Source: a phage. From it: a DNA stretch of 64,000 nt. Position numbers and translations under genes: made by a program. The notes under the pieces are model-generated. The model had not been told where the DNA came from. It did no database searches and worked only from the letters and a program-made list of their open reading frames with translations. Within the stretch, counting starts at the first letter, position 1. Each line of letters begins with the position of its first letter. Below are positions 1 through 64,000 of the stretch, piece by piece. Location of the stretch: sequence record PZ402305.1; one strand, written 5' to 3'.

Positions 1-262
1 CCAAAACCTTCTGTATGCCATTCTGACAAGCTTTTTGGCAGTATCTGTGTCATTGCCATGTGTTTGCTTAAAATCCCCGCCAAGAGATCCCTGTGCGTGT
101 TAACGAGGTGGGAAGGTTTGTTTGCATTCTCTCTAGTGTATGTTTCTGAAGTGCGATCTAAAAAAGAAAAAACATCTTGGTACAAATCTTTCATTATTAA
201 TCCTTATTTTGTGAGTAGAACTATTATTCTACCTCTTCTAACCGAAAAAAGCTTTGAGGAAA

Positions 263-293
263 ATCAAAAAAGGCGCAAAGTGCGCCTTTAAGT
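263..293 (-). terminator. Rho-independent terminator hairpin closing the minus-strand operon
   Basis: GC stem GGCGCAAAGTGCGCC flanked by A-run and T-run immediately 3' of the gene ending at 295; coordinates approximate. Confidence 0.5.
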
Positions 294-294
294 T

Positions 295-1683
295 TTATCG
301 TTTGGAGAGGAATTGTCTTCCCATGATCTTACCGTTCTTTACAGCGGTCCCATCGTGTCCATTATAATCCCAAGTTCCATCAATGTTACGCAAGAAGCTA
401 TCACGAACAGTGTAGGCTTTACCGTTCTCTACTTTACTTTCTTCAACAATGATTGCCATAACAAGCTTATTTTCAATTTCGGTAGTAACCGATTCTTTAA
501 TACCCTCTGTAACTTCACGATCATATTGGATATAAACTCGCTCCTCGGTCACTTGCACGTCTACCACATTTTTAAATGTGTATGTCTGCTGTGTAGTGTA
601 AAGGACACGAACAACACTCTTCTTACCTACTGGCGGCTTCTTACGAGGCTTACGGTAACGTGGTTTAGGGTTGTTAGTTGGAAGCCAACCAACAATATCC
701 CGATCATATCCAACATGACCCCAAGTGAAATGCGTAGCCGATCCACTATCCGTAGTTCCGTCACGAAAGAGAACTTCTACGTGACCACCACAAGGGCGGT
801 GTCCACCATTATTATAGTTGTATTTTGCCGTGCGCGGGAGAATGAAGTATTCTTTAATCGCCCACTCTTCCAGATTGTCGATATTCCAAGTGAATACTGT
901 TCCCTTAGCAACATCTGTTTGACCATTGTTGAAGCGAACCTGCACGAAATCTTCTGAAGGCATAACACCTGTGTTCGGCAGATATTCAAATGCAGTATCT
1001 TCCGCTACAAACTGTTCTTCCTCTTGCTCCTCAATACTTGGCACAGGCGCAGCTTCATCGTATTTCGCAGCAAACATATTTTTAAATTCTTGGGCCGTGA
1101 CTTCTACAAGGCCGCGATCACCAGTAGCAGCAGAGTGTGGGCGTGGTAAATCCCCAACTTCAATATGCATTGCATCTAAACCTGCTTGACGATCAAAGAA
1201 GATAACCTTGCGGAATTGTTTATCTTTATATTGTGGTAGTTCATACATACTTGGGTCGATTGTCTTTAAACGTTCAGCATCTTCTGGCTTCCAGAAGCTT
1301 TTACCTGTTGCAAATCTAAAGTCTACCAGTAGTTTAACAACATCTCCTAATGATAAACTATCTGCATCTACGAAAACGTCTTCGATTCCCAATAACCCTG
1401 ATTTCTTAAGAATCAGATCTAACATGTAACCTCCTGTGGTTTGTTCTGCGTCTGGATAACGATCAACACTGGTGCTGGTTACACCGTTTATTTCACCAGT
1501 GGAGGCATTGTAGGAAATATATGGGAAGGTCATATCGTTCATTGCAAAATCACCTGAACAGGTTGGATCATCTTCTCCCTCCCAGCCATACACCTTCACA
1601 ATACCTTCACACAATTTGTCATACACACCAGCGCGACGTGCTGCTTCAGCAACTTCCTGTTTACGGGCAAATTTATTAATCAT
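295..1683 (-). CDS. hypothetical protein (462 aa)
   Basis: Track ORF 295..1713; start moved to in-frame ATG at 1683 preceded by AGGAGG; basic PRYRKPRKKPP linker; no motif recognised. Confidence 0.65.
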   Translation of the reverse strand: MINKFARKQEVAEAARRAGVYDKLCEGIVKVYGWEGEDDPTCSGDFAMNDMTFPYISYNASTGEINGVTSTSVDRYPDAEQTTGGYMLDLILKKSGLLGIEDVFVDADSLSLGDVVKLLVDFRFATGKSFWKPEDAERLKTIDPSMYELPQYKDKQFRKVIFFDRQAGLDAMHIEVGDLPRPHSAATGDRGLVEVTAQEFKNMFAAKYDEAAPVPSIEEQEEEQFVAEDTAFEYLPNTGVMPSEDFVQVRFNNGQTDVAKGTVFTWNIDNLEEWAIKEYFILPRTAKYNYNNGGHRPCGGHVEVLFRDGTTDSGSATHFTWGHVGYDRDIVGWLPTNNPKPRYRKPRKKPPVGKKSVVRVLYTTQQTYTFKNVVDVQVTEERVYIQYDREVTEGIKESVTTEIENKLVMAIIVEESKVENGKAYTVRDSFLRNIDGTWDYNGHDGTAVKNGKIMGRQFLSKR

Positions 1684-2233
1684 GATTCCTCCTGTTAATT
1701 GCCATAGATGCACGAGGTTCGGCTATGGCTGTTGCATAAATATATGGATGACCTTGTGGGGACAATCTTGTTCCGAATGACCCTAATTCTAAACCATTCA
1801 TGTCTTCCACGTCAAGCCCTATTTCTGTTTCTACAATTCTTGTTTGGACTTTGTAGTAGGTCCAGAAGAAGTATCGCATTTCTTCGGCATACTCTTTCAC
1901 TTCACCAAAGCTGGGATAGAACTCAATCAACTCCAGTTTCAAGAAGATGTTGAAGTGAGAATCATCCAACACTTCCTCTGTGCGGTAACATGGTGTCAGG
2001 GCCATGTAGGGATGACCAGCGATAAACTCGTAGCCATCCTTTTCCATTTGCAAGAATGATTGCTCGGCACTGGCAACATAAAACTTCCCATTAGGATGCC
2101 CCAAAGGAGCATCTTCTTTGCCAGGTGGCAGTGTGAATGCCAAAATATCTGCATCCACTAAATAAGGAACATCTAACATTTCAGCAAAGCGTCCATAACT
2201 CTGGATGGCTTCGGCAATCACACCTGTGTTCAT
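1676..2233 (-). CDS. hypothetical protein (185 aa)
   Basis: Track ORF; ends 8 nt inside the next gene start; no motif recognised. Confidence 0.6.
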   Translation of the reverse strand: MNTGVIAEAIQSYGRFAEMLDVPYLVDADILAFTLPPGKEDAPLGHPNGKFYVASAEQSFLQMEKDGYEFIAGHPYMALTPCYRTEEVLDDSHFNIFLKLELIEFYPSFGEVKEYAEEMRYFFWTYYKVQTRIVETEIGLDVEDMNGLELGSFGTRLSPQGHPYIYATAIAEPRASMAINRRNHD

Positions 2234-2481
2234 GACCTTCCTCCTGTGCGAAACGCACGTTTAGTAATGTTTGACATAATGATCAAATCTTGTAAAGTCA
2301 TATCTGGGAACTGTTGTTCTAAAACTCCCTCGACAGCACCTATAATATCTGACAATTCAACAAGTTGCATTATTTTGCAATCCTGCTCAACAGCATCAAA
2401 AAGTTCTTCTACTTCCTCTTTAATCTTTTCTATGCTGCCATAAGGTTGTTTCTTAATGTCTGTTATGTGATACCCCGCCAT
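2230..2481 (-). CDS. hypothetical protein (83 aa)
   Basis: Track ORF with start/stop overlap to both neighbours. Confidence 0.55.
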   Translation of the reverse strand: MAGYHITDIKKQPYGSIEKIKEEVEELFDAVEQDCKIMQLVELSDIIGAVEGVLEQQFPDMTLQDLIIMSNITKRAFRTGGRS

Positions 2482-4074
2482 TTAACGATCCTCTCTGATT
2501 TGATTAATCTTACGAGCAAGGGCAGCTATAAGCTTATCTTCTTCGGATACAGGAGCCGTGCTCTTACCTAAACGATGCATGTCTAAAATCTCTTGAACAG
2601 TCCGGTTCCATTGCAGACATTTAATACAACGTGTATGTGCAACATACAGAAGATTTCGTTCTGATTCTTCAAGACCTACCCACTCACCCTTCTTATCATA
2701 ATTGGAAGGGAAGTCATTTGCAACAATAACCTGATCCCACTCCAAACCTTTTGATTTGTGGGCTGTAGTTAAAGTAACTTTAGCCGTTGGAGAGTTACGG
2801 TGCATACGTAAAGTATATGCAATATTATTAGCTTTACCAGAAACAACAATGTTTAAAAGTCGTTTTGCATCAGGATCTGATTCTGCACACTCTACAAATT
2901 CTTCCCAAGAAGTGTAAGGGAGAACTGTCTCATGCTTAACTTTGTCCAAATCACCTCTACGTAAAGCATTAACACTATCAACCATAGAAATGAAATCTTT
3001 GGTATCTACGTTAATAATAATCTCTTCTCCGTTAGCGATTCGGTCCATAGCTTCGAGCAACAGAGTCAAATTCTTACGGAAAATAATGGTGTAAGGTTTA
3101 CTATAATCTACCACATCAGAATGAAAACTTCCAGTGACAGTATCATAACCTTTGCCTACCAGCGGATGCTTCAGAGGTGAACGATCAGAAAGGATCGCAT
3201 TAGCAATTTCCGCAACTTTAGGACCAAAGCGAAAACAAGCTGTCAGAGGCAACTCAACCCCATATGTAGCCGTTTGCTTCATCATGTTCTGGCTTCCACG
3301 GAACTGATAAATACTCTGAAATTCATCACCCACAACAACAATACGTTTAGCCGATTTAGCATTGCGAAGGATAGACAGGAATGCAGGGTTAACATCCTGG
3401 AATTCATCTCCAAAAATAATATCGTATCCTAAGTCTTCTTTGCTCAATTCAAAGAGTTTCACATAGGTGTCATGAGTCATAATGGTTTCTGATTTAGGAT
3501 CAATACGCTCACGCCAAAGTTGCTTTGCATATTTAACAACTTCGTTAATAAGTTTTTGTTCGTTGATGTTCTTACGTTTAAGATCTGACATATGCACTTT
3601 AGGAAAATGTTTATGTCCAATATGTTCATCGTCAGAAAACTCGTATTTAGCTAGAGTTTGTTTTACCATTAACCCGATCATTGCACGAGTCAGTAGCACT
3701 TTACCATTCTTATCGATCAAGTTTTGAATCTTGAATTTCTTGGCAATCTCACTACCAGTTCCAGCTACGTTAACATATTGACCTTCTGGACGAGATAATT
3801 TGTGTCGAAGGTTTTGTGGAAGACGCTGGTAACAGATTGAATGTAGCGTTCGGCACATAACGTTAGGCGGCATTTTACGTCGAGCTTCCTCTGCCATACT
3901 TTTGTTAAATGCCAAATATAGAATACTATCATTTGTGCCATTAGCCAACATATACAGTGTTGACGTTTTACCTGATCCAGATTTAGCTTGAATTGTAACG
4001 AAACGATTTTCTTTATACCCGCTTTCAATAGCGTATTGTTCATCAGTAGGTGTAAAACTCAATTGTGTAGACAC
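2482..4074 (-). CDS. UvrD/PcrA-like superfamily 1 DNA helicase
   Basis: Walker A AKSGSGKTST; FGDEFQDV (motif II); VVVGDEFQSIYQFRGS (motif III); TAHKSKGLEWDQVIV and LLYVAHTRC (motifs V/VI). Confidence 0.75.
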   Translation of the reverse strand: MSTQLSFTPTDEQYAIESGYKENRFVTIQAKSGSGKTSTLYMLANGTNDSILYLAFNKSMAEEARRKMPPNVMCRTLHSICYQRLPQNLRHKLSRPEGQYVNVAGTGSEIAKKFKIQNLIDKNGKVLLTRAMIGLMVKQTLAKYEFSDDEHIGHKHFPKVHMSDLKRKNINEQKLINEVVKYAKQLWRERIDPKSETIMTHDTYVKLFELSKEDLGYDIIFGDEFQDVNPAFLSILRNAKSAKRIVVVGDEFQSIYQFRGSQNMMKQTATYGVELPLTACFRFGPKVAEIANAILSDRSPLKHPLVGKGYDTVTGSFHSDVVDYSKPYTIIFRKNLTLLLEAMDRIANGEEIIINVDTKDFISMVDSVNALRRGDLDKVKHETVLPYTSWEEFVECAESDPDAKRLLNIVVSGKANNIAYTLRMHRNSPTAKVTLTTAHKSKGLEWDQVIVANDFPSNYDKKGEWVGLEESERNLLYVAHTRCIKCLQWNRTVQEILDMHRLGKSTAPVSEEDKLIAALARKINQIREDR

Positions 4075-4088
4075 GTATTTCTCCTCTC

Positions 4089-4604
4089 TTAATAAAAACT
4101 CTTGACAATCCTCATCATTTCCTTAGCTCTGCTGGCGTAAGGTTCTTTTAGATTAGGTGGCAAATGTGCATTAATGTACCCCATTTGTTTTTCCCATGTC
4201 CACTTATCTTTAAATCTTGGCATGGTGTCTCCTGCTAAACTGTTTTCTTTTCGTGTTTGAATAATCCAATTACATGGAAAATGCACACCACCTTTACGGA
4301 AGGGAATATAATGTCCCAATGTGAATGCCTTATTGTTCTTTAAACGTCCAGCTAAATTAAGATTAACAATAAGACTACGAAACACGTAGTATTGATAAAG
4401 ATTGTCAACAGTATATACAGAGTAGTATGCTCTAAGTGCATTATCTCGACTAAGATTACCAACATCCAAACTACACCAGTTTAAATTACTTGGATCATAG
4501 TTGTGATTATCAATCCATTCTTCTCTTTCCTCAAATTCTGCATTAACAGCAGATTGCCCTGCTGTAGATACAAAAAGAGAATTTGCATCAAAGAACATAC
4601 TCAC
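4089..4604 (-). CDS. hypothetical protein (171 aa)
   Basis: Track ORF in co-directional operon. Confidence 0.6.
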   Translation of the reverse strand: MSMFFDANSLFVSTAGQSAVNAEFEEREEWIDNHNYDPSNLNWCSLDVGNLSRDNALRAYYSVYTVDNLYQYYVFRSLIVNLNLAGRLKNNKAFTLGHYIPFRKGGVHFPCNWIIQTRKENSLAGDTMPRFKDKWTWEKQMGYINAHLPPNLKEPYASRAKEMMRIVKSFY

Positions 4605-4612
4605 TCCCTCCT

Positions 4613-4966
4613 TTAGTTTACATCGTTTAAAGCATTACCAATCTTTAAGATAATAACATCGTTAAGAGCTTCTTCTCCATTAAGGCCAGAGAAAGCAGGA
4701 GTAACGAAAGTTACCATGTAATAATGGTCTTCTTGTAGGATTGCGATAACGCCGTCTAGTTTAACATCTCCTGTGAAACGAAAAACTTTCAACTTTTGTT
4801 CTAAAGGAAGATCTCCTTCAACATTTAAAACCATATCTCCGACACCAAACTTTTCTGCCCCGATGTAGATGTAAGCTTGGTCCTCTTTTTTATGATAATA
4901 CAGTGTTGCTTGTTTGTCTTGTAGTGTTGTGATACCAAACACATCCACATCAATAATATTTTTCAA
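4613..4966 (-). CDS. hypothetical protein (start uncertain)
   Basis: Track ORF 4613..5023 overlaps upstream gene by 60 nt; in-frame TTG at 4966 preceded by GGGAGGAG and overlapping the upstream TGA is the more plausible start. Confidence 0.5.
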   Translation of the reverse strand: MKNIIDVDVFGITTLQDKQATLYYHKKEDQAYIYIGAEKFGVGDMVLNVEGDLPLEQKLKVFRFTGDVKLDGVIAILQEDHYYMVTFVTPAFSGLNGEEALNDVIILKIGNALNDVN

Positions 4967-5331
4967 AAATTCTCCTCCCAAATCCAATAATTGTCTACAT
5001 AAGTAGGATGCCTTTTGTCCCACTCTTTTCTAGCCCAAGCTACGGCTGCTACCAATACATCTCCATGACAAGGTTGAGGTGAGCAGAAGCAAACTAAATC
5101 TTTCCCTTCTAACTCTAATAAATCTTCAAGAGTGATCTTACCACAACGAATTTGCTCCCACAACCACTCTTTATACCTTTGTATAGTTGATCCTCGTGGT
5201 TCATCATCTTTTAACTTAAAAGGGTTTGCAAACTTGGAGGCTTTTAGCCCCATGTGTGGCATTGCTCTACCAATATAAACAGCACCTTCTGGGATTGTTT
5301 TGCCTAAATGGTAAAAGTTTAATACCTTCAT
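4963..5331 (-). CDS. DUF4326-family protein
   Basis: VYIGRAMP...KASKFANPF...CFCSPQPCHGDVL matches the DUF4326 signature as recalled. Confidence 0.7.
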   Translation of the reverse strand: MKVLNFYHLGKTIPEGAVYIGRAMPHMGLKASKFANPFKLKDDEPRGSTIQRYKEWLWEQIRCGKITLEDLLELEGKDLVCFCSPQPCHGDVLVAAVAWARKEWDKRHPTYVDNYWIWEENF

Positions 5332-5332
5332 A

Positions 5333-5695
5333 TTAACCTAAACACATACGTGCGATCAGACCCTGGATGAGCTTATCTGCTTCTTCACGATCATAGTCGG
5401 TATCTTCTATACCACCATCTTCGTCACGATAAACTTTACCTTCCAGGTACCCAGCATCGATCAAACCAATAATCAAATCGAACTGCCAGCAAGAGTTACC
5501 GAAAGGGCGTTTTCCACTGAAACTATCTTCTTCTTCCCAAAGCGTAGAGAGCAGTCGTCTGAAATATTCACGTACAGTAACAGTGCCAAGATCATCGTCT
5601 TCAAAAACAACATCTAAAGCATCTGGTTCAGCTTTCTCTACAACAGGCACATAACGTTGACCATTAATAACAACATCTACGATTGTTTCTCTCAT
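5333..5695 (-). CDS. hypothetical acidic protein (120 aa)
   Basis: Track ORF, ATGA-type overlap with downstream gene. Confidence 0.6.
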   Translation of the reverse strand: MRETIVDVVINGQRYVPVVEKAEPDALDVVFEDDDLGTVTVREYFRRLLSTLWEEEDSFSGKRPFGNSCWQFDLIIGLIDAGYLEGKVYRDEDGGIEDTDYDREEADKLIQGLIARMCLG

Positions 5696-6054
5696 TTTTC
5701 CTCCTTTTTGTATTCAATGAACATATCTGCATAGTAAGCTTTACGTTCTTCAAATTTAGCAGGGTTTACCACAATGAACAACACCTTTCTGTTGTCTTGT
5801 GGTTCTTTGACTGTAATATATAAATCTTTTGTGCAATAGAAACCTGTGGCTTTGTAAGCGTCACCCCAATTATCCACTCCACGATCTATACGATCAAACT
5901 TACAGTTATACTTTTTATCATCCACCTGGTAGACAGCTTCACCACCATACCAAGTGAAGAATTGGCTACCTTCCACCCCAATCTTGAAACCATCACGGGC
6001 GGCTGTAGCATTGGTGGCAATCATCAACATCAGGACACAAAGTAGCCTTTTCAT
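5692..6054 (-). CDS. secreted/periplasmic protein with N-terminal signal peptide
   Basis: MKRLLCVLMLMIATNATAARDG: basic N-terminus, hydrophobic core, AxA-like cleavage site. Confidence 0.6.
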   Translation of the reverse strand: MKRLLCVLMLMIATNATAARDGFKIGVEGSQFFTWYGGEAVYQVDDKKYNCKFDRIDRGVDNWGDAYKATGFYCTKDLYITVKEPQDNRKVLFIVVNPAKFEERKAYYADMFIEYKKEEK

Positions 6055-6360
6055 TTAGAATTCCTCTTCAGTCTTCTGTCGGTTTTTGAAGAATACTACG
6101 TCATATACCTCTCCGTAACCATCATTTACACAGAACATAATAAAACGATCATCTTCTGCTGTTGGTGCGCGATGTTCAAGTTCAAAACTTTCAATAAAAC
6201 CGCGTGAATTTACGTAGTAGATTTCATCCTCACCAGAGAACATCCAATCCCTGTCTATCAGATGGAAAGCTAAACTCACAGGCGACAACTCATCCTTCAC
6301 AGAATCATTGTACAGCATGTGGGCTGCAACTGCCAAACTTAAAGTCGTATTGTGCCGCAT
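6055..6360 (-). CDS. hypothetical protein, tandem paralog 1
   Basis: Shares LSLAV..H..Y...VKD...P......YELE.RAP..EDD..IM..VN.G.GE...VVF with adjacent ORF. Confidence 0.6.
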   Translation of the reverse strand: MRHNTTLSLAVAAHMLYNDSVKDELSPVSLAFHLIDRDWMFSGEDEIYYVNSRGFIESFELEHRAPTAEDDRFIMFCVNDGYGEVYDVVFFKNRQKTEEEF

Positions 6361-6671
6361 TACATTTCCTCGTCGGACTTCAAGGCTTTAGAGAATACTA
6401 CATTAAACGTTTCACCGCAACCATTATTAACATAATACATGATGTAATTATCATCTTCGTCTACAGGCGCACGATACTCCAATTCATAACTATACAAATT
6501 AGAATTACTTGTGCAACCTTGTGGATACCAAAAGTAAAGTTCACCACAAGATTCTACCCACTTAAGACCGGTCCGATCTTCAAATACTAATGTAGATGGA
6601 TTTTCTGAATCTTTTACAGCTTCTTCGTAATACTGGTGCACCGTAACTGCTAATGATAATGTACTCATCAC
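6360..6671 (-). CDS. hypothetical protein, tandem paralog 2
   Basis: Paralog of 6055..6360; 1-nt stop/start overlap. Confidence 0.6.
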   Translation of the reverse strand: MMSTLSLAVTVHQYYEEAVKDSENPSTLVFEDRTGLKWVESCGELYFWYPQGCTSNSNLYSYELEYRAPVDEDDNYIMYYVNNGCGETFNVVFSKALKSDEEM

Positions 6672-6844
6672 GCCTCCAAATAGTGTTTACAAATGACAAA
6701 ACGCCATGTTTGTTTGTAATAGTCTCTTTTTTCAAGAGCCTCTTTGTAAGAGGGTATACGTTGCGACAGAAGCATCCATTCACAATCTGCACCCATTCTT
6801 CCATAAAGCGCGTAACGGATGTTACTTTGTTTATCTCCCATAAA
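6671..6844 (-). CDS. small hypothetical protein (~57 aa)
   Basis: Not in track (<60 aa); ATG preceded by AAGGAGG, fills gap, stop overlaps next start; coordinates approximate. Confidence 0.4.
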
Positions 6845-6884
6845 CGCCTCCTTAATCTTGTTTACAAGTATACCCTCTAATTAG

Positions 6885-7082
6885 TTACACTTTTTCCCAA
6901 GTACCAAAAGCACAGGAAGGGTAGATTCCAACTTGAGGGTTTCCGTTATCATCTTTGAAAGTAAAACTGTTGTTGTCTTTATCAAGAACTGTAGAATAAA
7001 TCTTACCAACAGTAACGCAGTTGGAAGCTTGACCCAGTTCAGTGAGAGTAAGACATTTCATTTTCTGTTTCTTTGTAGCCAT
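6885..7082 (-). CDS. hypothetical protein (65 aa)
   Basis: Track ORF; AAGGAG upstream of ATG. Confidence 0.55.
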   Translation of the reverse strand: MATKKQKMKCLTLTELGQASNCVTVGKIYSTVLDKDNNSFTFKDDNGNPQVGIYPSCAFGTWEKV

Positions 7083-7164
7083 TTATAAAATCTCCTTAGT
7101 AAGTGAATCTTTATTCTACACAAAGAGCTTTGCACATGTCAAGTAACTCTTTGTCAGATTAGTC

Positions 7165-7434
7165 TTAATGATTAGTGATGTTGATGACAATCTTAGTTTC
7201 AACCTTAGCCCAACAGTAATCTGCTTCATTAAAACGACTAGTCACAATGTATTCTCCTGCACGAGAACCTGTTAAGCACACTGCACCTGTATCTGTAGCT
7301 AAGTAGTAGTCCCGTTCTTGTTCACTTACTTCTGAATCGTAGTAGTAGAAAACAGACATAGGTTCAATTTCAGATAAACGGTATAACTTTGGAACAGGGG
7401 ATTTCTCGATAAACTCAACAGAAGTTTTACTCAT
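7165..7434 (-). CDS. hypothetical protein (89 aa)
   Basis: Track ORF. Confidence 0.6.
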   Translation of the reverse strand: MSKTSVEFIEKSPVPKLYRLSEIEPMSVFYYYDSEVSEQERDYYLATDTGAVCLTGSRAGEYIVTSRFNEADYCWAKVETKIVINITNH

Positions 7435-7667
7435 TTGTTTTCTCCTAGATCTAAACTAATTAAGAAGTCACGAAGGATGATCATTTGTTCTGTAGACAAT
7501 GATAATACACCTTCTCCATAAATATCACCAGACCATTCAGCAGTTAGATCTAGCGTACCAGTACCAGGAAACCAATCAATAGTGATCTGATTACCATTAG
7601 AGTCAGGTAGTATTTCACTGACTAACATAACACACTCTCCTATTATTGTTCTTGATCTTACGATCAT
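7431..7667 (-). CDS. hypothetical protein (78 aa)
   Basis: Track ORF, ATGA overlap with downstream gene. Confidence 0.6.
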   Translation of the reverse strand: MIVRSRTIIGECVMLVSEILPDSNGNQITIDWFPGTGTLDLTAEWSGDIYGEGVLSLSTEQMIILRDFLISLDLGENK

Positions 7668-7744
7668 CTACCGATAAGAACAAGTACTTAAATCTCTGTT
7701 CTTCGAACATCTAACGATAGAGATTAATCTATTACATAATCTAT

Positions 7745-7801
7745 ACTCGCTATCGCTCGACCCTTCGGGGTTAGGGTAGCATATTTTTTGAAAAAAGTCA
7801 A
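7745..7801. repeat. Conserved ~55 bp intergenic element, copy A
   Basis: ACTCGCTATCGCTCG + hairpin (ACCC-TTCG-GGGT) + TTAGGGTAGCATATTTTTTGAAAAAAGTCAA; near-identical flanks recur at 42215..42271. Confidence 0.6.
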
Positions 7802-8121
7802 CACTTATTTTTGGTAAGTAGATAAATCAATTGTTCACCTGCCTCTGGTGCATATAGTGCTTTAGTATCGAAGTCAAAGAAGTGAGTGACCCCTGTTACT
7901 TTGGATGCCTGAATAGATAATCGTGCAAGCTTAAGCAGATTATCCATTTCCGCAATCTTTGCACGAAACACTGCACGTGTAGCGTCAAAAGCTGCATGTG
8001 GCATGTATTTACGATTTAGACTACTACGTTTAAATTTACGATAATCTGCAATGATCCTGTTACGTTCTTTGTTCAAGTGCTTTACCAGTGCAGTATATAC
8101 GTGTGGTTCTTTGTTAGCCAT
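7798..8121 (-). CDS. hypothetical basic protein (107 aa)
   Basis: Track ORF 7798..8154; start moved to ATG at 8121 just past upstream stop. Confidence 0.55.
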   Translation of the reverse strand: MANKEPHVYTALVKHLNKERNRIIADYRKFKRSSLNRKYMPHAAFDATRAVFRAKIAEMDNLLKLARLSIQASKVTGVTHFFDFDTKALYAPEAGEQLIYLLTKNKC

Positions 8122-8326
8122 TGTTAATCTCCTCTTCATATGTTGGTAGTGCATGGTATGCGATCACAGGTGCCAAGTCAAAATAAAAATGACCATTGAT
8201 AACAGCTATCGTGCCATTGCGTGTTTTGTTAACTTCACAGAATCCCTTCTTGCCGTTTGCCATGATTACAAGCCACTCTCCGATAGGAACATCCTCGGTA
8301 CCAGATACTTTAATCCATCCACTCAC
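8114..8326 (-). CDS. hypothetical protein (70 aa)
   Basis: Track ORF. Confidence 0.6.
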   Translation of the reverse strand: MSGWIKVSGTEDVPIGEWLVIMANGKKGFCEVNKTRNGTIAVINGHFYFDLAPVIAYHALPTYEEEINNG

Positions 8327-8583
8327 TTTACTTCCCCTTTGTAATCGGACACTACACCAGGTCTTACTTTTGCCTTAAGATGTTTCAACTCTGCCATAGG
8401 AGTTGCCACTTGTATAAGGTTAATAATTTCAACCTCGTAGATAGTATACTCATAACCCGCATACTTCCCGATGGAATGCAGGTATTTGATAGCATGTTCA
8501 GGTGAATCTGCTTCAACATACCCCAAATCTTTTGTAGTGCGGCCTTCACAGTCGCCTTCTGTAGTTACGTGATAAAGTGTCAT
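8323..8583 (-). CDS. hypothetical protein (86 aa)
   Basis: Track ORF. Confidence 0.6.
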   Translation of the reverse strand: MTLYHVTTEGDCEGRTTKDLGYVEADSPEHAIKYLHSIGKYAGYEYTIYEVEIINLIQVATPMAELKHLKAKVRPGVVSDYKGEVK

Positions 8584-8729
8584 AAAACCTCCTCATAGTA
8601 AGGTAAAGCCTTGATCAGTTGTTCTGAAGTGCCATTTTGCACCCACGTAACACCCTTGTCAAGAGAAACATACCCTTTCTTATTGATAAATTTACGGAGA
8701 CAACCAGTGAACTTGTTTTTGTAGATCAT
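8580..8729 (-). CDS. small hypothetical protein (49 aa)
   Basis: Not in track; exactly bridges neighbours with ATGA overlaps at both ends. Confidence 0.45.
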   Translation of the reverse strand: MIYKNKFTGCLRKFINKKGYVSLDKGVTWVQNGTSEQLIKALPYYEEVL

Positions 8730-9169
8730 TTCTTCTTTCCTTTCTTTAATTTGTTGTGACCTTTACCCTTATAAAGCTTGTGATTACGAGCAGACGGGTT
8801 ATTTAGGTTCTCCAGTCGGCTAACAGGTGTATTCCAAAGGTTTCCTGCTACAAAAGATGCTGCCACAAGTTCTTCCAGGTATACAAAATCCAAAGCAGGT
8901 ATCTTTGTTTCCCTCATCTCGCGTTCTACATTAGACAACACGCCTTCTTCCTTACTGTCTTCTTTTTCAATTACAGACCAACCCTCTTCCTGCCAAGCTT
9001 CCCCTCTGAACCAAGTTTCCATGTTATAACCTTGTTCGTCGAGAATAACACCATCTCGCATCTCAAACCATTCGCCACCACAAAAATGGCGGTGCTCAAC
9101 ACGTCTACCTTCCTTCATTGCTTCTTTAGCTTCGGGCCAAGTCAGTTTGATGTTTTGGATGTTTTGCAT
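8726..9169 (-). CDS. hypothetical protein with DUF2829-like N-terminal region and lysine-rich tail
   Basis: First gene of minus operon; N-terminus W.EA..A...G..V resembles DUF2829 as recalled (weak); C-terminal KGKGHNKLKKGKKK. Confidence 0.6.
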   Translation of the reverse strand: MQNIQNIKLTWPEAKEAMKEGRRVEHRHFCGGEWFEMRDGVILDEQGYNMETWFRGEAWQEEGWSVIEKEDSKEEGVLSNVEREMRETKIPALDFVYLEELVAASFVAGNLWNTPVSRLENLNNPSARNHKLYKGKGHNKLKKGKKK

Positions 9170-9194
9170 TTGTTTTCTCCTTTTGTTTGGTAGG

Positions 9195-9230
9195 AGTTGA
9201 TCTTAACAAGATTAAAAAGTATGTCAATAC
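9195..9230 (-). promoter_or_regulatory. sigma70-like promoter for the minus-strand operon
   Basis: Reverse complement reads TTGACA-N16/17-TAAGAT upstream of AAGGAGA and ATG at 9169; approximate. Confidence 0.5.
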
Positions 9231-9283
9231 TTGATCTGAAATTATTTTCAGGTATCATGTATGAACATTAACAAGAGAGGTAG

Positions 9284-9577
9284 ATGATGAACATTACTTT
9301 AGCAACTAAGAATATTTCTGAAACAATTAACGGTTTTGGTGTGATTGTAGCCTTGCACGGTAACAATGAGAAATGGTTGGCTTCTTTTGAAGAGGATCGT
9401 CAGCACAACATCATTTTAGACGCTCCTATAAAAGTTATGCATATTGTTGGTGAAAGCAAAGTGCTCACTTCCTCCCGTTCAAAGGAACAAATTACAAACG
9501 AATTAGTAAAACTGCTTGACAATGTTCTTAACATGTTTGATAATGCACCCATCGACACAAAACGTGTCTTAATGTGA
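9284..9577 (+). CDS. hypothetical protein (97 aa)
   Basis: Track ORF, first gene of plus operon. Confidence 0.6.
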   Translation: MMNITLATKNISETINGFGVIVALHGNNEKWLASFEEDRQHNIILDAPIKVMHIVGESKVLTSSRSKEQITNELVKLLDNVLNMFDNAPIDTKRVLM

Positions 9578-9590
9578 AAGGAGAAATACA

Positions 9591-10082
9591 ATGGCTTACC
9601 CTGACTACATCGACGAACGTGCTACTGGCTTCTTCCGTAACTTCTTAGTCGGTCGTTCTCACGGAGATGATGGTTCCAGTTATAAAACAAGCTGGGATAG
9701 TCAATGTGGCGCTAAGGCTACCAAAACTTTGAAAATGCCGGGTCGTCCGTTGTGCGCGTATTGTGGTAATGAAGCCTTAGCTCTTCAACCTGGTATTGAA
9801 CATGGTGATTATACTATTAAAGGTTACACTTGTGTCTGCAAAGGTGCAATGGACGAGGCGGATTGGGTAAAAGAAAAAGCAGAGATGGAGGAACGTCATA
9901 AACGAGAAGTTTATGAAATGGAAAAACGTATGCCTGTTCCAGATTTGCAAGTTAAGAAAAATATTGTTGCGAAAATGATGGAAAAAGTCCAGAAAGCAGA
10001 GACGGAAGAAGACCTAAACCGTGCACTGGAAAACTTGCGTAATTTTAAAGAAGAAAAAGAGTTGCGCGAGATTATGTGGTAA
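9591..10082 (+). CDS. hypothetical protein (163 aa)
   Basis: Track ORF; Cys cluster then charged helical C-terminus. Confidence 0.6.
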   Translation: MAYPDYIDERATGFFRNFLVGRSHGDDGSSYKTSWDSQCGAKATKTLKMPGRPLCAYCGNEALALQPGIEHGDYTIKGYTCVCKGAMDEADWVKEKAEMEERHKREVYEMEKRMPVPDLQVKKNIVAKMMEKVQKAETEEDLNRALENLRNFKEEKELREIMW

Positions 10083-10119
10083 GGTATACTATTTCCATCA
10101 ATTAAGAGAGGAGAACCAA

Positions 10120-10407
10120 ATGTATTATTCACAAGATGAAGTAGCAAACATTAAACTGGCAGTGGGCGATCTTATTGTGTCACCTAACTACTATTGGGAT
10201 AACACAGATTTGGTTGAAGTAGTAACCTATGTTGGAGTTGAAGGTATTGTGCTCTACACACTAGGTGGAGGTGTTGTTGGGGAAATGGAACGTTATACGA
10301 CAACGAAGAAACTGGTAAGCTCTTATCACATGTTTTTACACCAAGGTTCGGAAGAGTATACAGCTTTCTTGTTGAAATTAGATGCAGATCGGGAGAAGGC
10401 ACGATGA
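10120..10407 (+). CDS. hypothetical protein (95 aa)
   Basis: Track ORF 10021..; start moved to ATG at 10120 after GAGGAGAA. Confidence 0.6.
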   Translation: MYYSQDEVANIKLAVGDLIVSPNYYWDNTDLVEVVTYVGVEGIVLYTLGGGVVGEMERYTTTKKLVSSYHMFLHQGSEEYTAFLLKLDADREKAR

Positions 10408-10760
10408 AAATTGTACACGATGAAATTCAAATAGAAGAAAGTGACCTGATGGATTTGGATGCAGCTTTGGGGAAGGTAATCTATGCAGGAATTAAAGCCT
10501 TCCGTGAGAAGGCAAACAATAGCACGTTTGTCATGATCCCCACTAAACTGATGCGTGTTTTGTATCCAAATAGAAGTGCGCCGTATACAGATGAAGAAGA
10601 GGAGACAGGTAGAAGAGAGTGGTTAAATATTTTAGAAAAGATGGAGAATGCTTTTATTGATAGTGGTAATCCAGAAATCGTGTATGCTGAAGATCAAAGG
10701 AAGGCACGATTAGAGGGCCGTCTTTTATTCGCTAGTTATTTTGATAATCTTTGGAGCTAA
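10404..10760 (+). CDS. hypothetical protein (118 aa)
   Basis: Track ORF, ATGA overlap. Confidence 0.6.
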   Translation: MKIVHDEIQIEESDLMDLDAALGKVIYAGIKAFREKANNSTFVMIPTKLMRVLYPNRSAPYTDEEEETGRREWLNILEKMENAFIDSGNPEIVYAEDQRKARLEGRLLFASYFDNLWS

Positions 10761-10762
10761 AT

Positions 10763-10939
10763 ATGTCTGAATTCTTCACAATGGCTTTCTTAGGGATCTA
10801 TCTGATTATTAGTGCTGTTGGCTTAATCATGTCTCTAATAGAGGAAATGGGAATTAAGTGGAATTGTGTATTCGGTACAGCTCTTATGCTCACTCCAGTT
10901 TGGATTTACATTTGCAAATCGGTTGAACTAATTGGTTAA
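10763..10939 (+). CDS. small membrane protein (58 aa)
   Basis: Start set to ATG after upstream stop; single hydrophobic helix. Confidence 0.5.
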   Translation: MSEFFTMAFLGIYLIISAVGLIMSLIEEMGIKWNCVFGTALMLTPVWIYICKSVELIG

Positions 10940-10949
10940 TGGAGGTAAT

Positions 10950-11288
10950 ATGTTTAGTAAAGAAATGAGAGAGGTAATCGCTACTCTGGTAGTTGATCAT
11001 GGTGTTGAAGTTGAGCGTCACGTTTGGAAAGATGAGCCTCCTTTCTTTGATTTGGCATCACGGGCTAAAAGTCACATGTATCTCCTTGAAGATGATAAGG
11101 ATTTTATTCTGCGTATGCGTTATGATCGAGAGTTTAGAATTCCTCTTGACACAGATCCTGATGATGTAGTATTGTGGTTGGCAGAGCATTTCGCATTTAA
11201 CGCTCTACATGGAAGAAGTTTTGGTAATGAACGTTGGGATACCATTTGTCGTAAACATAATATTGAACCAGAATACGGGAGTATGTAA
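10950..11288 (+). CDS. hypothetical protein (112 aa)
   Basis: GGAGG then ATG at 10950. Confidence 0.6.
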   Translation: MFSKEMREVIATLVVDHGVEVERHVWKDEPPFFDLASRAKSHMYLLEDDKDFILRMRYDREFRIPLDTDPDDVVLWLAEHFAFNALHGRSFGNERWDTICRKHNIEPEYGSM

Positions 11289-11539
11289 TGTTAAGCGTTA
11301 AGCCTAAGATGATCAGTGAAGACCAGAAAGATTTCATTTACAAGTGTGGACGAATCTGGAGAGAGTATACCAAGGGTAACGAGGTCGTGGTGGTTACTGA
11401 ACACCAGATTGAAATCTCTGATCTTTTCGGTGATTATTTGCAAGTGATCAAATTAGGCATTGACAGAGGTTTGGTGCAGGTGTTAACATTATCCCAAGTT
11501 GAAGCAGAACACTTAGACAAAATCATTGTCGAATTCTAA
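11288..11539 (+). CDS. hypothetical protein (83 aa)
   Basis: Track ORF. Confidence 0.6.
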   Translation: MLSVKPKMISEDQKDFIYKCGRIWREYTKGNEVVVVTEHQIEISDLFGDYLQVIKLGIDRGLVQVLTLSQVEAEHLDKIIVEF

Positions 11540-11552
11540 GAGGAGAAAGAAT

Positions 11553-11717
11553 ATGATCTCTTTAGAATCAATAGCTTTTAAGAAGGGGTATACCGCAGGG
11601 TTCAAGTTTGGTATGTTTAATAAAGTAAATCCATATTGTCCAAAGACACACAAAAAGGAATTCGAAGAATGGGAAGATGGATTTTCTAAAGGCTACCAGG
11701 CAAAGGGTTGGTTGTAA
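11553..11717 (+). CDS. hypothetical protein (54 aa)
   Basis: GAGGAGAAAGAAT then ATG at 11553. Confidence 0.5.
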   Translation: MISLESIAFKKGYTAGFKFGMFNKVNPYCPKTHKKEFEEWEDGFSKGYQAKGWL

Positions 11718-11726
11718 GGAGAGAAT

Positions 11727-11891
11727 ATGATTTTAAACTTCATCATCAACTTGTGTTTGACATTGGGACTACTTTGTGCAATAGTATCCCCTCTGGTTGG
11801 TGAATATTGTTCTGAACTGGCGATGTTTATAGTTCTTGGTGCGGCTATTGCTAATATGTTTGTCGCTGCGATTTGTATGTTGTGGGAATAG
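11727..11891 (+). CDS. small membrane protein (54 aa)
   Basis: Not in track; hydrophobic; fills gap; approximate. Confidence 0.4.
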   Translation: MILNFIINLCLTLGLLCAIVSPLVGEYCSELAMFIVLGAAIANMFVAAICMLWE

Positions 11892-11902
11892 GAGGGAAGT
11901 TT

Positions 11903-12259
11903 ATGAAAAAATTAATCTTAGCCACATTGCTGGCTACCGTAAGCTTCACCACTTACGCTCAAAAATTTGTAGCAGTTAAAACAGATATTGGTAAAGATGT
12001 TGTGATCACAGGCAACAAGTTTTACTATACACCTGGAAATGGTGTTCTAGAAGAGTGTAAAGATGTTGAGGCATATACAGGAAAAGAAGATAACACGGAA
12101 CGTCCTTTTTATTCGATTATAGCCACTTGCAAAAATGAAATAGTAGCTATTAAACAGTATAAAGATGCCCCTGGAGGAGAATACTTATTAGTCAAGAATA
12201 TTAAGAGTGAAAAAACTGCAAAGTTTACAGTAATTATTTTAAAAGGAGAAACGTTCTAA
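11903..12259 (+). CDS. secreted protein with signal peptide
   Basis: MKKLILATLLATVSFTTYAQ signal-peptide-like N-terminus; GGAGGGAAG upstream. Confidence 0.6.
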   Translation: MKKLILATLLATVSFTTYAQKFVAVKTDIGKDVVITGNKFYYTPGNGVLEECKDVEAYTGKEDNTERPFYSIIATCKNEIVAIKQYKDAPGGEYLLVKNIKSEKTAKFTVIILKGETF

Positions 12260-13398
12260 TGAAATACACTATTTTTGGAGATGTGGCTGTTGTAAATAAG
12301 GAATATGGTGTTGAAGCTAATAAACTTCCTGCTGGAGTTTGGGTTGTCAACTGCGATCCGCACGGTAACTACTCTTTAGTGCGTGGCGAAAGTTTCTCTC
12401 TTCCGAACACTCTTTATGGGGAAACTAAAGACCGCGCCGCACATGTTATTAAAACATTTGCTCGTCGTAGTAAAGAAGGTAAAAATACTGGGGTGTTACT
12501 GACAGGCACAAAAGGCAGTGGTAAGACGATGTTAGCTAAACTAATTAGCATGTCCCTAATGTCCACAGAAGGTTTAGGTATTCCAACCATTTTGGTTACA
12601 CAGCCTTACACAGATGCTGGCTTCTTAGAATTTATGAGTAAAATTACAGATCGTGCTGTTGTTTTATTTGACGAATTTGATAAAGTGTACGCTAAGAAAG
12701 AAGATCAGGAAGCACTGTTGACCTTGTTGGATGGAACAGGAAGTGGGAATAAACTTTACATCCTAACTAAAAATAGTGGTTATATCTCGGAATATTTTGT
12801 AAACCGTCCTAGTCGTATCTATTACAGTTTCAATTACGATAAACTGTCTAGTGAAACTATGTTAGATTACTTGGATAAGAACTTGGTAAATAAAAAACAC
12901 GTAGATAACTTCCAACGTTTATGGGATGTTAGCACAGAGTTGTCTTTCGATGTTATTCAAGGTATTGTAGAAGAATTGAATTTCTATCCAAAAATGACTT
13001 TTAAAGAATGTCTTGAAATGATGGGTATTTCTTTAGGCAACGATGCTAAATGGAATGTGGCTTCTATCGTAGCTAATGGCAAAACGCTGAAGGTGAATTG
13101 GATCAATAACTGGCACGACTTCACCCCTACTAAGTTTTTGTCGGGTGCTTGTTCCCTGAACATCTATCTACAAAGTTTGAAAGATGATGAAGTGGAAGCA
13201 ATGGAAACCAACAGTTATGTTATCCTGGATGAAGATGGTGATCCACATATTGATCTATGTGCAACGGCTGATGGTCTAACTTGTGATCTGATTGAAGGTG
13301 GTAAGATTCTGGTTATGAGCACTACACCAGGAAACACTCTGCGAGTGGTGCTGGAGCCTGTAACACAACGTTCCACTACCCTGGGTAGCGTATTCTGA
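12259..13398 (+). CDS. AAA+ family ATPase
   Basis: Walker A LLTGTKGSGKTMLAK; Walker B VVLFDEFDK. Confidence 0.7.
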   Translation: MKYTIFGDVAVVNKEYGVEANKLPAGVWVVNCDPHGNYSLVRGESFSLPNTLYGETKDRAAHVIKTFARRSKEGKNTGVLLTGTKGSGKTMLAKLISMSLMSTEGLGIPTILVTQPYTDAGFLEFMSKITDRAVVLFDEFDKVYAKKEDQEALLTLLDGTGSGNKLYILTKNSGYISEYFVNRPSRIYYSFNYDKLSSETMLDYLDKNLVNKKHVDNFQRLWDVSTELSFDVIQGIVEELNFYPKMTFKECLEMMGISLGNDAKWNVASIVANGKTLKVNWINNWHDFTPTKFLSGACSLNIYLQSLKDDEVEAMETNSYVILDEDGDPHIDLCATADGLTCDLIEGGKILVMSTTPGNTLRVVLEPVTQRSTTLGSVF

Positions 13399-13404
13399 TA
13401 CAGT

Positions 13405-13437
13405 ACAAATAGCTAAACCCGCTTCGGCGGGTTTTGT
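13405..13437 (+). terminator. Rho-independent terminator
   Basis: AAACCCGCTTCGGCGGGTTTTGTT after the ATPase gene. Confidence 0.6.
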
Positions 13438-13476
13438 TATATTGATTTCAGTTTAACAGGGAGATAATTGTTAGAT

Positions 13477-14466
13477 ATGCCAGTAAAGAAGAGTATTGAA
13501 CAATATATTGAAGAGTGTCAACCTATTGCTGCTGCTAAAGGGATTGAGATTATTGGAATTGTTGAGCCGTTTACAGGACAACACACGAAAATGATCAATC
13601 GTTGTCAGTATGCTCATGAATGGAACACTACAACATTTAAAAACTTTAAAACTGGTCGTGCTGGTTGTCCTGTCTGTGCAATTGGGAAAGGATTTGGGAA
13701 AGGAGGTAAGACAGACGATCAGCACATAAAAGATTTCATTAACACAGGAAAGTTTAAACCTGGTACCATTTTCACCAATACAGGCAAACGTAAAGGGAGT
13801 CATATTCTCTGGATGGTTGAATGTCCTGTTTGTTCTCATGATGAATACGTACAAGCAGGAGTGTGTGATGGTAAATTTTACATTGCAGGGAACGATCTTA
13901 AAAAAGGGATTATCCCTTGTCGTTGTACTAGAGTTTACCGTTATACAAAAGATCAGATCACTTACAAGGTGAGAAAAGGTTTAGAAAGTAAAGGATATAT
14001 CTGGATAGAGTGGATTAGTAAACCTTCCTCAACAGGAGAGTTTAAATATGGATGTAAGGATCACGGGGAGCAAATAGGGAATGCTGACCACTTATTACAT
14101 AAGGGGCGTGGTTGTCCGAAGTGTAAAGGGCATACACAACAACAGGCATACATCAACTATATCTACGATGAACAAAATCTTCTCTGTGCTTTGAAGTTTG
14201 GTATTGCCAATAGTAGTGATCGCCGTATCAAAGAACAAAATAGTCATAATGTGTTTACTATGAAACAGAGCCAAGTGTGGCACTTCCCTACTGTGAAGCA
14301 ATGCAAAGATGCAGAAAAGCGTTGTAAGCGTGTCCTTCACACGGAAGCAGTGAGCAAATATTCTATGCCAGATGGCTACACAGAAACAGTAGAGTTATCT
14401 TGCATGGCCTCAATACAAAACATTTATAAACTTTATGGTGGAACATTACAGGAGGAAACATGTTAG
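13477..14466 (+). CDS. Cys-rich putative multi-zinc-ribbon protein
   Basis: Repeated CPVC/CPxC/GRGCPKCKG pairs; start moved to ATG at 13477. Confidence 0.6.
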   Translation: MPVKKSIEQYIEECQPIAAAKGIEIIGIVEPFTGQHTKMINRCQYAHEWNTTTFKNFKTGRAGCPVCAIGKGFGKGGKTDDQHIKDFINTGKFKPGTIFTNTGKRKGSHILWMVECPVCSHDEYVQAGVCDGKFYIAGNDLKKGIIPCRCTRVYRYTKDQITYKVRKGLESKGYIWIEWISKPSSTGEFKYGCKDHGEQIGNADHLLHKGRGCPKCKGHTQQQAYINYIYDEQNLLCALKFGIANSSDRRIKEQNSHNVFTMKQSQVWHFPTVKQCKDAEKRCKRVLHTEAVSKYSMPDGYTETVELSCMASIQNIYKLYGGTLQEETC

Positions 14467-14825
14467 TTGACGTTCAAATTATGCGCAACGAAAGAATGGA
14501 CTTCTTTGAAGCAGTAGAGAAACATCTGATCAGATGGGACTATGAATTTGTTCCTGCTGGATGTGGACCAGTAGAGCATTTAGCGGAAGACGACGATGTA
14601 TACATGATCATTCGTCAAGTGTACCAGACAGACCAGTGTGAAGAAACTCCCGAACTAATTTTGTTTGAGTGCAAAGATCTTGCAAAATATTTTGACTATG
14701 GCGGAAAAGAGGGTCATAATCTCTCCAGATACAATAAACGCCTACTTATCTTAGACTACATGCGGAACAACAAACACAAACTAATCGACGCAGACGCAGT
14801 TTATGGCTACTGGTGGATGGATTAA
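14460..14825 (+). CDS. hypothetical protein (121 aa)
   Basis: Track ORF. Confidence 0.6.
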   Translation: MLVDVQIMRNERMDFFEAVEKHLIRWDYEFVPAGCGPVEHLAEDDDVYMIIRQVYQTDQCEETPELILFECKDLAKYFDYGGKEGHNLSRYNKRLLILDYMRNNKHKLIDADAVYGYWWMD

Positions 14826-14838
14826 CAAAGGAGAAACT

Positions 14839-15018
14839 ATGGCACGTTTAGCAGATCATGAAATCTTTAAACCTATTCTGAACCACTATGATGAACTTAA
14901 AGCAGTGTTGGATTGTTATAAAGAGGATGAAGAACGCTTGGAAGTCAATCTTAAGATAGTTCTGATGAAAGCTTTTCAAGACGGGCAAGCTAAAGTCTTA
15001 GAAGGTATGAAAAAATGA
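14839..15018 (+). CDS. hypothetical protein (59 aa)
   Basis: AAGGAGAAACT then ATG. Confidence 0.5.
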   Translation: MARLADHEIFKPILNHYDELKAVLDCYKEDEERLEVNLKIVLMKAFQDGQAKVLEGMKK

Positions 15019-15557
15019 GAATAACTGACGAATATGTATTCTTCTTTTCACATAAAGATGTTTTTAGTAATTGGTATATTGCACCCTTTACAGAAACCGA
15101 ACCAGGTTACAATCAGACATTTAATTGTGTCGAACAATACATGATGTGGCGTAAAGCTTTGCTTTTTAATGACCACAACACTGCACAGGCTATTCTGACT
15201 CATAGTTTGATACGGAAAGATGAGAAGATCCAAGCTTATTACAAACGTATGGGTAGGGCAGTGTCGGATTTTGATAACAACGTATGGGAAGAGAACCGTG
15301 AGCGTATTGTTATGCGAGGTTTATGCTTGAAATATGTACAGAATCCAGATTTGTATGCAGACTTACACCTTTACCAATACAAAACGTTTGTTGAAGCAAG
15401 CCCCTACGATAAGGTTTACGGAATTGGAATGGGGATGTATGAACCAGGGGTGCTAAACCCTGCCACCTGGAAAGGGCAGAATCTTTTAGGCAAATATCAT
15501 AACAAACTGATCGAAATACTTTTCCCAGACAAAATACCGCAAAGACGATATTTGTGA
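15015..15557 (+). CDS. NADAR-domain (DUF1768/YbiA-like) protein
   Basis: FFFSHKDVFSNWY, NCVEQYMMWRKALLFND, ASPYDKVYGIG fit the NADAR fold signature. Confidence 0.7.
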   Translation: MRITDEYVFFFSHKDVFSNWYIAPFTETEPGYNQTFNCVEQYMMWRKALLFNDHNTAQAILTHSLIRKDEKIQAYYKRMGRAVSDFDNNVWEENRERIVMRGLCLKYVQNPDLYADLHLYQYKTFVEASPYDKVYGIGMGMYEPGVLNPATWKGQNLLGKYHNKLIEILFPDKIPQRRYL

Positions 15558-15604
15558 TATTTTAACTTTTTTCATTTTTAGAACAAAGGTGTCACTTTGT
15601 AGCA

Positions 15605-15660
15605 CAGAAATAAGGCTCCTACAACACTGTAGAGAGCCTATTATTTTGTCCTATACAAAC
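15605..15660 (+). terminator. Hairpin terminator after NADAR gene
   Basis: Nested inverted repeat AGGCTC-CTACA-ACAC-TGTAG-GAGCCT followed by T-rich tract; approximate. Confidence 0.45.
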
Positions 15661-15779
15661 ACTTATCTTTTTCAGTTTGCATCATTAGGATTCGATCTAG
15701 GTGGGTTCCTGAAGGTCTGCCAATAAGATTAAAGGTTATCTCAAATTACCCCTACTTGTTATCTCAAAAATTCCTCAAA

Positions 15780-15990
15780 TTATTTAAACTTTTTAAGAAT
15801 TTACAAAAGTGAAAGTTGAAAACCAAAATTTAAAGTTTAGGAAAATTATCTTAAAATGTTAGATACAAAACAAAACTCAAAAGTCAAGGAAAATTTTAAA
15901 AATTTTGCGCGCCCACAGTATTTAAAGTTTTTTTGCTTTTACAAAAATGAAAGTACAAAAGCAAAATTTAAAGTTTACAAAAATTTATGC
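15780..15990. repeat. A-rich direct repeats (iteron-like)
   Basis: Two ~45 bp near-copies ACAAAAGTGAAAGTTGAAAACCAAAATTTAAAGTTTAGGAAAATT and ACAAAAATGAAAGTACAAAAGCAAAATTTAAAGTTTACAAAAATT plus shorter relatives. Confidence 0.55.
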
Positions 15991-16025
15991 AGATGGGAAT
16001 GAGAAGAGTTCTCATATGGAAATGC

Positions 16026-16046
16026 AAATGATAATGATTCGCATTT
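16026..16046. promoter_or_regulatory. Fur-box-like palindrome 1
   Basis: AAATGATAATGATTCGCATTT resembles Fur consensus GATAATGATAATCATTATC. Confidence 0.4.
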
Positions 16047-16083
16047 AGGTTTATAAATGAGATTGATTCTTATTCGATAAGGT

Positions 16084-16104
16084 AAATGATAATCATTCTC
16101 ATTT
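16084..16104. promoter_or_regulatory. Fur-box-like palindrome 2
   Basis: AAATGATAATCATTCTCATTT; 12 contiguous core matches to Fur consensus. Confidence 0.45.
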
Positions 16105-16362
16105 AGAGAATGACGCGCAGGGGCGGTGTTTGTCTCGCGTTCCCGTGTCCCCTCGCCATGTAATAAGAATAACAGATCCAGCCAGGAAAGCAAGCGATTA
16201 TTTCATCTTTACATTTCTTTACAAATATATAGCGCCCAGCCTACCGGCGATCAACCTTCCAACCAGTGCCCCTGGTATGTTAGCCCCGCCTTTACGCCGT
16301 GGGGTGGCGCTTCCTCTTCTGTATGTAAAACAGTATAAGCCCGATCCCTGGGCTTGTCAAGA

Positions 16363-16629
16363 TTATTTTTTGTTTTCTTGCCAGGATAGGACACCTAACC
16401 AAAAATACATATCGCCCCGCGCCCCTGGCGGGATCTTGCTTTCCCCGCCGCCACTGCAAGCCCATAGATAACCATTTGCGAACGTATCAAAATGATCTAT
16501 CTCTTCCACCTTATGATCGCCCAGGTTGAGAACGGTTTCAACCTTTAAGCCCGTTGCGCTTGCTACCTGGTGCACCGTGCCGCCTTGCCAGCCCAATGAG
16601 TGCATAAGGTGTAATGTAGTAGTTGTCAT
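16363..16629 (-). CDS. hypothetical protein (88 aa) in GC-rich island
   Basis: Only minus-strand ORF inside the plus-strand region; local GC clearly above surrounding phage DNA. Confidence 0.4.
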   Translation of the reverse strand: MTTTTLHLMHSLGWQGGTVHQVASATGLKVETVLNLGDHKVEEIDHFDTFANGYLWACSGGGESKIPPGARGDMYFWLGVLSWQENKK

Positions 16630-16736
16630 GGTATCGCCCTTTCTTTGTTGTGCGCCCTGGTTGGCGCGGTAGAAAGATGATAGCCCTTTCCTTTATATAT
16701 AGCAAGCAAAAAGAAAATAAAAAGATTGAAAAAGTG

Positions 16737-16795
16737 GTTGACGTTCGCCAGGTGGCGGCATAATATTTACCACGTAGGGCGGCAATGGTGCCGCT
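16737..16795 (+). promoter_or_regulatory. Early-type promoter + 5' hairpin module
   Basis: TTGACG-N17-TAATAT then CACGTAGGGCGGCAATGGTGCCGCTC. Confidence 0.6.
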
Positions 16796-16815
16796 CACTA
16801 TTTGGAGTTAAGATC

Positions 16816-17013
16816 ATGGCAACATTGCACATTGTGGCGAAAGCTGGACAAATCAACGTAATAGTAAACGGTTTTACTGAGTTCAGTCATCCCCAGGATG
16901 ATCATGAAACGGTTTTATCTTTCATTGATTCACTGTTAGAAATGGGAGTAATTACAGAAGATCAGCATACTGCAAAATGCAAGCGCGTTAAGCAGATTGC
17001 AGGAATAGAATAA
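16816..17013 (+). CDS. small hypothetical protein (65 aa)
   Basis: Start moved to ATG downstream of promoter/hairpin. Confidence 0.6.
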   Translation: MATLHIVAKAGQINVIVNGFTEFSHPQDDHETVLSFIDSLLEMGVITEDQHTAKCKRVKQIAGIE

Positions 17014-17018
17014 AAGTC

Positions 17019-17076
17019 TTGACAACAAGCCACAACCTGATAAGATGTATCACATAGGGGCGACAAGCGCCCCGCC
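17019..17076 (+). promoter_or_regulatory. Early-type promoter + 5' hairpin module
   Basis: TTGACA-N16-TAAGAT; hairpin GGGGCGACAAGCGCCCCGCC. Confidence 0.55.
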
Positions 17077-17097
17077 TAACAGAAGAGAGAAATCATC

Positions 17098-17370
17098 ATG
17101 GCATCATATAGCGCAACAATGATCGTAACTGGCACCACTGGTAAACCGATGAGCGGTGGCGGATCTTTCGCTAATATCAATATTGACGGGCGTTTATCCC
17201 TGGACGCAGCGATTGCCATTGCACGGGAAACATTTAAGAAAGAATGTAATTTCAACAAGCAAGATTATCTCGGTTTCGCTATTGAAAAAACCGCGCGCTT
17301 TGTTGATTATAAAAGCCCGAAAATGGTTGATACTACACTAAAAGCGCAAGATGTAGCGTTTTTGCTTTAA
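17098..17370 (+). CDS. small hypothetical protein (90 aa)
   Basis: Track ORF. Confidence 0.6.
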   Translation: MASYSATMIVTGTTGKPMSGGGSFANINIDGRLSLDAAIAIARETFKKECNFNKQDYLGFAIEKTARFVDYKSPKMVDTTLKAQDVAFLL

Positions 17371-17373
17371 GGC

Positions 17374-17429
17374 TTGACATTAACGAATAATTTGTTAATA
17401 TGTTACATAAAGCGGGAATAGTTCCCGCT
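17374..17429 (+). promoter_or_regulatory. Early-type promoter + 5' hairpin module
   Basis: TTGACA ... TAATAT; hairpin GCGGGAATAGTTCCCGC. Confidence 0.55.
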
Positions 17430-17446
17430 ATTTGTAAGGTGGTAGA

Positions 17447-17704
17447 ATGTTTTACATCAAATTAAAAGGTCACGTGATCGCGTTCAAAGATAACGCTTTT
17501 TACAGATTAGCAAAATATGCGTTAATACATCCCCACTATGTTTATATAAGGGGGCGTGACGAAATAAATATTTTTGATCAAACAACATGCGAAAACATCG
17601 AGATCCGCAAGGTTGGCGTACGTGATTATCGTACATCTTTCTACCCTTGCAAGGATTCAGCAAGTCTTTTTAAGGTATGTCAATTGTTGAAAAAAGGTGG
17701 TTAA
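17447..17704 (+). CDS. small hypothetical protein (85 aa)
   Basis: Track ORF. Confidence 0.6.
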   Translation: MFYIKLKGHVIAFKDNAFYRLAKYALIHPHYVYIRGRDEINIFDQTTCENIEIRKVGVRDYRTSFYPCKDSASLFKVCQLLKKGG

Positions 17705-17705
17705 T

Positions 17706-18263
17706 ATGGGCCGCGAATATGTGATCCAGTCTTGGGTAAAACATGAAGCAGATGATCCGCGCATCATTCCCGATCATCTTATCGATGAATCCACGGGATA
17801 TAGCGGTGAGCAAATAGGTAGCAGATTAGCACGTAGTAACGGCAACGTAAAAGCGCGTTATGTGCGCCCTGGCTGGCTGGCAAATGGTAACGCTGATTTA
17901 TCCAGTGCGGAAGATGCGAGCGACGGCGCGAAAGATAATCCTTTGTACAAAGTTGATCCGGCTTTTCGTGTCCTGGATGAATACCCCAGCAAGATAGCGG
18001 CGCTCGATCAGGCCCTGGAAAGTAAGCGCATCACCTGGACCGCTTACAACATGGCAAAAAACGTACTTGATGGTAAATTGATTCAAGCTGAAAGAAAATT
18101 AGCCAAAATTGCAGCCATAGCCCAGGAGGAAGACGAGGAGACAACGGAAGAGGAAGAGTACGAAGAGATCCCGCCGTTGTTGTGCGTTGATGCTTTTCCT
18201 GATTATCAGCCGACAGAGGAAGAAAAAAGGATCGCACTAGAAAACTTTGAAAATAGTCTTTGA
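17706..18263 (+). CDS. hypothetical protein with acidic C-terminus (185 aa)
   Basis: Start moved to ATG after AAAGGTGG; C-terminal EEDEETTEEEEYEE. Confidence 0.6.
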   Translation: MGREYVIQSWVKHEADDPRIIPDHLIDESTGYSGEQIGSRLARSNGNVKARYVRPGWLANGNADLSSAEDASDGAKDNPLYKVDPAFRVLDEYPSKIAALDQALESKRITWTAYNMAKNVLDGKLIQAERKLAKIAAIAQEEDEETTEEEEYEEIPPLLCVDAFPDYQPTEEEKRIALENFENSL

Positions 18264-18316
18264 CATATCGCCGCCACTGGCATAATATTTACCACGTAGG
18301 GCGGCAATGGTGCCGC
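18260..18316 (+). promoter_or_regulatory. Early-type promoter + 5' hairpin module
   Basis: TTGACA overlapping upstream stop; CATAAT; CACGTAGGGCGGCAATGGTGCCGC. Confidence 0.55.
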
Positions 18317-18345
18317 TCATAGTGAAATTATGCAAGAGGCTTACA

Positions 18346-18441
18346 ATGATTAATAAAGAAAATAGCTTGACGGTTGGAACGATTAACGCTATCATTTTCG
18401 CCGTTCCATTTTGGGTTGTATTAGCGGCTATTATTTTCTAA
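18346..18441 (+). CDS. small membrane peptide (31 aa)
   Basis: Not in track; only ORF behind this promoter; hydrophobic; approximate. Confidence 0.35.
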   Translation: MINKENSLTVGTINAIIFAVPFWVVLAAIIF

Positions 18442-18451
18442 AAAAATATTC

Positions 18452-18511
18452 TTGACAACGTTTTTTAATCTGATAAGATGTATCACATAGGGCGGCGGAA
18501 TACTTCCCCGC
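18452..18511 (+). promoter_or_regulatory. Early-type promoter + 5' hairpin module
   Basis: TTGACA ... TAAGAT; hairpin GGCGGCGGAATACTTCCCCGCC. Confidence 0.55.
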
Positions 18512-18533
18512 CAAAACAAAAAAGGGTAACACA

Positions 18534-18896
18534 ATGAGCAAGCAAATCAATACTATCATGTTTAATCTGGTATCTTTCCGCGATGATATGAAAAATTTAC
18601 CACGTGAAACGGTTGATATTCATGTTTCAGCTTATCGCGCCCTTATTGATATGTTACCGCTAAAACGTGATCAACATGCCGCTAATATGATGCTTAATGC
18701 TATGCTTAAAAAGATGATTCAAACGGATCTTACTCTGGCGTATGAGTATCAAGGGCGCTTATATGCTACTTACAACAAAGCGGTACCTGGTCTGGGAAGT
18801 ACCGAAGAGTTGCACGGCTTAAACCTGGATCAAAACACTTGGGATAGTATGCGCCGCGTTATGGTATGGGCCGAAAGCGGTAAAATTTACGAATAA
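18534..18896 (+). CDS. small hypothetical protein (120 aa)
   Basis: Track ORF. Confidence 0.6.
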   Translation: MSKQINTIMFNLVSFRDDMKNLPRETVDIHVSAYRALIDMLPLKRDQHAANMMLNAMLKKMIQTDLTLAYEYQGRLYATYNKAVPGLGSTEELHGLNLDQNTWDSMRRVMVWAESGKIYE

Positions 18897-18902
18897 AAAC
18901 GG

Positions 18903-18958
18903 TTGACACTGTTTAAAATTCTGGTATAGTTTATCACGTAGGGCGGCAATGGTGCCGC
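18903..18958 (+). promoter_or_regulatory. Early-type promoter + 5' hairpin module
   Basis: TTGACA ... TATAGT; CACGTAGGGCGGCAATGGTGCCGCC. Confidence 0.55.
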
Positions 18959-18979
18959 CAATAATAAAAGGTTAACATC

Positions 18980-19159
18980 ATGGCTATCATTGCAAAAACT
19001 GAGATTATAGGTTTAGATTCGATCCTCCTGGCTTATGAGGAAACTTTAAAAATGTATGTAGTGACCTATGGTGATTATGTGCGTGAATACGAATACATTG
19101 ATCTTGCTTTCGAATGTTACATTCGCCAGGTCAATAAAGCCTATAACGATTATCGTTAA
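18980..19159 (+). CDS. small hypothetical protein (59 aa)
   Basis: Not in track; sole ORF behind promoter; approximate. Confidence 0.45.
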   Translation: MAIIAKTEIIGLDSILLAYEETLKMYVVTYGDYVREYEYIDLAFECYIRQVNKAYNDYR

Positions 19160-19178
19160 AAGTTTTAGTCTTATACTA

Positions 19179-19236
19179 TTGACAATGAGTGATAGTATAA
19201 GCATAATAACTTTTATCGGGAATACTTCCCACTAAC
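19179..19236 (+). promoter_or_regulatory. Early-type promoter + 5' hairpin module
   Basis: TTGACA-N17-CATAAT; hairpin GGGAATACTTCCC. Confidence 0.5.
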
Positions 19237-19256
19237 CAAAAAGAGAGAGTGACACC

Positions 19257-19622
19257 ATGGCTATTAATATCAATGTTTCCGTTTATGCTACCCTGGCTGA
19301 CACGGCTAAAATTGAATTATCCAGCATTGAGGCGGTGCATATTAGCGCCCGTCGCTGGTTTCAACAGTCCTACGGTAACACATATTTTTCTTTAATAGTT
19401 GACGTTGAGATCGGCGGTAAACTGATCGAGGTGGTTAACGTTCCGTTTCAATATGGCTATGGTGATCATTTTGATACCGTCGCCCTGGAAGAATTTAGCA
19501 AGGTTATCAACCTTGAGGGCAAGGAATTTTCACGCGGCGCGTATCTTTCCCGTTTTTGCCGTGACAATGGGATCACTGTATACAGTCATGCAAGCGATGT
19601 AAAACGTAAAAAAGATTTATAA
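19257..19622 (+). CDS. small hypothetical protein (121 aa)
   Basis: Track ORF. Confidence 0.6.
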   Translation: MAININVSVYATLADTAKIELSSIEAVHISARRWFQQSYGNTYFSLIVDVEIGGKLIEVVNVPFQYGYGDHFDTVALEEFSKVINLEGKEFSRGAYLSRFCRDNGITVYSHASDVKRKKDL

Positions 19623-19627
19623 AAGTA

Positions 19628-19690
19628 TTGACAGCACGAATAAAAAGAGTAAACTGTATTACATAGAGAGCGGGAACACTTCCCGCCTCA
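19628..19690 (+). promoter_or_regulatory. Early-type promoter + 5' hairpin module
   Basis: TTGACA-N16-TAAACT; hairpin GCGGGAACACTTCCCGCC. Confidence 0.55.
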
Positions 19691-19710
19691 CTGAAAAAGA
19701 GAGAAAAATC

Positions 19711-19950
19711 ATGGCTAAATCTAAAATGTACAACGGTCACAAAAACAAAACTCATTGGAATGTAAGCCTTTGGATTAATAACGATGAATCATTATATCGG
19801 TTGGCGAAAGAATTTATCGCCGCTAATACTAATCGTAATGATGCTGCGCGGGATATGATGCTTTTTCTGGAACAAACTGGACAAGATAAAACGCCAGACG
19901 GTTTCAAATATAGCACTACTGCGATCCGCGCCGCGATGGTTGGAATGTAA
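19711..19950 (+). CDS. small hypothetical protein (79 aa)
   Basis: Track ORF. Confidence 0.6.
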   Translation: MAKSKMYNGHKNKTHWNVSLWINNDESLYRLAKEFIAANTNRNDAARDMMLFLEQTGQDKTPDGFKYSTTAIRAAMVGM

Positions 19951-19959
19951 TAAAAACAG

Positions 19960-20017
19960 TTGACAACGTTTAAAATTAGTGTAAGATGTATCACATAGGG
20001 CGGGAAGTGGTTTCCCG
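19960..20017 (+). promoter_or_regulatory. Early-type promoter + 5' hairpin module
   Basis: TTGACA ... TAAGAT; hairpin GGGCGGGAAGTGGTTTCCCGCC. Confidence 0.55.
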
Positions 20018-20041
20018 CCAACAACAGAGAGATTAAAGATT

Positions 20042-20269
20042 ATGGCTATCAATATTGTTCGCGTATCCGGCACCGTTGGCACTTCCCAGGTTATTGCAGT
20101 TGTAACAAACAAAAAGATTAATGATGTATGTGAGATCTTGAATAAGTGGGCTATTGCTAATTTTGGGGAATATGCAAGCGTCGAGTACATCGAATCCTAC
20201 CAGGTGCCAACCATCAGCCTAACCGATCTCAACGTTGATCGCCTGTTATGCCTGGATGAATTAATCTGA
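20042..20269 (+). CDS. small hypothetical protein (75 aa)
   Basis: Track ORF. Confidence 0.6.
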   Translation: MAINIVRVSGTVGTSQVIAVVTNKKINDVCEILNKWAIANFGEYASVEYIESYQVPTISLTDLNVDRLLCLDELI

Positions 20270-20278
20270 AAAAGATTG

Positions 20279-20335
20279 TTGACACGGGAAAGAAAAAGAG
20301 TAAACTATATTACGTAGGGCGGCAATGGTGCCGCT
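20279..20335 (+). promoter_or_regulatory. Early-type promoter + 5' hairpin module
   Basis: TTGACA-N16-TAAACT; ACGTAGGGCGGCAATGGTGCCGC. Confidence 0.55.
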
Positions 20336-20359
20336 CACAACAGAAGAGAGATTATCACG

Positions 20360-20572
20360 ATGGCTAATATCCGCACACTGTTAAAAAATGCAAAACAAGT
20401 TTTATTTTCTGATCACAATCATTTTAATAAAGATATTACAGGCGTGAAGAATATCAAAGATGTAAAAAGTGTTATGGGTATATATTGCAATGTTAAACGT
20501 GTTGGAACGTTCGGTGACAAGGTATTGTATCAATCAGGTGATTACAATTTTACTTTGACGATTATTTCATAA
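20360..20572 (+). CDS. small hypothetical protein (70 aa)
   Basis: Track ORF. Confidence 0.6.
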   Translation: MANIRTLLKNAKQVLFSDHNHFNKDITGVKNIKDVKSVMGIYCNVKRVGTFGDKVLYQSGDYNFTLTIIS

Positions 20573-20577
20573 AACGC

Positions 20578-20639
20578 TTGCAATACTGCAAAAATAAAGT
20601 AAACTGTATTACATCAAGGCGGGGAATGGTCCACCGCCT
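20578..20639 (+). promoter_or_regulatory. Early-type promoter + 5' hairpin module
   Basis: TTGCAA ... TAAACT; hairpin GGCGGGGAATGGTCCACCGCC. Confidence 0.5.
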
Positions 20640-20662
20640 AACAAAGAGAAGAGGAAAACATC

Positions 20663-20830
20663 ATGATTACTTTTACTACCCGTGAAGCCGCTCGCAACGT
20701 TGCACGTAAAGTTAACGCCGCCAACCTGGGTGCTACGCTTAAAGCCCCTGTAAAAGATGAATCAGGCAAATGGATCTTCCCTGGTCTGCGTCATGCTGAC
20801 AAGTTAGGTACTTTAAGCCTTAAAAAATAA
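20663..20830 (+). CDS. small hypothetical protein (55 aa)
   Basis: Not in track; approximate. Confidence 0.45.
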   Translation: MITFTTREAARNVARKVNAANLGATLKAPVKDESGKWIFPGLRHADKLGTLSLKK

Positions 20831-20833
20831 TCG

Positions 20834-20880
20834 TTGACTTTTCGTTATAGCGCCTTATAATGGGCGCTATAGAGAAGAGA
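20834..20880 (+). promoter_or_regulatory. Promoter with -10 embedded in a palindrome
   Basis: TTGACT-N16-TATAAT inside inverted repeat ATAGCGCC/GGCGCTAT. Confidence 0.5.
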
Positions 20881-20908
20881 AACCAATCACCAGAAAGAGA
20901 GAAAGAAA

Positions 20909-21127
20909 ATGGCAATCCGTAAAATTAAAGTTGTTTGCATTGAATCAACTGGTGGCGCGTTTGTAGTTGGTCAGAAGTATAATGCGGTTTTAATGGGCGT
21001 GGATTGGAAGGTTAAAGGTCTTGACGGTTACGAATACGGCACTACTCGCGGCTTGCGTGGTCGAATCGGATACGTGAGCTTTGACAACAAAGAAAAATTT
21101 GTTTTCGATACTGTTATGAGTAAATAG
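20909..21127 (+). CDS. small hypothetical protein (72 aa)
   Basis: Track ORF. Confidence 0.6.
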   Translation: MAIRKIKVVCIESTGGAFVVGQKYNAVLMGVDWKVKGLDGYEYGTTRGLRGRIGYVSFDNKEKFVFDTVMSK

Positions 21128-21200
21128 CACGAATTGCTAAAAACTAATCTGCGAATTGCTGTAATATCAACTAATCGAAACACATAAAGAGAAAAACATC

Positions 21201-21422
21201 ATGATCACTTTCGCTATTGTCACCGTTGTCGCTGGTCAAGTTTACGTAAATGAGACATTTACTACAGAAGACAAAGCAGCAGGAGATATAACCGCCGTTT
21301 ACAACGAGTGCAAGGCAGTAGAAAGGATGTTAGCGCCTTGTATGCTAATGAGTGAACGCCAGGACGGGATAACAGTGTTTAGCAACATTGAAACAGGGTA
21401 CCAAATGGTAGTAACAAAATAA
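21201..21422 (+). CDS. small hypothetical protein (73 aa)
   Basis: Track ORF. Confidence 0.6.
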   Translation: MITFAIVTVVAGQVYVNETFTTEDKAAGDITAVYNECKAVERMLAPCMLMSERQDGITVFSNIETGYQMVVTK

Positions 21423-21426
21423 AACT

Positions 21427-21485
21427 TGACACAGATTTAATTTTCAGTAAACTGTTACACATAGGGCGGGAATAGTTCCCGCTAA
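21427..21485 (+). promoter_or_regulatory. Early-type promoter + 5' hairpin module
   Basis: TTGACA ... TAAACT; hairpin GCGGGAATAGTTCCCGC. Confidence 0.55.
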
Positions 21486-21500
21486 AAAGAGAGAAAGACC

Positions 21501-21854
21501 ATGAAAGCACAAAATGCAATTAAAGAGTACATCCTTGCCGCTATCGATTTTAATGATTATGGTATTACAACCGAAAAAGAGAAGATCGCGGAATTGATGC
21601 GCCGTTTTAATTCCGAGTACTGGTACCCTGATAATCAATCACGTTTTAATTATAGTATTGTTAAAGCACTTGCATCATGGTTACAAGGTTTGCCATCAGA
21701 CATTAATATCGCTTTCGAATATTGGGAAATTGATCGTTTGTTAACATCCTGGGGATACATTAAAGAGAATAGCAGCGATGATAAAATCCAACGAGAAAGG
21801 GAAAATTATTGGCTTTATATTGCAGGCGTGATCCTTGCTTGCTCTTATGAATGA
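21501..21854 (+). CDS. small hypothetical protein (117 aa)
   Basis: Track ORF. Confidence 0.6.
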   Translation: MKAQNAIKEYILAAIDFNDYGITTEKEKIAELMRRFNSEYWYPDNQSRFNYSIVKALASWLQGLPSDINIAFEYWEIDRLLTSWGYIKENSSDDKIQRERENYWLYIAGVILACSYE

Positions 21855-21860
21855 TAAACC

Positions 21861-21918
21861 TTGACAATTTTACAAAACAGCTTAAATTAATAATATAGCG
21901 GCAATGGTGCCGCTCATA
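21861..21918 (+). promoter_or_regulatory. Early-type promoter + 5' hairpin module
   Basis: TTGACA ... TAATAT; hairpin GCGGCAATGGTGCCGC. Confidence 0.55.
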
Positions 21919-21933
21919 TAAAGAGGAAACAAA

Positions 21934-22080
21934 ATGAATACATCTAATCGCGCAGAAAAAATTCAATCTCCCAAGATCCGCAAGGCCTGGAACGAGGAAG
22001 TGATCCGCAAAGGCGACAAGCGTAATAAAACAAAGCGCGGGAAGAGTGACAAATATAATTGGATGGATTTAGAGGATTAA
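21934..22080 (+). CDS. small basic protein (48 aa)
   Basis: Not in track; Lys/Arg-rich; followed by terminator; approximate. Confidence 0.45.
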   Translation: MNTSNRAEKIQSPKIRKAWNEEVIRKGDKRNKTKRGKSDKYNWMDLED

Positions 22081-22084
22081 CATA

Positions 22085-22115
22085 ACAAGGGCGCACCAAG
22101 CGCCCTTTCTTTTTA
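22085..22115 (+). terminator. Rho-independent terminator
   Basis: AAGGGCGCACCAAGCGCCCTTTCTTTTT; same hairpin recurs at 27172. Confidence 0.6.
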
Positions 22116-22135
22116 CATGTAGAGGATAAACAAAA

Positions 22136-22321
22136 ATGACTTTAAACGAGCTTAAAACAGCCTACAACGCAACGTTAAAAATAGCCGTGCGTTACCGTGA
22201 CGAATACGGTTTTATTGCGCAGGGCGTGATCCTGGGCTTTTCTGACGATGGTTTGATTTATGTTGATGCACATCACAACAAGGTTAAACCGGAAAACGTT
22301 ATCAGTATAAAATATCTTTAA
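22136..22321 (+). CDS. small hypothetical protein (61 aa)
   Basis: Track ORF. Confidence 0.55.
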   Translation: MTLNELKTAYNATLKIAVRYRDEYGFIAQGVILGFSDDGLIYVDAHHNKVKPENVISIKYL

Positions 22322-22327
22322 AAGTGG

Positions 22328-22390
22328 TTGACACCATAACCGGACCTGTTAAACTGTATTACATCAGGCGGGGGAATAGTTCCCCACCAT
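22328..22390 (+). promoter_or_regulatory. Early-type promoter + 5' hairpin module
   Basis: TTGACA ... TAAACT; hairpin GGCGGGGGAATAGTTCCCCACC. Confidence 0.55.
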
Positions 22391-22407
22391 ACAAAAAGGT
22401 AAATATT

Positions 22408-22614
22408 ATGATCACCGCAAAACAAGAAAAAATCATTATCGACGTTGCAGCCGTTGCCGCTATTGCTATTATTGGATCTTATTATGATACCCGTTTCCCG
22501 TCGGCTATGCATGAGGTCGCCGCCGTTGCATCAGTTGGCGTACTGTTTTACGTTGGTAAACGCTATTTATCACCAATGATTAACAAGCTGACACCGTGGA
22601 AAAATAAAGGTTGA
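22408..22614 (+). CDS. small membrane protein (68 aa)
   Basis: Start moved to ATG after promoter; two hydrophobic segments. Confidence 0.55.
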   Translation: MITAKQEKIIIDVAAVAAIAIIGSYYDTRFPSAMHEVAAVASVGVLFYVGKRYLSPMINKLTPWKNKG

Positions 22615-22685
22615 TCCTGTTTTATATTGTGTTATAGTTATCGTGTAGGGCGGCAATGGTGCCGCGCCCCTTTGAGGATGCAATC

Positions 22686-22970
22686 ATGAGTAAAGCTAAC
22701 ACCGTGCTAATGTTTTCCCTGATTAATGATCCCGCTTACTTGTCCAACATGACGCAGGAGGGTAACACATTAACGGCAACATTCACCAATAAGCTTGACC
22801 GAGTGATCATCATCTCACTGAAAACAGTTAGTAAAGGCTTTTACTCGTTAGCTTATCATTGGATCACTGATACCGATGAGACAAGCCAGGACTATAGCGC
22901 CCCTTTCCCTGAATCAATGGCACGGGAGATCATCGCCGCCGTTGTAAATGATGGTTTGTTTACTGCATAA
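22686..22970 (+). CDS. small hypothetical protein (94 aa)
   Basis: Start moved to ATG after GAGG; hairpin GGGCGGCAATGGTGCCGC in leader. Confidence 0.55.
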   Translation: MSKANTVLMFSLINDPAYLSNMTQEGNTLTATFTNKLDRVIIISLKTVSKGFYSLAYHWITDTDETSQDYSAPFPESMAREIIAAVVNDGLFTA

Positions 22971-22985
22971 AAATTTAGAAAAGGC

Positions 22986-23045
22986 TTGCAATAATTTTGA
23001 GATAGTGTATATTTAATTCATAGGGCGGCGGGAATAGTTCCCAAA
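22986..23045 (+). promoter_or_regulatory. Early-type promoter + 5' hairpin module
   Basis: TTGCAA ... TATATT; hairpin GGGAATAGTTCCC. Confidence 0.5.
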
Positions 23046-23065
23046 GCAAACGAGAGGATTACACG

Positions 23066-23185
23066 ATGAGCAAGTACACAGTAGAATACACGGTAGAGAA
23101 TCCGGCAGTATCCGAAGGTAAAAAGATGACATTTGCCATCAGTATAATCGCTTTCGTTGTCACTATCTTATCAATCATCTTATAA
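23066..23185 (+). CDS. small membrane peptide (39 aa)
   Basis: Not in track; hydrophobic C-terminal half; approximate. Confidence 0.4.
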   Translation: MSKYTVEYTVENPAVSEGKKMTFAISIIAFVVTILSIIL

Positions 23186-23195
23186 GGTGCACACC

Positions 23196-23357
23196 ATGAA
23201 AATAACAGACATTATCAAAGAGATCGCCCTTGCCGCTGGCGTTGAAGTCGAGGAAGTGATCGCGCTCAATCTTACAGAAAACGATCTGCGCAACTATGAA
23301 GCGGAAAGCGTGAAAGCAAGCGGCGCGGTCCTGGTATATGATCCGGCTAACAAGTAA
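23196..23357 (+). CDS. small hypothetical protein (53 aa)
   Basis: In-frame ATG within track ORF 23157..23357. Confidence 0.5.
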   Translation: MKITDIIKEIALAAGVEVEEVIALNLTENDLRNYEAESVKASGAVLVYDPANK

Positions 23358-23366
23358 GGGGATAAC

Positions 23367-23477
23367 ATGAATCCGAAAGATATGCAAGCATGGAAAGGGT
23401 ACGACGATCTAAGCGCCTTGCGCAATAAGTCAAGCCGTAACCTTAGACGGTTGGAAGCAAAGAAAAAGAAAAAATAG
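23367..23477 (+). CDS. small basic peptide (36 aa)
   Basis: Not in track; AAGGGGA upstream; C-terminal KKKKK; approximate. Confidence 0.35.
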   Translation: MNPKDMQAWKGYDDLSALRNKSSRNLRRLEAKKKKK

Positions 23478-23478
23478 T

Positions 23479-23535
23479 TTGACAAGTCCGCGTAGTCTGA
23501 TAATATGTATCTTGTAGGGCGGCAATGGTGCCGCT
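23479..23535 (+). promoter_or_regulatory. Early-type promoter + 5' hairpin module
   Basis: TTGACA-N17-TAATAT; TTGTAGGGCGGCAATGGTGCCGC. Confidence 0.55.
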
Positions 23536-23555
23536 CACAAGAAGAGAGAAAAATC

Positions 23556-23840
23556 ATGAAAATTACAAAAAGCCTAACTAATTATGCAGCACGTCGCGGA
23601 TTATGTTTAACCGTTGAAAACTTAGGGAAAGAAGACTTTTTGTGTTTTTGGGAGCTTGAAAATGATTGCGAGTGGATGTTTTCTTATTCTATCTGCGAAG
23701 ATCAAAACGGTTGTTTGTTAACCTGGCGCGGTAATATCTATTTACCGGAAGAAATCAAAGAGGAACTACCAGGCACGATCATGACTGAGAAACAGCTTAA
23801 GGAAGTGATCAATTTTGTAGGGCAAAACATTAAAAAATAA
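23556..23840 (+). CDS. small hypothetical protein (94 aa)
   Basis: Start moved to ATG after promoter/hairpin. Confidence 0.6.
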   Translation: MKITKSLTNYAARRGLCLTVENLGKEDFLCFWELENDCEWMFSYSICEDQNGCLLTWRGNIYLPEEIKEELPGTIMTEKQLKEVINFVGQNIKK

Positions 23841-23841
23841 T

Positions 23842-23905
23842 TTGACAGTAGGCAAACAACGTAGTAAAGTTTATTACATAGAGCGGCGGAATGGTCCACC
23901 GCTCA
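23842..23905 (+). promoter_or_regulatory. Early-type promoter + 5' hairpin module
   Basis: TTGACA ... TAAAGT; hairpin GCGGCGGAATGGTCCACCGCTC. Confidence 0.55.
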
Positions 23906-23925
23906 CAACAGAAGAGAAACAAATC

Positions 23926-24096
23926 ATGATCCCGACTATGTTTTATGTATCGCGCAAAGGTCACAATATTTTTTGGTCTGAAGATTTAAATGAAGCTATG
24001 ACGTTTGCCCGTAATCGTGTTGCTATCGGTGGCGTTAACATCACCGTAACCGATGAAAATGGCATTGAATACTATAACGGCGACGATGAAGAATAA
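23926..24096 (+). CDS. small hypothetical protein (56 aa)
   Basis: Start moved to ATG after promoter/hairpin. Confidence 0.55.
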   Translation: MIPTMFYVSRKGHNIFWSEDLNEAMTFARNRVAIGGVNITVTDENGIEYYNGDDEE

Positions 24097-24174
24097 TTAA
24101 TGAGGCGGGGGGAGTATTCCCCGCCGTCAATATGGCGGGGCAATAAGGCAACGCCCATTAATGAGGGTAAAATC

Positions 24175-24279
24175 ATGTTAGAGAAAATTTTCACGGTTGC
24201 AGTGGTTGGCCTGGCGTTATCGGTTGGAGTGGTTGCAACTATGGCTAACATGATCCTATCTTCCCACGGTATCGGTTAA
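24175..24279 (+). CDS. small membrane peptide (34 aa)
   Basis: Not in track; preceded by two GC hairpins; approximate. Confidence 0.35.
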   Translation: MLEKIFTVAVVGLALSVGVVATMANMILSSHGIG

Positions 24280-24289
24280 GGTGAAACAA

Positions 24290-24505
24290 ATGATCACGAA
24301 CAAAACAGGCAAAACGGAATTTTTACGCGGCTTACAAGTTGGTAAGCCTGAGATCTGGCATTGCACGAAGTCCGCGCATAATGAAATGAAAGATTTCACC
24401 GCTACTTTACAACGTGTTAAAATATCTATTACACAGAAAAAAGCCTTGTTAGTAGTAGAAAACGAGATCCCACAAACTATTATTATTGTCGAGCGTACAG
24501 CATGA
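24290..24505 (+). CDS. small hypothetical protein (71 aa)
   Basis: AGGTGA then ATG at 24290. Confidence 0.55.
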   Translation: MITNKTGKTEFLRGLQVGKPEIWHCTKSAHNEMKDFTATLQRVKISITQKKALLVVENEIPQTIIIVERTA

Positions 24506-24888
24506 AAACAGAAATCATTATTGAAATCATCAACGGCTATAAAGAAGCTTTTATTTTTGCTGAATCAGCAAGGGATCATGAAGGTAATTTTATTGATAAC
24601 TTAGACGATTATGATTTTTCTCCTAGCGCGGACGAACGGATCGCCCAGGATGTAACAGCCTTTATTAATGCTAATCTTGCCGCTATCTCTGAGGCAATGA
24701 GCGACGGCGCAACAGCCAACCAGATCGGGAATGATTTACATTTTACCCGTAACAGTCACGGCGTAGGCTTTTGGGATCGCCCTGAAATATACACCACTAA
24801 CACGGCGAACCGCCTAACCAATGCAGCTAAGTTTATGCCGAACGTGTCGGCTTACATTGGTGAAGATAATTTGATTTATATTGAATAA
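24502..24888 (+). CDS. small hypothetical protein (128 aa)
   Basis: Track ORF, ATGA overlap. Confidence 0.6.
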   Translation: MKTEIIIEIINGYKEAFIFAESARDHEGNFIDNLDDYDFSPSADERIAQDVTAFINANLAAISEAMSDGATANQIGNDLHFTRNSHGVGFWDRPEIYTTNTANRLTNAAKFMPNVSAYIGEDNLIYIE

Positions 24889-24894
24889 AAAGTA

Positions 24895-24950
24895 TTGACA
24901 CAGATCGCCAGTGTGCTAATATTTACCACGTAGGGCGGCAATGGTGCCGC
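24895..24950 (+). promoter_or_regulatory. Early-type promoter + 5' hairpin module
   Basis: TTGACA ... TAATAT; CACGTAGGGCGGCAATGGTGCCGC. Confidence 0.55.
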
Positions 24951-24971
24951 TCCCCGAAAAAGGTAAACATT

Positions 24972-25163
24972 ATGGAAACCATCTCCTACCTGGAATCGAA
25001 TAACATGTTTTTTGCGCCCGTTGATGAAATCATCGAAGCATTAAACAACGAGGAAGGGATCAAAGGTTTATCTTATAGCCAACTTTTAGGAATGGTTGCA
25101 GCAAATGAAGAGCTTGCTTACTATGTTGAAAATTTTGATGAAGCTGTAATCTTTACAAAATAA
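24972..25163 (+). CDS. small hypothetical protein (63 aa)
   Basis: Track ORF. Confidence 0.6.
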   Translation: METISYLESNNMFFAPVDEIIEALNNEEGIKGLSYSQLLGMVAANEELAYYVENFDEAVIFTK

Positions 25164-25166
25164 TCC

Positions 25167-25225
25167 TTGATCTAATCTCTTAGATAACTTATATTTAATG
25201 CGTAGGGCGGCAATGGTGCCGCCGA
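25167..25225 (+). promoter_or_regulatory. Early-type promoter + 5' hairpin module
   Basis: TTGATC ... TATATT; GCGTAGGGCGGCAATGGTGCCGCC. Confidence 0.5.
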
Positions 25226-25241
25226 TAATGAGGAAAGTAAA

Positions 25242-25541
25242 ATGGAAACTATCGCTATTGTTACCGTAGAAAAACTGGTTGTTGGTGATGTATTCGCGTT
25301 AATGGTGCCTAACAGCAGCAAACTGGGCGCTTATGAAGTAATGGATCATAAAAATGAATCATTTGGCGACGGTTGCACAATGGCGGTAAAATCTTTAAAG
25401 GATGGAATCATCCGCCAGGCTAACTGGCACAAAGGGAATCAAGTCGGTTTAATATCAGCTAATTTCTTGCCAGAAGAGCAAACGTTAGACCAACTATCAG
25501 GCGGTAAGACGTTAGCCGAGCTACTGGAAACAGCGATCTAA
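25242..25541 (+). CDS. small hypothetical protein (99 aa)
   Basis: Track ORF. Confidence 0.6.
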   Translation: METIAIVTVEKLVVGDVFALMVPNSSKLGAYEVMDHKNESFGDGCTMAVKSLKDGIIRQANWHKGNQVGLISANFLPEEQTLDQLSGGKTLAELLETAI

Positions 25542-25585
25542 TCAACAAAGGGGCGGCAACGCCCCACATCAGAAAGGAAAAGATT

Positions 25586-25822
25586 ATGAGTATTGCAACA
25601 GTATTAAACGCCGTTAAAACCGCTGAATCATCCGGCTTGCATGTTGAGCTTATAGATCAACCAGGTGGCGATCTCCTTGTCCAGGTTTACCCGCCGAAAG
25701 TAGGGGATGATCATTATTGGTGCTATTCTGATACGTTCGAACAAGTAGACACGAAAGCGATCACGGCTTTTATTTTAAAAGCTATTGAAGAAAATAACTT
25801 TCATTATAACATCAATCAATAA
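25586..25822 (+). CDS. small hypothetical protein (78 aa)
   Basis: Track ORF; leader hairpin GGGGCGGCAACGCCCCAC. Confidence 0.6.
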   Translation: MSIATVLNAVKTAESSGLHVELIDQPGGDLLVQVYPPKVGDDHYWCYSDTFEQVDTKAITAFILKAIEENNFHYNINQ

Positions 25823-25879
25823 ACTTTAAGCAGGGGGCGGTAACGCCCTATTAAACGCAATAGGAAGAGGATAGAAAGC

Positions 25880-26170
25880 ATGAAAAAGATGATCGCAGTA
25901 GTTGCCCTGGTTGTTGGTATTAACGCGCCTGTAATGGCTAATGATTTGCCTGAATCCATCGCGTTAACCGATATCAACGCGGTAAACCGGATCGGCGTTA
26001 ATTATCGCCTATGCCTTGCCGCTAAAACTTTCCAGGACGGCACGACAGAATACCACGGATTCGAGGGTGTCCGGTGCGGTGAGCTTGCACGCGACCTTAA
26101 GGAAGATCCAGACCTTGAGGCCATACCGATGACCGTAAACGGTAAAGCTTACGTAAACCGCCAACAATGA
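25880..26170 (+). CDS. small secreted protein with signal peptide (96 aa)
   Basis: MKKMIAVVALVVGINAPVMAND; leader hairpin GGGGGCGGTAACGCCC. Confidence 0.6.
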   Translation: MKKMIAVVALVVGINAPVMANDLPESIALTDINAVNRIGVNYRLCLAAKTFQDGTTEYHGFEGVRCGELARDLKEDPDLEAIPMTVNGKAYVNRQQ

Positions 26171-26181
26171 GAAAGGTAATC

Positions 26182-26409
26182 ATGACAATGGGGATCATAG
26201 TAGCAACGCTGGCGCTGATCCCCTTCCTGGTTGAATATGTGCTGATTAGTGTTGTCCTGGTAGTCAGTGACTTATTGGAAACGGTTGGCACCTGGGAGCA
26301 GGGGAAGATAATCACCGGACGACCCCGCTATATATTGATAGCTAACATCTATCAAACAACAAAACATCAAAGAGATAAACTATCAAATCTTTACAATCCT
26401 ACCTATTGA
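26182..26409 (+). CDS. small membrane protein (75 aa)
   Basis: Start moved to ATG after AAAGG; hydrophobic N-terminal half. Confidence 0.55.
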   Translation: MTMGIIVATLALIPFLVEYVLISVVLVVSDLLETVGTWEQGKIITGRPRYILIANIYQTTKHQRDKLSNLYNPTY

Positions 26410-26465
26410 CACCGGATCACGCTTACATTATCATTTATCACGTAGGGCGGGAATGTTTCCCGCCT
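26406..26465 (+). promoter_or_regulatory. Early-type promoter + 5' hairpin module
   Basis: TTGACA ... CATTAT; CACGTAGGGCGGGAATGTTTCCCGCC. Confidence 0.55.
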
Positions 26466-26482
26466 GATTTAGGAGTCATATC

Positions 26483-26716
26483 ATGATCGAACAAATTAAA
26501 AGCACTAAACCAAATGTTAACGGTAATGTTTCTCACTTTATCGGGGATAATGAAAGAGGTACACCGTACGCCGCCGTAACCGTTCAACCGAACGGGGATT
26601 ATTGGTTTACCGTGTACGGATCTTACTCTTTTGGACGTTCGGCACATGATAAGATCTTGCAAGTGGTTAAGCCTACTGGGAAGAATATCACAGCAGAAAA
26701 ATTTTATAAAAAATAA
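26483..26716 (+). CDS. small hypothetical protein (77 aa)
   Basis: Track ORF. Confidence 0.6.
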   Translation: MIEQIKSTKPNVNGNVSHFIGDNERGTPYAAVTVQPNGDYWFTVYGSYSFGRSAHDKILQVVKPTGKNITAEKFYKK

Positions 26717-26717
26717 C

Positions 26718-26775
26718 TTGCTTTATAGCTCCTGTTAACTTATAGTTATTGCGTAGGGCGAGCAATACAGCAAGC
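26718..26775 (+). promoter_or_regulatory. Early-type promoter + 5' hairpin module
   Basis: TTGCTT ... TATAGT; GCGTAGGGCGAGCAATACAGCAAGCCC. Confidence 0.5.
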
Positions 26776-26794
26776 CCACAAAGAGGAAAAGAAG

Positions 26795-27163
26795 ATGAGC
26801 AAATCAGCAATTAAAGCACTTGAAAAAGCACAAGAAGTGATCGCAACGTCAACCACTGGCGCAAAGGTTAATCTCGTTGGTTATCTGACAGATGAAACTA
26901 TCCGTAAAAATTGGCGTAATGCTGATTTACTGGCTTGCTTATTGATTAATAGTGTCGCTAATGCTTTCCAGTGTGAAACAGCCGAGAGCCTGGAGGAAAA
27001 CTTGTTTGATAATATGGATCAAGCCATTGAAACCTATATACAATCAAACATGGATAGCTGGAACAGTAAAACATGGCCCGACAATTTACGCGATACAACT
27101 GATCAACTGATCCGCCTTGCCTTGATGGTTGAACGCGATAACGTTCACAACCGCACAAAGTAA
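26795..27163 (+). CDS. small hypothetical protein (122 aa), last gene of array
   Basis: Track ORF followed by terminator. Confidence 0.6.
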   Translation: MSKSAIKALEKAQEVIATSTTGAKVNLVGYLTDETIRKNWRNADLLACLLINSVANAFQCETAESLEENLFDNMDQAIETYIQSNMDSWNSKTWPDNLRDTTDQLIRLALMVERDNVHNRTK

Positions 27164-27171
27164 GATTATAC

Positions 27172-27200
27172 AAGGGGCGCACCAAGCGCCCTTTCTTTTT
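27172..27200 (+). terminator. Rho-independent terminator ending the small-gene array
   Basis: GGGGCGCACCAAGCGCCCTTTCTTTTTG; same hairpin as at 22086. Confidence 0.6.
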
Positions 27201-28273
27201 GCCCGAATAATGTTGATAGATTCCGCCTATGGAAAACCGACACAGAACAAAACTGAATAAATAGCGGTATCGAGCTAATCAACCATTAAACGAATAACCA
27301 TACCTCCCAGGGTAACAGGCTGTTAGAGAGCCATTTAGAGCGGTTAAAATCGATCAACAACCAACAAAAAACCATCAAAAACACCCTTTTACCTCCTTTC
27401 TAGTGCAATGATAACCATTATCATCTATCCATGTTTATCTATGCAATATAAGTGCATAACTATAATGTTGATAATAGTTCGCAACAACTAACTAACCAAC
27501 AACCTAAAACAATAAGCAAACTAATCATAATCAAAGGAATAATAGCAAGATGATTGATAACGACAAACAATCAAACCATGATGAATACTAAGCAAGATAA
27601 CGATAACACGACAAAACAACCAACTAACGAACAATAACAAACGAAACCATTAAAATAATAACTATTAGCAAAATAGTGCCTGAATGAAATCATTACAAAA
27701 CGAATCATTCACAGGATCATCATTAGCACGCTATGCCGGACACATAGCGAGCTAATAATAAGCCAACTACACCCCAACAATCATAACCATCGGTGATGGT
27801 TATTTCTTGTTACTGCGTAGCTTGCAATAATTGCAAGCGTAATACGCTTACACTTATTGCGCTGGCTTATTATTAGCATTATATGTAATTACCAAGATCA
27901 TAACATTAGCGCAATAACAATAATCATTGTGGTAATTACAAGATGAAATAATCGCTATCGCTCAAAGATCATTAGCAAGATGAATAATTGCACGTAGCAA
28001 CATGAGCGAATAGCGACAGGTTGCATAGTGTGCACATAGATGTACACGTAGTGTATAAACATACAGGAAAATAAAGGCTAATCTTTTGGGGGCGAATACT
28101 ATCGCGTAGCGATATGTTGAGCACTAAGAGAAGAGATAAACCTTAATCATGGGGGCGTAAATATCCGCAGGATTGCCAACGGCGATCCGGTAGGATGTTG
28201 AGCATCTTCTCTTAAACGTAAATAAAATCAGAAAATTCTTGATTTATTTTAGTTTTTATGTTAATAAACGTTT

Positions 28274-28301
28274 AAATAATAATCATTCTCATATGAATAA
28301 T
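28274..28301. promoter_or_regulatory. Fur-box-like palindrome 3
   Basis: AATAATAATCATTCTCATATGAATAAT shares ATAATCATTCTCAT core with 16084 site. Confidence 0.4.
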
Positions 28302-28450
28302 AGTCTGCTTGTCATGAGCGGGATCAGTTGACAATGTTCCGTCATATGATGAAGTTGCCAAACCATTGATAAATAAGTGTTTGTGTGATTTATAATCAAG
28401 TGGCCCACCTTGTCGCTATGTTGGCATGAGCCTTGCATAAGTCATTGAAT

Positions 28451-28480
28451 ACGAATGATAATTATTCTCATTCGCATGAT
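28451..28480. promoter_or_regulatory. Fur-box-like palindrome 4
   Basis: ACGAATGATAATTATTCTCATTCGCATGAT, near-perfect inverted repeat. Confidence 0.4.
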
Positions 28481-28813
28481 ATTTGAGAATTGTCGCTGCG
28501 TGGACCTGACGGCCCGAAAATTCGCGTTAAGCACTTCTTACGTATGCGCCATGATTTTTGCCATATGATATTGATTCTATTAGATATTCTTGCCATGATT
28601 GCCATGAAACAGGGTGTCCCGAAATAATCTCTCCCCGTAGATATTTTGGGTTACTTTTTATACAAGAGTGGGGTGTCAAAAATAATCGGTATATATGGGA
28701 TAATTGATAGGAATCCCCTATGATAATTCGATTGTAATTCCCTGAGATTGATCGTATGATGTTGGTGATTGATGATTGCCATGAAAGATGGCTAACAATG
28801 AGAGGAGATTATC

Positions 28814-29158
28814 ATGCAAGAGAGTAAAAATGTTCCGTTGAGTAGTTTACGTCTAATGAAGTTTTACAAAGCTTGGCTTGCTGGTGAGGTAGAAGGTCAC
28901 ACAACGAGTGGTTTGTGCATATGTTTGATTAAGTATGTAGAGGGAACATATCCTGATGAACTGTTACCTCGTCTACAACAGGAGATGAAATCACAGTTTA
29001 TTGGTGCAGGACTGGATTACAATTTCCCGTTTAATGAAGGTGGTTATGAGGAATACACCTTCGAACATAAAAAACATATTTGCCATAAAAACAAACATCG
29101 TATACAATGGGTGCTAGATAGAATTCAAGATTACGAAGGAGAGAAAAATGACAAATAG
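28814..29158 (+). CDS. Paralog family member 1 (FYxxWL / GLC / PFN / WVKDR family)
   Basis: FYKAWLAG, TSGLCICL, GLDYNFPFNE, RIQWVLDRI; GAGGAG RBS. Confidence 0.65.
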   Translation: MQESKNVPLSSLRLMKFYKAWLAGEVEGHTTSGLCICLIKYVEGTYPDELLPRLQQEMKSQFIGAGLDYNFPFNEGGYEEYTFEHKKHICHKNKHRIQWVLDRIQDYEGEKNDK

Positions 29159-29516
29159 TATTCCGTTGAGCAGTGCAACATTGCTTCGCTTCTATAAAGC
29201 ATGGATTGCCAACTATCCTGCAATGAATCGCACAACGAGTGGCTTATGTGGTTGTCTGGTAGATTATGTAAATGATTTTGTTGGTGAGACAACCAGAGAA
29301 GAAGATAGAAGATGGCGGGATAGTTTGTTGGACCGTTTGAAATATGAAATGAGGAAACAATTTACATGTGCAGGGCTGGACTACAATCTTCCGTTCAATA
29401 CAGATTGCATGGATTACCTTTCAGAGTGTATAAACTTGGCGTGTCATACCAACACGTTACGTCTTCAATGGGTGAAAGACAGAATTGAAGATGCAAATAA
29501 TGCTTGCATTGAATAA
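29148..29516 (+). CDS. Paralog family member 2
   Basis: FYKAWIAN, TSGLCGCL, GLDYNLPFN, RLQWVKDRI. Confidence 0.65.
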   Translation: MTNSIPLSSATLLRFYKAWIANYPAMNRTTSGLCGCLVDYVNDFVGETTREEDRRWRDSLLDRLKYEMRKQFTCAGLDYNLPFNTDCMDYLSECINLACHTNTLRLQWVKDRIEDANNACIE

Positions 29517-29566
29517 AGATGTTTGTATAATGGATGACATAACAGATAGCCAATGAGGAGATTGAA

Positions 29567-29776
29567 ATGTCAAATATGAAAACTGTATCCTTGTATTTAG
29601 CTAACACGGATCGTGTGCACACCCTTGCTAATGCAAGTCGTGTACTCGTGCAGTTCCGAAACTTTGCACCGTCCGTTGTGACAGGCAGTGAAACGTGTGT
29701 TATCGATTTCATTAACGAATACTTCCGAGGGAATCCGGTTGGTCGTTATTTCATTAAGGGTCTGAAGGATGCATAA
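29567..29776 (+). CDS. hypothetical protein (69 aa)
   Basis: Track ORF. Confidence 0.6.
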   Translation: MSNMKTVSLYLANTDRVHTLANASRVLVQFRNFAPSVVTGSETCVIDFINEYFRGNPVGRYFIKGLKDA

Positions 29777-29777
29777 T

Positions 29778-29999
29778 ATGAAACGCATGAAAATTCGTAT
29801 TGAGAATGATGGTGGTTATAAAGGATTGGCACATGCAAAATTTCCACTTGTGCTGGAAGCTACGGTGGAATACAGTGGGCTTGCTCATGTGCGATTCTCG
29901 AAGATGATGGAAGTGCAGGAATGGTTTTGGGACGAGATAGATGCACGAGAAGGGGAAGATTATGTTTTCTTTCCTCACGAATATGAAATTGTTTATTAA
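29778..29999 (+). CDS. hypothetical protein (73 aa), paralog of 33374..33595
   Basis: Shares MKIR / EWF / EG.DYVFF motifs with 33374..33595. Confidence 0.55.
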   Translation: MKRMKIRIENDGGYKGLAHAKFPLVLEATVEYSGLAHVRFSKMMEVQEWFWDEIDAREGEDYVFFPHEYEIVY

Positions 30000-30011
30000 A
30001 GGTTGTGTGCA

Positions 30012-30251
30012 ATGATCACACCACAACAGAATGAAGCAGCAATGGATCTTCTTGACAGTTTGTATTTCGATAATTGGTACTCTGAATGTGAATGGATGAA
30101 TATGCAAACTCTGAAAGAGAAGACAAAAGCGTTGATTACAGTAGATCAATTTCTTACAGAGACGGAAAGAATGAATTATGATATGGCATCTCGCGCACGA
30201 CGCGTTTCCATTTTCAATAAAATGTTAGCATTATGGGGAGGTAGAAAATGA
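30012..30251 (+). CDS. hypothetical protein (79 aa)
   Basis: Start set to first ATG. Confidence 0.55.
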   Translation: MITPQQNEAAMDLLDSLYFDNWYSECEWMNMQTLKEKTKALITVDQFLTETERMNYDMASRARRVSIFNKMLALWGGRK

Positions 30252-30709
30252 GACAACCATCTATACTGGAAGCGCATGTGCAATGTGTTGTAGATTATGT
30301 CAAAGAACACTCAAGTTTGTTGAATGTAACCTGTGCAGTGCAAAACGATGTAGGTATTGTCTGTGTGCAACATATCTTATCTGAAACTCGTTATGAAGTA
30401 TTTCGTGCCACGTTGTTTGGATGTGATCGAGTGCATGTAAACTTCCTGGACTCCAATTATCGTTATGCTTTAGAAAATATTGATGATTATCTTCCTTGCT
30501 CTCCGACAGGATATGTAATGGTAACAGCAAACGAAGTAACACCGAGCAACAGTGAACAGGAAGCTTTGTTACGGAAGAAAATACGCCAACTGCAAGTGTT
30601 GAATGAACTGAAAGAAGAGATTGAAAAAGAACTAAAAGAAGATTTTGGTATGCTTCCAAAAGACGCTTTGAAATGGTATGATGAGTTAGGAGGAGAGAAC
30701 AATGTTTAA
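30248..30709 (+). CDS. hypothetical protein (153 aa)
   Basis: Track ORF, ATGA overlap. Confidence 0.6.
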   Translation: MRQPSILEAHVQCVVDYVKEHSSLLNVTCAVQNDVGIVCVQHILSETRYEVFRATLFGCDRVHVNFLDSNYRYALENIDDYLPCSPTGYVMVTANEVTPSNSEQEALLRKKIRQLQVLNELKEEIEKELKEDFGMLPKDALKWYDELGGENNV

Positions 30710-31160
30710 AGAAGGTCATGTCTACCGTTTCCAGGATGAGGATTATATGCGATTATATTCTACCTTTGATAACAGTATTGCTGCTATCATTGGAGAGAAT
30801 TTTTTCGAGGTGTTGAGCACTGATGCAAATGGTAATATCTTGTCAATGGTTGTGATAGGTATGAGAGATGGTATTATCACTGCTAGTGATGGGGATCGTT
30901 ACATAATCAATTCTGCTCATATAGATTATTTTGTTGACGGTGGTATTCGTGGTGGTCGTGGAAAACCACAAGAAGAACCTGTTGATACAACAAAAGAAGA
31001 GTGGTATGTTGTAATGACTGATGACACCTGTATTTCTGGATTTGAAAGTTATGAAGAAGCTTTGAAAGAGGCAGCAGAGCATAAAATGTCTAATCCTACA
31101 GAAGAGGTTGAAGTTTATAAACGTTTGGTTGTTGCTACCATCGGCGTATCTTTTGTTTAA
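30702..31160 (+). CDS. hypothetical protein (152 aa)
   Basis: Track ORF. Confidence 0.6.
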   Translation: MFKEGHVYRFQDEDYMRLYSTFDNSIAAIIGENFFEVLSTDANGNILSMVVIGMRDGIITASDGDRYIINSAHIDYFVDGGIRGGRGKPQEEPVDTTKEEWYVVMTDDTCISGFESYEEALKEAAEHKMSNPTEEVEVYKRLVVATIGVSFV

Positions 31161-31173
31161 AAAGGGGAATGTT

Positions 31174-31611
31174 ATGTTTAAAGTTAATGCTGTTTATTGT
31201 TTCAAAAGTAAAGCTGCCTGTGAAGCTTTCTCTATGATCTCTGATGAAAATTTCAAAATGGCAGCTTTGATTGAAGGGTCTTGTTTCCGCGTCGAGGATG
31301 TTAGTGAATCAGGGTCTGTTTGCTCATTGACTTTATTGGACAGCGGGGATATTATTGAAGCTGGACAGTATCCGTTCAGGAGTTGGGAGATATTGTTAGC
31401 TCGCGGAGAGCGTAACTTTTTTATGTGCGTGTCTGCGGGGGAAGTTGTGAAAGAAACTAAGGATGTTTCTGTTTACAATTCTGAATTTATAAGTTATAGT
31501 GAGTATCAACATCTGGAAGGCATTGTTGGTCACTTGTTATCTCTGATTGACATTGAATGTGACCTGCCTGAATCATTGAAAGAAGAGTTGAAAGCATTAG
31601 ATCTGCTGTAA
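31174..31611 (+). CDS. hypothetical protein (145 aa)
   Basis: Start moved to ATG after AAGGGGAA. Confidence 0.6.
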   Translation: MFKVNAVYCFKSKAACEAFSMISDENFKMAALIEGSCFRVEDVSESGSVCSLTLLDSGDIIEAGQYPFRSWEILLARGERNFFMCVSAGEVVKETKDVSVYNSEFISYSEYQHLEGIVGHLLSLIDIECDLPESLKEELKALDLL

Positions 31612-31638
31612 TGTTTCGCACAACGAAAGGAGAATAAG

Positions 31639-31938
31639 ATGAATCTGACCGAACAGTTACGCCGTATTGCAAAAGAAGCTTCCTTCAACTTCCCTGTTGA
31701 AGAAGTGATCGAGACATGTTTTGCTGAAGCACGAGCGGGAAACTCTTCAAGAAATTTCACGCCATCTGATTTTGGTCTGAATAATTCTCCCACCCACCCA
31801 GAGCAGATCTACAATCAGGTGAAGTGGATGGATGAAGCAGTAGCAATTCTTCGTGAGCGTGGGCTTATTGTTTATAAAGAAATGGATCTGAACGGGGCAT
31901 ACGAGTGGATCACTATTGATTGGTCCGAGGTGAAATGA
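31639..31938 (+). CDS. hypothetical protein (99 aa)
   Basis: Track ORF. Confidence 0.6.
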   Translation: MNLTEQLRRIAKEASFNFPVEEVIETCFAEARAGNSSRNFTPSDFGLNNSPTHPEQIYNQVKWMDEAVAILRERGLIVYKEMDLNGAYEWITIDWSEVK

Positions 31939-32171
31939 TGAAAGGTAACAAGATGAAAGTTAATCAAGTGCCGAGCGCATACACTTTGTGGCTTGCGCGA
32001 GCGTTACACCAGACGATCAAAGACCCTAAGAAGCCAATGAAGAGTGGGAAGAAGTTTATGTCTAAGGGCAAAACAACCTTTGGCTTCACTCGTATGTCTA
32101 TCAAGATGAAAAGGCTGGGGTACAAGCCAAACTACGCTCGTTACCCTTCTGAATACAACTGGTTTGACTAA
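31935..32171 (+). CDS. hypothetical basic protein (78 aa)
   Basis: ATGA overlap; GAGGTGA upstream; Lys-rich. Confidence 0.55.
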   Translation: MMKGNKMKVNQVPSAYTLWLARALHQTIKDPKKPMKSGKKFMSKGKTTFGFTRMSIKMKRLGYKPNYARYPSEYNWFD

Positions 32172-32186
32172 AGAGGAGAACAAAAC

Positions 32187-32471
32187 ATGAAAACATCTAT
32201 TCGCGTAAAACATGATCCAAACAGCAGTTACCCATACGCGGATGTTGAACGTCACGAAGGAGACTATTACACCATAAAACGTAAAGTCCCAACTGATACA
32301 GGGTTTAACTTTGATGTTATTGCGCTGGATGATCAAGGTGTTGATAATCTGGTGAATGCATTACTCGCATTGAAGGAAGTACGATATGAAAATCAGACTA
32401 AAGGTAAAGTGGCTTTCGATTCTTGTGATCGTTTAGCCGAAGAGATTGCCGAATGGCGCGACACTCACTAA
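32187..32471 (+). CDS. hypothetical protein (94 aa)
   Basis: Track ORF. Confidence 0.6.
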   Translation: MKTSIRVKHDPNSSYPYADVERHEGDYYTIKRKVPTDTGFNFDVIALDDQGVDNLVNALLALKEVRYENQTKGKVAFDSCDRLAEEIAEWRDTH

Positions 32472-32486
32472 AACAGGAGAAAGACT

Positions 32487-32663
32487 ATGGCTACTTTTCA
32501 ACAATTGAAAGATGTTTCACGTTTAGTAAGAAAAATCCGAGAAGCAGACGCTGCTGTGCGGAATGCACTAACGCCAGCAGAGCGTGAAGATCTTGAAGAG
32601 GAGGTGAAAACAGCCGAGAATGCTTTTGCTGTGTATCTTTCAACCCTGTACACAGGAGGTTAA
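32487..32663 (+). CDS. small hypothetical protein (58 aa)
   Basis: Not in track; ACAGGAGA upstream; stop abuts next ATG. Confidence 0.45.
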   Translation: MATFQQLKDVSRLVRKIREADAAVRNALTPAEREDLEEEVKTAENAFAVYLSTLYTGG

Positions 32664-32978
32664 ATGTCAGAAGAACTTAAAGAATTTTATCAAGCATATC
32701 ATAACTGGCTGTTAGCTGGTGCTCCAGATAATAATCCTTTCTGGCATGATAAAGGATTATGTAGTTGCCTCTACCTTTGGACTGGAGGTTATGATGATCT
32801 AAATTATGAAATGCAAATGCAATTCCGTGAGGCAGGATTGTCTGAAGAATACCCGTTTGATGACGGAGACTGGTTTAAATATGATTTTGCACAAAGAAAC
32901 GGGCTATTGCATTTGAATGCTGCCCGTATAAAATGGGTAAAAGACCATGCTACACAGGAGGATGTGCAATGCCAATAG
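32664..32978 (+). CDS. Paralog family member 3
   Basis: FYQAYHNWLLAGAP, KGLCSCL, AGLSEEYPFD, RIKWVKDH. Confidence 0.65.
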   Translation: MSEELKEFYQAYHNWLLAGAPDNNPFWHDKGLCSCLYLWTGGYDDLNYEMQMQFREAGLSEEYPFDDGDWFKYDFAQRNGLLHLNAARIKWVKDHATQEDVQCQ

Positions 32979-33169
32979 TGTTTAGTTTCTTAGTAATTGT
33001 TATGGTTGTTCTTTTCGCGGCATGGCTTTGGGATTTTGACCCAGGAGCAGCGCAGCAAAGAGCTACAGACTGGAAAGAACAATGTATTGTGCTCAAACAT
33101 GAACGAAATGCGGAGAAATTTCTTGACCTGGAGTGTGATCGCCTTGTAAGATACAAGCAAGATAAATAA
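32969..33169 (+). CDS. small membrane protein (66 aa)
   Basis: Start moved to ATG after AGGAGG; N-terminal hydrophobic helix. Confidence 0.55.
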   Translation: MPIVFSFLVIVMVVLFAAWLWDFDPGAAQQRATDWKEQCIVLKHERNAEKFLDLECDRLVRYKQDK

Positions 33170-33183
33170 CCTTGAGGTGCAAA

Positions 33184-33372
33184 ATGGTAATTGAGATTAA
33201 ACTTGAATATGCTGGGGCTGTTGCTCTGATCGCACAAACGCTTGGAGCAAAGATTGAAGAAGTGTATATCAATGCCTGGAGCGTAGAGATTGATGTTCCT
33301 ATGGACAACATTGCTAATCGCTTGCTGGTGGCAGAGTGTGAACGCACCAACATAATCTACAAAGGAGCATAA
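33184..33372 (+). CDS. hypothetical protein (62 aa)
   Basis: GAGGTG then ATG. Confidence 0.55.
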   Translation: MVIEIKLEYAGAVALIAQTLGAKIEEVYINAWSVEIDVPMDNIANRLLVAECERTNIIYKGA

Positions 33373-33373
33373 T

Positions 33374-33595
33374 ATGAAAATTAGAGTTTGTGATGTATTG
33401 GGTTATGTTGGTTTTGAGAATGTTCAGATTCCTTTTGTTGTTGAAGCACATCTTGTTAGCGATGACATGACAACATTCTTTGTTACGATAGAAGAAATGT
33501 CCAAAGTTGAGGGATGGGAGTGGTTTGAAGAAGATGTTTGGGAAGGTTGTGATTACGTATTTTTCTCTGATGAAGTGAATATTCTTGCGGAGTAG
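33374..33595 (+). CDS. hypothetical protein (73 aa), paralog of 29778..29999
   Basis: Shared motifs with 29778..29999. Confidence 0.55.
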   Translation: MKIRVCDVLGYVGFENVQIPFVVEAHLVSDDMTTFFVTIEEMSKVEGWEWFEEDVWEGCDYVFFSDEVNILAE

Positions 33596-33597
33596 GT

Positions 33598-33804
33598 ATG
33601 TCTTGTTTTACAAAAGCAGTGTCCATATGTAAGAAACAGTATGAAAGCGATTACGGAATATTTAATATTCCAGCAGATCATACGGAGTATTGTTCATGTG
33701 GTGGCAGAATGAAGAAAACAGTGATTTATGCGGATAGTGGAGACGAACTTGTTCCGGTTATGGTTTGCAAAGCTTGTCATTCTGTTAAAACATTAAAAGC
33801 GTAA
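33598..33804 (+). CDS. zinc-ribbon protein (68 aa)
   Basis: CSCGGRMKK ... CKACH. Confidence 0.55.
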   Translation: MSCFTKAVSICKKQYESDYGIFNIPADHTEYCSCGGRMKKTVIYADSGDELVPVMVCKACHSVKTLKA

Positions 33805-33885
33805 GGAGTCGGGACACCCGACGATTGGAGCTAAAAATTTTGCGTACAACCCTTTCCGCCCAACAGGGGCGCGTCGGGTAAATAA
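33805..33885 (+). terminator. Tandem GC hairpins after operon
   Basis: GAGTCGGGACACCCGAC and GCCCAACAGGGGCGCGTCGGG; approximate. Confidence 0.4.
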
Positions 33886-33899
33886 AGAGGAGAGTTTAT

Positions 33900-34298
33900 A
33901 TGAAAAAGATCATCGTAGGTTTATTGTTACTCATTGCATCACTTGGAACAGCAAATGCGTCTCAAGTTTATGAGTGTGTGTCAGATGTGGTTGTTAAAAA
34001 TCTGAAAGGTGAAGTTATTTCTGGTCCTAAGAAAATGGCTTCTGTTGTCATTAATAAAGATAACTCCTTTATCCTTAAAAATTCAGGTGGTGCTTTGATG
34101 AGTGGCATTCTGCAACACACGGGAGAAAAAAGTAAAGATGGTAGTGCTATGTACGGTTCACAACAGTTTATTGGCACTACTGAAGTTGTGATGATGCGCA
34201 CAGAGTATCGAGACACTTTGGCTTGGTTTGCATTTCTAAAAAATGATAAAACAATAACGAATGTTCTTACTCTAGAAGCTGATTGTACGCAACGGTAA
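33900..34298 (+). CDS. secreted protein with signal peptide (132 aa)
   Basis: MKKIIVGLLLLIASLGTANASQ. Confidence 0.6.
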   Translation: MKKIIVGLLLLIASLGTANASQVYECVSDVVVKNLKGEVISGPKKMASVVINKDNSFILKNSGGALMSGILQHTGEKSKDGSAMYGSQQFIGTTEVVMMRTEYRDTLAWFAFLKNDKTITNVLTLEADCTQR

Positions 34299-34308
34299 GG
34301 GGGATATT

Positions 34309-34557
34309 ATGCTGAATGTTTTTACTGCTGATCGTGTAGGAACACCGATTACCGAAGAAGAACGTGCAGAGATTACAAAAGAGTTGGAAGATCTTTACCG
34401 TGTTTTCTCTGATGAAGAAAGCATTAAAAAAGATGCTGAAAAGATGACAGATCTGTTGGGTTTTACTTGGTCCCCAGAATGGACCGCTGTTGCTCTTAGT
34501 GCAGATATTTGGGGGTATGAAGAAACCCTACGCACTGGGGTAGTGGCAGCTTGGTAA
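34309..34557 (+). CDS. hypothetical protein (82 aa)
   Basis: Track ORF. Confidence 0.6.
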   Translation: MLNVFTADRVGTPITEEERAEITKELEDLYRVFSDEESIKKDAEKMTDLLGFTWSPEWTAVALSADIWGYEETLRTGVVAAW

Positions 34558-34629
34558 TATGATAGAGACTATCATTTTCATTGTTCTGGCTATTATTTTG
34601 GGTTTCTTAATATATGAATAGAGGTATTT

Positions 34630-35085
34630 ATGACTAAAATGAGACATTACGCTGTAAACTGCAACGATGCTTGGCGTTTGTGTCCTGATGATCCGACAGA
34701 AGGCACATTTGTAAGATATGAGGATTATAAAGAGTTATCGGATGCTGTAATCGCATTGTTAACTGATATCCGTTCACGTTATCCAGGACAAGATTTCACT
34801 TGCCCTCACATCAAACTTCTTGCTTGCTTGGTAGAAGGTGAGAAAGAAGTGGAAGATGGCTTCAAGCGTGTAGAGTATCAAGGTGAAACTTTAGATGTTC
34901 CTGAATTTGTTAATTATATTGCAACAGATTCAAGTGGCGAGCGTTATGGTTACACTCATAAACCGGAGATTCCAGATTTCGCTTATGCGTGGCGTATTCC
35001 TTATGAAGTTTTTAATGTTGCAGATTGCTGGTATTTAGGAGAAGGAAACAACCTTAATTGGCGTGATTCCTTGGTTCAGGTTTAA
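34630..35085 (+). CDS. hypothetical protein (151 aa)
   Basis: Track ORF. Confidence 0.6.
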   Translation: MTKMRHYAVNCNDAWRLCPDDPTEGTFVRYEDYKELSDAVIALLTDIRSRYPGQDFTCPHIKLLACLVEGEKEVEDGFKRVEYQGETLDVPEFVNYIATDSSGERYGYTHKPEIPDFAYAWRIPYEVFNVADCWYLGEGNNLNWRDSLVQV

Positions 35086-35089
35086 CAAT

Positions 35090-35353
35090 ATGAAAGAGAC
35101 ATTGCCAGCAGCATACCGTTTGAATGATGAACGTATTTGGGAGTGGACCGACGTTTCTTGTTTTTACCCTGAAATAGTTCAATATTGGCGAGCAAAAGGG
35201 TGTGTTGTAGTTATCAACCCATGTGGACCAGTGGATGAAGATTGCTTGTATCTCGATGGAAAGTGGCACAGTTATTGTCGCTGGCCTTTTGAGTGGATGT
35301 GTAAAGAAGATCTCCCAGAGGGTTGGGAGTATCCAAAAGCAAATAGGAGATAA
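35090..35353 (+). CDS. hypothetical protein (87 aa)
   Basis: Start moved to ATG after upstream stop. Confidence 0.55.
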   Translation: MKETLPAAYRLNDERIWEWTDVSCFYPEIVQYWRAKGCVVVINPCGPVDEDCLYLDGKWHSYCRWPFEWMCKEDLPEGWEYPKANRR

Positions 35354-35354
35354 T

Positions 35355-35717
35355 ATGTCTAAAGATTTTGTTGAAATGTTTGTCAAAGATGAAGAAACTG
35401 GTTTAGGCACAGGTTTCATTTGTGAAGAAACCTTTAAGCGTGAACAAGAAAAAGCTATTCTTATGCGAAACTATGATCACGCATTAGAACAATGGAAAAA
35501 TGCAGAACAAAAATGCAAAAACCTTTATGCAGAAAATAGAAAACTACAAGATCAAATGGAGTTGTTAGCTATCAGTTTACGATCTCTCATTTTGGCTGTA
35601 GAAGATGGTTTTAAAAATCCAGATGGTTTTCCTGTGAGCGATATTGAACATGATTTGTATCTTGCTCGTGGTGCTTACTTCTATGTTAAACAGAAGTCTG
35701 TAGAAGGAGAGAAGTGA
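35355..35717 (+). CDS. hypothetical coiled-coil protein (120 aa)
   Basis: Start moved to ATG after upstream stop; track ORF 35223.. overlaps upstream gene. Confidence 0.55.
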   Translation: MSKDFVEMFVKDEETGLGTGFICEETFKREQEKAILMRNYDHALEQWKNAEQKCKNLYAENRKLQDQMELLAISLRSLILAVEDGFKNPDGFPVSDIEHDLYLARGAYFYVKQKSVEGEK

Positions 35718-35914
35718 TGGAAGAAAAACTGGAACGTATTATCGAGTTAGCTATGTCTATTGGCTACGACGATTGTTTTCTCCAAACTATTGGAGAAACA
35801 GAGAACGATTACGACTCTTGGGTGAAAGAGTTGGAAGAACTTAAAACTTCCTTGATTGCTGACTTTGCTGAAGCAGAGGATAAAGCAGATCGTTACAACT
35901 ATCTGTGTCGATAA
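35714..35914 (+). CDS. hypothetical acidic protein (66 aa)
   Basis: Track ORF. Confidence 0.6.
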   Translation: MMEEKLERIIELAMSIGYDDCFLQTIGETENDYDSWVKELEELKTSLIADFAEAEDKADRYNYLCR

Positions 35915-35917
35915 GCC

Positions 35918-35950
35918 TTGACATTTATTTTATGTATGGTATACATACAT
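35918..35950 (+). promoter_or_regulatory. sigma70-like promoter
   Basis: TTGACA-N17-ATACAT; approximate. Confidence 0.4.
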
Positions 35951-35976
35951 TATCAACGTGAGCAAGGTGGTGTAAT

Positions 35977-36249
35977 ATGAATAAAGATCGGTTTCTTTCT
36001 TTAGTCGCGGAAGCTCCTTTTGATGTTCTTGGAGTGAGATTATGGAAAGACAGAAACTATGGGTTAGATGTTCAAACATACTCTCTTTGGTTGGTTGGGG
36101 AGCACAGCTTAGATGAAAGCTTGTGCATGGGTAGGGATTCTCGTTCCCTCTGTTTAAAGTTCAGAAGCTTAGAACGCGCAAACAAAGAGCAAGAAAAACT
36201 AACGAGGTGGCTAAATGAAAACAAGCGCAAGGTTGATGGAGTTTTATAA
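35977..36249 (+). CDS. hypothetical protein (90 aa)
   Basis: Track ORF. Confidence 0.6.
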   Translation: MNKDRFLSLVAEAPFDVLGVRLWKDRNYGLDVQTYSLWLVGEHSLDESLCMGRDSRSLCLKFRSLERANKEQEKLTRWLNENKRKVDGVL

Positions 36250-36541
36250 AATTTATCTAGCATGGATTGATGTTGGTGCTCCTGATGGTAAACCTTTTCG
36301 GCGGGATTGCGGTTTGTGTGCCAACTTATTCGACTATGTGCACAGAGGCAATTACAACCCCATTATAACAACCTTATCAGATGAAATGCACGCGCAGTTC
36401 CACTATAAAGGGTTGAGTCAAGAACTCCCTTTCAATGAGAACTATGATGCATATGTTTTAGAGTCAGATGCAGATGCCTGTCACCTGAACGTGGACAGGA
36501 TTAATTGGGTGAAAGATCGTATTGCAGAGGAGAATGAATAG
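36215..36541 (+). CDS. Paralog family member 4
   Basis: FYKIYLAWIDVGAP, CGLCANL, KGLSQELPFNE, RINWVKDRI; GAGGTGG RBS; start may instead be ATG at 36236. Confidence 0.6.
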   Translation: MKTSARLMEFYKIYLAWIDVGAPDGKPFRRDCGLCANLFDYVHRGNYNPIITTLSDEMHAQFHYKGLSQELPFNENYDAYVLESDADACHLNVDRINWVKDRIAEENE

Positions 36542-36768
36542 TGGCTGCTTATAATTGGTATGAACTTGAAGCTGTTTGTCAGTTTTATGACTCAATAGTT
36601 CTGCGTGATCCAATCTGTCAAGAATTGAGTCGCCGTGCAAGTGCATTGGCAATCCGTGTTAAAATAAACGGTTGGAACGCAGATTTGGAAAAAGAGTTGG
36701 AATTTCTCTTAGAAAACACGCGGGTCTTCCGCAAAGTGTTCCCTGAATGGTTTGAGATGGAAGAATGA
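36541..36768 (+). CDS. hypothetical protein (75 aa)
   Basis: Track ORF. Confidence 0.6.
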   Translation: MAAYNWYELEAVCQFYDSIVLRDPICQELSRRASALAIRVKINGWNADLEKELEFLLENTRVFRKVFPEWFEMEE

Positions 36769-36986
36769 TCATGTGGATTGTGCGTCTTAAGTATGATGGC
36801 CCTAATCCTTGGGTGAGAACAGTTTGCGGATGTGATACTAAAGAGTCAGCAGATAAAGCTGGAAGAATGATAAGTGCCTTTTATAATAGTAAACCTCTTT
36901 GTTTAGAAATGTCTGGTGTGGTTTGTATGAGCATGTTCGAATACTACTCTTATGAGATCAAAGAACACCAAGGGGAATGGAAATAA
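36765..36986 (+). CDS. hypothetical protein (73 aa)
   Basis: Track ORF. Confidence 0.6.
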   Translation: MIMWIVRLKYDGPNPWVRTVCGCDTKESADKAGRMISAFYNSKPLCLEMSGVVCMSMFEYYSYEIKEHQGEWK

Positions 36987-36990
36987 ATAG

Positions 36991-37020
36991 TTGACAGAAG
37001 GATCTGTCTTTGTCATAATC
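36991..37020 (+). promoter_or_regulatory. sigma70-like promoter
   Basis: TTGACA-N17-CATAAT. Confidence 0.5.
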
Positions 37021-37048
37021 ATCTCATCGAAACAAAGAGGAGAAAATC

Positions 37049-37462
37049 ATGAAAAAGTTTATTTGCACCCGTTCCACTAACAGTGATATCCTTGTAGGTA
37101 AGGTTATCAAAGGAGAACTCTTCCATGCAAACGGTAAGAAATATATTTTGCTGAAAGATTCTTTCAACGGGGAATATCCGCGCTGCACTTTCTTCAATTA
37201 CAACACTCCATTTGCTTTAGAAGGAGATGCTTGGGACTGGGCTGAACTCAATCCTTGTTGTGAGGAAGAAGAATCTATGTTCTTGGGTTTAAACGTTTAC
37301 CGTGTAGATTACACCATGTGCGGAGCGGAACATTCTGTTCGCGTAGAAGCCGAATCCAAACTACAAGCACCTTTCAAGGCGGGATTGACTTTGGGTCATT
37401 GTTTGGCAAACATTGAAGATGTTGTGATCCAAAGGGTTGTTTTAGAGAAAGAGGCTATTTGA
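37049..37462 (+). CDS. hypothetical protein (137 aa)
   Basis: Track ORF. Confidence 0.6.
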   Translation: MKKFICTRSTNSDILVGKVIKGELFHANGKKYILLKDSFNGEYPRCTFFNYNTPFALEGDAWDWAELNPCCEEEESMFLGLNVYRVDYTMCGAEHSVRVEAESKLQAPFKAGLTLGHCLANIEDVVIQRVVLEKEAI

Positions 37463-37514
37463 GAGAAGACGGCACAATATTTAAATATAAAGATTAACCA
37501 CAAAGGAGATAGAT

Positions 37515-37814
37515 ATGCAAGTTGAAGACCTGATCAAAATTTTGAATGAAGCCAAAGAGAAAGGTGCTATCAAAGACTGGAAACGTGAAACAAGTGAAGA
37601 TCTATCTCACTGTTGCCGAGAATTTTACATCGAAGGTATTGCTGACGATCATTATATTATCGAATGGTATATCAACTTAATGACTCTTAAGCACGGTTCG
37701 TTTGAGGTTTGGTTTGATGACATTGATGTAAATGGTTTTCATCCTGGCTATAAAATCGCTATGCAGTTATCTTATCGTAGAGAAGTTGTAGCACATTTAG
37801 GTTTACATAACTAA
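37515..37814 (+). CDS. hypothetical protein (99 aa)
   Basis: Track ORF. Confidence 0.6.
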   Translation: MQVEDLIKILNEAKEKGAIKDWKRETSEDLSHCCREFYIEGIADDHYIIEWYINLMTLKHGSFEVWFDDIDVNGFHPGYKIAMQLSYRREVVAHLGLHN

Positions 37815-37824
37815 GGAGAAAAGA

Positions 37825-38148
37825 ATGCAAGCAGTTGTTAACGAAGCTATTATGAACTTATCCTTCTTGTTAGCTGGTTTAGGAGGTGTTCTCATAGGTT
37901 TGGCTCTTATCTGGTGTATTCGTCGATTAATCGGGTACCGACAAAAAGGTGTTTCATGTTTTGTATCTTACAATTTTACAACTGCTTACAGCAATGAAGT
38001 TGGATCTGGCAATGCTCAAGCATTTTTACCAACATATCCTCCTACGGTGGAAGATATTCGAAACTTGGAAGTAGAACTTATGGGACTAAGTGATAACTAT
38101 ACATCTCTAGTTATTCAAAATATTTTTCGACTAAAACAGGAGGCGTGA
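37825..38148 (+). CDS. membrane protein (107 aa)
   Basis: Hydrophobic N-terminal helix. Confidence 0.6.
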   Translation: MQAVVNEAIMNLSFLLAGLGGVLIGLALIWCIRRLIGYRQKGVSCFVSYNFTTAYSNEVGSGNAQAFLPTYPPTVEDIRNLEVELMGLSDNYTSLVIQNIFRLKQEA

Positions 38149-38361
38149 ATGAAGGTACATTACCCTCATCCATTTGATCCTAAAAACAAAGCCGTAATTC
38201 TTCGTCAGTGGCAACGGGTTTGTCGTACTAAATGTCCAATCAATAGCCCACACAATGTAGACAAGGACTATCTTGGGACATTTGTTGAATACACTTACAT
38301 AGACAAAAACAAGCGTAAACAACATGTCGAGGAATACTGCTTAAGAGTAGAATGGCTGTAA
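38149..38361 (+). CDS. hypothetical protein (70 aa)
   Basis: Track ORF. Confidence 0.6.
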   Translation: MKVHYPHPFDPKNKAVILRQWQRVCRTKCPINSPHNVDKDYLGTFVEYTYIDKNKRKQHVEEYCLRVEWL

Positions 38362-38374
38362 ATAATAAATACCT

Positions 38375-38405
38375 TGACAAGTGTTTATTCGTTTTGTAAA
38401 GTGAG
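38375..38405 (+). promoter_or_regulatory. sigma70-like promoter of recombinase gene
   Basis: TTGACA-N17-TAAAGT; approximate. Confidence 0.45.
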
Positions 38406-38431
38406 AATACAGCAATGGTTTAGGAGTGGTT

Positions 38432-39103
38432 ATGAAAAAGTTTGTTGTTTACAGTCGTCTTTCTAAACAGAAAAAAGGTGAGGCACAATATGGTATGGAG
38501 AGCCAAGAGAATGATATCCGTTACTTCTTAGACTCTGTGCCTGATGCGGAAGTTATTGGTCAATTTTCTGAATACTATTCGGGTAAGGGCGATTGGAAGC
38601 AACGTAAGGAACTGGTTAAAGCGGTTGAAATGTGTAAAGCTACCGGAGCAACTTTATTGGTAGCTAAAGTTGACCGCTTGGGTCGTAATAACGCCTCCGT
38701 AGCAACTCTTCTAGAAATGATTGATGTTAAGATAGCCATCATGCCAGACGCAGATAAAATGGTTATACAGCTTCTGTCTGTTCTGGCTGAACAAGAAGTT
38801 AGAGGTATTGCTGATCGTATTAAAAAGGGTCTTGCTGTAGCAAAAAGCAAAGGTGTTTTATTAGGCAGTGCCAATCCTAAAACTGCCGCTGCACGTAGAA
38901 AAGGAAAAATGGAATACAACTCTGTTAAAGCAGACGCTTTTGCAGAGACATTCCGTGAACGCTTGGAGATCCTTAGAGATTTAAATACACCTTACAAAAC
39001 TATTGCTGAAAAATTCAATAGTAAGAAAATAGCAACAGCACGTGGTGGTAAATGGGATGCTAAAACTGTTTCTCGTTTGTGTGCCAGACTGAACATTAAA
39101 TAG
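38432..39103 (+). CDS. Serine recombinase (resolvase/invertase family)
   Basis: VYSRLSK, TLLVAKVDRLGRNNASVATLLEMI, LLSVLAEQEVRGIADRIKKGLAVAKSKG align with Hin/Gin catalytic domain; C-terminal GGKWDAKTVSRL; start ATG after AGGAG. Confidence 0.75.
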   Translation: MKKFVVYSRLSKQKKGEAQYGMESQENDIRYFLDSVPDAEVIGQFSEYYSGKGDWKQRKELVKAVEMCKATGATLLVAKVDRLGRNNASVATLLEMIDVKIAIMPDADKMVIQLLSVLAEQEVRGIADRIKKGLAVAKSKGVLLGSANPKTAAARRKGKMEYNSVKADAFAETFRERLEILRDLNTPYKTIAEKFNSKKIATARGGKWDAKTVSRLCARLNIK

Positions 39104-39111
39104 GAGAGGAT

Positions 39112-39534
39112 ATGAAACAAGAAAATGAACCTGTAGATCACTTAATCATGCTGTCAGCCCTTTTTGCCGGATGGGACGTATTTTTTGAAAATTTGTTCAA
39201 TTCTGCTACAGATGGTTCCGATTTTATGCGCCAGTTTAAACGACGAACTGTTGAGGACTATGCTTTCTATTCAGGTCGGATTGAAAAAGGTTACGAAGAT
39301 ACAAATACAACACTCACCATTAAAGTTTTAGATGTGATGTTTAGTGTTATAGATGCTATCGACGAAAGTCTTCCGATCCTAGATAATTGTAATACGAAAG
39401 TCTATGTTTACAAAATAGCTCGTGCTTATGTGTCTGCAAACAGTTGTCTTCTTTCCACCCAGATTGCCGTGAACAATCTTGCCAACTTGTTTGATGAAGG
39501 AGAAACTTTTTATGACAATCGATTTGAAGTGTAA
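39112..39534 (+). CDS. hypothetical protein (140 aa)
   Basis: Track ORF. Confidence 0.6.
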   Translation: MKQENEPVDHLIMLSALFAGWDVFFENLFNSATDGSDFMRQFKRRTVEDYAFYSGRIEKGYEDTNTTLTIKVLDVMFSVIDAIDESLPILDNCNTKVYVYKIARAYVSANSCLLSTQIAVNNLANLFDEGETFYDNRFEV

Positions 39535-39877
39535 GAGGATTCTTTTAGATTTCTATAATAATTGGTTAGAACACCTCCGGCTCTTTCCAAGAGAAAGTGG
39601 TTACGCTGATGTTGGCTTATGCCGAGGTCTACGTATGTATATAAGTGATGAATTTCGGGCCGAGCATTCTTTAGCATATTCTGTTTATGGTATGCAATTA
39701 GCCAGTTTTGAAAACGCTGGCTTAGATACAACTTTCCCATTTAACACAGCAAAATCTTTTGAGCAAGAGTGTAAGGAAAAACGTTGCATGTTTAATGAAA
39801 AACGTGTACAGTGGGTTAAGGATCGAGTTAAACAACTGGAACAAGAGTTGGATTTCTTCTATGATGAGGCAGAATAA
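39512..39877 (+). CDS. Paralog family member 5
   Basis: FYNNWLEH, VGLCRGL, AGLDTTFPFN, RVQWVKDRV; GAAGGAGAAA RBS. Confidence 0.6.
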   Translation: MTIDLKCKRILLDFYNNWLEHLRLFPRESGYADVGLCRGLRMYISDEFRAEHSLAYSVYGMQLASFENAGLDTTFPFNTAKSFEQECKEKRCMFNEKRVQWVKDRVKQLEQELDFFYDEAE

Positions 39878-40149
39878 TGGATAGACAAACCTTAAAAACA
39901 ATGGCAGATGCCACTAATTCCCCGTACTTTGAAAAAGTAAGTAAATTGGTAGCTCAAGCCGCAGAGGAAGGATATTATAACATAAACATCCACAACCCAA
40001 GTCTTATACTAGAAATGCCAAGTGATAAGAAGATACAAGAGAGTATCTGTGAAGGTATTGTTAGTTACTGGCGCGAGCGTGGGTGTGGTGCAAACATGGC
40101 TTTAGACAGTGCAAACATTGTAAGATATATAAATATTTCTTGGGGGTGA
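39877..40149 (+). CDS. hypothetical protein (90 aa)
   Basis: Track ORF. Confidence 0.6.
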   Translation: MDRQTLKTMADATNSPYFEKVSKLVAQAAEEGYYNINIHNPSLILEMPSDKKIQESICEGIVSYWRERGCGANMALDSANIVRYINISWG

Positions 40150-40153
40150 TTTT

Positions 40154-40765
40154 ATGATTCAATGCACTCATATCCAAATTACTTGGAGAGATGAACTTTA
40201 CCATTTGGGACAATTTACTGTAGGGGAAACATACCCTGTCATTAAACATAATCCTAACATCGCAAACTTTGATAGGATGGTTCTTGTTGAGGACGATCTG
40301 GGTCAAACTTATTCTTTAGATCTAAAATATCCGTTTTCTTACGGCTACGATTGGATCGTTACTTTTGAAGACGTGGAGGAAAATAAAACAATGAACGAAA
40401 AAAATTCTTGGTATTATCGTTGTGAACTGCCGCCAGTAGGTGAAAAGGTTATCTTTGTTCCTGATTTGGAAAGATATTCTTGGGACAGTTCTTATTCTGT
40501 TCCTAAAGAAGGCACCGAAGTTGAAGTTATTGCACATCGCACGACTTCGCATGGTAACGATGTAGCAGTTGTTTTCTGGGATGATGAAGGCGCTGCTTGT
40601 GCAGGTGGCTTTGTTGCAGGTAACTTTGAACCCCTGCCAGATCCTTTGAAGGAGGCAATTTTAGGCGTAGCTTCTTTTGGACTCTCTTACACGTCTGCAC
40701 AGGAGATCGTAGAAGGTATTTTAAACGGTACTGTTCCAAACGAAATTTTCAAACAGATTAAATAA
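40154..40765 (+). CDS. hypothetical protein (203 aa)
   Basis: Track ORF. Confidence 0.6.
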   Translation: MIQCTHIQITWRDELYHLGQFTVGETYPVIKHNPNIANFDRMVLVEDDLGQTYSLDLKYPFSYGYDWIVTFEDVEENKTMNEKNSWYYRCELPPVGEKVIFVPDLERYSWDSSYSVPKEGTEVEVIAHRTTSHGNDVAVVFWDDEGAACAGGFVAGNFEPLPDPLKEAILGVASFGLSYTSAQEIVEGILNGTVPNEIFKQIK

Positions 40766-40800
40766 CAGTTGCACCCCGTTCTGCGGGGTGTTATTGTATA
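40766..40800 (+). terminator. Rho-independent terminator
   Basis: GCACCCCGTTCTGCGGGGTGTTATTG. Confidence 0.5.
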
Positions 40801-40816
40801 TGTAAAGGAGGCGCTA

Positions 40817-41155
40817 ATGTATTACACTGAAGACTACATATTGTATAACTTTTTTAAAGGTTGGTTGAAATGGGCGGAACAAGCTCCTGTCGGAGATTGT
40901 GTTTTTCCTTGGGATTCTCGTCAAGGCTTGTGTCGTTGTTTGGAAGATTGGCTTATAACCACAAACTACAATTCAGAAACTAAGAAATCTACATCAAACA
41001 GATTAAAAATGTTGTTTGAAGAAGATGGTTTAGATCCAATTTATCCTTTCGGTGAGGAAAGTTTCCACAATGGTCTTTTCCTTGGCACTCAACATTATGA
41101 TAAAGATCGTGTAGATTGGGTAAAAGAAAAGGTAGCACAGTATGAATGGGGTTAA
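40817..41155 (+). CDS. Paralog family member 6
   Basis: FFKGWLKWAEQAP, QGLCRCL, DGLDPIYPFGE, RVDWVKEKV; AAAGGAGG RBS. Confidence 0.6.
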   Translation: MYYTEDYILYNFFKGWLKWAEQAPVGDCVFPWDSRQGLCRCLEDWLITTNYNSETKKSTSNRLKMLFEEDGLDPIYPFGEESFHNGLFLGTQHYDKDRVDWVKEKVAQYEWG

Positions 41156-41345
41156 GAATTATCACCGCTGGTTAGAAAGCTATCTTAAGAAATGTGAACT
41201 TGGTGTTCCAGGTTATACTTACGACACGGATGAGATTCTTGACGAAATGGAAGTTTGGTTTAAAGAGCCTCGTGAACTATTGGAAAACATTCTAATGGCT
41301 TGGGATGGTACGGCACAAAGCATTGAAGGAGGTAGAAATGAGTAA
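41142..41345 (+). CDS. hypothetical protein (67 aa)
   Basis: Track ORF. Confidence 0.6.
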   Translation: MNGVKNYHRWLESYLKKCELGVPGYTYDTDEILDEMEVWFKEPRELLENILMAWDGTAQSIEGGRNE

Positions 41346-41472
41346 GAAATTGTTTAATATTCGTGAGAACCGTGATGGATCGTTCTCTGTAGTCAATGAG
41401 TTTAACGTTTCGGTTGGGACTTTTATTACTAAACGTCAAGCAGAACAAGTAAGAGATACTTTAAACAAGTAA
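41338..41472 (+). CDS. small hypothetical protein (44 aa)
   Basis: Not in track; GGAGGTAGAA upstream; overlaps previous stop. Confidence 0.4.
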   Translation: MSKKLFNIRENRDGSFSVVNEFNVSVGTFITKRQAEQVRDTLNK

Positions 41473-41489
41473 ATTTTTAAGGGGGACTT

Positions 41490-41909
41490 ATGTTAGGTAA
41501 GATCAAAGCTTTTTTCAAACGTATTGTTGAAGGAAGTCCAACAGAAGGTGCATTAGGAAGATCTCTAACAGGAGAACCACTTGCCATAATTTCTATCAGT
41601 CGGCATGGGGGATATTCCATTCGACAAACACCTTTAGGTATAAAAGGTAGTATGCTTTCTTGGACAATATCTCAAGTTGGTGATAACAGACTTGCAGCTA
41701 TAGCATTGCTTCGTGGGGAGTATGACTATTGTTTATCAGCATCTTGTAAAAAGCACCTTATAGAGCACATTAAAGACAGAGTAGAAAGAGAAGGCGGATA
41801 CTTTTTCGAAACTAAGAGAAACGAACAAGGAACTCTTGACTTCACTAAGGTTTACTGGGACAATCATACTCGTCAAACTGTTGAACAACTTCTGGAGGAA
41901 AGATGTTAA
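41490..41909 (+). CDS. hypothetical protein (139 aa)
   Basis: Track ORF. Confidence 0.6.
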   Translation: MLGKIKAFFKRIVEGSPTEGALGRSLTGEPLAIISISRHGGYSIRQTPLGIKGSMLSWTISQVGDNRLAAIALLRGEYDYCLSASCKKHLIEHIKDRVEREGGYFFETKRNEQGTLDFTKVYWDNHTRQTVEQLLEERC

Positions 41910-42112
41910 AAGCTTTTGCTGTATACTCTACTGTAGGATTCTTTTATTGGATTATAGTTGTTGTTGGATGTTGGTTGGGTTCTTCTGTTGTGATGGGAGA
42001 ATGGTTAACATACAATGTATTTGAATGGGATGTAGTTTGTAGATCATTACTTGTTATATGGACTGCTATTGTTTGTTGGATAACTGTTAGTCTAACATTA
42101 GATCTATATTGA
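41903..42112 (+). CDS. small membrane protein (69 aa)
   Basis: Two hydrophobic helices. Confidence 0.6.
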   Translation: MLKAFAVYSTVGFFYWIIVVVGCWLGSSVVMGEWLTYNVFEWDVVCRSLLVIWTAIVCWITVSLTLDLY

Positions 42113-42214
42113 TTAATAGATGGTAGATAGATGATCATAGTTTATCTACCTTCACTTACGTTTCATACCTCACTATCGTGAGTAACATGAAACATTATTA
42201 TATAGAAATCTACT

Positions 42215-42271
42215 ACTCGCTATCGCTCGTAAACATATGTTTAGGGTACCATATTTTTTTGAAAAAGTCAA
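42215..42271. repeat. Conserved ~55 bp intergenic element, copy B
   Basis: ACTCGCTATCGCTCG + hairpin (TAAACA-TA-TGTTTA) + TAGGGTACCATATTTTTTTGAAAAAGTCAA; same orientation as copy A. Confidence 0.6.
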
Positions 42272-42404
42272 TGCTGACTCACCTATCAATTATCTGTTTA
42301 AGATAAGTCTTACCTATCAATCTAACTCTTAACTAGTATTGTACCTATAGTAAGACTATTCCTATAGTTATTAACCATCTTCTTCTGTAGAATGTAATTA
42401 GATC

Positions 42405-42435
42405 CTTGACAAACTCACAAAGCTTGTGTTACATT
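42405..42435 (+). promoter_or_regulatory. sigma70-like promoter
   Basis: TTGACA-N17-TTACAT upstream of AGGAGG and ATG at 42473. Confidence 0.45.
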
Positions 42436-42472
42436 GTGTCTCACAGGTGAATAATACCGAACAGGAGGAAGA

Positions 42473-42688
42473 ATGAGTTCCAATTTTCTATACAAAGCAA
42501 AAGATTCACGAGATGGAGAGAACCATTGGTGGTTGATCACAGTAGATGGTGTTATCATCCTACCGTGGGACGGAGAGACGAAAGTTCAAATACTAGAGAA
42601 AGTAAAAGGTGTTAGTTTTAATGTTAGTCATGACATAACAACTTTCAAAGCTTTTGCTATGAATCCTAGTCTTGTTGCTGAATGGTAA
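42473..42688 (+). CDS. hypothetical protein (71 aa)
   Basis: Track ORF. Confidence 0.6.
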   Translation: MSSNFLYKAKDSRDGENHWWLITVDGVIILPWDGETKVQILEKVKGVSFNVSHDITTFKAFAMNPSLVAEW

Positions 42689-42701
42689 TCCAGGAGAAAA
42701 T

Positions 42702-42920
42702 ATGACTAAAATGTATGCAGCCGTTGATAAGCTGGATGGGTCTGATTCTGTTTTTATTTTGAATAAAATGGGTGTCTTAGTTTATGCCCGAACTTCTCAA
42801 AACATAGAGCACCAAGTGGAAGCAGCGCAAATTTTAGAGCAAATAACCCCTCCATACCTATATTCAAATGTTGAGCGTTTTAACGATGCACTTGGTCTGA
42901 CATTAATAGCGGAGTGGTAA
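42702..42920 (+). CDS. hypothetical protein (72 aa)
   Basis: Start moved to ATG after AGGAGAAAAT. Confidence 0.55.
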   Translation: MTKMYAAVDKLDGSDSVFILNKMGVLVYARTSQNIEHQVEAAQILEQITPPYLYSNVERFNDALGLTLIAEW

Positions 42921-42922
42921 TA

Positions 42923-43120
42923 ATGGCGAAAATGTTAGCAATTGATGATGTTGTAACAATTACTACGTCCATACCTTGTCCTCCTATGCCTTGCCCCTAT
43001 TGTGGTGGTGCAGGGTATGTTATGGCGGATGTAGGTCAAATCTACGAGTGTAATCCGTGCAAAACCACGGGCTATATCCAAACAGAGTCAGAGGAGAAAT
43101 ACTATGAGCCAAAACGCTAA
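42923..43120 (+). CDS. Cys-rich zinc-finger-like protein (65 aa)
   Basis: CPPMPCPYCGGAGY ... CNPCKTTGY (CxxCxGxG-like). Confidence 0.55.
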   Translation: MAKMLAIDDVVTITTSIPCPPMPCPYCGGAGYVMADVGQIYECNPCKTTGYIQTESEEKYYEPKR

Positions 43121-43553
43121 AGAAAGAGAAGTAATCACGGTAATCCGTCAGATGGAAGGTGCAGAAAACAATGCATTTGTTACTAAGATTCTTCTTAATA
43201 TTTTTGAAGATGTTGTTTTAAACAATCCTGGTCATAAAGATTATCAGTATGATGTTATGATGGGTGCTTTGCTTGAGATTAACAAAAACACTTTTGCTGA
43301 ATATGAGCAACACATGCTTTTACCAGAGGAAGATCAGGATTATTTGTTATCTGGTGCTTTAAGTGCACAAGAAAATTTCTACCACGTTCTTAATATGGCT
43401 TATGCAGATGAACTTGCTGTCTCCCTTGAAGAGCGGATTCAAATGGTTCGTGACGTAATGAATGAACAAATCCAAGAAGTTGAAGATCTGGTAGCAGAGC
43501 CTTTAGCAGAAATTCGTGCAGCTATTGAAAAACAAAAAGGAACTCAATCATGA
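43104..43553 (+). CDS. hypothetical protein (149 aa)
   Basis: Track ORF. Confidence 0.6.
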   Translation: MSQNAKEREVITVIRQMEGAENNAFVTKILLNIFEDVVLNNPGHKDYQYDVMMGALLEINKNTFAEYEQHMLLPEEDQDYLLSGALSAQENFYHVLNMAYADELAVSLEERIQMVRDVMNEQIQEVEDLVAEPLAEIRAAIEKQKGTQS

Positions 43554-43717
43554 TGCAAGTAGGTGATGTGGTTTGTCTTAAAGGTGCAAACAAACAAATG
43601 ACAGTAATAGAAAGTTATGGTGAATCTTGTAAAGTAACTTGGTTTGATGAAAACGGGGAGTTGCAACACGCTATATTCGATCAAAAAGCTTTGAGGAAGG
43701 TTGAAGAAAAAGAATGA
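43550..43717 (+). CDS. DUF2158-like small protein (55 aa)
   Basis: Not in track; VGDVVCLKGANKQMTV...CKVTWFDENGEL fits DUF2158 pattern as recalled; ATGA overlaps both ends. Confidence 0.5.
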   Translation: MMQVGDVVCLKGANKQMTVIESYGESCKVTWFDENGELQHAIFDQKALRKVEEKE

Positions 43718-43977
43718 GCCATCCGTCAATATTTTTCTGTTTTGTAGATCTTGAAAACGAGTCTTTAATCGTTGATAGTGAGGGTTACTTCACTTATTGG
43801 GAATCCGAGCACGAAACTATAAGTGTAGTGAAAGAAATTATGCAAACCAATCCAAACCTACCAGCGCATAAGTACGGTATTGCAAAAGTGTTTGTTACTA
43901 AAACAGAGTACACAAAAGAGCGAAGCACTTTGTACCATAATATTGAAGTGATTCACTATTTCAAAGATGTTATTTAG
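43714..43977 (+). CDS. hypothetical protein (87 aa)
   Basis: Track ORF. Confidence 0.6.
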   Translation: MSHPSIFFCFVDLENESLIVDSEGYFTYWESEHETISVVKEIMQTNPNLPAHKYGIAKVFVTKTEYTKERSTLYHNIEVIHYFKDVI

Positions 43978-43985
43978 GAGGTTAT

Positions 43986-44594
43986 ATGGAAGAGAAGATT
44001 TGGGATGGTAAAGATCCTTTAGAAGTTGGACACGTAGCGCGTGTCAAAAAATCTACTACAGGTCCTGGTTTTTCTGGTTTGTATCATATACCAGAAGAAG
44101 GTCAGCACGTTACAATTTTGGCTCGTGACAAACAAAACGGAGCAACGCCTGTGTGGATTGTTCGTTGGTATGACAAAGATCTTAACATTTGCTTGTCACC
44201 TATTATGGCTCATTTGCTGGAAGCCCCTTGCTCTGAAGAAGCTCTAATTTTTGTTTCGGCTTTTCAGAAAGCCACAGGTTTAACATTAGATGCAAAAGAT
44301 GTGCAAAAAGCATTTGACATTATTCAGGAAGACAACGATACTACATCTAACGACGAACTGGTTGAAGTTACAATCTTATCTTCAGCAGATATCCGAGAGA
44401 TTGATAATTGTGATTTTCCAATCACATTTAAAATGTCGCAGAAAGACATGCAGTCATCTGGAAGTTGTTTTGGTATACCTCGTTGGTTTTTTGATTCTAT
44501 CGAAAATTCTACTACAGAGGGATCAGACTATGATCAAGATGACATGCTTTGGTTCTTAAAAAACCGAGAGATTGTTCTCTCACCACTTAAATAA
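43986..44594 (+). CDS. hypothetical protein (202 aa)
   Basis: Track ORF. Confidence 0.6.
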   Translation: MEEKIWDGKDPLEVGHVARVKKSTTGPGFSGLYHIPEEGQHVTILARDKQNGATPVWIVRWYDKDLNICLSPIMAHLLEAPCSEEALIFVSAFQKATGLTLDAKDVQKAFDIIQEDNDTTSNDELVEVTILSSADIREIDNCDFPITFKMSQKDMQSSGSCFGIPRWFFDSIENSTTEGSDYDQDDMLWFLKNREIVLSPLK

Positions 44595-44603
44595 GGAGAA
44601 ATA

Positions 44604-44705
44604 ATGGTTTCATTTATCGTAGGTGTAGTTGTAGGCTATCTTATTAACAAATATCAAGACGTTATCACGGCAAAAGTAAAAGACATTTTAGACTCATCTA
44701 AATAA
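44604..44705 (+). CDS. small membrane peptide (33 aa)
   Basis: Not in track; AAGGAGAAATA upstream; followed by hairpin. Confidence 0.4.
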   Translation: MVSFIVGVVVGYLINKYQDVITAKVKDILDSSK

Positions 44706-44707
44706 TC

Positions 44708-44745
44708 TATCAAAGCTGCATCTTCAATAGGTGCAGCCTTTTAAA
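44708..44745 (+). terminator. Hairpin terminator
   Basis: GCTGCATCTTCAATAGGTGCAGCCTTTT. Confidence 0.45.
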
Positions 44746-44757
44746 AGGAGATATGGC

Positions 44758-44931
44758 ATGACTAAACGCACTGATTTTAAATGTATGCATTGTGGGAAAT
44801 CTTTTGGGGATCATCAAGCTCGCACATTCAACTGTCCACGTAAAGGTCGCGGAAATTTTAAAGGTTTTAATCCCGCACATGTTTATTCTCCAGATTACGA
44901 TAAGCCAGAAGAAGAAAAATTTGTTATTTAA
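44758..44931 (+). CDS. small zinc-ribbon protein (57 aa)
   Basis: CMHCGK ... NCPRKG; start moved to ATG at 44758. Confidence 0.5.
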   Translation: MTKRTDFKCMHCGKSFGDHQARTFNCPRKGRGNFKGFNPAHVYSPDYDKPEEEKFVI

Positions 44932-44943
44932 TAAGGAGGTCAT

Positions 44944-53735: not shown

Positions 53736-54326
53736 TCAAATTATTAACGAAACCGCATGACTAAATCTTGGTTCAGATATAACCTCTGCTACAGTCACAT
53801 ATGTATCGTGCAGCCAAAAAGATTCTACTCTACAAACACAAATACCGTTGATAATGAAATCTACACAGGCTTTATTATTTTCGCACACTTGTTGACTATA
53901 AACAACCCCTAAAGAGTCATAAAGTGATCTCACTGTTGCTACCATTTCATCTGTTTCGTCTTCCTGTGAAACAAAGAAAACGAATACAGACAAGTTATTA
54001 GCGAAAGTATTGCTATTCTCTACTTCAACCGACTTACAAGGTAAAAAGGAGTAATATTTACCGTTAGGTATCAATTTCGCCTCAACCTGGTTAAGTATGC
54101 TTTGAGATGGTTTTGTTACATAAAAAAGATTTTCTGTTGGGTTTTCAACATTGCTCCTTACTATGCAACGAGTGGGGTTCGAAGGATCAAAAACATGATC
54201 GAAATCGACACACACAGGTAAGTTAACAACTTTAAACTTTTTGCTAAGAATGCTTACTGCTGTAAAAATCAAACCAGCATTTATTTTGCCAGTGAAAGTT
54301 GAACGCATAACTACTCCTCGGATCAT
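53736..54326 (-). CDS. hypothetical protein (196 aa)
   Basis: Track ORF. Confidence 0.6.
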   Translation of the reverse strand: MIRGVVMRSTFTGKINAGLIFTAVSILSKKFKVVNLPVCVDFDHVFDPSNPTRCIVRSNVENPTENLFYVTKPSQSILNQVEAKLIPNGKYYSFLPCKSVEVENSNTFANNLSVFVFFVSQEDETDEMVATVRSLYDSLGVVYSQQVCENNKACVDFIINGICVCRVESFWLHDTYVTVAEVISEPRFSHAVSLII

Positions 54327-54517
54327 TCTACCAAAGAGAATTCCGCCTCTTCCAGGTAGATTACAGACCTTGTTGCATGATATTTAACGCTCCAGAAATT
54401 ACCTTCGCGCCGTAAAAGTATCTCATTCACATCAAGATTGCTTAGAAAAACCATATAACTTAAAGCTTGTTGACGCGTTGAGAATTGTTTCTCTAAAAGT
54501 TCTTCTCCGCTCTGCAT
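54323..54517 (-). CDS. hypothetical protein (64 aa)
   Basis: Track ORF. Confidence 0.55.
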   Translation of the reverse strand: MQSGEELLEKQFSTRQQALSYMVFLSNLDVNEILLRREGNFWSVKYHATRSVIYLEEAEFSLVE

Positions 54518-54562
54518 AATCCCTCCTTAAAATACTCCCTCCGAAAAGGGAGTATAAGTATA

Positions 54563-54766
54563 TCACGTAGTTGTTATGTTGTCTTCTTGGATTCTAGAAT
54601 CCACTTCTGCAAACATATCTTCTGCACTGTAATTATTTCCAGTCCAGCGTGATAAAAGGATAGCACCAATCTCTTTTGCATGAGATTCGGACTCCGCATA
54701 AACGTTAGTCCCAGTGTCACCTTTTTTCTTTTCATGTGCATAAATGCAGTAATAATTGTAAGCCAT
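54563..54766 (-). CDS. hypothetical protein (67 aa)
   Basis: Track ORF. Confidence 0.55.
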   Translation of the reverse strand: MAYNYYCIYAHEKKKGDTGTNVYAESESHAKEIGAILLSRWTGNNYSAEDMFAEVDSRIQEDNITTT

Positions 54767-55002
54767 TAATCTTCCCAGTCATTGCCCTCGGTAGAGTGAA
54801 CTAAAGCTCGCACGATACCACCGTAATCTACTGCCTGATTTGCAGCATGTTCGGCATAAACTTCAATGGCTTTTTTGAAGAAAAGAGCAGTAGCTGCTTC
54901 AATATTATCCATTTCGCCATCTACGTCAGTAGAAAGTGAAAGGTTGAGGCTTTCATCTACTTCATCAAAATCAATAGCCACTGTCATAATTAGTTTACCC
55001 AT
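54766..55002 (-). CDS. hypothetical acidic protein (78 aa)
   Basis: Track ORF. Confidence 0.55.
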   Translation of the reverse strand: MGKLIMTVAIDFDEVDESLNLSLSTDVDGEMDNIEAATALFFKKAIEVYAEHAANQAVDYGGIVRALVHSTEGNDWED

Positions 55003-55014
55003 AGTTCACACTCC

Positions 55015-55524
55015 TTAAACAAAATAAAATGGTTGAGAGAGGCCCAAACGATTCTTTGGGTCGTATACATACCAAGCGTATGCTGTCTTATCTGTTCCAC
55101 CTGCAACAAACGAAGGCCGTTCTGAAAGGACTATAAGGTTTGTTGGTGGATTCTTTTGATGGAACTCTCGTCGTTTCTTTGACTCCAAGAAGCCCAACCG
55201 AAGAAGATAAATACAAACATCCGCCTCTTTTAAGCTCTTTTCCAAGAACTCCATTGCTAACTTAAATGGAGGATTTGTGATTATAATGTCGGGACGATTT
55301 TCCCATTCATGACTAAAATAATCTTTACCTTCTTCAAGTTCGCAATATTCTGAACCTTCAGGAAAATGGCGATAAATCGCTTCAGCTTCACCTCTGCAAG
55401 GTTCTGCAAAAACCCAACCTTCTTCCTTTAGATTTTTGAAATCTATAACACTAAACAAACTATTGATTGCTTTTTGCGGTGTTGGATAATAATCGCTCGT
55501 TGGGCGATCATAATCTAATGCCAT
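55015..55524 (-). CDS. Putative amino-methyltransferase-like protein (NPPF motif)
   Basis: IIITNPPFKLA matches N6-adenine/N4-cytosine methyltransferase motif IV; only 169 aa, assignment tentative. Confidence 0.45.
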   Translation of the reverse strand: MALDYDRPTSDYYPTPQKAINSLFSVIDFKNLKEEGWVFAEPCRGEAEAIYRHFPEGSEYCELEEGKDYFSHEWENRPDIIITNPPFKLAMEFLEKSLKEADVCIYLLRLGFLESKKRREFHQKNPPTNLIVLSERPSFVAGGTDKTAYAWYVYDPKNRLGLSQPFYFV

Positions 55525-55942
55525 CTAAAATCTCCTCTTTTGTAATATTATCCAACTCTTTAAAGGATGAAATCTCGTTTAATAATCCTATTTGATCAGC
55601 TTCTAGAGGATAAGTGTTTTTATCTGTTTTTCTAGACAGAATATCTTCAACAAACTTATCAATAGCCAAAGAAGAATCATAAAATTTTAAAAGTTGGTAA
55701 TCCATAGGAGATATTTTGTCATCTCTTAGAAATATTTCTAACATGTTTTCAGGAGTATCGTGGTTTAGTTTATGTTCACCAAAAATATTAACTTCGTAAA
55801 CATCTTTGCCAAACCAACGTTTCTTCTTTTCAACAGTATAGGTTTTTGCCACCAGACCATCTAAACAGTTTCTTGCCCTCTTACATGTTTGACGGTAAGA
55901 GTGGATAGCGCCTTCAACAAACTTAGCAGGAACTTGTAACAT
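55508..55942 (-). CDS. hypothetical protein (144 aa)
   Basis: Track ORF. Confidence 0.6.
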   Translation of the reverse strand: MLQVPAKFVEGAIHSYRQTCKRARNCLDGLVAKTYTVEKKKRWFGKDVYEVNIFGEHKLNHDTPENMLEIFLRDDKISPMDYQLLKFYDSSLAIDKFVEDILSRKTDKNTYPLEADQIGLLNEISSFKELDNITKEEILDGIRL

Positions 55943-55959
55943 TATTAATCTCCTATGTT

Positions 55960-55986
55960 TAAGAAATGCCCCCGAAGGGGCAGTTT
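55960..55986 (-). terminator. Hairpin terminator
   Basis: Reverse complement GCCCCTTCGGGGGCATTTCTT. Confidence 0.45.
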
Positions 55987-55987
55987 G

Positions 55988-56680
55988 TTAAATAGCGGTT
56001 CCTTCGAAATCCGCCACATTTACGAGATTAATATTTTCAGATTTAGAAGTCAAGTTGTTTTCTGCAACAGATTTTTCTTCAGTATCCGCCTCGTTACCTG
56101 CCACGTTACGAGGTTCTTCTTCACCGTAGGGATTACCGAATTTCAAAAGATTGATCAATTCTTCTTTGGAGAAGTTTTCTAAATCATCGTCTGTTAATTC
56201 AATAATCTCGTCTTGTTCTTCAATAAATGTTTCACCACCAGAAAAAGCATCTCGCTTTTTAGCTACTTCCATAGCCTGTTCTGGTGTTGCCCCTGCATCA
56301 AGAGCAGCTAAAGCAAAGTCTGACCCACTCCCTACTGCATAATATTCTTCATCAATCGGATATGCACGTGTTGGGTTGTTACCCTCGTGCAGGAAAATAC
56401 GTCCGTCTGGATGAACAACAAGTGCAATAAACTCTTCATCTTCTTTGTCTGGATCAGAGTGAATCATCAAACCAGGGACAGCATCACGTGCTGCTTCGCA
56501 CTGTAGATTTTGTTCAAACCATTGAAAGAAAGAAAGCACGGAGGTCAGACGACCAGCACCACCTACAAGGTAATCTCCAATTTTTCGGACCTTTTTGAAA
56601 TTAATAGAATCTACACGTCCACCAAAAGTTACCTTACCGTCACTCAAAATCTTATTTTTGGTTGCAATAATTGTCGTCAC
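55988..56680 (-). CDS. HslV-like Ntn-hydrolase peptidase with acidic C-terminal extension
   Basis: N-terminal MTTIIATK (Thr nucleophile at +2 as in HslV MTTIVSV), GGR, YAVGSGSDFALAA (HslV GSGG box). Confidence 0.7.
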   Translation of the reverse strand: MTTIIATKNKILSDGKVTFGGRVDSINFKKVRKIGDYLVGGAGRLTSVLSFFQWFEQNLQCEAARDAVPGLMIHSDPDKEDEEFIALVVHPDGRIFLHEGNNPTRAYPIDEEYYAVGSGSDFALAALDAGATPEQAMEVAKKRDAFSGGETFIEEQDEIIELTDDDLENFSKEELINLLKFGNPYGEEEPRNVAGNEADTEEKSVAENNLTSKSENINLVNVADFEGTAI

Positions 56681-57183
56681 TATTCTTCCTCCTCTGTTAA
56701 TGTTTTAAGAACCGCTTTCCCGCCATTCACATATTTGCAGATGTATTCTATCGCACGTAGTGTCTCTTTGTCAACAAAAATTTGATCAGACGTTGCGAGC
56801 GGGTTATTAAGAAGATCACTGCAATCACGAACAAGCAGTGCTTTCTTATTAAACAAATTACTTAAGAACAGTAACTTCGCCTCTTCTTCTGTTATGTGCA
56901 GAAGGCTAGGATCGGAGCCAGCTATTCCTATTATACAATCAAACAAGCTTTCTTTACTATCAGAAAGTTCTTGAAAATGGTTTAAAAGCCAATCTTCTCC
57001 TAGACACCAACATTTAAACATTTCCAGCTTATCTCGGAGGGTCATATTCTCTAAAGTAAGAGCAATCTCTTTTTCAATATGGTTTACACAAATTTGACGA
57101 AATTCGTTAGGTTTTACGAGTCCCGTTTGATAGCACTCATCTATACCGCTTCTTCCGATAGCTATTGTTGCTACACCCATCAA
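56680..57183 (-). CDS. hypothetical protein (167 aa)
   Basis: Track ORF. Confidence 0.6.
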   Translation of the reverse strand: MMGVATIAIGRSGIDECYQTGLVKPNEFRQICVNHIEKEIALTLENMTLRDKLEMFKCWCLGEDWLLNHFQELSDSKESLFDCIIGIAGSDPSLLHITEEEAKLLFLSNLFNKKALLVRDCSDLLNNPLATSDQIFVDKETLRAIEYICKYVNGGKAVLKTLTEEEE

Positions 57184-57215
57184 TCCTCCTTATAAATGGC
57201 TTCCCTGCCATGTTA

Positions 57216-57974
57216 TTAAATAAACACTTCAGTAATCAGTTTAGACAAACGTCCACGTTTATTATCGTCCGTTGTCAGTTCAACGTATCCAATAAAATCT
57301 ACAATTGGCTCACGAACACCTTCTTCATTTTCTGGATATAAAAGTTCCAAAATTTGATGCAGACCATTGCTACGTTTTTTAATTGCATATGTCTGGCGAA
57401 CATCGCCTAATACAATAACATGCGTATTAATACCTGCACGTTCAATAAGAAGTTTAAGTGTTTCTGTTGACATAAGTTGTGCTTCGTCAATAATGACGAT
57501 TGTATTATCCAGGGTGGCCCCCAACAAATAGTTAGGAATATTCAATTCGATCTTACCTGATCCAATATCGTTTTCCAATTTGTTGGCTGTCATGAATTGC
57601 TGGAAAATACGTTTTGTAGATTCATAGTGTGCTGCTAGTTTATCTGTTTTATCTCCAGACAAGAAACCAATCTGGTCATCTCCGACTTCAGTAGGGTTCT
57701 TGATAAAAAGTAGTTTACGGAAGTCTCCTGAACGAAGCATCTGCAAAGCTTTCCATAAAGCAACAGAGGTTTTACCAGTCCCTGCCGGAGCATTTACAAC
57801 AGTCAGATCATTCCAAATCATGCTTTGAACAATCTTATTTTGGTCCCCTTCAGGCATAAATTCATCTAAACGGTAATCGTCATTACCTACCGCTTTTGCT
57901 GCATAACGGCTTTCAATCTTTGCTGAATTAGCCAGTTTCTGCCGTTGTGTTTTAGCTGCGGTTTTATTTCCCAT
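57216..57974 (-). CDS. phoH: PhoH-like ATPase
   Basis: Walker A NAPAGTGKTSVA, Walker B IVIIDEAQ; start moved to ATG after AAGGAG, downstream of hairpin. Confidence 0.8.
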   Translation of the reverse strand: MGNKTAAKTQRQKLANSAKIESRYAAKAVGNDDYRLDEFMPEGDQNKIVQSMIWNDLTVVNAPAGTGKTSVALWKALQMLRSGDFRKLLFIKNPTEVGDDQIGFLSGDKTDKLAAHYESTKRIFQQFMTANKLENDIGSGKIELNIPNYLLGATLDNTIVIIDEAQLMSTETLKLLIERAGINTHVIVLGDVRQTYAIKKRSNGLHQILELLYPENEEGVREPIVDFIGYVELTTDDNKRGRLSKLITEVFI

Positions 57975-57984
57975 AGTAGCACTC

Positions 57985-58010
57985 CTTTTAGAAGGGGCCG
58001 AAGCCCCTTT
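57985..58010. other. GC hairpin between lysozyme and phoH
   Basis: GAAGGGGCCGAAGCCCCTT; U-tract only on plus-strand side. Confidence 0.4.
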
Positions 58011-58011
58011 A

Positions 58012-58512
58012 TTAGTTGTAAGCATCTAAAGTTCCAGAAGTCAGAACTTTAATTACTCGTTCAGCACGGTTTGGCGTCTGGCTATACCATCGGCTTTTAC
58101 GCATGTTTTTACCTGCTTGAGTATAATATGCATTGCTGATTAAAGTCAAGCTATTTTGAAACCCTTCAGCACCTTTTAATCCCAACTGGAAAACCATGTT
58201 GATTATTCCCAATTTACGAGTATCACTAACCTTATCATAGATTGGTGATAAGATAGCACTGTTTTTTATGTCTCTCTTCACTTTTGCAACATCGTCAGCA
58301 AAGATTTGACGGGCTTCTTTTTCTGTGATAACTCCATTAGTCTTACGACCAAGAAGATTATCTAAGATTTGAATAGCCTTTGCTTTATCTTTTATTTTAG
58401 TCAGAAGGTGTCCTATGCCGACTGTCCAATAACCAAGATGGTCTTGATAAACAGTAAGCTTCAGTCCTTCATCGACTCGTAGCATATCGAACTCATCTAC
58501 TACTTTAGCCAT
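58012..58512 (-). CDS. e: T4-type lysozyme (endolysin)
   Basis: MLRVDEGLKLTVYQDHLGYWTVGIGHLLTK and SRWYSQTPNRAERVIKVLTSGTLDAY align with T4 lysozyme incl. catalytic Glu/Asp/Thr. Confidence 0.9.
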   Translation of the reverse strand: MAKVVDEFDMLRVDEGLKLTVYQDHLGYWTVGIGHLLTKIKDKAKAIQILDNLLGRKTNGVITEKEARQIFADDVAKVKRDIKNSAILSPIYDKVSDTRKLGIINMVFQLGLKGAEGFQNSLTLISNAYYTQAGKNMRKSRWYSQTPNRAERVIKVLTSGTLDAYN

Positions 58513-58519
58513 TTACTTC

Positions 58520-58669
58520 CTATTCGTCGTCTCCTACTCCGTGATCCAACTCGTTAAACAACAGATGTTCTGGAGAAGTTTCACGTTTTGGTTTCGTTTT
58601 CTTTATGTTGGACTTCAGCTCATTTGCCAAAGCACGAGAAAAGATCTTACGTTTCTGTTTACTTTTCAT
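58520..58669 (-). CDS. small basic protein (49 aa)
   Basis: Not in track; fills gap between glutaredoxin and lysozyme; approximate. Confidence 0.35.
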   Translation of the reverse strand: MKSKQKRKIFSRALANELKSNIKKTKPKRETSPEHLLFNELDHGVGDDE

Positions 58670-58674
58670 AATTG

Positions 58675-58935
58675 TTACTCCGCAATTTGAGCCATGAGAT
58701 CACGCAGTTCGGTAAAACCGCCTACGTATGTTACCTCCCCGTTCACTTCGGACAGAATTTGTGGAAATGTGCGTGGAGGAACTCCGGTAAGATCAACAAC
58801 TGTTTTAGTCATTGATTCTAAATCATAGTCTTGATCAAGACTTAAATATTCAAACTGTTTATTGCGCATGGTTAATAGTTGTTTTGACATTTCACAAAAT
58901 TGACAGTTAGGTTTACCAAAAATTACAAATTCCAT
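58675..58935 (-). CDS. Glutaredoxin/thioredoxin-like protein (NrdC-like)
   Basis: N-terminal FGKPNCQFCEMSK (CxxC active site), C-terminal GGFTELRDL; near nrdB. Confidence 0.7.
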   Translation of the reverse strand: MEFVIFGKPNCQFCEMSKQLLTMRNKQFEYLSLDQDYDLESMTKTVVDLTGVPPRTFPQILSEVNGEVTYVGGFTELRDLMAQIAE

Positions 58936-59777
58936 TACCTCTCCTTATTAAGTAATACTGCTAAAGACTGTTCAATACCTTTATTTAAATCTGATTTTGT
59001 AAGATAGTGACTGGTTACTAGTTGTGACTTCACCGGACGTGCTGCTGGAGCATTATAGGTTGAAGCTGATACCGCCGATATCTTAACAGGTTCTGGCATC
59101 TGTGTCAAGATCTTTTCCGCAAACTCCGCCCAAGAAATAAGATGGCTTCCTGCAAAATGGTAAGTCTTAACAGACCTTGACCAACCTGTTTTTAATACTT
59201 CAAAAATAGCTTCTGCTAAATCTGGAGCATATGTTGGACAAGAGAACTGATCAGCAACAATAATAAAATCACGTTGTCCATCATTATAGCGAGACAACAT
59301 GGTTTTTAGAAAGTTATTTCCAAATTCGCTATATACCGAGGCTGTTCGAATAATATATGCATTTGGGTTAACTCCTCGCACCATTTTTTCACCAAGTTCT
59401 TTCGTATACCCATAATTGTTTATTGGGTTAGGTGTAGTATCTTCAAAAATAGGATGAGAATAATTAAAAATATAGTCTGTAGAAATATGCACAAAATCAA
59501 TTTTAAGTTTGCTGCACACTGCCGCAATATTTGCAGGTCCATACGCATTAACAGCCAAAGCAGTAGCAAAATCATGTTCTGCTTTATCTACAGCCGTATA
59601 AGCGGCGCAATTAATAACACCATCTACATAATCTTCAATAATAGCGTTTCGCACAGCTTCAAAATTTGTAATATCTACACGTTCTTTAGGATAAATTAAA
59701 GATACATTTGAAGGAGCCACTTTACGTAAAGCTTGTCCCAGTTGTCCATTACCGCCCAATACCAGATATGTTAGCAT
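58935..59777 (-). CDS. rmlD: dTDP-4-dehydrorhamnose reductase
   Basis: N-terminal LVLGGNGQLG Rossmann motif; last gene of rml cluster. Confidence 0.8.
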   Translation of the reverse strand: MLTYLVLGGNGQLGQALRKVAPSNVSLIYPKERVDITNFEAVRNAIIEDYVDGVINCAAYTAVDKAEHDFATALAVNAYGPANIAAVCSKLKIDFVHISTDYIFNYSHPIFEDTTPNPINNYGYTKELGEKMVRGVNPNAYIIRTASVYSEFGNNFLKTMLSRYNDGQRDFIIVADQFSCPTYAPDLAEAIFEVLKTGWSRSVKTYHFAGSHLISWAEFAEKILTQMPEPVKISAVSASTYNAPAARPVKSQLVTSHYLTKSDLNKGIEQSLAVLLNKER

Positions 59778-60337
59778 ACACCCTCGCTACGTAACTGTTG
59801 AAAAGATTTAGCCATTGCATCTTTTGTTGATAGAATAGGTTTAAAACCTTCGTCAAAAATCATATCGAAGCCCCAATCGATCCCTATATCAGGATCATCC
59901 CAACGTAAACTTTGTTCACTAGAAGGGTCGTATGGAGTTGTGCATTTGTATTCAAAGATAGCATCCATACTCAAAACTATAAAACCATGAGCCAAACCAG
60001 GCGGAAGCCAAAACTGCGTATGGTGTCGTGCACGAAGAACAACACCGTCCCAAGCACCGTAAGTTGGACTATCTTTACGTAAATCTACAGCGAAATCCAA
60101 TACTTCCCCACTTACACAACGAACTAGCTTACCTTGCGGGTTATTTGTTTGAAAGTGCATTCCTCGCAAAACACCGAAGTTTGATTTAGACATGTTATCT
60201 TGAACGAAAGTTTGTCTACCAATAATATCTTCGTATTTTTGTTCATTATATGTTTCTAGAAAGAAACCACGATCATCTTTATAAACGTCTGGTTTGATAA
60301 TTACCGCACCTTCAATTTTTGTTTTTTCTACTTTCAT
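59771..60337 (-). CDS. rmlC: dTDP-4-dehydrorhamnose 3,5-epimerase
   Basis: RGMHFQ and cupin-type motifs; start moved to ATG overlapping rmlA stop. Confidence 0.8.
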
Positions 60338-61212
60338 TTTCTCTCCGCTAATTTGAGTAGGTATTGCCCGTACTCTGTTTTCTTCAGTGAGTTTCCATGA
60401 TACACCAAAGTCTCTAAAGAAATCCACCCTTTTTTGAAAGCAATTTCTTCCAGGCACGCAATCTTCAATCCTTGACAGTTCTCAATAGTCTGCACGAATT
60501 GACCAGCTTCCATCAGACTGGCGTGTGTTCCTGTGTCAAGCCAAGTAAATCCTCGTCCGAGAACTTCCACTTGTAACTTCCTGTCTTCTAGGTAGCTGCG
60601 ATTGATATCAGTGATCTCCAGTTCTCCACGCGCGGAAGGGGTTACTTCTAATGCACGTTGAATAACAGAGTTATCATAGAAATACAAACCTGTGACAGCA
60701 TAATCTGATTTAGGATTTTCAGGTTTCTCTTCAATAGAAATAGCTTGACGATTACTCCCAAATTCAACCACACCGAATCGTTCAGGATCTTTCACCAAAT
60801 ACCCGAAAATACAAGCTCCGCCCCAAACATCTACCATCTCACTGGCGTTAATCAGTAGTTTACCAAAGCTTTGTCCGAAGAATAGGTTGTCACCTAAAAT
60901 AAGAGCAACAGAGTCTTCTCCGATAAAATCTTTACCTATGATGAAAGCTTCCGCAAGACCTCGTGGCTCGGATTGGATTGCGTAAGTGAGTTTTATCCCA
61001 AACATAGATCCATCTCCGAGAAGATACTCAAAGTCTTCCTGATCGCCTGGTGTGGTGATTATTAAAATATCCTTAATGTCAGCCAACATCAATACCGATA
61101 AAGGGTAGTAGATCATGGGTTTGTCATACACAGGGAGTAATTGCTTGCTCACACTGCGTGTTACTGGATGAAGGCGGGTTCCACTTCCTCCCGCCAAAAT
61201 AATACCTTTCAT
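60334..61212 (-). CDS. rmlA: Glucose-1-phosphate thymidylyltransferase
   Basis: [18 protein letters not shown] ... [16 protein letters not shown]. Confidence 0.85.
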
Positions 61213-61220
61213 AACCCTCC

Positions 61221-62213
61221 TTAAATTTTCTCACTCCACCATTGAGGGTTGTTTAAGTACCATTCAATCGTTGAGTAGAGATCTTGTTCAAATGTAGAGT
61301 TTGCACTCCAACCCAGTTCAGACTCTATTTTAGAAGGATTGATTTCATAACGCAAGTCATGTCCTTTACGATCTTCAACAAAAGTTATCAAGTTGGAAGA
61401 AGGGTAGGTTCCTGCCTCTGGATGTACAGCATCCATGTAGTCACAAACCATATAGATGATCTCCATATTGGTTTTGGGATTACGTGTTCCAACATTATAC
61501 GTTTGACCTGGTTCTCCACCTGTTGCCACTTGAAGAATAGCTCGCGCATGATCCTCAACAAAAAGCCAGTCTCGCACCTGATCGCCTTTACCATACACCG
61601 GAATCTCTTTATTCGTCAAGATACTTGTGATGATTTTTGGGATCAGCTTTTCTGGATGTTGATAAGGCCCAAAGTTATTGGAGCAGTTGGTTATCACAAC
61701 AGGCAAATCGTAGGTACGGTGCCAAGCTTTCACAAGATGGTCAGATGCTGCCTTAGACGCGCTGTACGGGCTTGAAGGGGCATAAGCTGTCTCTTCAGTA
61801 AAGGGAACGCCAGAGTCTGCCATATCGCCGTACACTTCGTCTGTGGAGACGTGTACGAACATCTTCAGTTTATTTTTTGGGAGGAGCCTTGCAGCTTCCA
61901 ATAAATTGTATGTACCAATAATATTGGAGTCGATGAAAACTCGTGGATTCTTGATAGAATTATCCACATGACTTTCTGCCGCTAAGTGAATGATGAAGTC
62001 AGGATTGCACTCTACTACTAAACTTTTGACCTGGGTTTCGTTTGCCAAATCTGTTATGCTTAGTTTAACGTGAGTGATATCGCCTACATTCTCAATGTCT
62101 GCTGCATAGCCCATCTTATCAACGACAAAAACTTCGTTATTGGGATCTTGACAAAGAGAGCGCACCACGGCACTCCCAATAAAACCAAGACCACCTGTTA
62201 CCAGATAGCGCAT
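61221..62213 (-). CDS. rmlB: dTDP-glucose 4,6-dehydratase
   Basis: [35 protein letters not shown] short-chain dehydratase motifs. Confidence 0.85.
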
Positions 62214-62222
62214 CAGTTCTCC

Positions 62223-62549
62223 TTACCAAACATGTTGAGAAATAATAGTTTCCGTTTTAATGTTATATTTTTCAAGTAGCTTTGCATAGGCTTCTTTTGC
62301 ATTCTCATTCAATTGCTCAAGATCTACAGCTATGCTTCCTTCTCCGCCTTCTAAATCAAGGCCATATATGCAATAAGACTCATCCGCATCGTAGAAAGGA
62401 GAGATGCGGCTTAAGTCAAGACCTTCTTGTAAGAACCAGTTAAAATCTCCGTCAAATTCTTCTTCAATTCTAGGATCTTCTCCTACAGCCTCTTCCCACT
62501 TATTAAAAGGTGCACCCTGTAACATACGCCATTCGATATCAATACCCAT
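62223..62549 (-). CDS. hypothetical acidic protein (108 aa)
   Basis: Track ORF. Confidence 0.6.
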   Translation of the reverse strand: MGIDIEWRMLQGAPFNKWEEAVGEDPRIEEEFDGDFNWFLQEGLDLSRISPFYDADESYCIYGLDLEGGEGSIAVDLEQLNENAKEAYAKLLEKYNIKTETIISQHVW

Positions 62550-62703
62550 TTTTCATCTCCTCCTCTTCTTGAGCAGCTTTAATAATTGCTTCATAAATAT
62601 CGTAAGCAATGCCTCCACAACATCTAGCTTCGAAAGCTATTGCTTCTGCAATGTGATCTGTTAATTCTCGTGGAATGCGAACATACTCTTTTTCACTCTC
62701 CAT
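62539..62703 (-). CDS. small hypothetical protein (54 aa)
   Basis: Not in track; overlaps both neighbours by 11 nt; approximate. Confidence 0.4.
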   Translation of the reverse strand: MESEKEYVRIPRELTDHIAEAIAFEARCCGGIAYDIYEAIIKAAQEEEEMKNGY

Positions 62704-62845
62704 CTTCTACCTCCAACCCTTCTTTTTCAAAGATTACTACTCGTCCTTCACCATGACAATTCAGGCAAGGAAATGTTACCATAATTTCCACTTCCATCTG
62801 TCCAGTCCCACCGCACACAGGACAAAAAATAAGTTTTTCAGCCAT
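62693..62845 (-). CDS. small zinc-ribbon protein (50 aa)
   Basis: Not in track; CPVCGG ... CLNCHG; TAATG overlap with upstream gene. Confidence 0.4.
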   Translation of the reverse strand: MAEKLIFCPVCGGTGQMEVEIMVTFPCLNCHGEGRVVIFEKEGLEVEDGE

Positions 62846-63054
62846 TATTCCTCCTTAATTATTTCAAACTTGGCAACACCATTTACAATAATATGACCAC
62901 AAGACATAACTCCTAGCCAAGGATCGCCGTTTTTCTTCGGGCGTTTACCGAATACATCACAAAAACCATTCTTCATTTCGGAGGCTTCATAAGAAGCCTC
63001 TTTGTCAAAAACGTCTTTGAATGTGTCGATTATACCAACACATCTCAAAATCAT
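62845..63054 (-). CDS. hypothetical protein (69 aa)
   Basis: Track ORF. Confidence 0.55.
   Translation of the reverse strand: MILRCVGIIDTFKDVFDKEASYEASEMKNGFCDVFGKRPKKNGDPWLGVMSCGHIIVNGVAKFEIIKEE

Positions 63055-64000: not shown

Follow-up and report, generated by a model that had tools for sequence, protein, structure and literature searches.

The GC-rich island and its minus-strand gene

The DNA analyzed here, a window of 64,000 nt from record PZ402305.1, belongs to a Phapecoctavirus, i.e., a phAPEC8/ESCO13-like Escherichia coli myovirus, and matches Phapecoctavirus genomes at 97.5%. Positions 16110-16700 contain 50% G+C (0.501) compared to a mean of 39% (0.393) for the 64-kb window (z ~4.2), a content equaled by only 0.04% of all 591-nt segments; the global maximum for segments of this size, 0.504, starts at position 16096. 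With 200-nt segments, G+C is 0.47-0.54 across 16100-16700 versus 0.24-0.28 at 15700-16100. The sliding-window analysis bears out the abrupt GC-rich island of ~0.6 kb proposed in the first-pass annotation: the deviation is significant, and 16110-16700 is the most GC-rich stretch of about that length in the window. The boundaries can be refined to ~16108 and ~16700, and the island has two parts, an 88-codon ORF (16363..16629, minus strand), which fills the right half only, and a left portion of 255 nt (16108-16362; 51% G+C), which is non-coding. The ORF starts with ATG and lies, as had been noted, on the strand opposite to its neighbors, the listed long ORFs around the island (13-20 kb) being all on the plus strand. 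GC skew is positive from ~9 to 46 kb, island included. The high G+C of the island is due to G+C-rich helices, conserved motifs, and the unusually high GC3 of the 88-aa gene (0.52 versus 0.32-0.46 in the neighboring genes).

Judged by its homologues, codon-position pattern, and structural model, the 88-codon ORF is a genuine protein-coding gene. The concern that it might lack homologs was not substantiated: 21 homologues of ~88 aa were found, with identities down to 40% and an invariant N-terminal motif, and the differences from UPEC06 by codon position (15/6/35) reveal a third-position excess. The AlphaFold2 (AF2) model predicts an all-helical protein of five helices (pLDDT 94.6). The product belongs to the phrog_19316, ESCO13_00265 family, is annotated in relatives as a hypothetical protein, and has neither a Pfam domain nor a significant sequence or fold match, helix-turn-helix families included. 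Long matches returned by a search of 1.8 billion proteins were discarded as leucine-rich-repeat false positives. By tblastn the ORF was found in 151 phage records across the Stephanstirmvirinae, with DNA-level matches to the region in 145 records; as overall counts, these numbers give no sign of foreign origin or of patchiness among close relatives. Certrevirus phiTE carries a homologue at the same place, and in other genera the slot is occupied by an unrelated 63-aa ORF or by none.

The gene appears to be equipped as a self-contained unit. A sigma-70-like site (TTGCTA-17-TATCAT, 16705..16677, minus strand; 9/12 in a consensus scan) would act as its promoter, a GC hairpin readable in the putative 5′ UTR (16643-16659) precedes the ribosome binding site, and a terminator-like hairpin (16355..16337) follows the stop codon. 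Together with the strand opposite to that of the neighbors, this is a moron-like architecture. The gene would be an early gene with its own sigma-70 promoter, 5′ stem-loop, and terminator. In itself it is an ordinary hypothetical phage gene, already annotated, and the value of the locus lies in the element adjoining it.

A conserved non-coding element with predicted leftward promoters

The best promoter match in 15500-17100, TTGACA-17-TATACT (11/12 to consensus), lies on the minus strand at 16360..16332. We refer to this site as P1. Its spacer doubles as the terminator-like hairpin of the upstream 88-aa gene. An equivalent of P1 (9 to 12/12, spacer 17 to 18) ends 18 to 22 nt before the core helix described below in all 25 copies of the element, from 24 loci, its position being fixed although the sequence of the spacer differs. 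No minus-strand ORF is annotated beside the element in phage CR8, where it stands by itself, and P1 is therefore not a by-product of the gene's terminator.

The element, of ~250 nt, is conserved at the nucleotide level in the Stephanstirmvirinae and most genera of the Vequintavirinae. Only ~16026-16370 of the window still aligns with phages of the genera Certrevirus, Mydovirus, Seunavirus, and Henunavirus (68 to 78% identity), in which the aligned stretch is mostly unannotated. A 17-base GC-rich pattern scanned against genome and metagenome contigs proved unspecific, with at least 120 chance matches in each; among the 267 loci listed, an nhmmer profile of the element matched phage-like loci only. 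None of the bacterial-genome loci among the listed pattern matches carries the element, and three phage-like contigs among the listed metagenome matches do, according to the profile screen. No relevant description of the element was found in the literature searched. As to a possible genome terminus at this place, some phage records start or end near the region, and in that of Salmonella phage R7 a 91-bp overlap between start and end is labeled attL/attR; in other records the region is 5 to 14 kb from the record end.

At the center of the element is a unique core of ~100 nt, one per genome (16226..16324, minus strand), defined from alignments of 19 to 23 distinct copies and corresponding to the putative P1 RNA. 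It begins with a purine-rich leader followed by an invariant 4-bp helix, S1 (CGCC/GGCG, 16309..16306 with 16298..16295), and a putative pseudoknot helix, S2 (CCCC/GGGG, 16304..16301 with 16287..16284). A hairpin with a loop of variable length, H3 (16279..16260), comes next, and then an invariant single strand, AAGGU-N-GAUCGCCGGUAG (about 16257..16241). With a covariance model, a single copy is detected in the window, on the minus strand at 16236-16321. The loop of H3 varies by indels of 1, 5, and 6 nt, which are not multiples of three and break every reading frame; the core is therefore not coding. No ORF with a plausible start was found downstream of P1.

The alignments provide a measure of support for the structure. 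For a core structure derived from the same sequences, 92.8% of cells are paired versus 87.3 ± 0.6 in shuffled alignments, and 5 of the 17 pairs are changed on both sides (1.7 in shuffles) with a covariation score of 0.139 (0.048 in shuffles). All but one of the covariation measures exceed 500 shuffles and all exceed slid controls. H3 contributes four pairs with changes on both sides, and its stem is kept despite complete sequence replacement in L025a and an Erwinia phage, with loops of 4 to 8 nt. S2 changes from CG to AU in the Erwinia/L025a lineage, so that support for the pseudoknot comes from essentially one lineage, and S1 is without any variation among copies. On a long alignment, RNAalifold gave a negligible covariation term (−0.08 kcal/mol) and only two compensated pairs. 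The folding energy of the core is not significant on either strand (z of −0.1 to −1.8; for the minus sense, −1.83 in the window, −0.41 in KpS8, and −0.14 in phiTE). Pair counts are equal on both strands (92.8% versus 93.5%). There are three hints of a minus-strand RNA: the leftward orientation of P1 and of a second promoter, P2; G-U pairs in the outer stem at P2 and in the P1-spacer hairpin of phiTE, which on the other strand are C-A mismatches; and the pseudoknot geometry, in which loop 1 has 1 nt and an A-rich loop 3 has 7 nt in the minus sense only. An Rfam scan of both strands of 14000-19000 yielded only a chance-level match elsewhere (17032-17092, E = 0.16), five homologous loci had no Rfam match at an E of ≤1, and a tRNA/tmRNA search of the window found none. 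For the 3′ end of the P1 RNA, no clear terminator was found outside the Phapecoctavirus lineage.

Beyond the core, most lineages have a P2 promoter/stem-loop unit. Directly upstream of the P2 −35 is a direct repeat, TGTAAAGA-N2-TGTAAAGA (16206..16223, minus strand), unique in the window at 0 mismatches and nearly invariant across copies. P2 itself is clear in other genera (TTGCAA-17-TATATT; TTGATC-16-TATTAT). In the window, the P2 zone recognized by consensus scan and alignment (16150..16224, minus strand) is weak and ambiguous, the candidates being TTGTAA-16-AATAAT at 16224..16197 or, as read from the alignment, TTGCTT-16-TATTCT at about 16181..16150. It is followed by a GC-rich stem-loop with a conserved apical GAGACAAACACC and then by the hairpin CAUUCUC/GAGAAUG with a U-rich tail (16092..16156, minus strand). 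This segment folds at −27.3 kcal/mol (z = −3.4; plus sense, z = −1.8), and its z score is significant in the lineage of the window only and not in the others. It contains a terminator-like match (16114..16092) and resembles both the 5′ stem-loops of the phage's early transcripts and a weak intrinsic terminator.

The path of the leftward transcripts would then run through four 19-bp palindromes (15998..16103; consensus AATGAKAATSATTCTCATT, repeat family D1) that start at 15998, 16027, 16056, and 16085, i.e., with a spacing of 29 bp. The window contains six matches to the palindrome pattern versus 0.16 expected. The palindromes resemble the E. coli Fur operator and, on that basis, would be predicted to bind Fur: 16082-16100 matches the Fur consensus GATAATGATAATCATTATC at 16 of 19 positions (0.07 chance matches expected per window), and the core ATAATCATTCTC is identical to that of the fhuA promoter. 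The best chromosomal match in E. coli is 85 to 120 nt upstream of fhuE, a region which shares with the palindromes the sequence AAATGCAAATGA.AA.GAT.CGCATT. With a cutoff of ≤3 mismatches to TGATAATNATTATCA, which two of the four palindromes in the window pass, boxes follow 24 of the 25 copies of the element, the exception being the second copy in L025. They are located at +40 to +145, downstream of P2, and in most lineages outside the Phapecoctavirus group the first one is 62 to 65 nt past the P2 −10. No promoter scoring at least 9/12 overlaps the boxes except a weak leftward TTTATA-18-TATCAT at 16057..16028. The same palindromes are present in T5-like phages, in one of them beside two perfect DnaA boxes. 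The literature searched on Fur boxes in lytic phages contained no description of such arrays. Further along the path, 15776..15985 is AT rich (24 to 28% G+C) and devoid of genes, with no plausible ORF of 20 aa or more, and contains two copies of a 72-nt repeat, 138 bp apart.

RNA gene, regulatory DNA, or replication origin

The interpretation we favor, with moderate confidence, is that the island is a compact leftward block within a rightward early-gene cluster, composed of a real gene for a helical protein and a non-coding locus making the P1 RNA. The first-pass suggestion of a structured RNA does not apply to the ORF itself, which is protein coding, but it suits the left half (16108-16362), which from its sequence is probably an RNA gene, being conserved, non-coding, furnished with promoters, and in part covarying. 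Given their consensus matches, P1 and P2 would be expected to fire. The host RNA polymerase would transcribe the block leftward, and P1, directly past the stop codon of the 88-aa gene, would launch an RNA of ~100 nt in which the purine-rich leader is followed by an H-type pseudoknot (4+4 bp, A-rich third loop), the variable hairpin, and the exposed invariant purine-rich single strand. In most lineages transcription would then pass the P2 promoter/stem-loop unit and meet the four Fur-operator-like palindromes and the AT-rich repeats. The P1 product would most likely be a phage-encoded regulatory or decoy RNA deployed early in infection, and read-through into the repeat region may hinge on host Fur and hence on iron. 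That the product acts as RNA, its pseudoknot, its 3′ end, and any function it may have are inferred from sequence features.

The same features could instead reflect a regulatory region operating at the DNA level only, its invariant motifs being bound by host or phage proteins that control divergent early promoters, with any RNA having no function of its own. Candidate sites would be the GATC-containing AAGGTNGATCGCCGGTAG, the TGTAAAGA direct repeat with its location immediately upstream of the P2 −35, and the palindromes, the adjacent Fur-like operators being in keeping with such a role. The extreme nucleotide invariance and the few covarying positions of the core fit protein-binding DNA as well as RNA, the folding z scores are not significant, and the two strands are equal in pair counts. 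However, sites in duplex DNA can hardly account for an H3 stem that survives compensatory changes and, in L025a and the Erwinia phage, replacement of its whole sequence, with a loop that ranges from 4 to 8 nt, and the distance between a strong promoter and the start of the element is fixed. On balance, we regard a purely DNA-level role as unlikely.

Tandem leftward promoters whose transcripts cross a G+C-rich segment and enter iteron-like palindromes and AT-rich repeats could also denote a replication origin, or a region activating one. Consistent with this are the ~800 bp free of genes, the even spacing of the four palindromes and the AT-rich repeats 138 bp apart, at both of which the two promoters point, the ~8 GGGTCTCGATCG repeats in the equivalent stretch of phiTE, and the two DnaA boxes next to the palindromes of a T5-like phage. 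Against it, the palindromes look like a host operator that unrelated T5-like phages also have, rather than the iterons of a phage initiator, and in T5-like phages the boxes are at the genome end while the T5 origin is described as internal. DnaA boxes number 18 in the window versus 20.6 expected, with none in 15560-16400. Cumulative GC skew does not reach an extreme at this place; it turns at ~9 kb and at ~46 kb, where GC skew changes sign, and the rV5 paper ties the skew changes there to the direction of transcription. An origin would also leave the conserved hairpin and pseudoknot unexplained, and we consider this reading quite unlikely.

A more elaborate version of the RNA interpretation brings iron to the fore. 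It holds that virulent enterobacterial myoviruses of two subfamilies encode an undescribed early noncoding RNA, with a pseudoknot, a hairpin, and a super-Shine-Dalgarno-like strand complementary to the 3′ end of 16S rRNA, plus a Fur operator array by which they sense or manipulate host iron, and that unrelated T5-like phages converged on the same arrays at the DNA end that enters first. This could operate through Fur-gated read-through or through titration, the replicating genome drawing Fur away from iron-uptake and receptor genes. Taken as a whole, this scheme is speculative and decidedly improbable.

A recent acquisition of the island from a host as a moron, i.e., a foreign GC-rich one-gene cassette inserted in an AT-rich phage region, is very improbable. 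The moron envisaged in the first-pass annotation is recognizable in the gene's own promoter and terminator, its opposite strand, its atypical GC3, and a slot whose content differs among genera, to which can be added an island G+C of 0.50, near the E. coli value. Recent acquisition from the host is a different matter. Neither the island nor the core had a DNA match by blastn in 5,426 complete E. coli genomes, and a search of 72,556 plasmids gave only a chance match (E = 0.8). The protein homologues that are named or on long contigs are from phages or phage-like sequences, most of the others being on unnamed assembly contigs. Gene and element are common to the whole subfamily at 84 to 98% identity, the element spans two subfamilies, and half of the island is non-coding.

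Finally, it is extremely improbable that a plus-strand ORF of 113 codons (16130..16471), open in the window and annotated as CDS phAPEC8_00257 in phAPEC8, is a real gene that explains the conservation of the left half, as it overlaps the minus-strand gene, which is well supported, indels of 1, 5, and 6 nt inside it separate homologous elements, its variable positions have no three-base periodicity, and the stretch is unannotated in most other records.

Significance and comparison with known systems

Rfam lacks the ~250-nt element, which in public records is unannotated or lies under dubious ORFs; plus-strand ORFs of the phAPEC8_00257 type are probably spurious, and their annotation is corrected here. 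Should an RNA be produced from the element, large virulent coliphages, several of which are used in collections for phage therapy, would gain one of their few known conserved noncoding RNAs. The Fur-operator-like arrays, found also in T5-like phages, suggest that lytic infection is linked to iron regulation in the host, a connection that can be tested.

The 88-aa gene is like the morons of temperate phages in being single, with its own promoter and terminator, opposite orientation, and atypical composition. It differs from them in that the phage is a virulent myovirus and in that the gene, conserved throughout the subfamily and without a bacterial homologue among the named or long-contig matches, carries a promoter module typical of the phage's own early genes. 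The repeat region, for its part, invites comparison with classical origins. In the lambda ori, four 19-bp iterons of dyad symmetry adjoin an AT-rich stretch, the primary origin of T7 comprises two promoters and an AT-rich region, and at T4 oriF/oriG and in ColE1 (RNA II) transcripts prime or activate DNA unwinding. Here, too, four dyad-symmetric 19-bp repeats adjoin an AT-rich region toward which promoters are directed, but the repeats look like a host repressor operator and there is neither an enrichment in DnaA boxes nor a skew signal. As to the Fur operators of fhuA and fhuE, the phage boxes share the 16/19 consensus match and, with fhuA, the common core; unlike those operators, they form a tandem array of four with a regular spacing, in a virulent phage, and are placed downstream of promoters instead of over the −35/−10.

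The closest parallels within the phage are its own early promoter/5′ stem-loop modules, a layout that recurs at least nine times on the plus strand in 16771-26439. P2 and the promoter of the 88-aa gene share with these modules a TTGACA-like −35, the −10, the motif CAC(A/G)UAG(G/C)GG, and a GC stem-loop, and hairpins within promoter spacers are another common trait. In contrast to them, the modules of the island point leftward, no ORF lies downstream of P1 and P2, and the P1 transcript would carry the single unique core. Phage-encoded noncoding RNAs made from host-type early promoters have precedents in the band C/D RNAs of T4 and the OOP RNA of lambda. Another of this kind is pseudo-ToxI, a noncoding RNA encoded by phiTE (PMC3475682); its locus is at 106.7 kb of phiTE and the element at 39.5 kb, and identity between the two was rejected. 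Also set aside, by eye, were RfaH ops, nut/boxA-boxB, TyrR box, and CsrA sites and CRISPR-repeat mimicry, with key positions unconserved or the symmetry wrong. The element differs from RNAs such as pseudo-ToxI in having no sequence or Rfam relationship to them and in being single copy, not a tandem repeat. What it has in common with them is that a virulent enterobacterial phage carries a short promoter-driven unit, free of genes, that is better conserved than the neighboring genes and has a predicted pseudoknot and hairpin.

A composite G+C-rich island

The G+C content in 200-nt windows rises from 0.24-0.28 at 15700-16100 to 0.47-0.54 at 16100-16700. For the island as a whole it is 0.501 against a mean of 0.393 (SD 0.025) for all 591-nt windows of the 64 kb, a level reached by only 0.04% of them, with the global maximum beginning at 16096. 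The sliding-window analysis thus bears out the abrupt shift over ~0.6 kb described in the first-pass annotation. The lone minus-strand ORF reported there (16363..16629, 88 aa) is likewise present, the long ORFs around it being on the plus strand. The island is a composite of several parts: a non-coding left part (16108-16362, 51% G+C) without a credible ORF, the ORF (16363-16629, 49%), and a divergent promoter region (16630-16815, 45%). On the reading favored below, its composition results from the G+C-rich helices and motifs of the non-coding element together with the high GC3 of the gene.

The 2 kb around the island match about 145 phage genomes, the best full-length matches (96-97.7% identity) being the Phapecoctavirus (Stephanstirmvirinae) phages PNJ1809-36, ASO2A, ESCO13, and phAPEC8. 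Our favored interpretation, to which we give about even credence, is that the island forms a block transcribed early and leftwards, in which a small protein gene is joined by a non-coding RNA locus that is autonomous.

Anatomy and conservation of the non-coding element

Read leftwards (minus sense), the element opens with the putative promoter P1 (16360..16332, minus strand; TTGACA-17-TATACT, 11/12), the best promoter match of the region, directly after the 88-aa stop codon. All 25 copies of the element (24 loci) have an equivalent (9-12/12, 17-18-nt spacer) that ends 18-22 nt before the first conserved helix, with TTGACA, TTGCAA, or TTGACG as −35 and TATACT, TATATT, CATAAT, TATAGT, or TACAAT as −10 hexamers. 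The spacer sequences are unrelated between copies; the spacer is a predicted terminator-like hairpin (16355..16337, minus strand, in the window) able to terminate the upstream gene. In CR8, P1 is present without an upstream minus-strand gene.

Initiated near 16324, the P1 transcript would open with a purine-rich leader, after which comes an invariant helix, S1 (CGCC/GGCG). In a putative second helix, S2, the CCCC of the loop has a possible pairing partner in a GGGG that lies seven nucleotides downstream (CCAA/UUGG in the Erwinia phage and in one divergent copy). In minus sense the result would be a classical H-type pseudoknot whose loop 1 has 1 nt and whose A-rich loop 3 has 7 nt; by general pseudoknot geometry, the plus-sense loop lengths of S1/S2 would be sterically awkward. 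A-U/G-C exchanges preserve the stem of the following hairpin, H3, which also survives complete replacement of its sequence in SSBI34, the Erwinia phage, and the divergent copy. Beyond H3 lie an invariant, putatively single-stranded AAGGU-N-GAUCGCCGG(U)AG, a variable 15 nt, and UGUAAAGA-N2-UGUAAAGA, a direct repeat that is likewise invariant and occurs nowhere else in the window. The AAGGU strand would pair with the 3′ terminus of 16S rRNA, its one variable base forming a bulge. An RNA made from the element would most likely have a regulatory or decoy role.

In most genera a second leftward promoter candidate, P2, stands out clearly (TTGCAA-17-TATATT, TTGATC-16-TATTAT); in the window it is weak. 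The stem-loop after it begins CA(U/C)(A/G)G(C/G)G, has a conserved apical GAGACAAACACC, and is followed by a second hairpin, CAUUCUC/GAGAAUG, with a U-rich tail and predicted to be terminator-like. The start of the P2 stem-loop resembles the phage's own CAC(A/G)TAGGGC, found after early promoters at least nine times on the window plus strand (16771, 17051, 18293, 18484, 18935, 19992, 21458, 24927, and 26439). This motif, just downstream of sigma-70-like promoters, has 16 matches against 5.0 expected and appears to mark a repeated module of early promoter plus 5′ stem-loop. Terminator-like hairpins also sit within promoter spacers (e.g., 16745-16758).

The evidence that the element acts as RNA is mixed. 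On 19 distinct copies, S1, S2, and H3 had 92.8% of cells paired (87.3 ± 0.6 in shuffles), five pairs changed on both sides (1.7 ± 0.8), and a covariation score of 0.139 (0.048), all for a structure derived from the same sequences as were scored, in which S1 never varies and S2 is supported by one lineage; slid controls fell to 25-48% paired. RNAalifold on the full 315-column alignment gave a covariation term of only −0.08 kcal/mol, and for the core, the ~100-nt putative P1 RNA, folding-energy z scores ranged from −0.1 to −1.8 whichever strand was folded, a value of −3.4 being reached only by the stem-loop segment of the window. Pair counts did not tell the strands apart, and a purely DNA-level regulatory region is a reading that we consider unlikely while according it some weight. 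The RNA reading takes its minus-strand assignment from the two promoters, the pseudoknot topology, and G-U pairs, found in the outer stem of P2 and in the spacer hairpin of phiTE, that would read C-A on the opposite strand. A covariance model of the core found exactly one copy in the window (16236-16321, minus strand, 93.9 bits), one per related genome, two in contig IMGVR_UViG_2974574029, and none in rV5-like or T5-like loci.

In sensitive blastn searches of phage genomes, about 16026-16370 was the sole part of 15560-16815 to align outside Stephanstirmvirinae (68-78% identity). Matches comprised Certrevirus phiTE, CR8, and F1M1E; Mydovirus KpS8, KB57, and KNP2; Seunavirus 4MG and EspYZU12; Henunavirus (Erwinia pEp_SNUABM_01); and Av-05, UPEC06, and SSBI34. 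Most have nothing annotated under the match. Vequintavirus (rV5-like) phages share only the left ~120 nt, and an IMG/VR pattern scan added 16 viral contigs. Among 267 loci, a profile HMM of the element matched only phage loci, including three phage-like metagenome contigs, and none of the bacterial-genome loci among the matches listed for a short GC-rich pattern, itself too short to be specific. No match to the element was found in plasmids or E. coli. Identity with the pseudo-ToxI locus of phiTE was considered and rejected.

IMGVR_UViG_2974574029 has two copies about 0.9 kb apart (6151-6423 and 7032-7174 of locus L025), one full-length with a divergent core and one partial with a canonical core; the divergent copy, in which CCAA/UUGG takes the place of CCCC/GGGG and the hairpin differs, is similar to the form in the Erwinia phage. 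The record of Salmonella phage R7 (PQ002170.1), filed under Demerecviridae yet with a Vequintavirinae-type element, begins 72 nt before the palindrome/element. Its first 91 bp are repeated at the record end (1-91 of locus L009; 943-1033 of L275), 80 bp being annotated attL/attR. The duplication reflects either overlapping ends left by assembly or a terminal repeat located at the element.

Fur-operator-like palindromes and adjoining repeats

To the left of the element lie four 19-bp palindromes (starts 15998, 16027, 16056, and 16085; spacing 29 bp), whose consensus, AATGAKAATSATTCTCATT, occurs six times in the window against 0.16 expected. Compared with the canonical Fur box of E. coli, GATAATGATAATCATTATC, the segment 16082-16100 agrees at 16/19 positions. 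At E ≤ 10 the E. coli chromosome has only two similarities to the array, both weak, one of them 85-120 nt upstream of fhuE (AAATGCAAATGAgAAaGATaCGCATT versus AAATGCAAATGAtAAtGATtCGCATT in the phage). The K-12 fhuA promoter contains TATAATAATCATTCTCGTTTACG; its ATAATCATTCTC recurs in the box of the window, and the rV5-like box has 16 nt in common with the promoter. Both fhuA and fhuE are Fur-repressed. The T5-like phage ESCO30 (2060-2560 of locus L010) has at least six of the same boxes within about 650 bp of its left genome end, beyond the last annotated gene, one a perfect AATGAGAATCATTCTCATT, alongside a pair of perfect DnaA boxes (GTCTGTGGATAAC) and a GTGCAAATCCGAC repeat present three times. 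Because unrelated phage families have the boxes in common, a host protein is favored as their ligand.

No convincing promoter overlaps the boxes, the first of which lies about 40 nt beyond the P2 start (62-65 nt past the P2 −10 in most of the other lineages). We propose that the array may gate or exploit transcription toward the repeat region to its left, AT-rich repeats at 15776-15985 with no ORF. The corresponding stretch of phiTE (1140-1420 of locus L004; 39.15-39.43 kb) has about eight GGGTCTCGATCG-type repeats, each with GATC, which look iteron-like; similar repeats are also present in CR8 and EspYZU12. With such repeats in phiTE and DnaA boxes in ESCO30, an origin or origin-activating region was weighed and seems to us rather improbable. 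The rV5 genome paper mentions a non-coding box in its map, many sigma-70 promoters, and an inconclusive origin search.

Three further Fur-operator-like palindromes (27407, 28275, and 28454) lie in a second gene-free region (27200-28810, about 1.6 kb), which is A/C-rich with negative GC skew; the stretch 28454-28530 is similar to 16085-16160, with its module of box + GAGAAT + GC-hairpin. The gene directly left of the first gene-free region (15015-15557, plus strand) encodes a NADAR-domain protein (PF08719, E = 8e-36), NADAR being an ADP-ribose-processing family.

The minus-strand gene and relation to known systems

The minus-strand ORF is a real gene of unassigned function, already annotated in relatives as a hypothetical protein (ESCO13_00265 family). 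Among 5.8 billion proteins searched there were 21 homologues (identity down to 40-47%; mostly 72-93 aa, one 120 aa), with an invariant N-terminal block (T5 L8 M9 L12 W14 G17 T18 V22 T26 G27 L28 V30 L34 L36) and a C-terminal FW.G. Compared with its counterpart in phage UPEC06, the gene differs at 15/6/35 nucleotides in codon positions 1/2/3 (22 synonymous and 19 nonsynonymous codon changes). AlphaFold2 confidently models five helices (pLDDT 94.6). The protein has no Pfam or NCBIfam match and belongs to phrog_19316, listed with unknown function. An exhaustive profile search gave 220 clusters, mostly of 80-120 aa; the five shorter proteins scanned had no significant Pfam match, and three long multi-repeat matches were discarded as leucine-rich-repeat artefacts. 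By tblastn the gene is present in 151 phage records. At the equivalent place phiTE has a minus-strand ORF, phiTE_079, with the same N-terminal domain (hhalign probability 99.1%), KpS8 and 4MG an unrelated 63-aa ORF, and CR8 none. A consensus scan placed a promoter-like site at 16705..16677 (minus strand), followed by a 5′ hairpin and RBS. A plus-strand terminator-like hairpin inside the coding sequence (16416-16432; CCCGCGCCCCTGGCGGG then ATCTTGCTTT) could halt rightward transcripts entering the island.

The first-pass suggestion of an acquired moron or structured RNA stood in part: an RNA is plausible for the left half, and the ORF is a protein gene. Its GC3, 0.52, does exceed that of ten neighboring genes (0.32-0.46); no E. 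coli genome has similar DNA, and a recent host-derived moron appears very improbable. Least credible, to the point of near dismissal, is a plus-strand coding gene such as phAPEC8_00257 (113 aa; window 16130-16471, 2071-2412 of locus L011), which overlaps both element and minus-strand gene and is probably a spurious call; a reading frame through the element is excluded because the H3 loop varies from 4 to 8 nt across copies. The element is likewise covered by ORF185 of JES2013 and by several "hypothetical proteins" annotated in further records. Apart from the phAPEC8 ORF, relatives' annotation leaves the ~800 bp left of the 88-aa gene empty, bar a terminator and two small repeat features (phage tuntematon).

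We regard the element as a putative phage non-coding or regulatory element. The rV5 genome paper does not describe it, and literature searches turned up no account of it, nor any of Fur boxes in lytic coliphages. The 88-aa ORF is ordinary; the element and the Fur-operator-like arrays are apparently undescribed and experimentally tractable. Rfam searches covering this part of the window and five homologous loci gave no hit, and the element belongs to no Rfam family; the promoter/stem-loop units within it are of the early-promoter class that the phage itself uses.

Follow-up and report, generated by a model that had tools for sequence, protein, structure and literature searches.

The locus lies in a window of 64,000 nucleotides (the whole stretch of phage DNA analysed; record PZ402305.1) from a Phapecoctavirus with 97% identity to Escherichia phage tuntematon. 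Between 16816 and 27163, 34 genes were counted, all on the plus strand, in agreement with the at least 30 very small plus-strand genes proposed by a sequence-only reading of this DNA. The encoded proteins are of 31-185 aa (median 74 aa; a GTG start would give g04 188 aa instead of 185 aa), the coding share of the array span is 78%, and no minus-strand gene is supported within the array. One composite cassette is repeated from one intergenic region to the next, a point absent from the earlier reading; it is ~75-85 nt long, precedes 23 of the 34 genes and occupies the entire intergenic space. The features are given below, with -35, spacer, -10 and hairpin for each cassette.

16363..16715 (-), left boundary: divergent 88-aa gene (16363-16629), own promoter (16705-16677), hairpin, Shine-Dalgarno (SD)
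16738..16815 (+), g01 cassette: TTGACG-N17-TAATAT, box TTACCACGTA, hairpin GGGCGGCAATGGTGCCGCTC, SD GGAG; covariance model 37 bits
16816..17013 (+), g01, 65 aa, phrog_23268
17019..17097 (+), g02 cassette: TTGACA-N16-TAAGAT (TG-extended), GGGGCGACAAGCGCCCC; other hairpin types here in relatives
17098..17370 (+), g02, 90 aa
17374..17446 (+), g03 cassette: TTGACA-N16-TAATAT, AGCGGGAATAGTTCCCGCT
17447..17704 (+), g03, 85 aa
17706..18263 (+), g04, 185 aa, acidic, phrog_16605; no own promoter, 1-nt gap from g03
18260..18345 (+), g05 cassette: TTGACA-N17-TAATAT, GGGCGGCAATGGTGCCGCTC
18346..18441 (+), g05, 31 aa, predicted membrane peptide
18452..18533 (+), g06 cassette: TTGACA-N16-TAAGAT, GGCGGCGGAATACTTCCCCGCC; 52.6 bits
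18534..18896 (+), g06, 120 aa
18903..18979 (+), g07 cassette: TTGACA-N16-TATAGT, GGCGGCAATGGTGCCGCC
18980..19159 (+), g07, 59 aa
19179..19256 (+), g08 cassette: TTGACA-N17-CATAAT, weak hairpin GGGAATACTTCCC; z -0.7
19257..19622 (+), g08, 121 aa
19628..19710 (+), g09 cassette: TTGACA-N16-TAAACT, GAGAGCGGGAACACTTCCCGCCTC; z -4.3
19711..19950 (+), g09, 79 aa, Pfam DUF7249
19960..20041 (+), g10 cassette: TTGACA-N16-TAAGAT, GGCGGGAAGTGGTTTCCCGCC
20042..20269 (+), g10, 75 aa, mosaic
20279..20359 (+), g11 cassette: TTGACA-N16-TAAACT, GGGCGGCAATGGTGCCGCTC
20360..20572 (+), g11, 70 aa
20578..20662 (+), g12 cassette: TTGCAA-N16-TAAACT, AGGCGGGGAATGGTCCACCGCCT
20663..20830 (+), g12, 55 aa, basic
20834..20908 (+), g13 cassette: TTGACT-N16-TATAAT, inverted repeat ATAGCGCC/GGCGCTAT either side of -10
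20909..21127 (+), g13, 72 aa
21201..21422 (+), g14, 73 aa; no convincing promoter or hairpin upstream
21426..21500 (+), g15 cassette: TTGACA-N16-TAAACT, GGCGGGAATAGTTCCCGCT; z -4.1
21501..21854 (+), g15, 117 aa
21861..21933 (+), g16 cassette: TTGACA-N16-TAAATT, AGCGGCAATGGTGCCGCT, nearer -10 than in other copies; 21.7 bits
21934..22080 (+), g16, 48 aa, Pfam Phage_1_1 (T7 gene 1.1 family)
22087..22115 (+), T1, internal intrinsic terminator: AAGGGCGCACCAAGCGCCCTT then TCTTTTT
22136..22321 (+), g17, 61 aa, immediately past T1, no own promoter
22328..22407 (+), g18 cassette: TTGACA-N16-TAAACT, GGCGGGGGAATAGTTCCCCACC
22408..22614 (+), g18, 68 aa, possible membrane protein
22611..22685 (+), g19 cassette: TTGATC-N16-TATAGT, GGGCGGCAATGGTGCCGCGCC
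22686..22970 (+), g19, 94 aa
22986..23065 (+), g20 cassette: TTGCAA-N16-TATATT, degraded hairpin GGGAATAGTTCCC; z -0.7, E 0.04
23066..23477 (+), g20 (39 aa, membrane peptide), g21 (53 aa) and g22 (36 aa), one-cassette operon
23479..23555 (+), g23 cassette: TTGACA-N16-TAATAT, GGGCGGCAATGGTGCCGCTC; z -5.1
23556..23840 (+), g23, 94 aa
23842..23925 (+), g24 cassette: TTGACA-N17-TAAAGT, GAGCGGCGGAATGGTCCACCGCTC; z -5.2
23926..24096 (+), g24, 56 aa
24097..24174 (+), intergenic 'half cassette': no promoter, two GC hairpins
24175..24888 (+), g25 (34 aa, membrane peptide), g26 (71 aa) and g27 (128 aa), translationally coupled
24895..24971 (+), g28 cassette: TTGACA-N16-TAATAT, GGGCGGCAATGGTGCCGCTC
24972..25163 (+), g28, 63 aa
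25167..25241 (+), g29 cassette: TTGATC-N17-TATATT, GGCGGCAATGGTGCCGCC
25242..25541 (+), g29, 99 aa
25547..25565 (+), hairpin GGGGCGGCAACGCCCC upstream of g30, no promoter; left repeat of g30 deletion
25586..25822 (+), g30, 78 aa
25831..25849 (+), hairpin GGGCGGTAACGCCC upstream of g31, no promoter; right repeat of g30 deletion
25880..26170 (+), g31, 96 aa, signal-peptide-like segment at N-terminus
26167..26409 (+), g32, 80-aa chimeric ORF
26406..26482 (+), g33 cassette: TTGACA-N17-TATCAT, GGGCGGGAATGTTTCCCGCCT
26483..26716 (+), g33, 77 aa
26718..26794 (+), g34 cassette: TTGCTT-N17-TATAGT, divergent hairpin GGGCGAGCAATACAGCAAGCCC; E 0.17
26795..27163 (+), g34, 122 aa, final gene of the array
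27172..27200 (+), T2, terminal intrinsic terminator: AAGGGGCGCACCAAGCGCCCTTT then CTTTTT

The consensus cassette comprises, in order, the upstream stop codon in an A-rich tract, a -35 hexamer (mostly TTGACA), a 16-17-nt spacer, a TAnnnT -10, a conserved ~10-nt TATCACRTAG, a 6-12-bp GC hairpin, an unpaired purine-rich SD AAGAGAGA and the ATG. A sigma-70 promoter is present within 100 nt upstream of 23 of the 34 genes, when the -35 variants TTGACG, TTGACT, TTGCAA, TTGATC and TTGCTT and one CATAAT -10 are admitted, while 11 genes are without their own promoter. The -10 hexamers (TAAGAT, TAAACT, TAATAT, TATAGT and similar) agree with those named earlier, and the claim that most genes have an individual promoter is borne out. 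For the strict pattern TTGACA-N16/17-TAnnnT, the array has 15 plus-strand matches vs none on its minus strand; the window outside the array (53.5 kb) holds 4 plus- and 4 minus-strand matches, i.e. 8 in 107 kb of single-strand sequence. In comparison with relatives, the -35 hexamers are nearly invariant, with 1 mismatch in 774 positions (0.13%); mismatch rates are 6.1% for the spacer and 7.4% for third codon positions. The array promoters are under strong purifying selection.

A GC hairpin followed by a purine-rich SD, as the earlier reading had described, lies downstream of ~21 of the 23 promoters, the stem beginning 10-11 nt past the -10 in most copies and the hairpins of g08 and g20 being weak. 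All 13 occurrences of the 8-mer TAGGGCGG in the window fall on the array's plus strand, and a strict scan recovered 17 cassette copies in the array vs 0-5 in shuffled windows. Searching the window with a covariance model built for the hairpin gave 20 matches at E ≤ 0.05, every one of them plus-strand and within the array (16767 to 23058), and a 21st (E = 0.17) that ends at 26788; the other 87.5 kb of the tuntematon genome held one match. For g19, a start at 22656 would lie inside the hairpin, and the start at 22686 is more likely.

Of 20 leaders folded, 17 form just one hairpin near the 5' end (-12 to -16 kcal/mol, z -2 to -5) and leave the SD open. In a set of 36 elements covering three genera every element folds, and the stems have 30 different sequences. 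The mean ΔΔG of 40 orthologous hairpin variants is +0.05 kcal/mol vs +2.9 for random substitutions, and entire hairpin types are swapped at the same site between relatives. A formal covariation test on the model-fitted alignment reached 74.8% paired, a value equalled when the 3' partners are slid by -1, because stem lengths vary. G-U pairs exceed A-C mismatches in the stems modestly (17 vs 7), and with so modest an excess the inverted repeat may instead act at the DNA level. As the hairpin sits inside the 5' UTR and is without a U-tract, an mRNA 5' stabiliser or insulator is more likely than a terminator. E. coli mRNAs gain stability from a stem-loop at the 5' terminus that leaves at most about 4 nt unpaired, as in the ompA and T7 phi10 leaders. 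Conservation of the 10-nt stretch from the -10 to the stem exceeds what a mere spacer would call for, which hints at a further sequence-specific function.

Canonical hairpin-plus-T-run terminators are found at 22087-22107 and 27172-27194; their hairpins, formerly described as identical, are only near-identical, the second having an extra G. Coordinate 1 of the phAPEC8 record falls at T1.

The coding signal of the ORFs, whose absence would have refuted the earlier reading, is evident from the variable sites between array genes and relatives, which fall 221:111:552 by codon position; the array genes are genuinely coding. Each of the 34 proteins matches a PHROG family, in every case one of unknown function, and the only Pfam matches are DUF7249 (g09) and the T7 gp1.1-like g16 (Phage_1_1, E 4.5e-13, 49.9 bits with a cut-off of 21). 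A PDB search gave no sequence or fold match for the array proteins, including no relative of g04. The predicted model of g27 (pLDDT 94) matched no PDB fold and, in BFVD, only uncharacterised phage proteins. The match of g32 to a 44-aa membrane-peptide family is limited to aa 1-43. The experimentally supported anti-defence genes of the genus (MazG-like Atd1, NTase) sit outside the array. The suggested host-takeover or anti-defence role gains no direct support from these matches; the array proteins probably serve in host manipulation, exclusion or counter-defence.

The hyper-variability ascribed to the locus is supported by comparison with related phages. The array is covered to at least 80% in 14 of 292 matching records, as compared to 60 of 72 for an equal-length adjoining block of small genes, and one or more of 7 close relatives lack, or have only part of, 15 of the 34 genes. 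The array varies far more in gene content than does the adjoining block. Among these relatives, g07 is missing in four (junction in the 11/12-nt repeat CAYCATGGCTAT), g13 in four and g33 in five, g11 is absent, partial or 75% identical in five, and g28 is found in just two, its deletion junction lying in a 62-nt 5'-UTR overlap with the g29 cassette. The identity of g10 is 79-82% in two relatives and 94-100% in all others.

Junctions of whole-gene indels between close relatives lie in the repeated cassettes or the duplicated terminator. Phage anhysbys is devoid of g30, whose flanking repeats (25547-25565 and 25831-25849) are 15/19 identical, and in Ro121c4YLVW, anhysbys and SKA64 g33 is deleted with the junction inside the TTATYRCGTAGGGCG box (14/18 identical). 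Insertions in relatives comprise 361 nt after g21, a 319-nt gene module at the half cassette (two relatives), inserts of 250-590 nt flanked by a 25-26-nt repeat at 26270-26295 within g32, and a one-gene insert of 535-540 nt around which the 25-nt T2 hairpin is duplicated (four relatives). Such junctions mark the cassette copies as the apparent sites of crossover at which genes are gained and lost, while their position in intergenic repeats may be due in part to viable recombinants being the ones that survive, and not to recombination favouring these sites.

The locus is rather likely to be a region of immediate-early accessory genes in a phAPEC8-like myovirus (Phapecoctavirus, Stephanstirmvirinae), with cassettes that both drive the genes and recombine. 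It is the near-consensus sigma-70 promoters that suggest early timing, and a literature search found no transcriptome for the phAPEC8-like group. Upon DNA entry, host RNA polymerase holoenzyme would initiate at every cassette to give short mono- or oligocistronic mRNAs, starting 2-5 nt ahead of the hairpin as judged by the -10 spacing, and just two canonical terminators (22087, 27172) would close the two halves of the array. Every such mRNA would bear a 5'-terminal stem-loop, which may shield it against 5'-end-dependent decay (RppH/RNase E) and may keep the ribosome site open and its surroundings constant. Being repeats, the cassettes would also provide portable homology; recombination between them or between duplicated terminators would delete, insert or swap single genes and swap hairpin types, each surviving product being a module ready for expression.

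The cassette architecture and some array genes are also found in Justusliebigvirus, Vequintavirus (rV5) and Asteriusvirus jumbo coliphages, individual examples being Paula, phAPEC6 and rV5. The g06 homologue of jumbo phage phAPEC6 follows the same kind of cassette, copies of g09 with 82-88% nucleotide identity occur in Asteriusvirus jumbo phages and Vequintavirus, and g13 has 87.5% aa identity in rV5. In IMG/VR, multi-copy and model-positive loci are confined to contigs of 97-153 kb. Promoters and the hairpin box have already been annotated, separately, in phAPEC8. The array is modestly novel, a variant of a known cassette type, of which the PeSL cassette of T4-like phages (PMC2839356, PMC4122927) is the precedent and the closest known kind. 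The array hairpin differs from PeSL in sitting within the 5' UTR without a U-tract. The g13 cassette, in which the inverted repeat brackets the -10, has the layout of the RB49-type PeSL.

Megablast of 16737-27200 against the GenBank phage collection gave Escherichia phage tuntematon as the closest match (97% identity over 97% of the query), followed by other members of Phapecoctavirus (Stephanstirmvirinae; phAPEC8-like myoviruses, ~150 kb). A T5-like phage, which had been guessed from the GC content and the strong promoters, is ruled out by this BLAST result. The homologous stretch of tuntematon is annotated as 35 consecutive 'hypothetical protein' genes. Neither a tRNA gene nor an Rfam family was detected when the whole window was scanned for both. 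The features to which the following analysis refers are:

16218-16360, minus strand, stretch with a promoter of its own, TTGACA (16360)-N17-TATACT (16332)
16363-16715, minus strand, 88-aa gene divergent from the array; promoter, hairpin and Shine-Dalgarno sequence (SD) of its own
16737-27200, plus strand, array of small genes (g01-g34)
22087-22115, intrinsic terminator T1, inside the array
26167-26409, plus strand, g32, a chimeric ORF of which only aa 1-43 match the 44-aa membrane-peptide family phrog_16005
27172-27200, intrinsic terminator T2, at the end of the array

The sequence-only reading had proposed at least 30 very small plus-strand genes, most of them singly promoted, and both statements hold with small corrections. 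Thirty-four genes were counted on the plus strand from 16816 to 27163; they encode 31-185 aa (median 74 aa), occupy 78% of the array span, and 23 of them have their own promoter when slightly degenerate -35 hexamers are allowed. The start of g19 lies more likely at 22686. All 34 proteins match a PHROG family, and the variable sites of the array ORFs against seven Phapecoctavirus relatives are distributed over the codon positions as 221:111:552, which shows the coding signal that had been presumed and indicates that the ORFs are under purifying selection as proteins. The ORF g32 is considered chimeric since its match to the 44-aa family stops after the first 43 aa; the remainder is the product of a gene loss between 25-26-nt repeats at 26270-26295, the lost gene being present in relatives.

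Alignment of 22 copies revealed that the intergenic regions of the array are copies of one single cassette, which occupies the whole gap of 73-97 nt. Its 5' half consists of the upstream stop codon within an A-tract, TTGACA, a spacer of 16-17 nt and TAnnnT, while its 3' half comprises a conserved TATCACRTAG stretch (the box), a GC hairpin, an A/G-rich leader with the SD, and the ATG; the alignment consensus is AAAAAAA-nnn-TTGACA ... AAAGnnAnAnnATCATG. Within the array, the pattern TTGACA-N16/17-TAnnnT has 15 plus-strand matches and no minus-strand match; the other 53.5 kb of the window contain four on each strand. The 8-mer TAGGGCGG occurs 13 times, always on the plus strand of the array. Among the seven relatives the -35 hexamers are almost invariant, with a per-site divergence of 0.13% (1/774). 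Divergence rises to 3.2% in the -10, to 4.4% over the hairpin zone, to 6.1% within the spacer and to 7.4% for third codon positions. The contrast between the -35 hexamers and the third codon positions indicates that the promoters of the array are clearly functional. A search of the literature for a transcriptome or a 5'-end map of Stephanstirmvirinae or Vequintavirinae found none.

A stable stem-loop is present in ~21 cassettes, and its stem starts 10-11 nt past the -10 in most copies. Of the 20 predicted leaders, 17 fold with an unpaired SD and a single 5'-proximal hairpin, whose stability is -12 to -16 kcal/mol (z from -2 to -5). The hairpins belong to several types (GGCGGCA-ATGG-TGCCGCC, GCGGGAA-TAG-TTCCCGC, GGGGCG-ACAAG-CGCCCC, and bulged forms), and per-copy folding yielded 30 stem variants among 36 copies. 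The orthologous sites of relatives hold 40 distinct hairpin variants; point changes fall mostly within the loops, and in many cases a different complete hairpin type stands at the same orthologous site, the types having been swapped. The mean change in stability over the 40 orthologous variants is +0.05 kcal/mol, as compared to +2.9 kcal/mol for an equal number of random substitutions, and the hairpin structure is therefore a conserved trait. When pairs were counted in the model-fitted alignment, 3' partners slid by -1 scored equally well, the stems differing in length. An excess of G-U pairs over A-C mismatches in the stems (17 vs 7) weakly suggests structure at the RNA level on the sense strand.

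The transcript is predicted from the -10 spacing to start 2-5 nt ahead of the stem, these unpaired nucleotides assuming a purine start 6-8 nt past the -10. The ompA leader of E. coli and the T7 phi10 (gene 10) leader carry 5'-terminal stem-loops that stabilise the mRNA, and the cassette hairpin would have a similar geometry. As judged from its position and predicted fold, we favour the reading that the hairpin acts as a 5' mRNA stabiliser.

The hairpins are also intergenic, GC-rich and stable, as would be expected if they were terminators or attenuators insulating each gene from upstream transcription, a role proposed and measured for the promoter-early stem-loop (PeSL) cassettes of RB49/phi1, in which the stem-loop stopped transcription in a lacZ reporter (PMC2839356). 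Several such hairpins are labelled 'terminator' in the annotation of phage Paula, and in the g13 cassette and the minus-strand promoter at 16360 the hairpin lies over or inside the promoter, as in RB49. However, the Paula 'terminators' are annotated on the strand opposite to the genes, and the ~21 cassette hairpins begin 10-11 nt downstream of their own -10, where an efficient terminator would abort the cassette's own transcript because the hairpin is inside the transcribed leader. They are followed by A-rich sequence rather than a T-run; no directly adjoining U-tract was found at the cassette hairpins, and a GC hairpin followed by a U-tract occurs only at T1 and T2, the two hairpins with T-runs (22087 and 27172) that alone were picked by a generic terminator scan. 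The hairpins of these two terminators had been called identical; near-identity stands, and the second carries one extra G. Termination by the cassette hairpins is thus judged quite improbable.

It is rather unlikely, though slightly less so, that the box and hairpin together (TATCACRTAGGGCGG...) form a protein recognition site in which structure is secondary, be it the operator or roadblock of a phage regulator silencing all early promoters at once, the target of an RNA-binding or processing factor, or that of a dedicated recombinase. Such a site would agree with the conservation of the unpaired ~10 nt upstream of the stem between copies and between genera, with the occurrence of the same box in unrelated coliphage families, with the position of the element (+1 to about +30 of every promoter), which is ideal for a roadblock, and with the divergent small gene lacking an assigned function that flanks the array. 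However, the stems retain their stability across a wide range of sequences (36 copies, 30 variants), which fits structure and not sequence recognition; the box diverges by 5.1% between orthologous copies, near neutral levels, and no candidate regulator was identified, the 88-aa protein being without a Pfam match. Hairpin promoters are used by the virion RNA polymerase of phage N4. A promoter specific to a modified or phage-encoded polymerase, as the phAPEC8 annotation obtained with PHIRE implies by labelling GTAGGGCGGCAATGGTGCCG a putative promoter, is hardly credible here: PHIRE output consists of over-represented 20-mers only, the element varies in sequence and is invariably found at a fixed spacing after a sigma-70 promoter and before the SD, and the parts of the sister genome examined contain no annotated phage RNA polymerase.

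The 88-aa divergent gene matches phrog_19316 (unknown function), is conserved in tuntematon and Paula, and could encode a regulator of the array. The near-perfect minus-strand promoter at 16360, which has a hairpin in its spacer, aims at a GC-rich stretch of ~100 nt without an ORF that ends in TATATATTTG and folds at -38.8 kcal/mol (z -2.3); the stretch is a candidate small RNA. Further upstream, 15780-16100 is AT-rich with repeated AACTTTAAATTTTG / TTTTGTAAA motifs, and the homologous stretch of tuntematon is annotated as repeat_region. On the other side, 27200-28810 begins directly after the terminal terminator of the array and comprises ~1.6 kb without an ORF above 50 aa, A/C-rich on the plus strand and 92-96% conserved in relatives. 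No clear repeats and no Rfam match were found in it; the genome map of rV5 also shows a 'non-coding' box (PMC3606486). It is possibly an origin, packaging or regulatory region.

The locus had also been described as hyper-variable, and synteny with relatives bears this out. At least 80% of the array is covered by 14 of 292 matching records, as compared to 60 of 72 for a neighbouring control block of equal length with ~30 small genes (34000-44463). In one or more of seven relatives, which otherwise show 92-100% identity, 15 of the 34 genes are missing or incomplete, and several others are mosaic, with 75-90% identity. Colinear chaining gave at least 13 distinct indel events, and wherever a gene is missing the BLAST matches of its flanks overlap in a repeat, as evident from the following junctions:

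g7 deletion, junction repeat of 11/12 nt, CAYCATGGCTAT, at the SD-ATG
g28 deletion, 62-nt overlap covering the entire 5' UTR
g30 deletion, junction repeat of 15/19 nt in two promoter-less hairpins
g33 deletion, junction repeat of 14/18 nt in the CGTAGGGCG box
one-gene insert of 535-540 nt in four relatives, between two copies of the 25-nt T2 terminator hairpin
inserts of 250-590 nt within 'g32', flanked by a 25-26-nt repeat

The four deletions and the inserts at T2 and in g32 all have flanking repeats of 12-62 nt. These overlaps point to homologous exchange inside the cassettes, and selective survival of viable recombinants must also contribute to the junction pattern. The autonomous promoter, 5'-hairpin and SD cassettes are in this way recombination linkers as well. 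The locus is a real and well-delimited hyperplastic accessory region of a phAPEC8-like phage, with immediate-early timing that we infer.

The restriction of the cassette to this locus was assessed with a covariance model of the post-promoter element, which recovered 20 copies in the window at E<=0.05. One further copy scored E=0.17, and all 21 lie within 16767-26788 on the plus strand. A strict scan for promoter and perfect stem found 17 copies in the array and ~5 elsewhere in the window on both strands; shuffled windows gave 0-5 copies each. The other 87.5 kb of tuntematon hold one model copy, upstream of the gene for a TerC-like membrane protein, and it is the only good copy outside the array:

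5268-5337 of the compared tuntematon record L011 (~39.27 kb in the record), cassette with TTGACA-N16-TAAGAT and hairpin GCGGGGAATAGTTCCCCGC

The cassette extends beyond the genus. The homologous array of the Justusliebigvirus Paula has 13 model matches at E<0.001 with stem variants of its own, and the annotated promoter P168 of rV5 (Vequintavirinae), a phage that shares g13 at 87.5% aa identity, is laid out in the same way. Homologues of g6 and g9, the latter at 88% nt identity, are present in the Asteriusvirus jumbo phage phAPEC6 (350 kb), each preceded by TTGCAA-N16-TATAAT and a correctly spaced hairpin. The hairpin standing before g9 in the window precedes the g6 homologue in phAPEC6, which indicates that genes and cassettes reassort. 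The type-A box was found in 138 phage records, with 4-6 copies in each Phapecoctavirus genome. The T5-like phage poul149 has, in its pre-early region (left terminal repeat, 701-727), a 27-nt stretch matching the -10 plus box (TAATATTTATCACGTAGGGCGGCAATG); the hairpin there is not intact, and the stretch may be a cassette remnant in an unrelated family. In IMG/VR, multi-copy and model-positive loci are confined to contigs of 97-153 kb; ~70 single pattern matches on contigs of 4-55 kb gave no model match and are attributed to chance or to unrelated sequence. The host names look doubtful for the records of Campylobacter phage B15/A110a, Acinetobacter phage ABPW7, Pseudomonas phage PsgM04F and Klebsiella phage ZCKP1, whose sequences over the array share 86-97% identity with genomes of coliphage Stephanstirmvirinae.

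A more far-reaching and tentative reading, which we hold to be unlikely but worth stating, is that the cassette serves unrelated coliphage lineages as a shared adaptor for the exchange of early genes, its box and hairpin being read by a dedicated factor. The lineages concerned would be Stephanstirmvirinae, Vequintavirinae and the Asteriusvirus jumbo phages, with a remnant in the T5-like pre-early region. Any small gene flanked by cassettes could then move between co-infecting phages and be expressed at once, and the factor, which might be a helper of recombination or a protein that binds RNA or controls its decay, would coordinate the fate of all immediate-early mRNAs.

The array had been taken for an early host-takeover or anti-defence locus, and its protein set, with many acidic proteins, 5-6 membrane peptides and a single protein with a signal peptide, would suit roles in host manipulation, exclusion or counter-defence without proving any of them. 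Only two array proteins have Pfam matches, namely g16 with PF08200 Phage_1_1 (T7 early gene 1.1; 49.9 bits where the cut-off requires 21, profile positions 2-40/40) and g9 with DUF7249, and the PHROG matches are all of 'unknown function'. The PADLOC screen of the array proteins returned nothing meaningful, the six largest of them have no relative among PDB sequences, and the AlphaFold model of g27 (pLDDT 94) has no fold match in the PDB. In BFVD this model resembles only uncharacterised phage proteins, and the g27 family is confined to rV5-like and phAPEC8-like phages. No characterised anti-defence or host-takeover inhibitor was matched in Pfam, PHROG, PADLOC or the PDB, an absence that is weak evidence. 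The characterised anti-defence genes of the genus, Atd1 (MazG-like) and an NTase, were considered as a lead; both map outside the array. Spurious product names occur in the relatives tuntematon, anhysbys and SKA64: the 70-aa g11 homologue is called 'phosphoribosylpyrophosphate synthetase', the g27 homologue 'putative peptidase', and the 48-aa g16 homologue, really T7 gp1.1-like, 'TDP-4-keto-6-deoxy-D-glucose transaminase'.

If these interpretations are true, PeSL-type modular shuffling extends past the T4-like phages to several other large coliphage groups, and a concrete mechanism is available for the turnover of accessory early genes in them. The cassette, with its promoter, 5' hairpin and SD, could also be of use in synthetic biology as a small, strong expression unit with natural insulation. 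It would further provide a simple sequence signature for immediate-early accessory genes, among which host-takeover and counter-defence functions usually hide, in therapeutic phages of the rV5-like and phi92-like kinds, where early regions carry nothing but 'hypothetical' annotations. No long-standing question is opened, as arrays of strongly promoted small early genes are already familiar to phage biologists.

Parts of the cassette have been annotated before. In the phAPEC8 RefSeq record NC_020079 the label 'host dependent promoter determined with MEME' is given to the sigma-70 part and 'putative promoter determined with PHIRE' to the hairpin 20-mer GTAGGGCGGCAATGGTGCCG, the homologous region of rV5 (NC_011041) is marked 'Sigma70-type promoter', and 33 sigma-70 promoters are listed for rV5 (PMC3606486). 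In these annotations, unlike here, promoter and hairpin 20-mer are separate, unrelated features, and no description of the composite cassette, its 5'-UTR position or its gene-shuffling role was found in the literature examined. Position 1 of the phAPEC8 record falls on T1 (window 22087); the array is hidden as a unit in that annotation because the record start splits it into first and last genes.

In T5, T7 and T4, too, small host-takeover genes are clustered in early and pre-early regions and driven by very strong sigma-70 promoters. The array resembles these regions in its near-consensus -35 hexamers, purine-rich leaders, many small non-essential genes, T7 gp1.1 homologue (g16) and high variability among relatives. 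One promoter usually serves several genes there, whereas most genes of the array have a cassette copy. The likeness to the ompA and T7 phi10 stabilisers lies in a stable hairpin predicted a few nucleotides from the 5' end and followed by an unstructured ribosome-binding region; the array element differs in being multi-copy, recombining and present on ~21 genes, its 5' ends being predicted.

The closest known system is the PeSL of the T4-like phages RB49/phi1, PST/T4 and nt-1/KVP40, an intergenic element that combines a stop codon/A-T tract with a strong sigma-70 promoter, a stem-loop, an SD and an ATG (Arbiol et al. 2010, PMC2839356; Comeau et al. 2014, PMC4122927). PeSLs are clustered in hyperplastic regions and mediate indels and mini-circle formation, and their stem-loop, which overlaps the promoter or stands within or ahead of it, was shown to stop transcription arriving from upstream (PMC2839356, PMC4122927). 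The array cassettes likewise combine an intergenic strong sigma-70-like promoter and a stable stem-loop with an A/T-rich tract and upstream stop at the 5' end and an SD and start codon at the 3' end. They are concentrated in a hyperplastic region of small ORFans and non-conserved genes, include 'half' (degraded) copies, and receive the indel and replacement junctions between close relatives. They differ in lineage (Stephanstirmvirinae, also Vequintavirinae and Asteriusvirus), in having a further conserved box, which separates the -10 from the stem, and in hairpins that lie 10-11 nt downstream of the -10, within the transcribed leader and without a U-tract. This position and the missing U-tract make it unlikely that the array hairpin acts as a PeSL-type upstream terminator; a stem-loop placed as in RB49 was found only at g13, where it brackets the -10, and in the spacer of the minus-strand promoter at 16360. 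With most of the defining features of PeSLs present, the array cassette is a PeSL variant in other phage lineages.

Follow-up and report, generated by a model that had tools for sequence, protein, structure and literature searches.

Promoter-plus-hairpin cassettes in the early region of a Phapecoctavirus phage and a possible role of the hairpin in early mRNAs

What is the role of the GC-rich hairpin that follows one early promoter after another in this phage genome? The window, that is, the whole stretch of 64,000 nucleotides that was analysed, was identified as Phapecoctavirus DNA (a phAPEC8-like myovirus of coliphage type) and is 97% identical to phage tuntematon. A sequence-only reading of the window had proposed that about 20 promoters carry a conserved motif and a hairpin directly downstream of the -10 element. 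This count was borne out, as 22 promoter-plus-hairpin cassettes were found on the + strand between 16.7 and 26.8 kb, one per small early gene or genes (Table 1). All of them lie in a 10-kb block of small early ORFs, and no further copy was detected by covariance model on the + strand elsewhere in the 64 kb. The cassettes are intergenic, and the genes of the block are annotated as hypothetical in tuntematon. The first copy (16766-16795) reads TTTACCACGTAGGGCGGCAATGGTGCCGCT. The core motif TAGGGCGG occurs in 13 exact copies in the 64-kb window, all on the + strand and all within 16775-26450, where chance would give 0.47; in no shuffle out of 100 did the count rise to 13. One-mismatch versions of the motif were found at four more promoters: TAGAGCGG at 23879, TAGGGCGA at 26754, and two in the contexts TAGGGGCG and TATAGCGG. 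The four stems that had been quoted all exist, GCGGCAATGGTGCCGC in nine cassettes, GCGGGAATAGTTCCCGC at 17412 and 21466, GGCGGGGAATGGTCCACCGCC at 20618 and GCGGCGGAATACTTCCCCGCC at 18492. At a 23rd promoter, at 20834, the hairpin encloses the -10 element rather than following the promoter. A search of Rfam 15 returned no relevant family, the sole match being a sub-threshold and probably chance hit to RF03142 (19.6 bits versus a gathering score of 37.8). Literature searches on the motif, and on mapped transcription starts or transcriptomes in Phapecoctavirus and Vequintavirinae, yielded nothing useful.

Table 1. Cassettes and nearby hairpins in the early block (window coordinates)
Feature	Coordinates	Strand	Elements
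Cassette 1 (copy quoted by the sequence-only reading)	16738..16798	+	-35 TTGACG 16738-43; -10 TAATAT 16761-66; predicted +1 G16774; type A core GGGCGGCA-atgg-TGCCGCTC 16777-16796; ATG 16816
Cassette	17019..17073	+	-35 TTGACA; -10 TAAGAT 17041-46; predicted +1 about A17054; GGGGCG-acaag-CGCCCC 17057-17073; ATG 17098; other hairpins at sister-phage orthologues
Cassette	17374..17429	+	-10 TAATAT 17396-401; type B AGCGGGAA-tag-TTCCCGCT 17411-17429; ATAAAG in place of TAGGG; ATG 17447
Cassette	18260..18318	+	-10 TAATAT 18283-88; predicted +1 about G18296; type A 18299-18318; ATG 18346
Cassette	18452..18512	+	-10 TAAGAT 18474-79; GGCGGCGGAA-tac-TTCCCCGCC 18491-18512, one bulge; ATG 18534
Cassette	18903..18959	+	-10 TATAGT 18925-30; type A GGCGGCA-atgg-TGCCGCC 18942-18959; ATG 18980
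Cassette, weak hairpin	19179..19230	+	-10 CATAAT 19202-07; GGGAA-tac-TTCCC 19218-19230, -5.5 kcal/mol; no TAGGG; ATG 19257
Cassette	19628..19689	+	-10 TAAACT 19650-55; GAGAGCGGGAA-cac-TTCCCGCCTC 19666-19689; ATG 19711; loop TAG in tuntematon
Cassette	19960..20019	+	-10 TAAGAT 19982-87; GGCGGGAA-gtggt-TTCCCGCC 19999-20019; ATG 20042
Cassette	20279..20338	+	-10 TAAACT 20301-06; type A, extended, 20314-20338; ATG 20360
Cassette (found by covariance model)	20578..20639	+	-35 TTGCAA; -10 TAAACT 20600-05; AGGCGGGGA-atgg-TCC(a)CCGCCT 20617-20639; ATG 20663
Variant promoter (read directly from the sequence)	20834..20871	+	TTGACT, 16-nt spacer, TATAAT 20856-61; TATAGCGCC/GGCGCTATA 20846-20871 with -10 in loop; no downstream hairpin
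Cassette	21426..21483	+	-10 TAAACT 21448-53; type B GGCGGGAA-tag-TTCCCGCT 21465-21483; ATG 21501
Cassette	21861..21914	+	-10 TAAATT 21883-88; type A AGCGGCA-atgg-TGCCGCT 21897-21914; TATAGCGG replaces TAGGGCGG; ATG 21934
Cassette	22328..22388	+	-10 TAAACT 22350-55; GGCGGGGGA-atag-TTCCCCACC 22367-22388, C.A mismatch; G/C run lengths differ in relatives; ATG 22408
Cassette	22611..22668	+	-35 TTGATC; -10 TATAGT 22633-38; type A 22648-22668; ATG 22686
Cassette, degenerate hairpin	22986..23042	+	-35 TTGCAA; -10 TATATT 23008-13; TAGGGCGG at 23021; pairing only GGGAA-tag-TTCCC 23030-23042; ATG 23066
Cassette	23479..23538	+	-10 TAATAT 23501-06; type A, extended, 23514-23538, -21 kcal/mol with flanks; ATG 23556
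Cassette	23842..23904	+	-10 TAAAGT 23865-70; TAGAGCGG; GAGCGGCGGA-atgg-TCCACCGCTC 23881-23904, 1x1 C.A internal loop; ATG 23926
Cassette, left partner of one-gene indel	24895..24952	+	-10 TAATAT 24917-22; type A 24933-24952; ATG 24972
Cassette, right partner of one-gene indel	25167..25223	+	-35 TTGATC; -10 TATATT 25190-95; type A 25206-25223; ATG 25242
Cassette	26406..26465	+	-10 TATCAT 26429-34; type B GGGCGGGAA-tgt-TTCCCGCCT 26445-26465; ATG 26483
Last cassette	26718..26777	+	-35 TTGCTT; -10 TATAGT 26741-46; TAGGGCGA; irregular GGGC..GC-atacag-GC..GCCC 26756-26777; ATG 26795
Two promoterless intergenic hairpins	24104..24156	+	GGCGGGGGGA-gtat-TCCCCGCC 24104-24125; GGCGGGGC-aataag-GCAACGCC about 24134-24156; region is a breakpoint relative to tuntematon
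Promoterless intergenic hairpin	25550..25565	+	GGGGCG-gcaa-CGCCCC; ATG 25586, 20 nt on
Promoterless intergenic hairpin	25834..25849	+	GGGGCG-gtaa-CGCCCT; ATG 25880, about 30 nt on

Each cassette consists, in order, of an A-rich upstream tract (at about -40 to -45), near-consensus sigma70 elements (-35 TTGACA-like, a spacer of 16-17 nt and -10 TAnnnT), CAC-R, TAG, the stem-loop, a leader with the ribosome site, and ATG. By promoter geometry only, transcription is predicted to start at the conserved pyrimidine-purine step of CAC-R, 7-8 nt from the -10 element. The sequence-only reading had placed the motif itself at this distance, which needs a small correction: with the spacers of 16-17 nt, CACR occupies positions 5-8 after the -10 and TAGGGCGG begins at position 8-9. 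The hairpin starts 9-11 nt after the -10 (first paired base at position 10-12), and the same 9-11 nt separate the two elements in phAPEC8, JohannJBalmer, AlexBoehm and ph0011. The same geometry predicts that each early mRNA carries a GC-rich hairpin of 8-10 bp from about +4 to about +25, leaving a 5' tail of 0-4 nt if +1 is the conserved purine (0 nt in 3 copies, 3-4 nt in 15 of 22). The distance from the end of the stem to the start codon is 17-27 nt with a median of 19, and it is filled by an A/G-rich leader, often CACAACAGAAGAGAGA, that contains the ribosome site. The information content of GGGCGG, 1.4-1.5 bits per position, reaches the level of the promoter hexamers, as against about 0.1-0.3 bits in the spacer between -35 and -10; nothing 5' of CAC is conserved except the -10. 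Within the stems, the outer halves GCGG...CCGC are conserved and the gap between them varies from 8 to 12 nt, whereas other stems (GGGGCG/CGCCCC) share no half-site with them.

The hairpin is real, and its pairing is maintained across many different stems. In 20 of the 22 cassettes, a stable hairpin occupies a fixed place directly downstream of where transcription is predicted to start; the stems at 19179 and 22986 have 5 bp only. The predicted 5' ends were calculated to fold at -12.5 to -15.9 kcal/mol, with z = -2.5 to -5.0 relative to shuffles. Downstream of promoter-like matches elsewhere in the window the fold amounts to about 0 to -9 kcal/mol, except at 45222 and 47296, both of which run into terminator-type hairpins, and strong sigma70-like promoters elsewhere in the window were found to lack a hairpin. 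The covariance models R1 and R2 were good at locating copies, but aligned the arms in inconsistent registers and also matched minus-strand palindromes; pairs were therefore counted in loop-anchored ungapped alignments. In two such alignments, 87.8% and 81.0% of the cells are paired, and the covariation scores of 0.344 and 0.358 compare with 0.135 and 0.127 in shuffles, none of 500 of which matched the observed values. Slid controls also scored mostly far below. On this point the sequence-only reading is supported. The loops vary (UAG, UAC, CAC, UGU, UUG, AAC, UGG, AUGG and AUAG) and the stems keep their pairing. However, much of the covariation signal is due to shifts of register and to a small number of variant classes that were repeatedly inherited or copied.

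How, then, did the stems come to differ? For one gene that is 88-98% identical among five phages, five different hairpins were found in front of it, with the promoter and leader flanks conserved. Most of the apparent compensation is therefore swapping of ready-made variants rather than stepwise mutation, and the variation as a whole comprises a small pool of hairpin variants exchanged among cassettes plus paired stem indels. The type A loop is ATGG in 9 of 9 copies here and ATAG in 4 of 4 copies of JohannJBalmer, indicative of concerted evolution. Whole gene-plus-cassette units and hairpin variants are exchanged between relatives. In one such case, the ORF at 24972-25163, flanked by the cassettes at 24895 and 25167, is missing from tuntematon and L128, both of which have one hybrid cassette instead, with its junction within the hairpin patch; other breakpoints between relatives also fall at hairpins or terminators. 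The sequence-only reading had taken compensatory change as the mark of a selected structure. What stands of this is that pairing is kept, at a fixed place, here and in three other genera; swapped variants nevertheless leave few independent compensatory events, and DNA-level processes such as gene conversion and palindrome correction could be the source of much of the pairing pattern. The suggested location at the 5' end of the transcript fits the position of the hairpin, but no RNA-specific signal was found: G.T and A.C mismatches are equally common (10 versus 11), and so RNA as the selected structure is not demonstrable from sequences alone.

The same cassette design was found in Justusliebigvirus, Vequintavirus and the jumbo Asteriusvirus, giving, with the present phage, four genera of three higher taxa, over which position and stem strength are constant although the sequences differ. 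TAGGG is conserved in Stephanstirmvirinae only and is missing from the copies of Vequintavirus and Asteriusvirus. In JohannJBalmer, the orthologous promoter corresponding to 18903 has no downstream hairpin, and the counterpart of 26406 (L004 10900), whose orthology is judged by promoter similarity only, keeps TAGGGC and lacks the hairpin. Together with the two 5-bp stems, these promoters indicate that the hairpin is dispensable for some genes. The exact type A 20-mer was also matched in three GC-rich UViGs, at the end of a tape-measure gene, and was judged a chance match there.

The reading that we favour, while rating it somewhat below an even chance, is that the hairpin is transcribed, stabilises or insulates the 5' end of the mRNA, and doubles as a recombination patch within a modular early-gene cassette. 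It would act in the RNA as a 5'-proximal structural clamp, slowing 5'-end-dependent decay by hindering the access or scanning of RppH and RNase E, and keeping the leader and ribosome site clear of upstream pairing. Such a clamp could serve primary transcripts as well as those that arise by read-through and are cleaved in the AU-rich promoter region. In a second role, or as a mere by-product, the conserved patch of 25-45 nt (CACRTAGGGCGG...CCGC plus leader) would supply homology for recombination between cassettes, which would result in concerted evolution, hairpin swapping and one-gene indels, as proposed for the PeSL (promoter-early stem-loop) cassettes of the T4-like phages RB49, phi1, PST and nt-1 (Arbiol et al. 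2010, PMC2839356; Comeau et al. 2014, PMC4122927). Secondary structure at the 5' end is known to stabilise E. coli mRNAs, RppH and RNase E requiring single-stranded 5' ends (PMC3997798). These enzymes need at least 2 unpaired 5' nucleotides and prefer three or more, and U at position 2 is disfavoured by RppH (PMC8833179). Since the predicted tail of 3-4 nt in most copies suffices for this access (PMC8833179), a pure 5'-end-blocking stabiliser is not assured, and the protection of early mRNAs may be only partial. A link to Srd, on the idea that stimulation of RNase E by a phage would create a need for protected mRNAs, was also considered and is unsupported here, the Srd-like rV5 gp11 having no tblastn match in the window.

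An alternative, possible but unlikely, is that RUAG plus hairpin forms a recognition site on early mRNA, through which a phage or host protein would control all early genes together. Such a protein might be an endoribonuclease for shut-off, a repressor of translation, or a factor for anti-termination or processivity that is loaded at the 5' end. Up to 9 copies of the 20-mer are identical within one genus, loop and flank included, which exceeds the needs of bare stability, and the promoter-like conservation of GGGCGG, loops that differ from the thermodynamically favoured tetraloops of this genome's terminators, and the succession of linear motif and hairpin, recalling boxA-boxB, point the same way. 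However, loops and upper stems vary freely among copies and genera, TAGGG is confined as described above, and the identity within genomes is accounted for by gene conversion; the binder is putative, and an anti-terminator would find few terminators between cassettes to overcome. In an extended form that we regard as a long shot, RUAG plus hairpin would be a shared 5' tag marking the early transcripts of Stephanstirmvirinae, Vequintavirinae and Asteriusvirus, by which a dedicated factor would switch the whole early regulon off or on post-transcriptionally, the interchangeable hairpin variants being a small code that tunes single genes. It is similarly improbable that the stem-loop serves mainly as an attenuator or terminator of upstream transcription, as for PeSLs, with each gene expressed from its own promoter only. 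The hairpin is intergenic and GC-rich, promoterless hairpins also occur between genes, and a PeSL stem-loop cut lacZ expression as strongly as rrnB T1 (PMC2839356). In an IMG/VR scan, moreover, a T-run was found after GGCGGGAAnnnTTCCCGCC in 92 of 232 strand instances. Most matches of the scan are terminators that belong to unrelated phages; 5 matches only were promoter-proximal, 4 of them in rV5- or phAPEC8-sized contigs. Yet the 8 nt after the cassette stems, usually an A-rich leader, hold 0-4 T, versus 5-7 T at the terminators of this genome, whose loops are of the UUCG or GNRA type, and the fixed distance to the -10 is left without explanation. An efficient terminator at this place would also stop the gene of the same cassette, whose transcription starts upstream of the stem. 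A terminator role for the cassette hairpins is thus unlikely.

That the hairpin has no function of its own, being a selfish or neutral palindrome spread by gene conversion, perfected by templated quasi-palindrome repair and hitch-hiking with promoters, seems distinctly improbable. It would suit the movement of variants among cassettes independently of the gene, the concerted evolution inside genomes, the missing asymmetry between G.U and A.C, and the orthologous promoters without a hairpin, but not the constancy of position and stem strength over four genera with differing sequences, nor the narrow distance to the start codon, and neutral 20-nt inserts should decay in densely packed phage DNA. 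The sequence-only reading had also offered an operator overlapping +1, and an inverted repeat directly after the start site of every early promoter, with a conserved outer GCGG...CCGC, could in principle be a DNA operator over +1 to +25 by which a dimeric phage repressor shuts off early promoters. We consider this very unlikely: the half-sites are spaced at 8-12 nt, the inner arms co-vary instead of being conserved, and the GGGGCG/CGCCCC stems have no half-site in common with the rest. Variable spacing and a free central sequence fit a stem, not a fixed protein footprint. Barely credible is a phage-specific promoter, even though the GenBank record of phAPEC8 (NC_020079) labels GTAGGGCGGCAATGGTGCCG and related 20-mers "putative promoter determined with PHIRE", and CAC-ATAGGG faintly resembles the CACTATAGGG start of T7-type promoters. 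A canonical sigma70 promoter stands at a fixed distance upstream of every copy, only the -10 is conserved 5' of CAC, and such a placement would leave almost no leader. We know of no phage RNA polymerase in this group. The likeness of CACATAGGG to T7-type promoter starts was dropped, given the unconserved upstream sequence and the ever-present sigma70 promoter.

Why would a transcribed and exchangeable hairpin matter? If the favoured reading of a stabilising hairpin and recombination patch holds, a common portable expression unit underlies the host-takeover genes in three lineages of large virulent coliphages, several of them in use in phage therapy collections, and the transcribed hairpin of this unit both shapes mRNA fate and promotes gene shuffling. 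The PeSL idea would then extend past T4-like phages, and early promoters and start sites could be annotated by a simple rule in hundreds of genomes in which the motif is either called a promoter or left without annotation. The cassettes also provide a natural matched set of 5' hairpin variants for studying 5' structure against mRNA decay during infection. No new class of mechanism is implied unless a specific reader protein exists; were the 5' tag real, the mobile gene cassettes would be carrying a phage regulon signal of a new kind.

Which known systems do the cassettes resemble? The PHIRE element of phAPEC8 (NC_020079) is the identical 20-mer at identical sites, annotated without the stem-loop and without its position relative to the sigma70 promoter. 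REP/BIME elements are likewise short, GC-rich, imperfect intergenic palindromes that are repeated, transcribed, recombination-prone and subject to concerted evolution, but they have a length of about 35 nt, are found between cistrons or at 3' ends, protect upstream mRNA and are not tied to promoters. Lambda nut (boxA plus boxB) and HK022 put sites likewise have a conserved linear motif with a small covarying hairpin after it, in the promoter-proximal part of early phage transcripts. The put RNAs are about 70 nt long with two stems. Unlike nut, the present element occurs in more than 20 copies, each before a one- or two-gene unit; its linear motif is CACRTAG, without the boxA consensus (CGCTCTTA-like), and its stem is GC-rich, of 8-10 bp and with free loops, in contrast to the 5-bp stem and GNRA-like pentaloop of boxB. 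To our knowledge, the cassette-bearing phages have no N-like gene. In E. coli, the ompA and papA mRNAs carry 5'-terminal stabilising stem-loops (Emory, Bouvet and Belasco 1992, as cited in PMC3997798). To go by that citation, these too are stable hairpins a few nt from the mRNA 5' end, upstream of and separate from the ribosome site, and the expected action, hindrance of RppH and RNase E, is the same; the cassettes differ in forming a phage family of more than 20 copies and in a predicted tail of 3-4 nt, longer than ideal (PMC8833179).

The closest known kind is the PeSL cassette, of which the present cassettes are a variant. Neither PeSLs nor recombination had figured in the sequence-only reading. 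In both kinds of cassette, a strong early promoter of sigma70-like type, preceded by an AT-rich tract, adjoins a GC-rich stem-loop, and the unit is completed by a Shine-Dalgarno sequence and a start codon. It recurs tens of times before small ORFan genes in a plastic genome region, and in both, close relatives differ by gene-plus-cassette indels with junctions within the repeats. The PeSLs belong to T4-like phages, whereas the present cassettes belong to Stephanstirmvirinae, Vequintavirinae and Asteriusvirus. PeSL stems vary in placement, most of them overlying the -10 or sitting in the spacer from -35 to -10, and are taken to precede the start; here the stem has a fixed site after the predicted start, and only the promoter at 20834 has a stem over its -10. 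Because no U-tract follows the stems, the terminator role proposed for PeSLs does not transfer. Two further features set the present cassettes apart: a conserved linear motif, CACR-TAGGG, stands before the stem, and the hairpin alone is exchanged between cassettes.

Relaxed motif searches, taken together with a promoter scan and the hits of a covariance model, identified 22 cassettes in the window; each contains a TTGACA-like -35, a spacer of 16-17 nt, a TAnnnT -10 and then a GC-rich hairpin. The exact core motif was observed 13 times, against 0.47 copies expected by chance, and this number was not attained in any of 100 shuffles. The sequence-only reading, which had described a conserved motif and hairpin after about 20 promoters, is thus borne out, and all four stems that it quoted are present. 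The cassette architecture can be regarded as well established. The covariance model detected no further plus-strand copy outside the cassette block over 64 kb, and no such hairpin accompanies the strong sigma70-like promoters at other places in the window (7142-, 9227-, 49994-). Over bases 16000-22000 the sequence shares 97% identity with Escherichia phage tuntematon and with many other genomes of Phapecoctavirus (phAPEC8-like myoviruses of ~150 kb); there are more distant matches to Justusliebigvirus, Vequintavirus and jumbo Asteriusvirus phages. The genes in this region are small plus-strand ORFs annotated as hypothetical.

Coordinates and sequences of hairpins, promoters and neighbouring features (window unless stated)
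Feature	Coordinates	Sequence or description
First copy (cassette 1)	16766-16795	TTTACCACGTAGGGCGGCAATGGTGCCGCT
Core motif, 13 copies	16775-26450	TAGGGCGG; all + strand
Type A hairpin		GCGGCA-AUGG-UGCCGC; identical in nine copies
Type B hairpin		GCGGGAA-(UAG/CAC/UGU)-UUCCCGC
Other stem		GGGGCG-acaag-CGCCCC
Other stem		GGCGGCGGAA-uac-UUCCCCGCC
Other stem		GAGCGGCGGA-augg-UCCACCGCUC
Other stem		GGCGGGGA-augg-UCCaCCGCC
-10 in hairpin loop	20834-20871	TATAGCGCC-ttataatg-GGCGCTATA
-10 in hairpin loop, JohannJBalmer (L004)	3474-3520	TAAGC-tataat-GCTTA
Promoter-less GC hairpins	24104-24156 (a pair); 25550-25565; 25834-25849	four, between genes
Hairpin with variable runs	22328-22388	G5/C4, G4/C4, G4/C3 among relatives
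ORF between cassettes 24895 and 25167	24972-25163	
Bidirectional terminator	22087-22107; 27172-27194	AAGGGCGCACCAAGCGCCCTT; second copy closes early block
Upstream non-coding stretch	15560-16740	1.2 kb, directly before first cassette
Repeats, especially	15776-15985; 15998-16106	72-nt direct repeat (82% identical) and palindromic units
Second AT-rich stretch	27200-28800	past early block; no convincing ORFs
Short repeats, example	27742-27765 / 27863-27886	
20-mer in IMG/VR UViGs	L123 607-626; L124 2890-2909; L129 6232-6251	TAGGGCGGCAATGGTGCCGC

Covariation was assessed on the unique hairpins of five phages, in ungapped alignments anchored on the loop. Among 20 distinct sequences with 3-nt loops (alignment A6), 87.8% of cells were paired, 24 cells had changed on both sides (9.4 after shuffling), and the covariation score was 0.344 (0.135 shuffled). 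The corresponding values for 17 distinct sequences with 4-nt loops (A7) were 81.0%, 21 (10.2) and 0.358 (0.127), and in neither alignment was the observed score reached in 500 shuffles. When the partner columns were slid as a control, scores of 0.03-0.15 were obtained, with a single exception of 0.26 attributed to the repetitive GC pattern. Clear compensated differences include C-G against G-C when types A and B are compared, and GGCGG/CCGCC against GGTGG/CCACT; a further one is AGGGGAGAA/TTCTCCCT, and paired insertions convert GGGAA/TTCCC to GGGAAA/TTTCCC and GGGGAAA/TTTCCCC. These results establish the hairpin as real and maintained, its pairing being kept while the stem sequence differs. 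G.T and A.C mismatches are about equally frequent (10 vs 11), so that the sequences do not discriminate between RNA and DNA pairing as the selected level. Only 5 bp are left in the stems of cassettes 19179 and 22986, and the hairpin of cassette 26718 is irregular. Since the run lengths at 22328-22388 differ between the window, tuntematon and another close relative (L125), homopolymer slippage alters this stem, with compensation not always present.

Much of the variation has arisen by exchange. In comparing orthologous cassettes, the coding sequence that follows each one served as the anchor. The gene downstream of cassette 17019 is 88-98% identical across five phages (the window, tuntematon, an IMG/VR relative, phAPEC8 and JohannJBalmer), yet is preceded by five different hairpins within conserved promoter and leader. 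The tuntematon hairpin at this gene is the window's 19960 hairpin, and in the IMG/VR phage the 19960 orthologue is preceded by the window's 17019 hairpin. In the type A loop, all window copies read ATGG and all Justusliebigvirus copies ATAG. These patterns represent concerted evolution through short-tract exchange among cassettes. The earlier argument from compensatory change to a selected structure stands as to maintained pairing, but independent compensatory events are much fewer than the cell counts suggest. Tuntematon and an IMG/VR phage (L128) lack the ORF at 24972-25163 and have instead one hybrid cassette, with the 24895 promoter on the left, the 25167 leader on the right and the junction within the shared hairpin patch. 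Other tuntematon breakpoints coincide with the promoter-less hairpin pair at 24104-24156 and with a duplicated terminator; its 541-nt insertion is bounded by the terminator repeat. Recombination is most readily viewed as following from a conserved patch of 25-45 nt repeated 20 times, an effect that may itself be selected.

CACR occupies positions 5-8 after the -10 end (4-7 in four copies) and is followed by TAG; pairing begins at position 10-12. This offset of 9-11 nt was also found in phAPEC8, JohannJBalmer (Justusliebigvirus), AlexBoehm (Vequintavirus) and ph0011 (Asteriusvirus). Because E. coli RNA polymerase usually initiates 7-8 nt past the -10, on a purine that follows a pyrimidine, transcription probably starts at the conserved C-R step, and the predicted RNA opens with 5'-RUAGGGCGG. 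Folding of the first 30 nt from this start gave hairpin energies between -12.5 and -15.9 kcal/mol (z from -2.5 to -5.0); the predicted 5' tail ahead of the hairpin is 0-4 nt long, and 15 of the 22 copies have a tail of 3-4 nt. GGGCGG carries 1.4-1.5 bits per position, the same as the promoter hexamers, compared with ~0.1-0.3 bits for the -35/-10 spacer. After the stem the leader is A/G-rich, often CACAACAGAAGAGAGA, without a T-run, and the start codon follows 17-27 nt past the stem end (median 19). The promoter-less hairpins, among early genes, also lack a T-run, the next start codon being 20-45 nt on.

The stem keeps a fixed distance from the -10 and a narrow one to the start codon, its loops vary freely and it occurs in four genera; together these make a role at the RNA level probable. 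Most likely, the hairpin would serve as a 5'-proximal clamp on early mRNA. E. coli mRNAs are stabilized by 5' structure because RppH and RNase E require single-stranded 5' ends (PMC3997798). Two unpaired nucleotides suffice and three or more are preferred (PMC8833179), so the predicted 3-4-nt tails would give partial protection at most; U at position 2, present in the predicted transcripts, makes a poor RppH substrate (PMC8833179). Insulation of the ribosome site or hindrance to RNase E scanning would be an equally plausible version of the clamp, and would also explain the promoter-less intergenic hairpins. The combined proposal, a transcribed 5' hairpin that stabilizes or insulates mRNA and doubles as a recombination patch, is nearly but not quite probable, and mRNA stabilization specifically is rather less likely.

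Recognition of the element by a specific reader protein is unlikely. An attenuator is distinctly unlikely: an efficient terminator in that position would halt its own gene, and the 8 nt past the stems contain 0-4 T versus 5-7 after this genome's real terminators, which also have UUCG- or GNRA-type loops. A palindrome propagating itself without function is improbable. The operator overlapping +1, offered by the sequence-only reading as an alternative, is very improbable, since free loops and variable spacing suit a stem rather than a protein footprint on duplex DNA, and a phage-specific promoter is hardly credible.

Repeats also occur around the cassette block. The upstream stretch contains, besides its direct repeat, three or four palindromic units at 29-nt spacing (AATGAGAAGAGTTCTCAT... 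/ AATGATAATCATTCTCATTTAG); these repeats look like iterons or operators, and the stretch could be an origin or genome terminus. A repeat_region is annotated here in tuntematon. The second stretch carries scattered short direct and inverted repeats. Early ORFs of 18500-20000, compared with ph0011 (L005), show ~75% nucleotide identity to jumbo phages of 348-384 kb that have the same promoter-hairpin-SD design (AAAGTACTTGCAA...TATAAT...GGCGGGGAAtggTTCCCCGC), which suggests exchange of early gene cassettes across unrelated phage lineages. In three related GC-rich UViGs, the exact type A 20-mer recurs; the L123 copy lies across the stop codon of a 781-aa tape-measure-like gene, with the next ribosome site ~20 nt further on, and nearly identical flanks suggest the same context in L124 and L129 (ORFs were examined in L123 only). 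This is probably a chance match.

Rfam holds no family for the promoter-proximal hairpin, and literature searches returned neither a paper on the element nor transcript maps of the phage group. In the phAPEC8 RefSeq record, these exact 20-mers are labelled "putative promoter determined with PHIRE", alongside "host dependent" sigma70 promoters; the repeat had therefore been seen in 2012, the stem-loop not being described in that record. The closest known system is the promoter-early stem-loop (PeSL) cassette of T4-like phages, in which a sigma70 early promoter with an adjacent stem-loop is repeated ahead of ORFans and has been linked to modular shuffling (PMC2839356, PMC4122927). The present element shares these features, and the -10-in-loop promoters of the window and JohannJBalmer resemble the commonest PeSL subclass. 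It differs in phage lineage, in lacking a terminator-like tail and in placing the stem, unlike PeSL, at a fixed position within the cassette's own predicted transcript.
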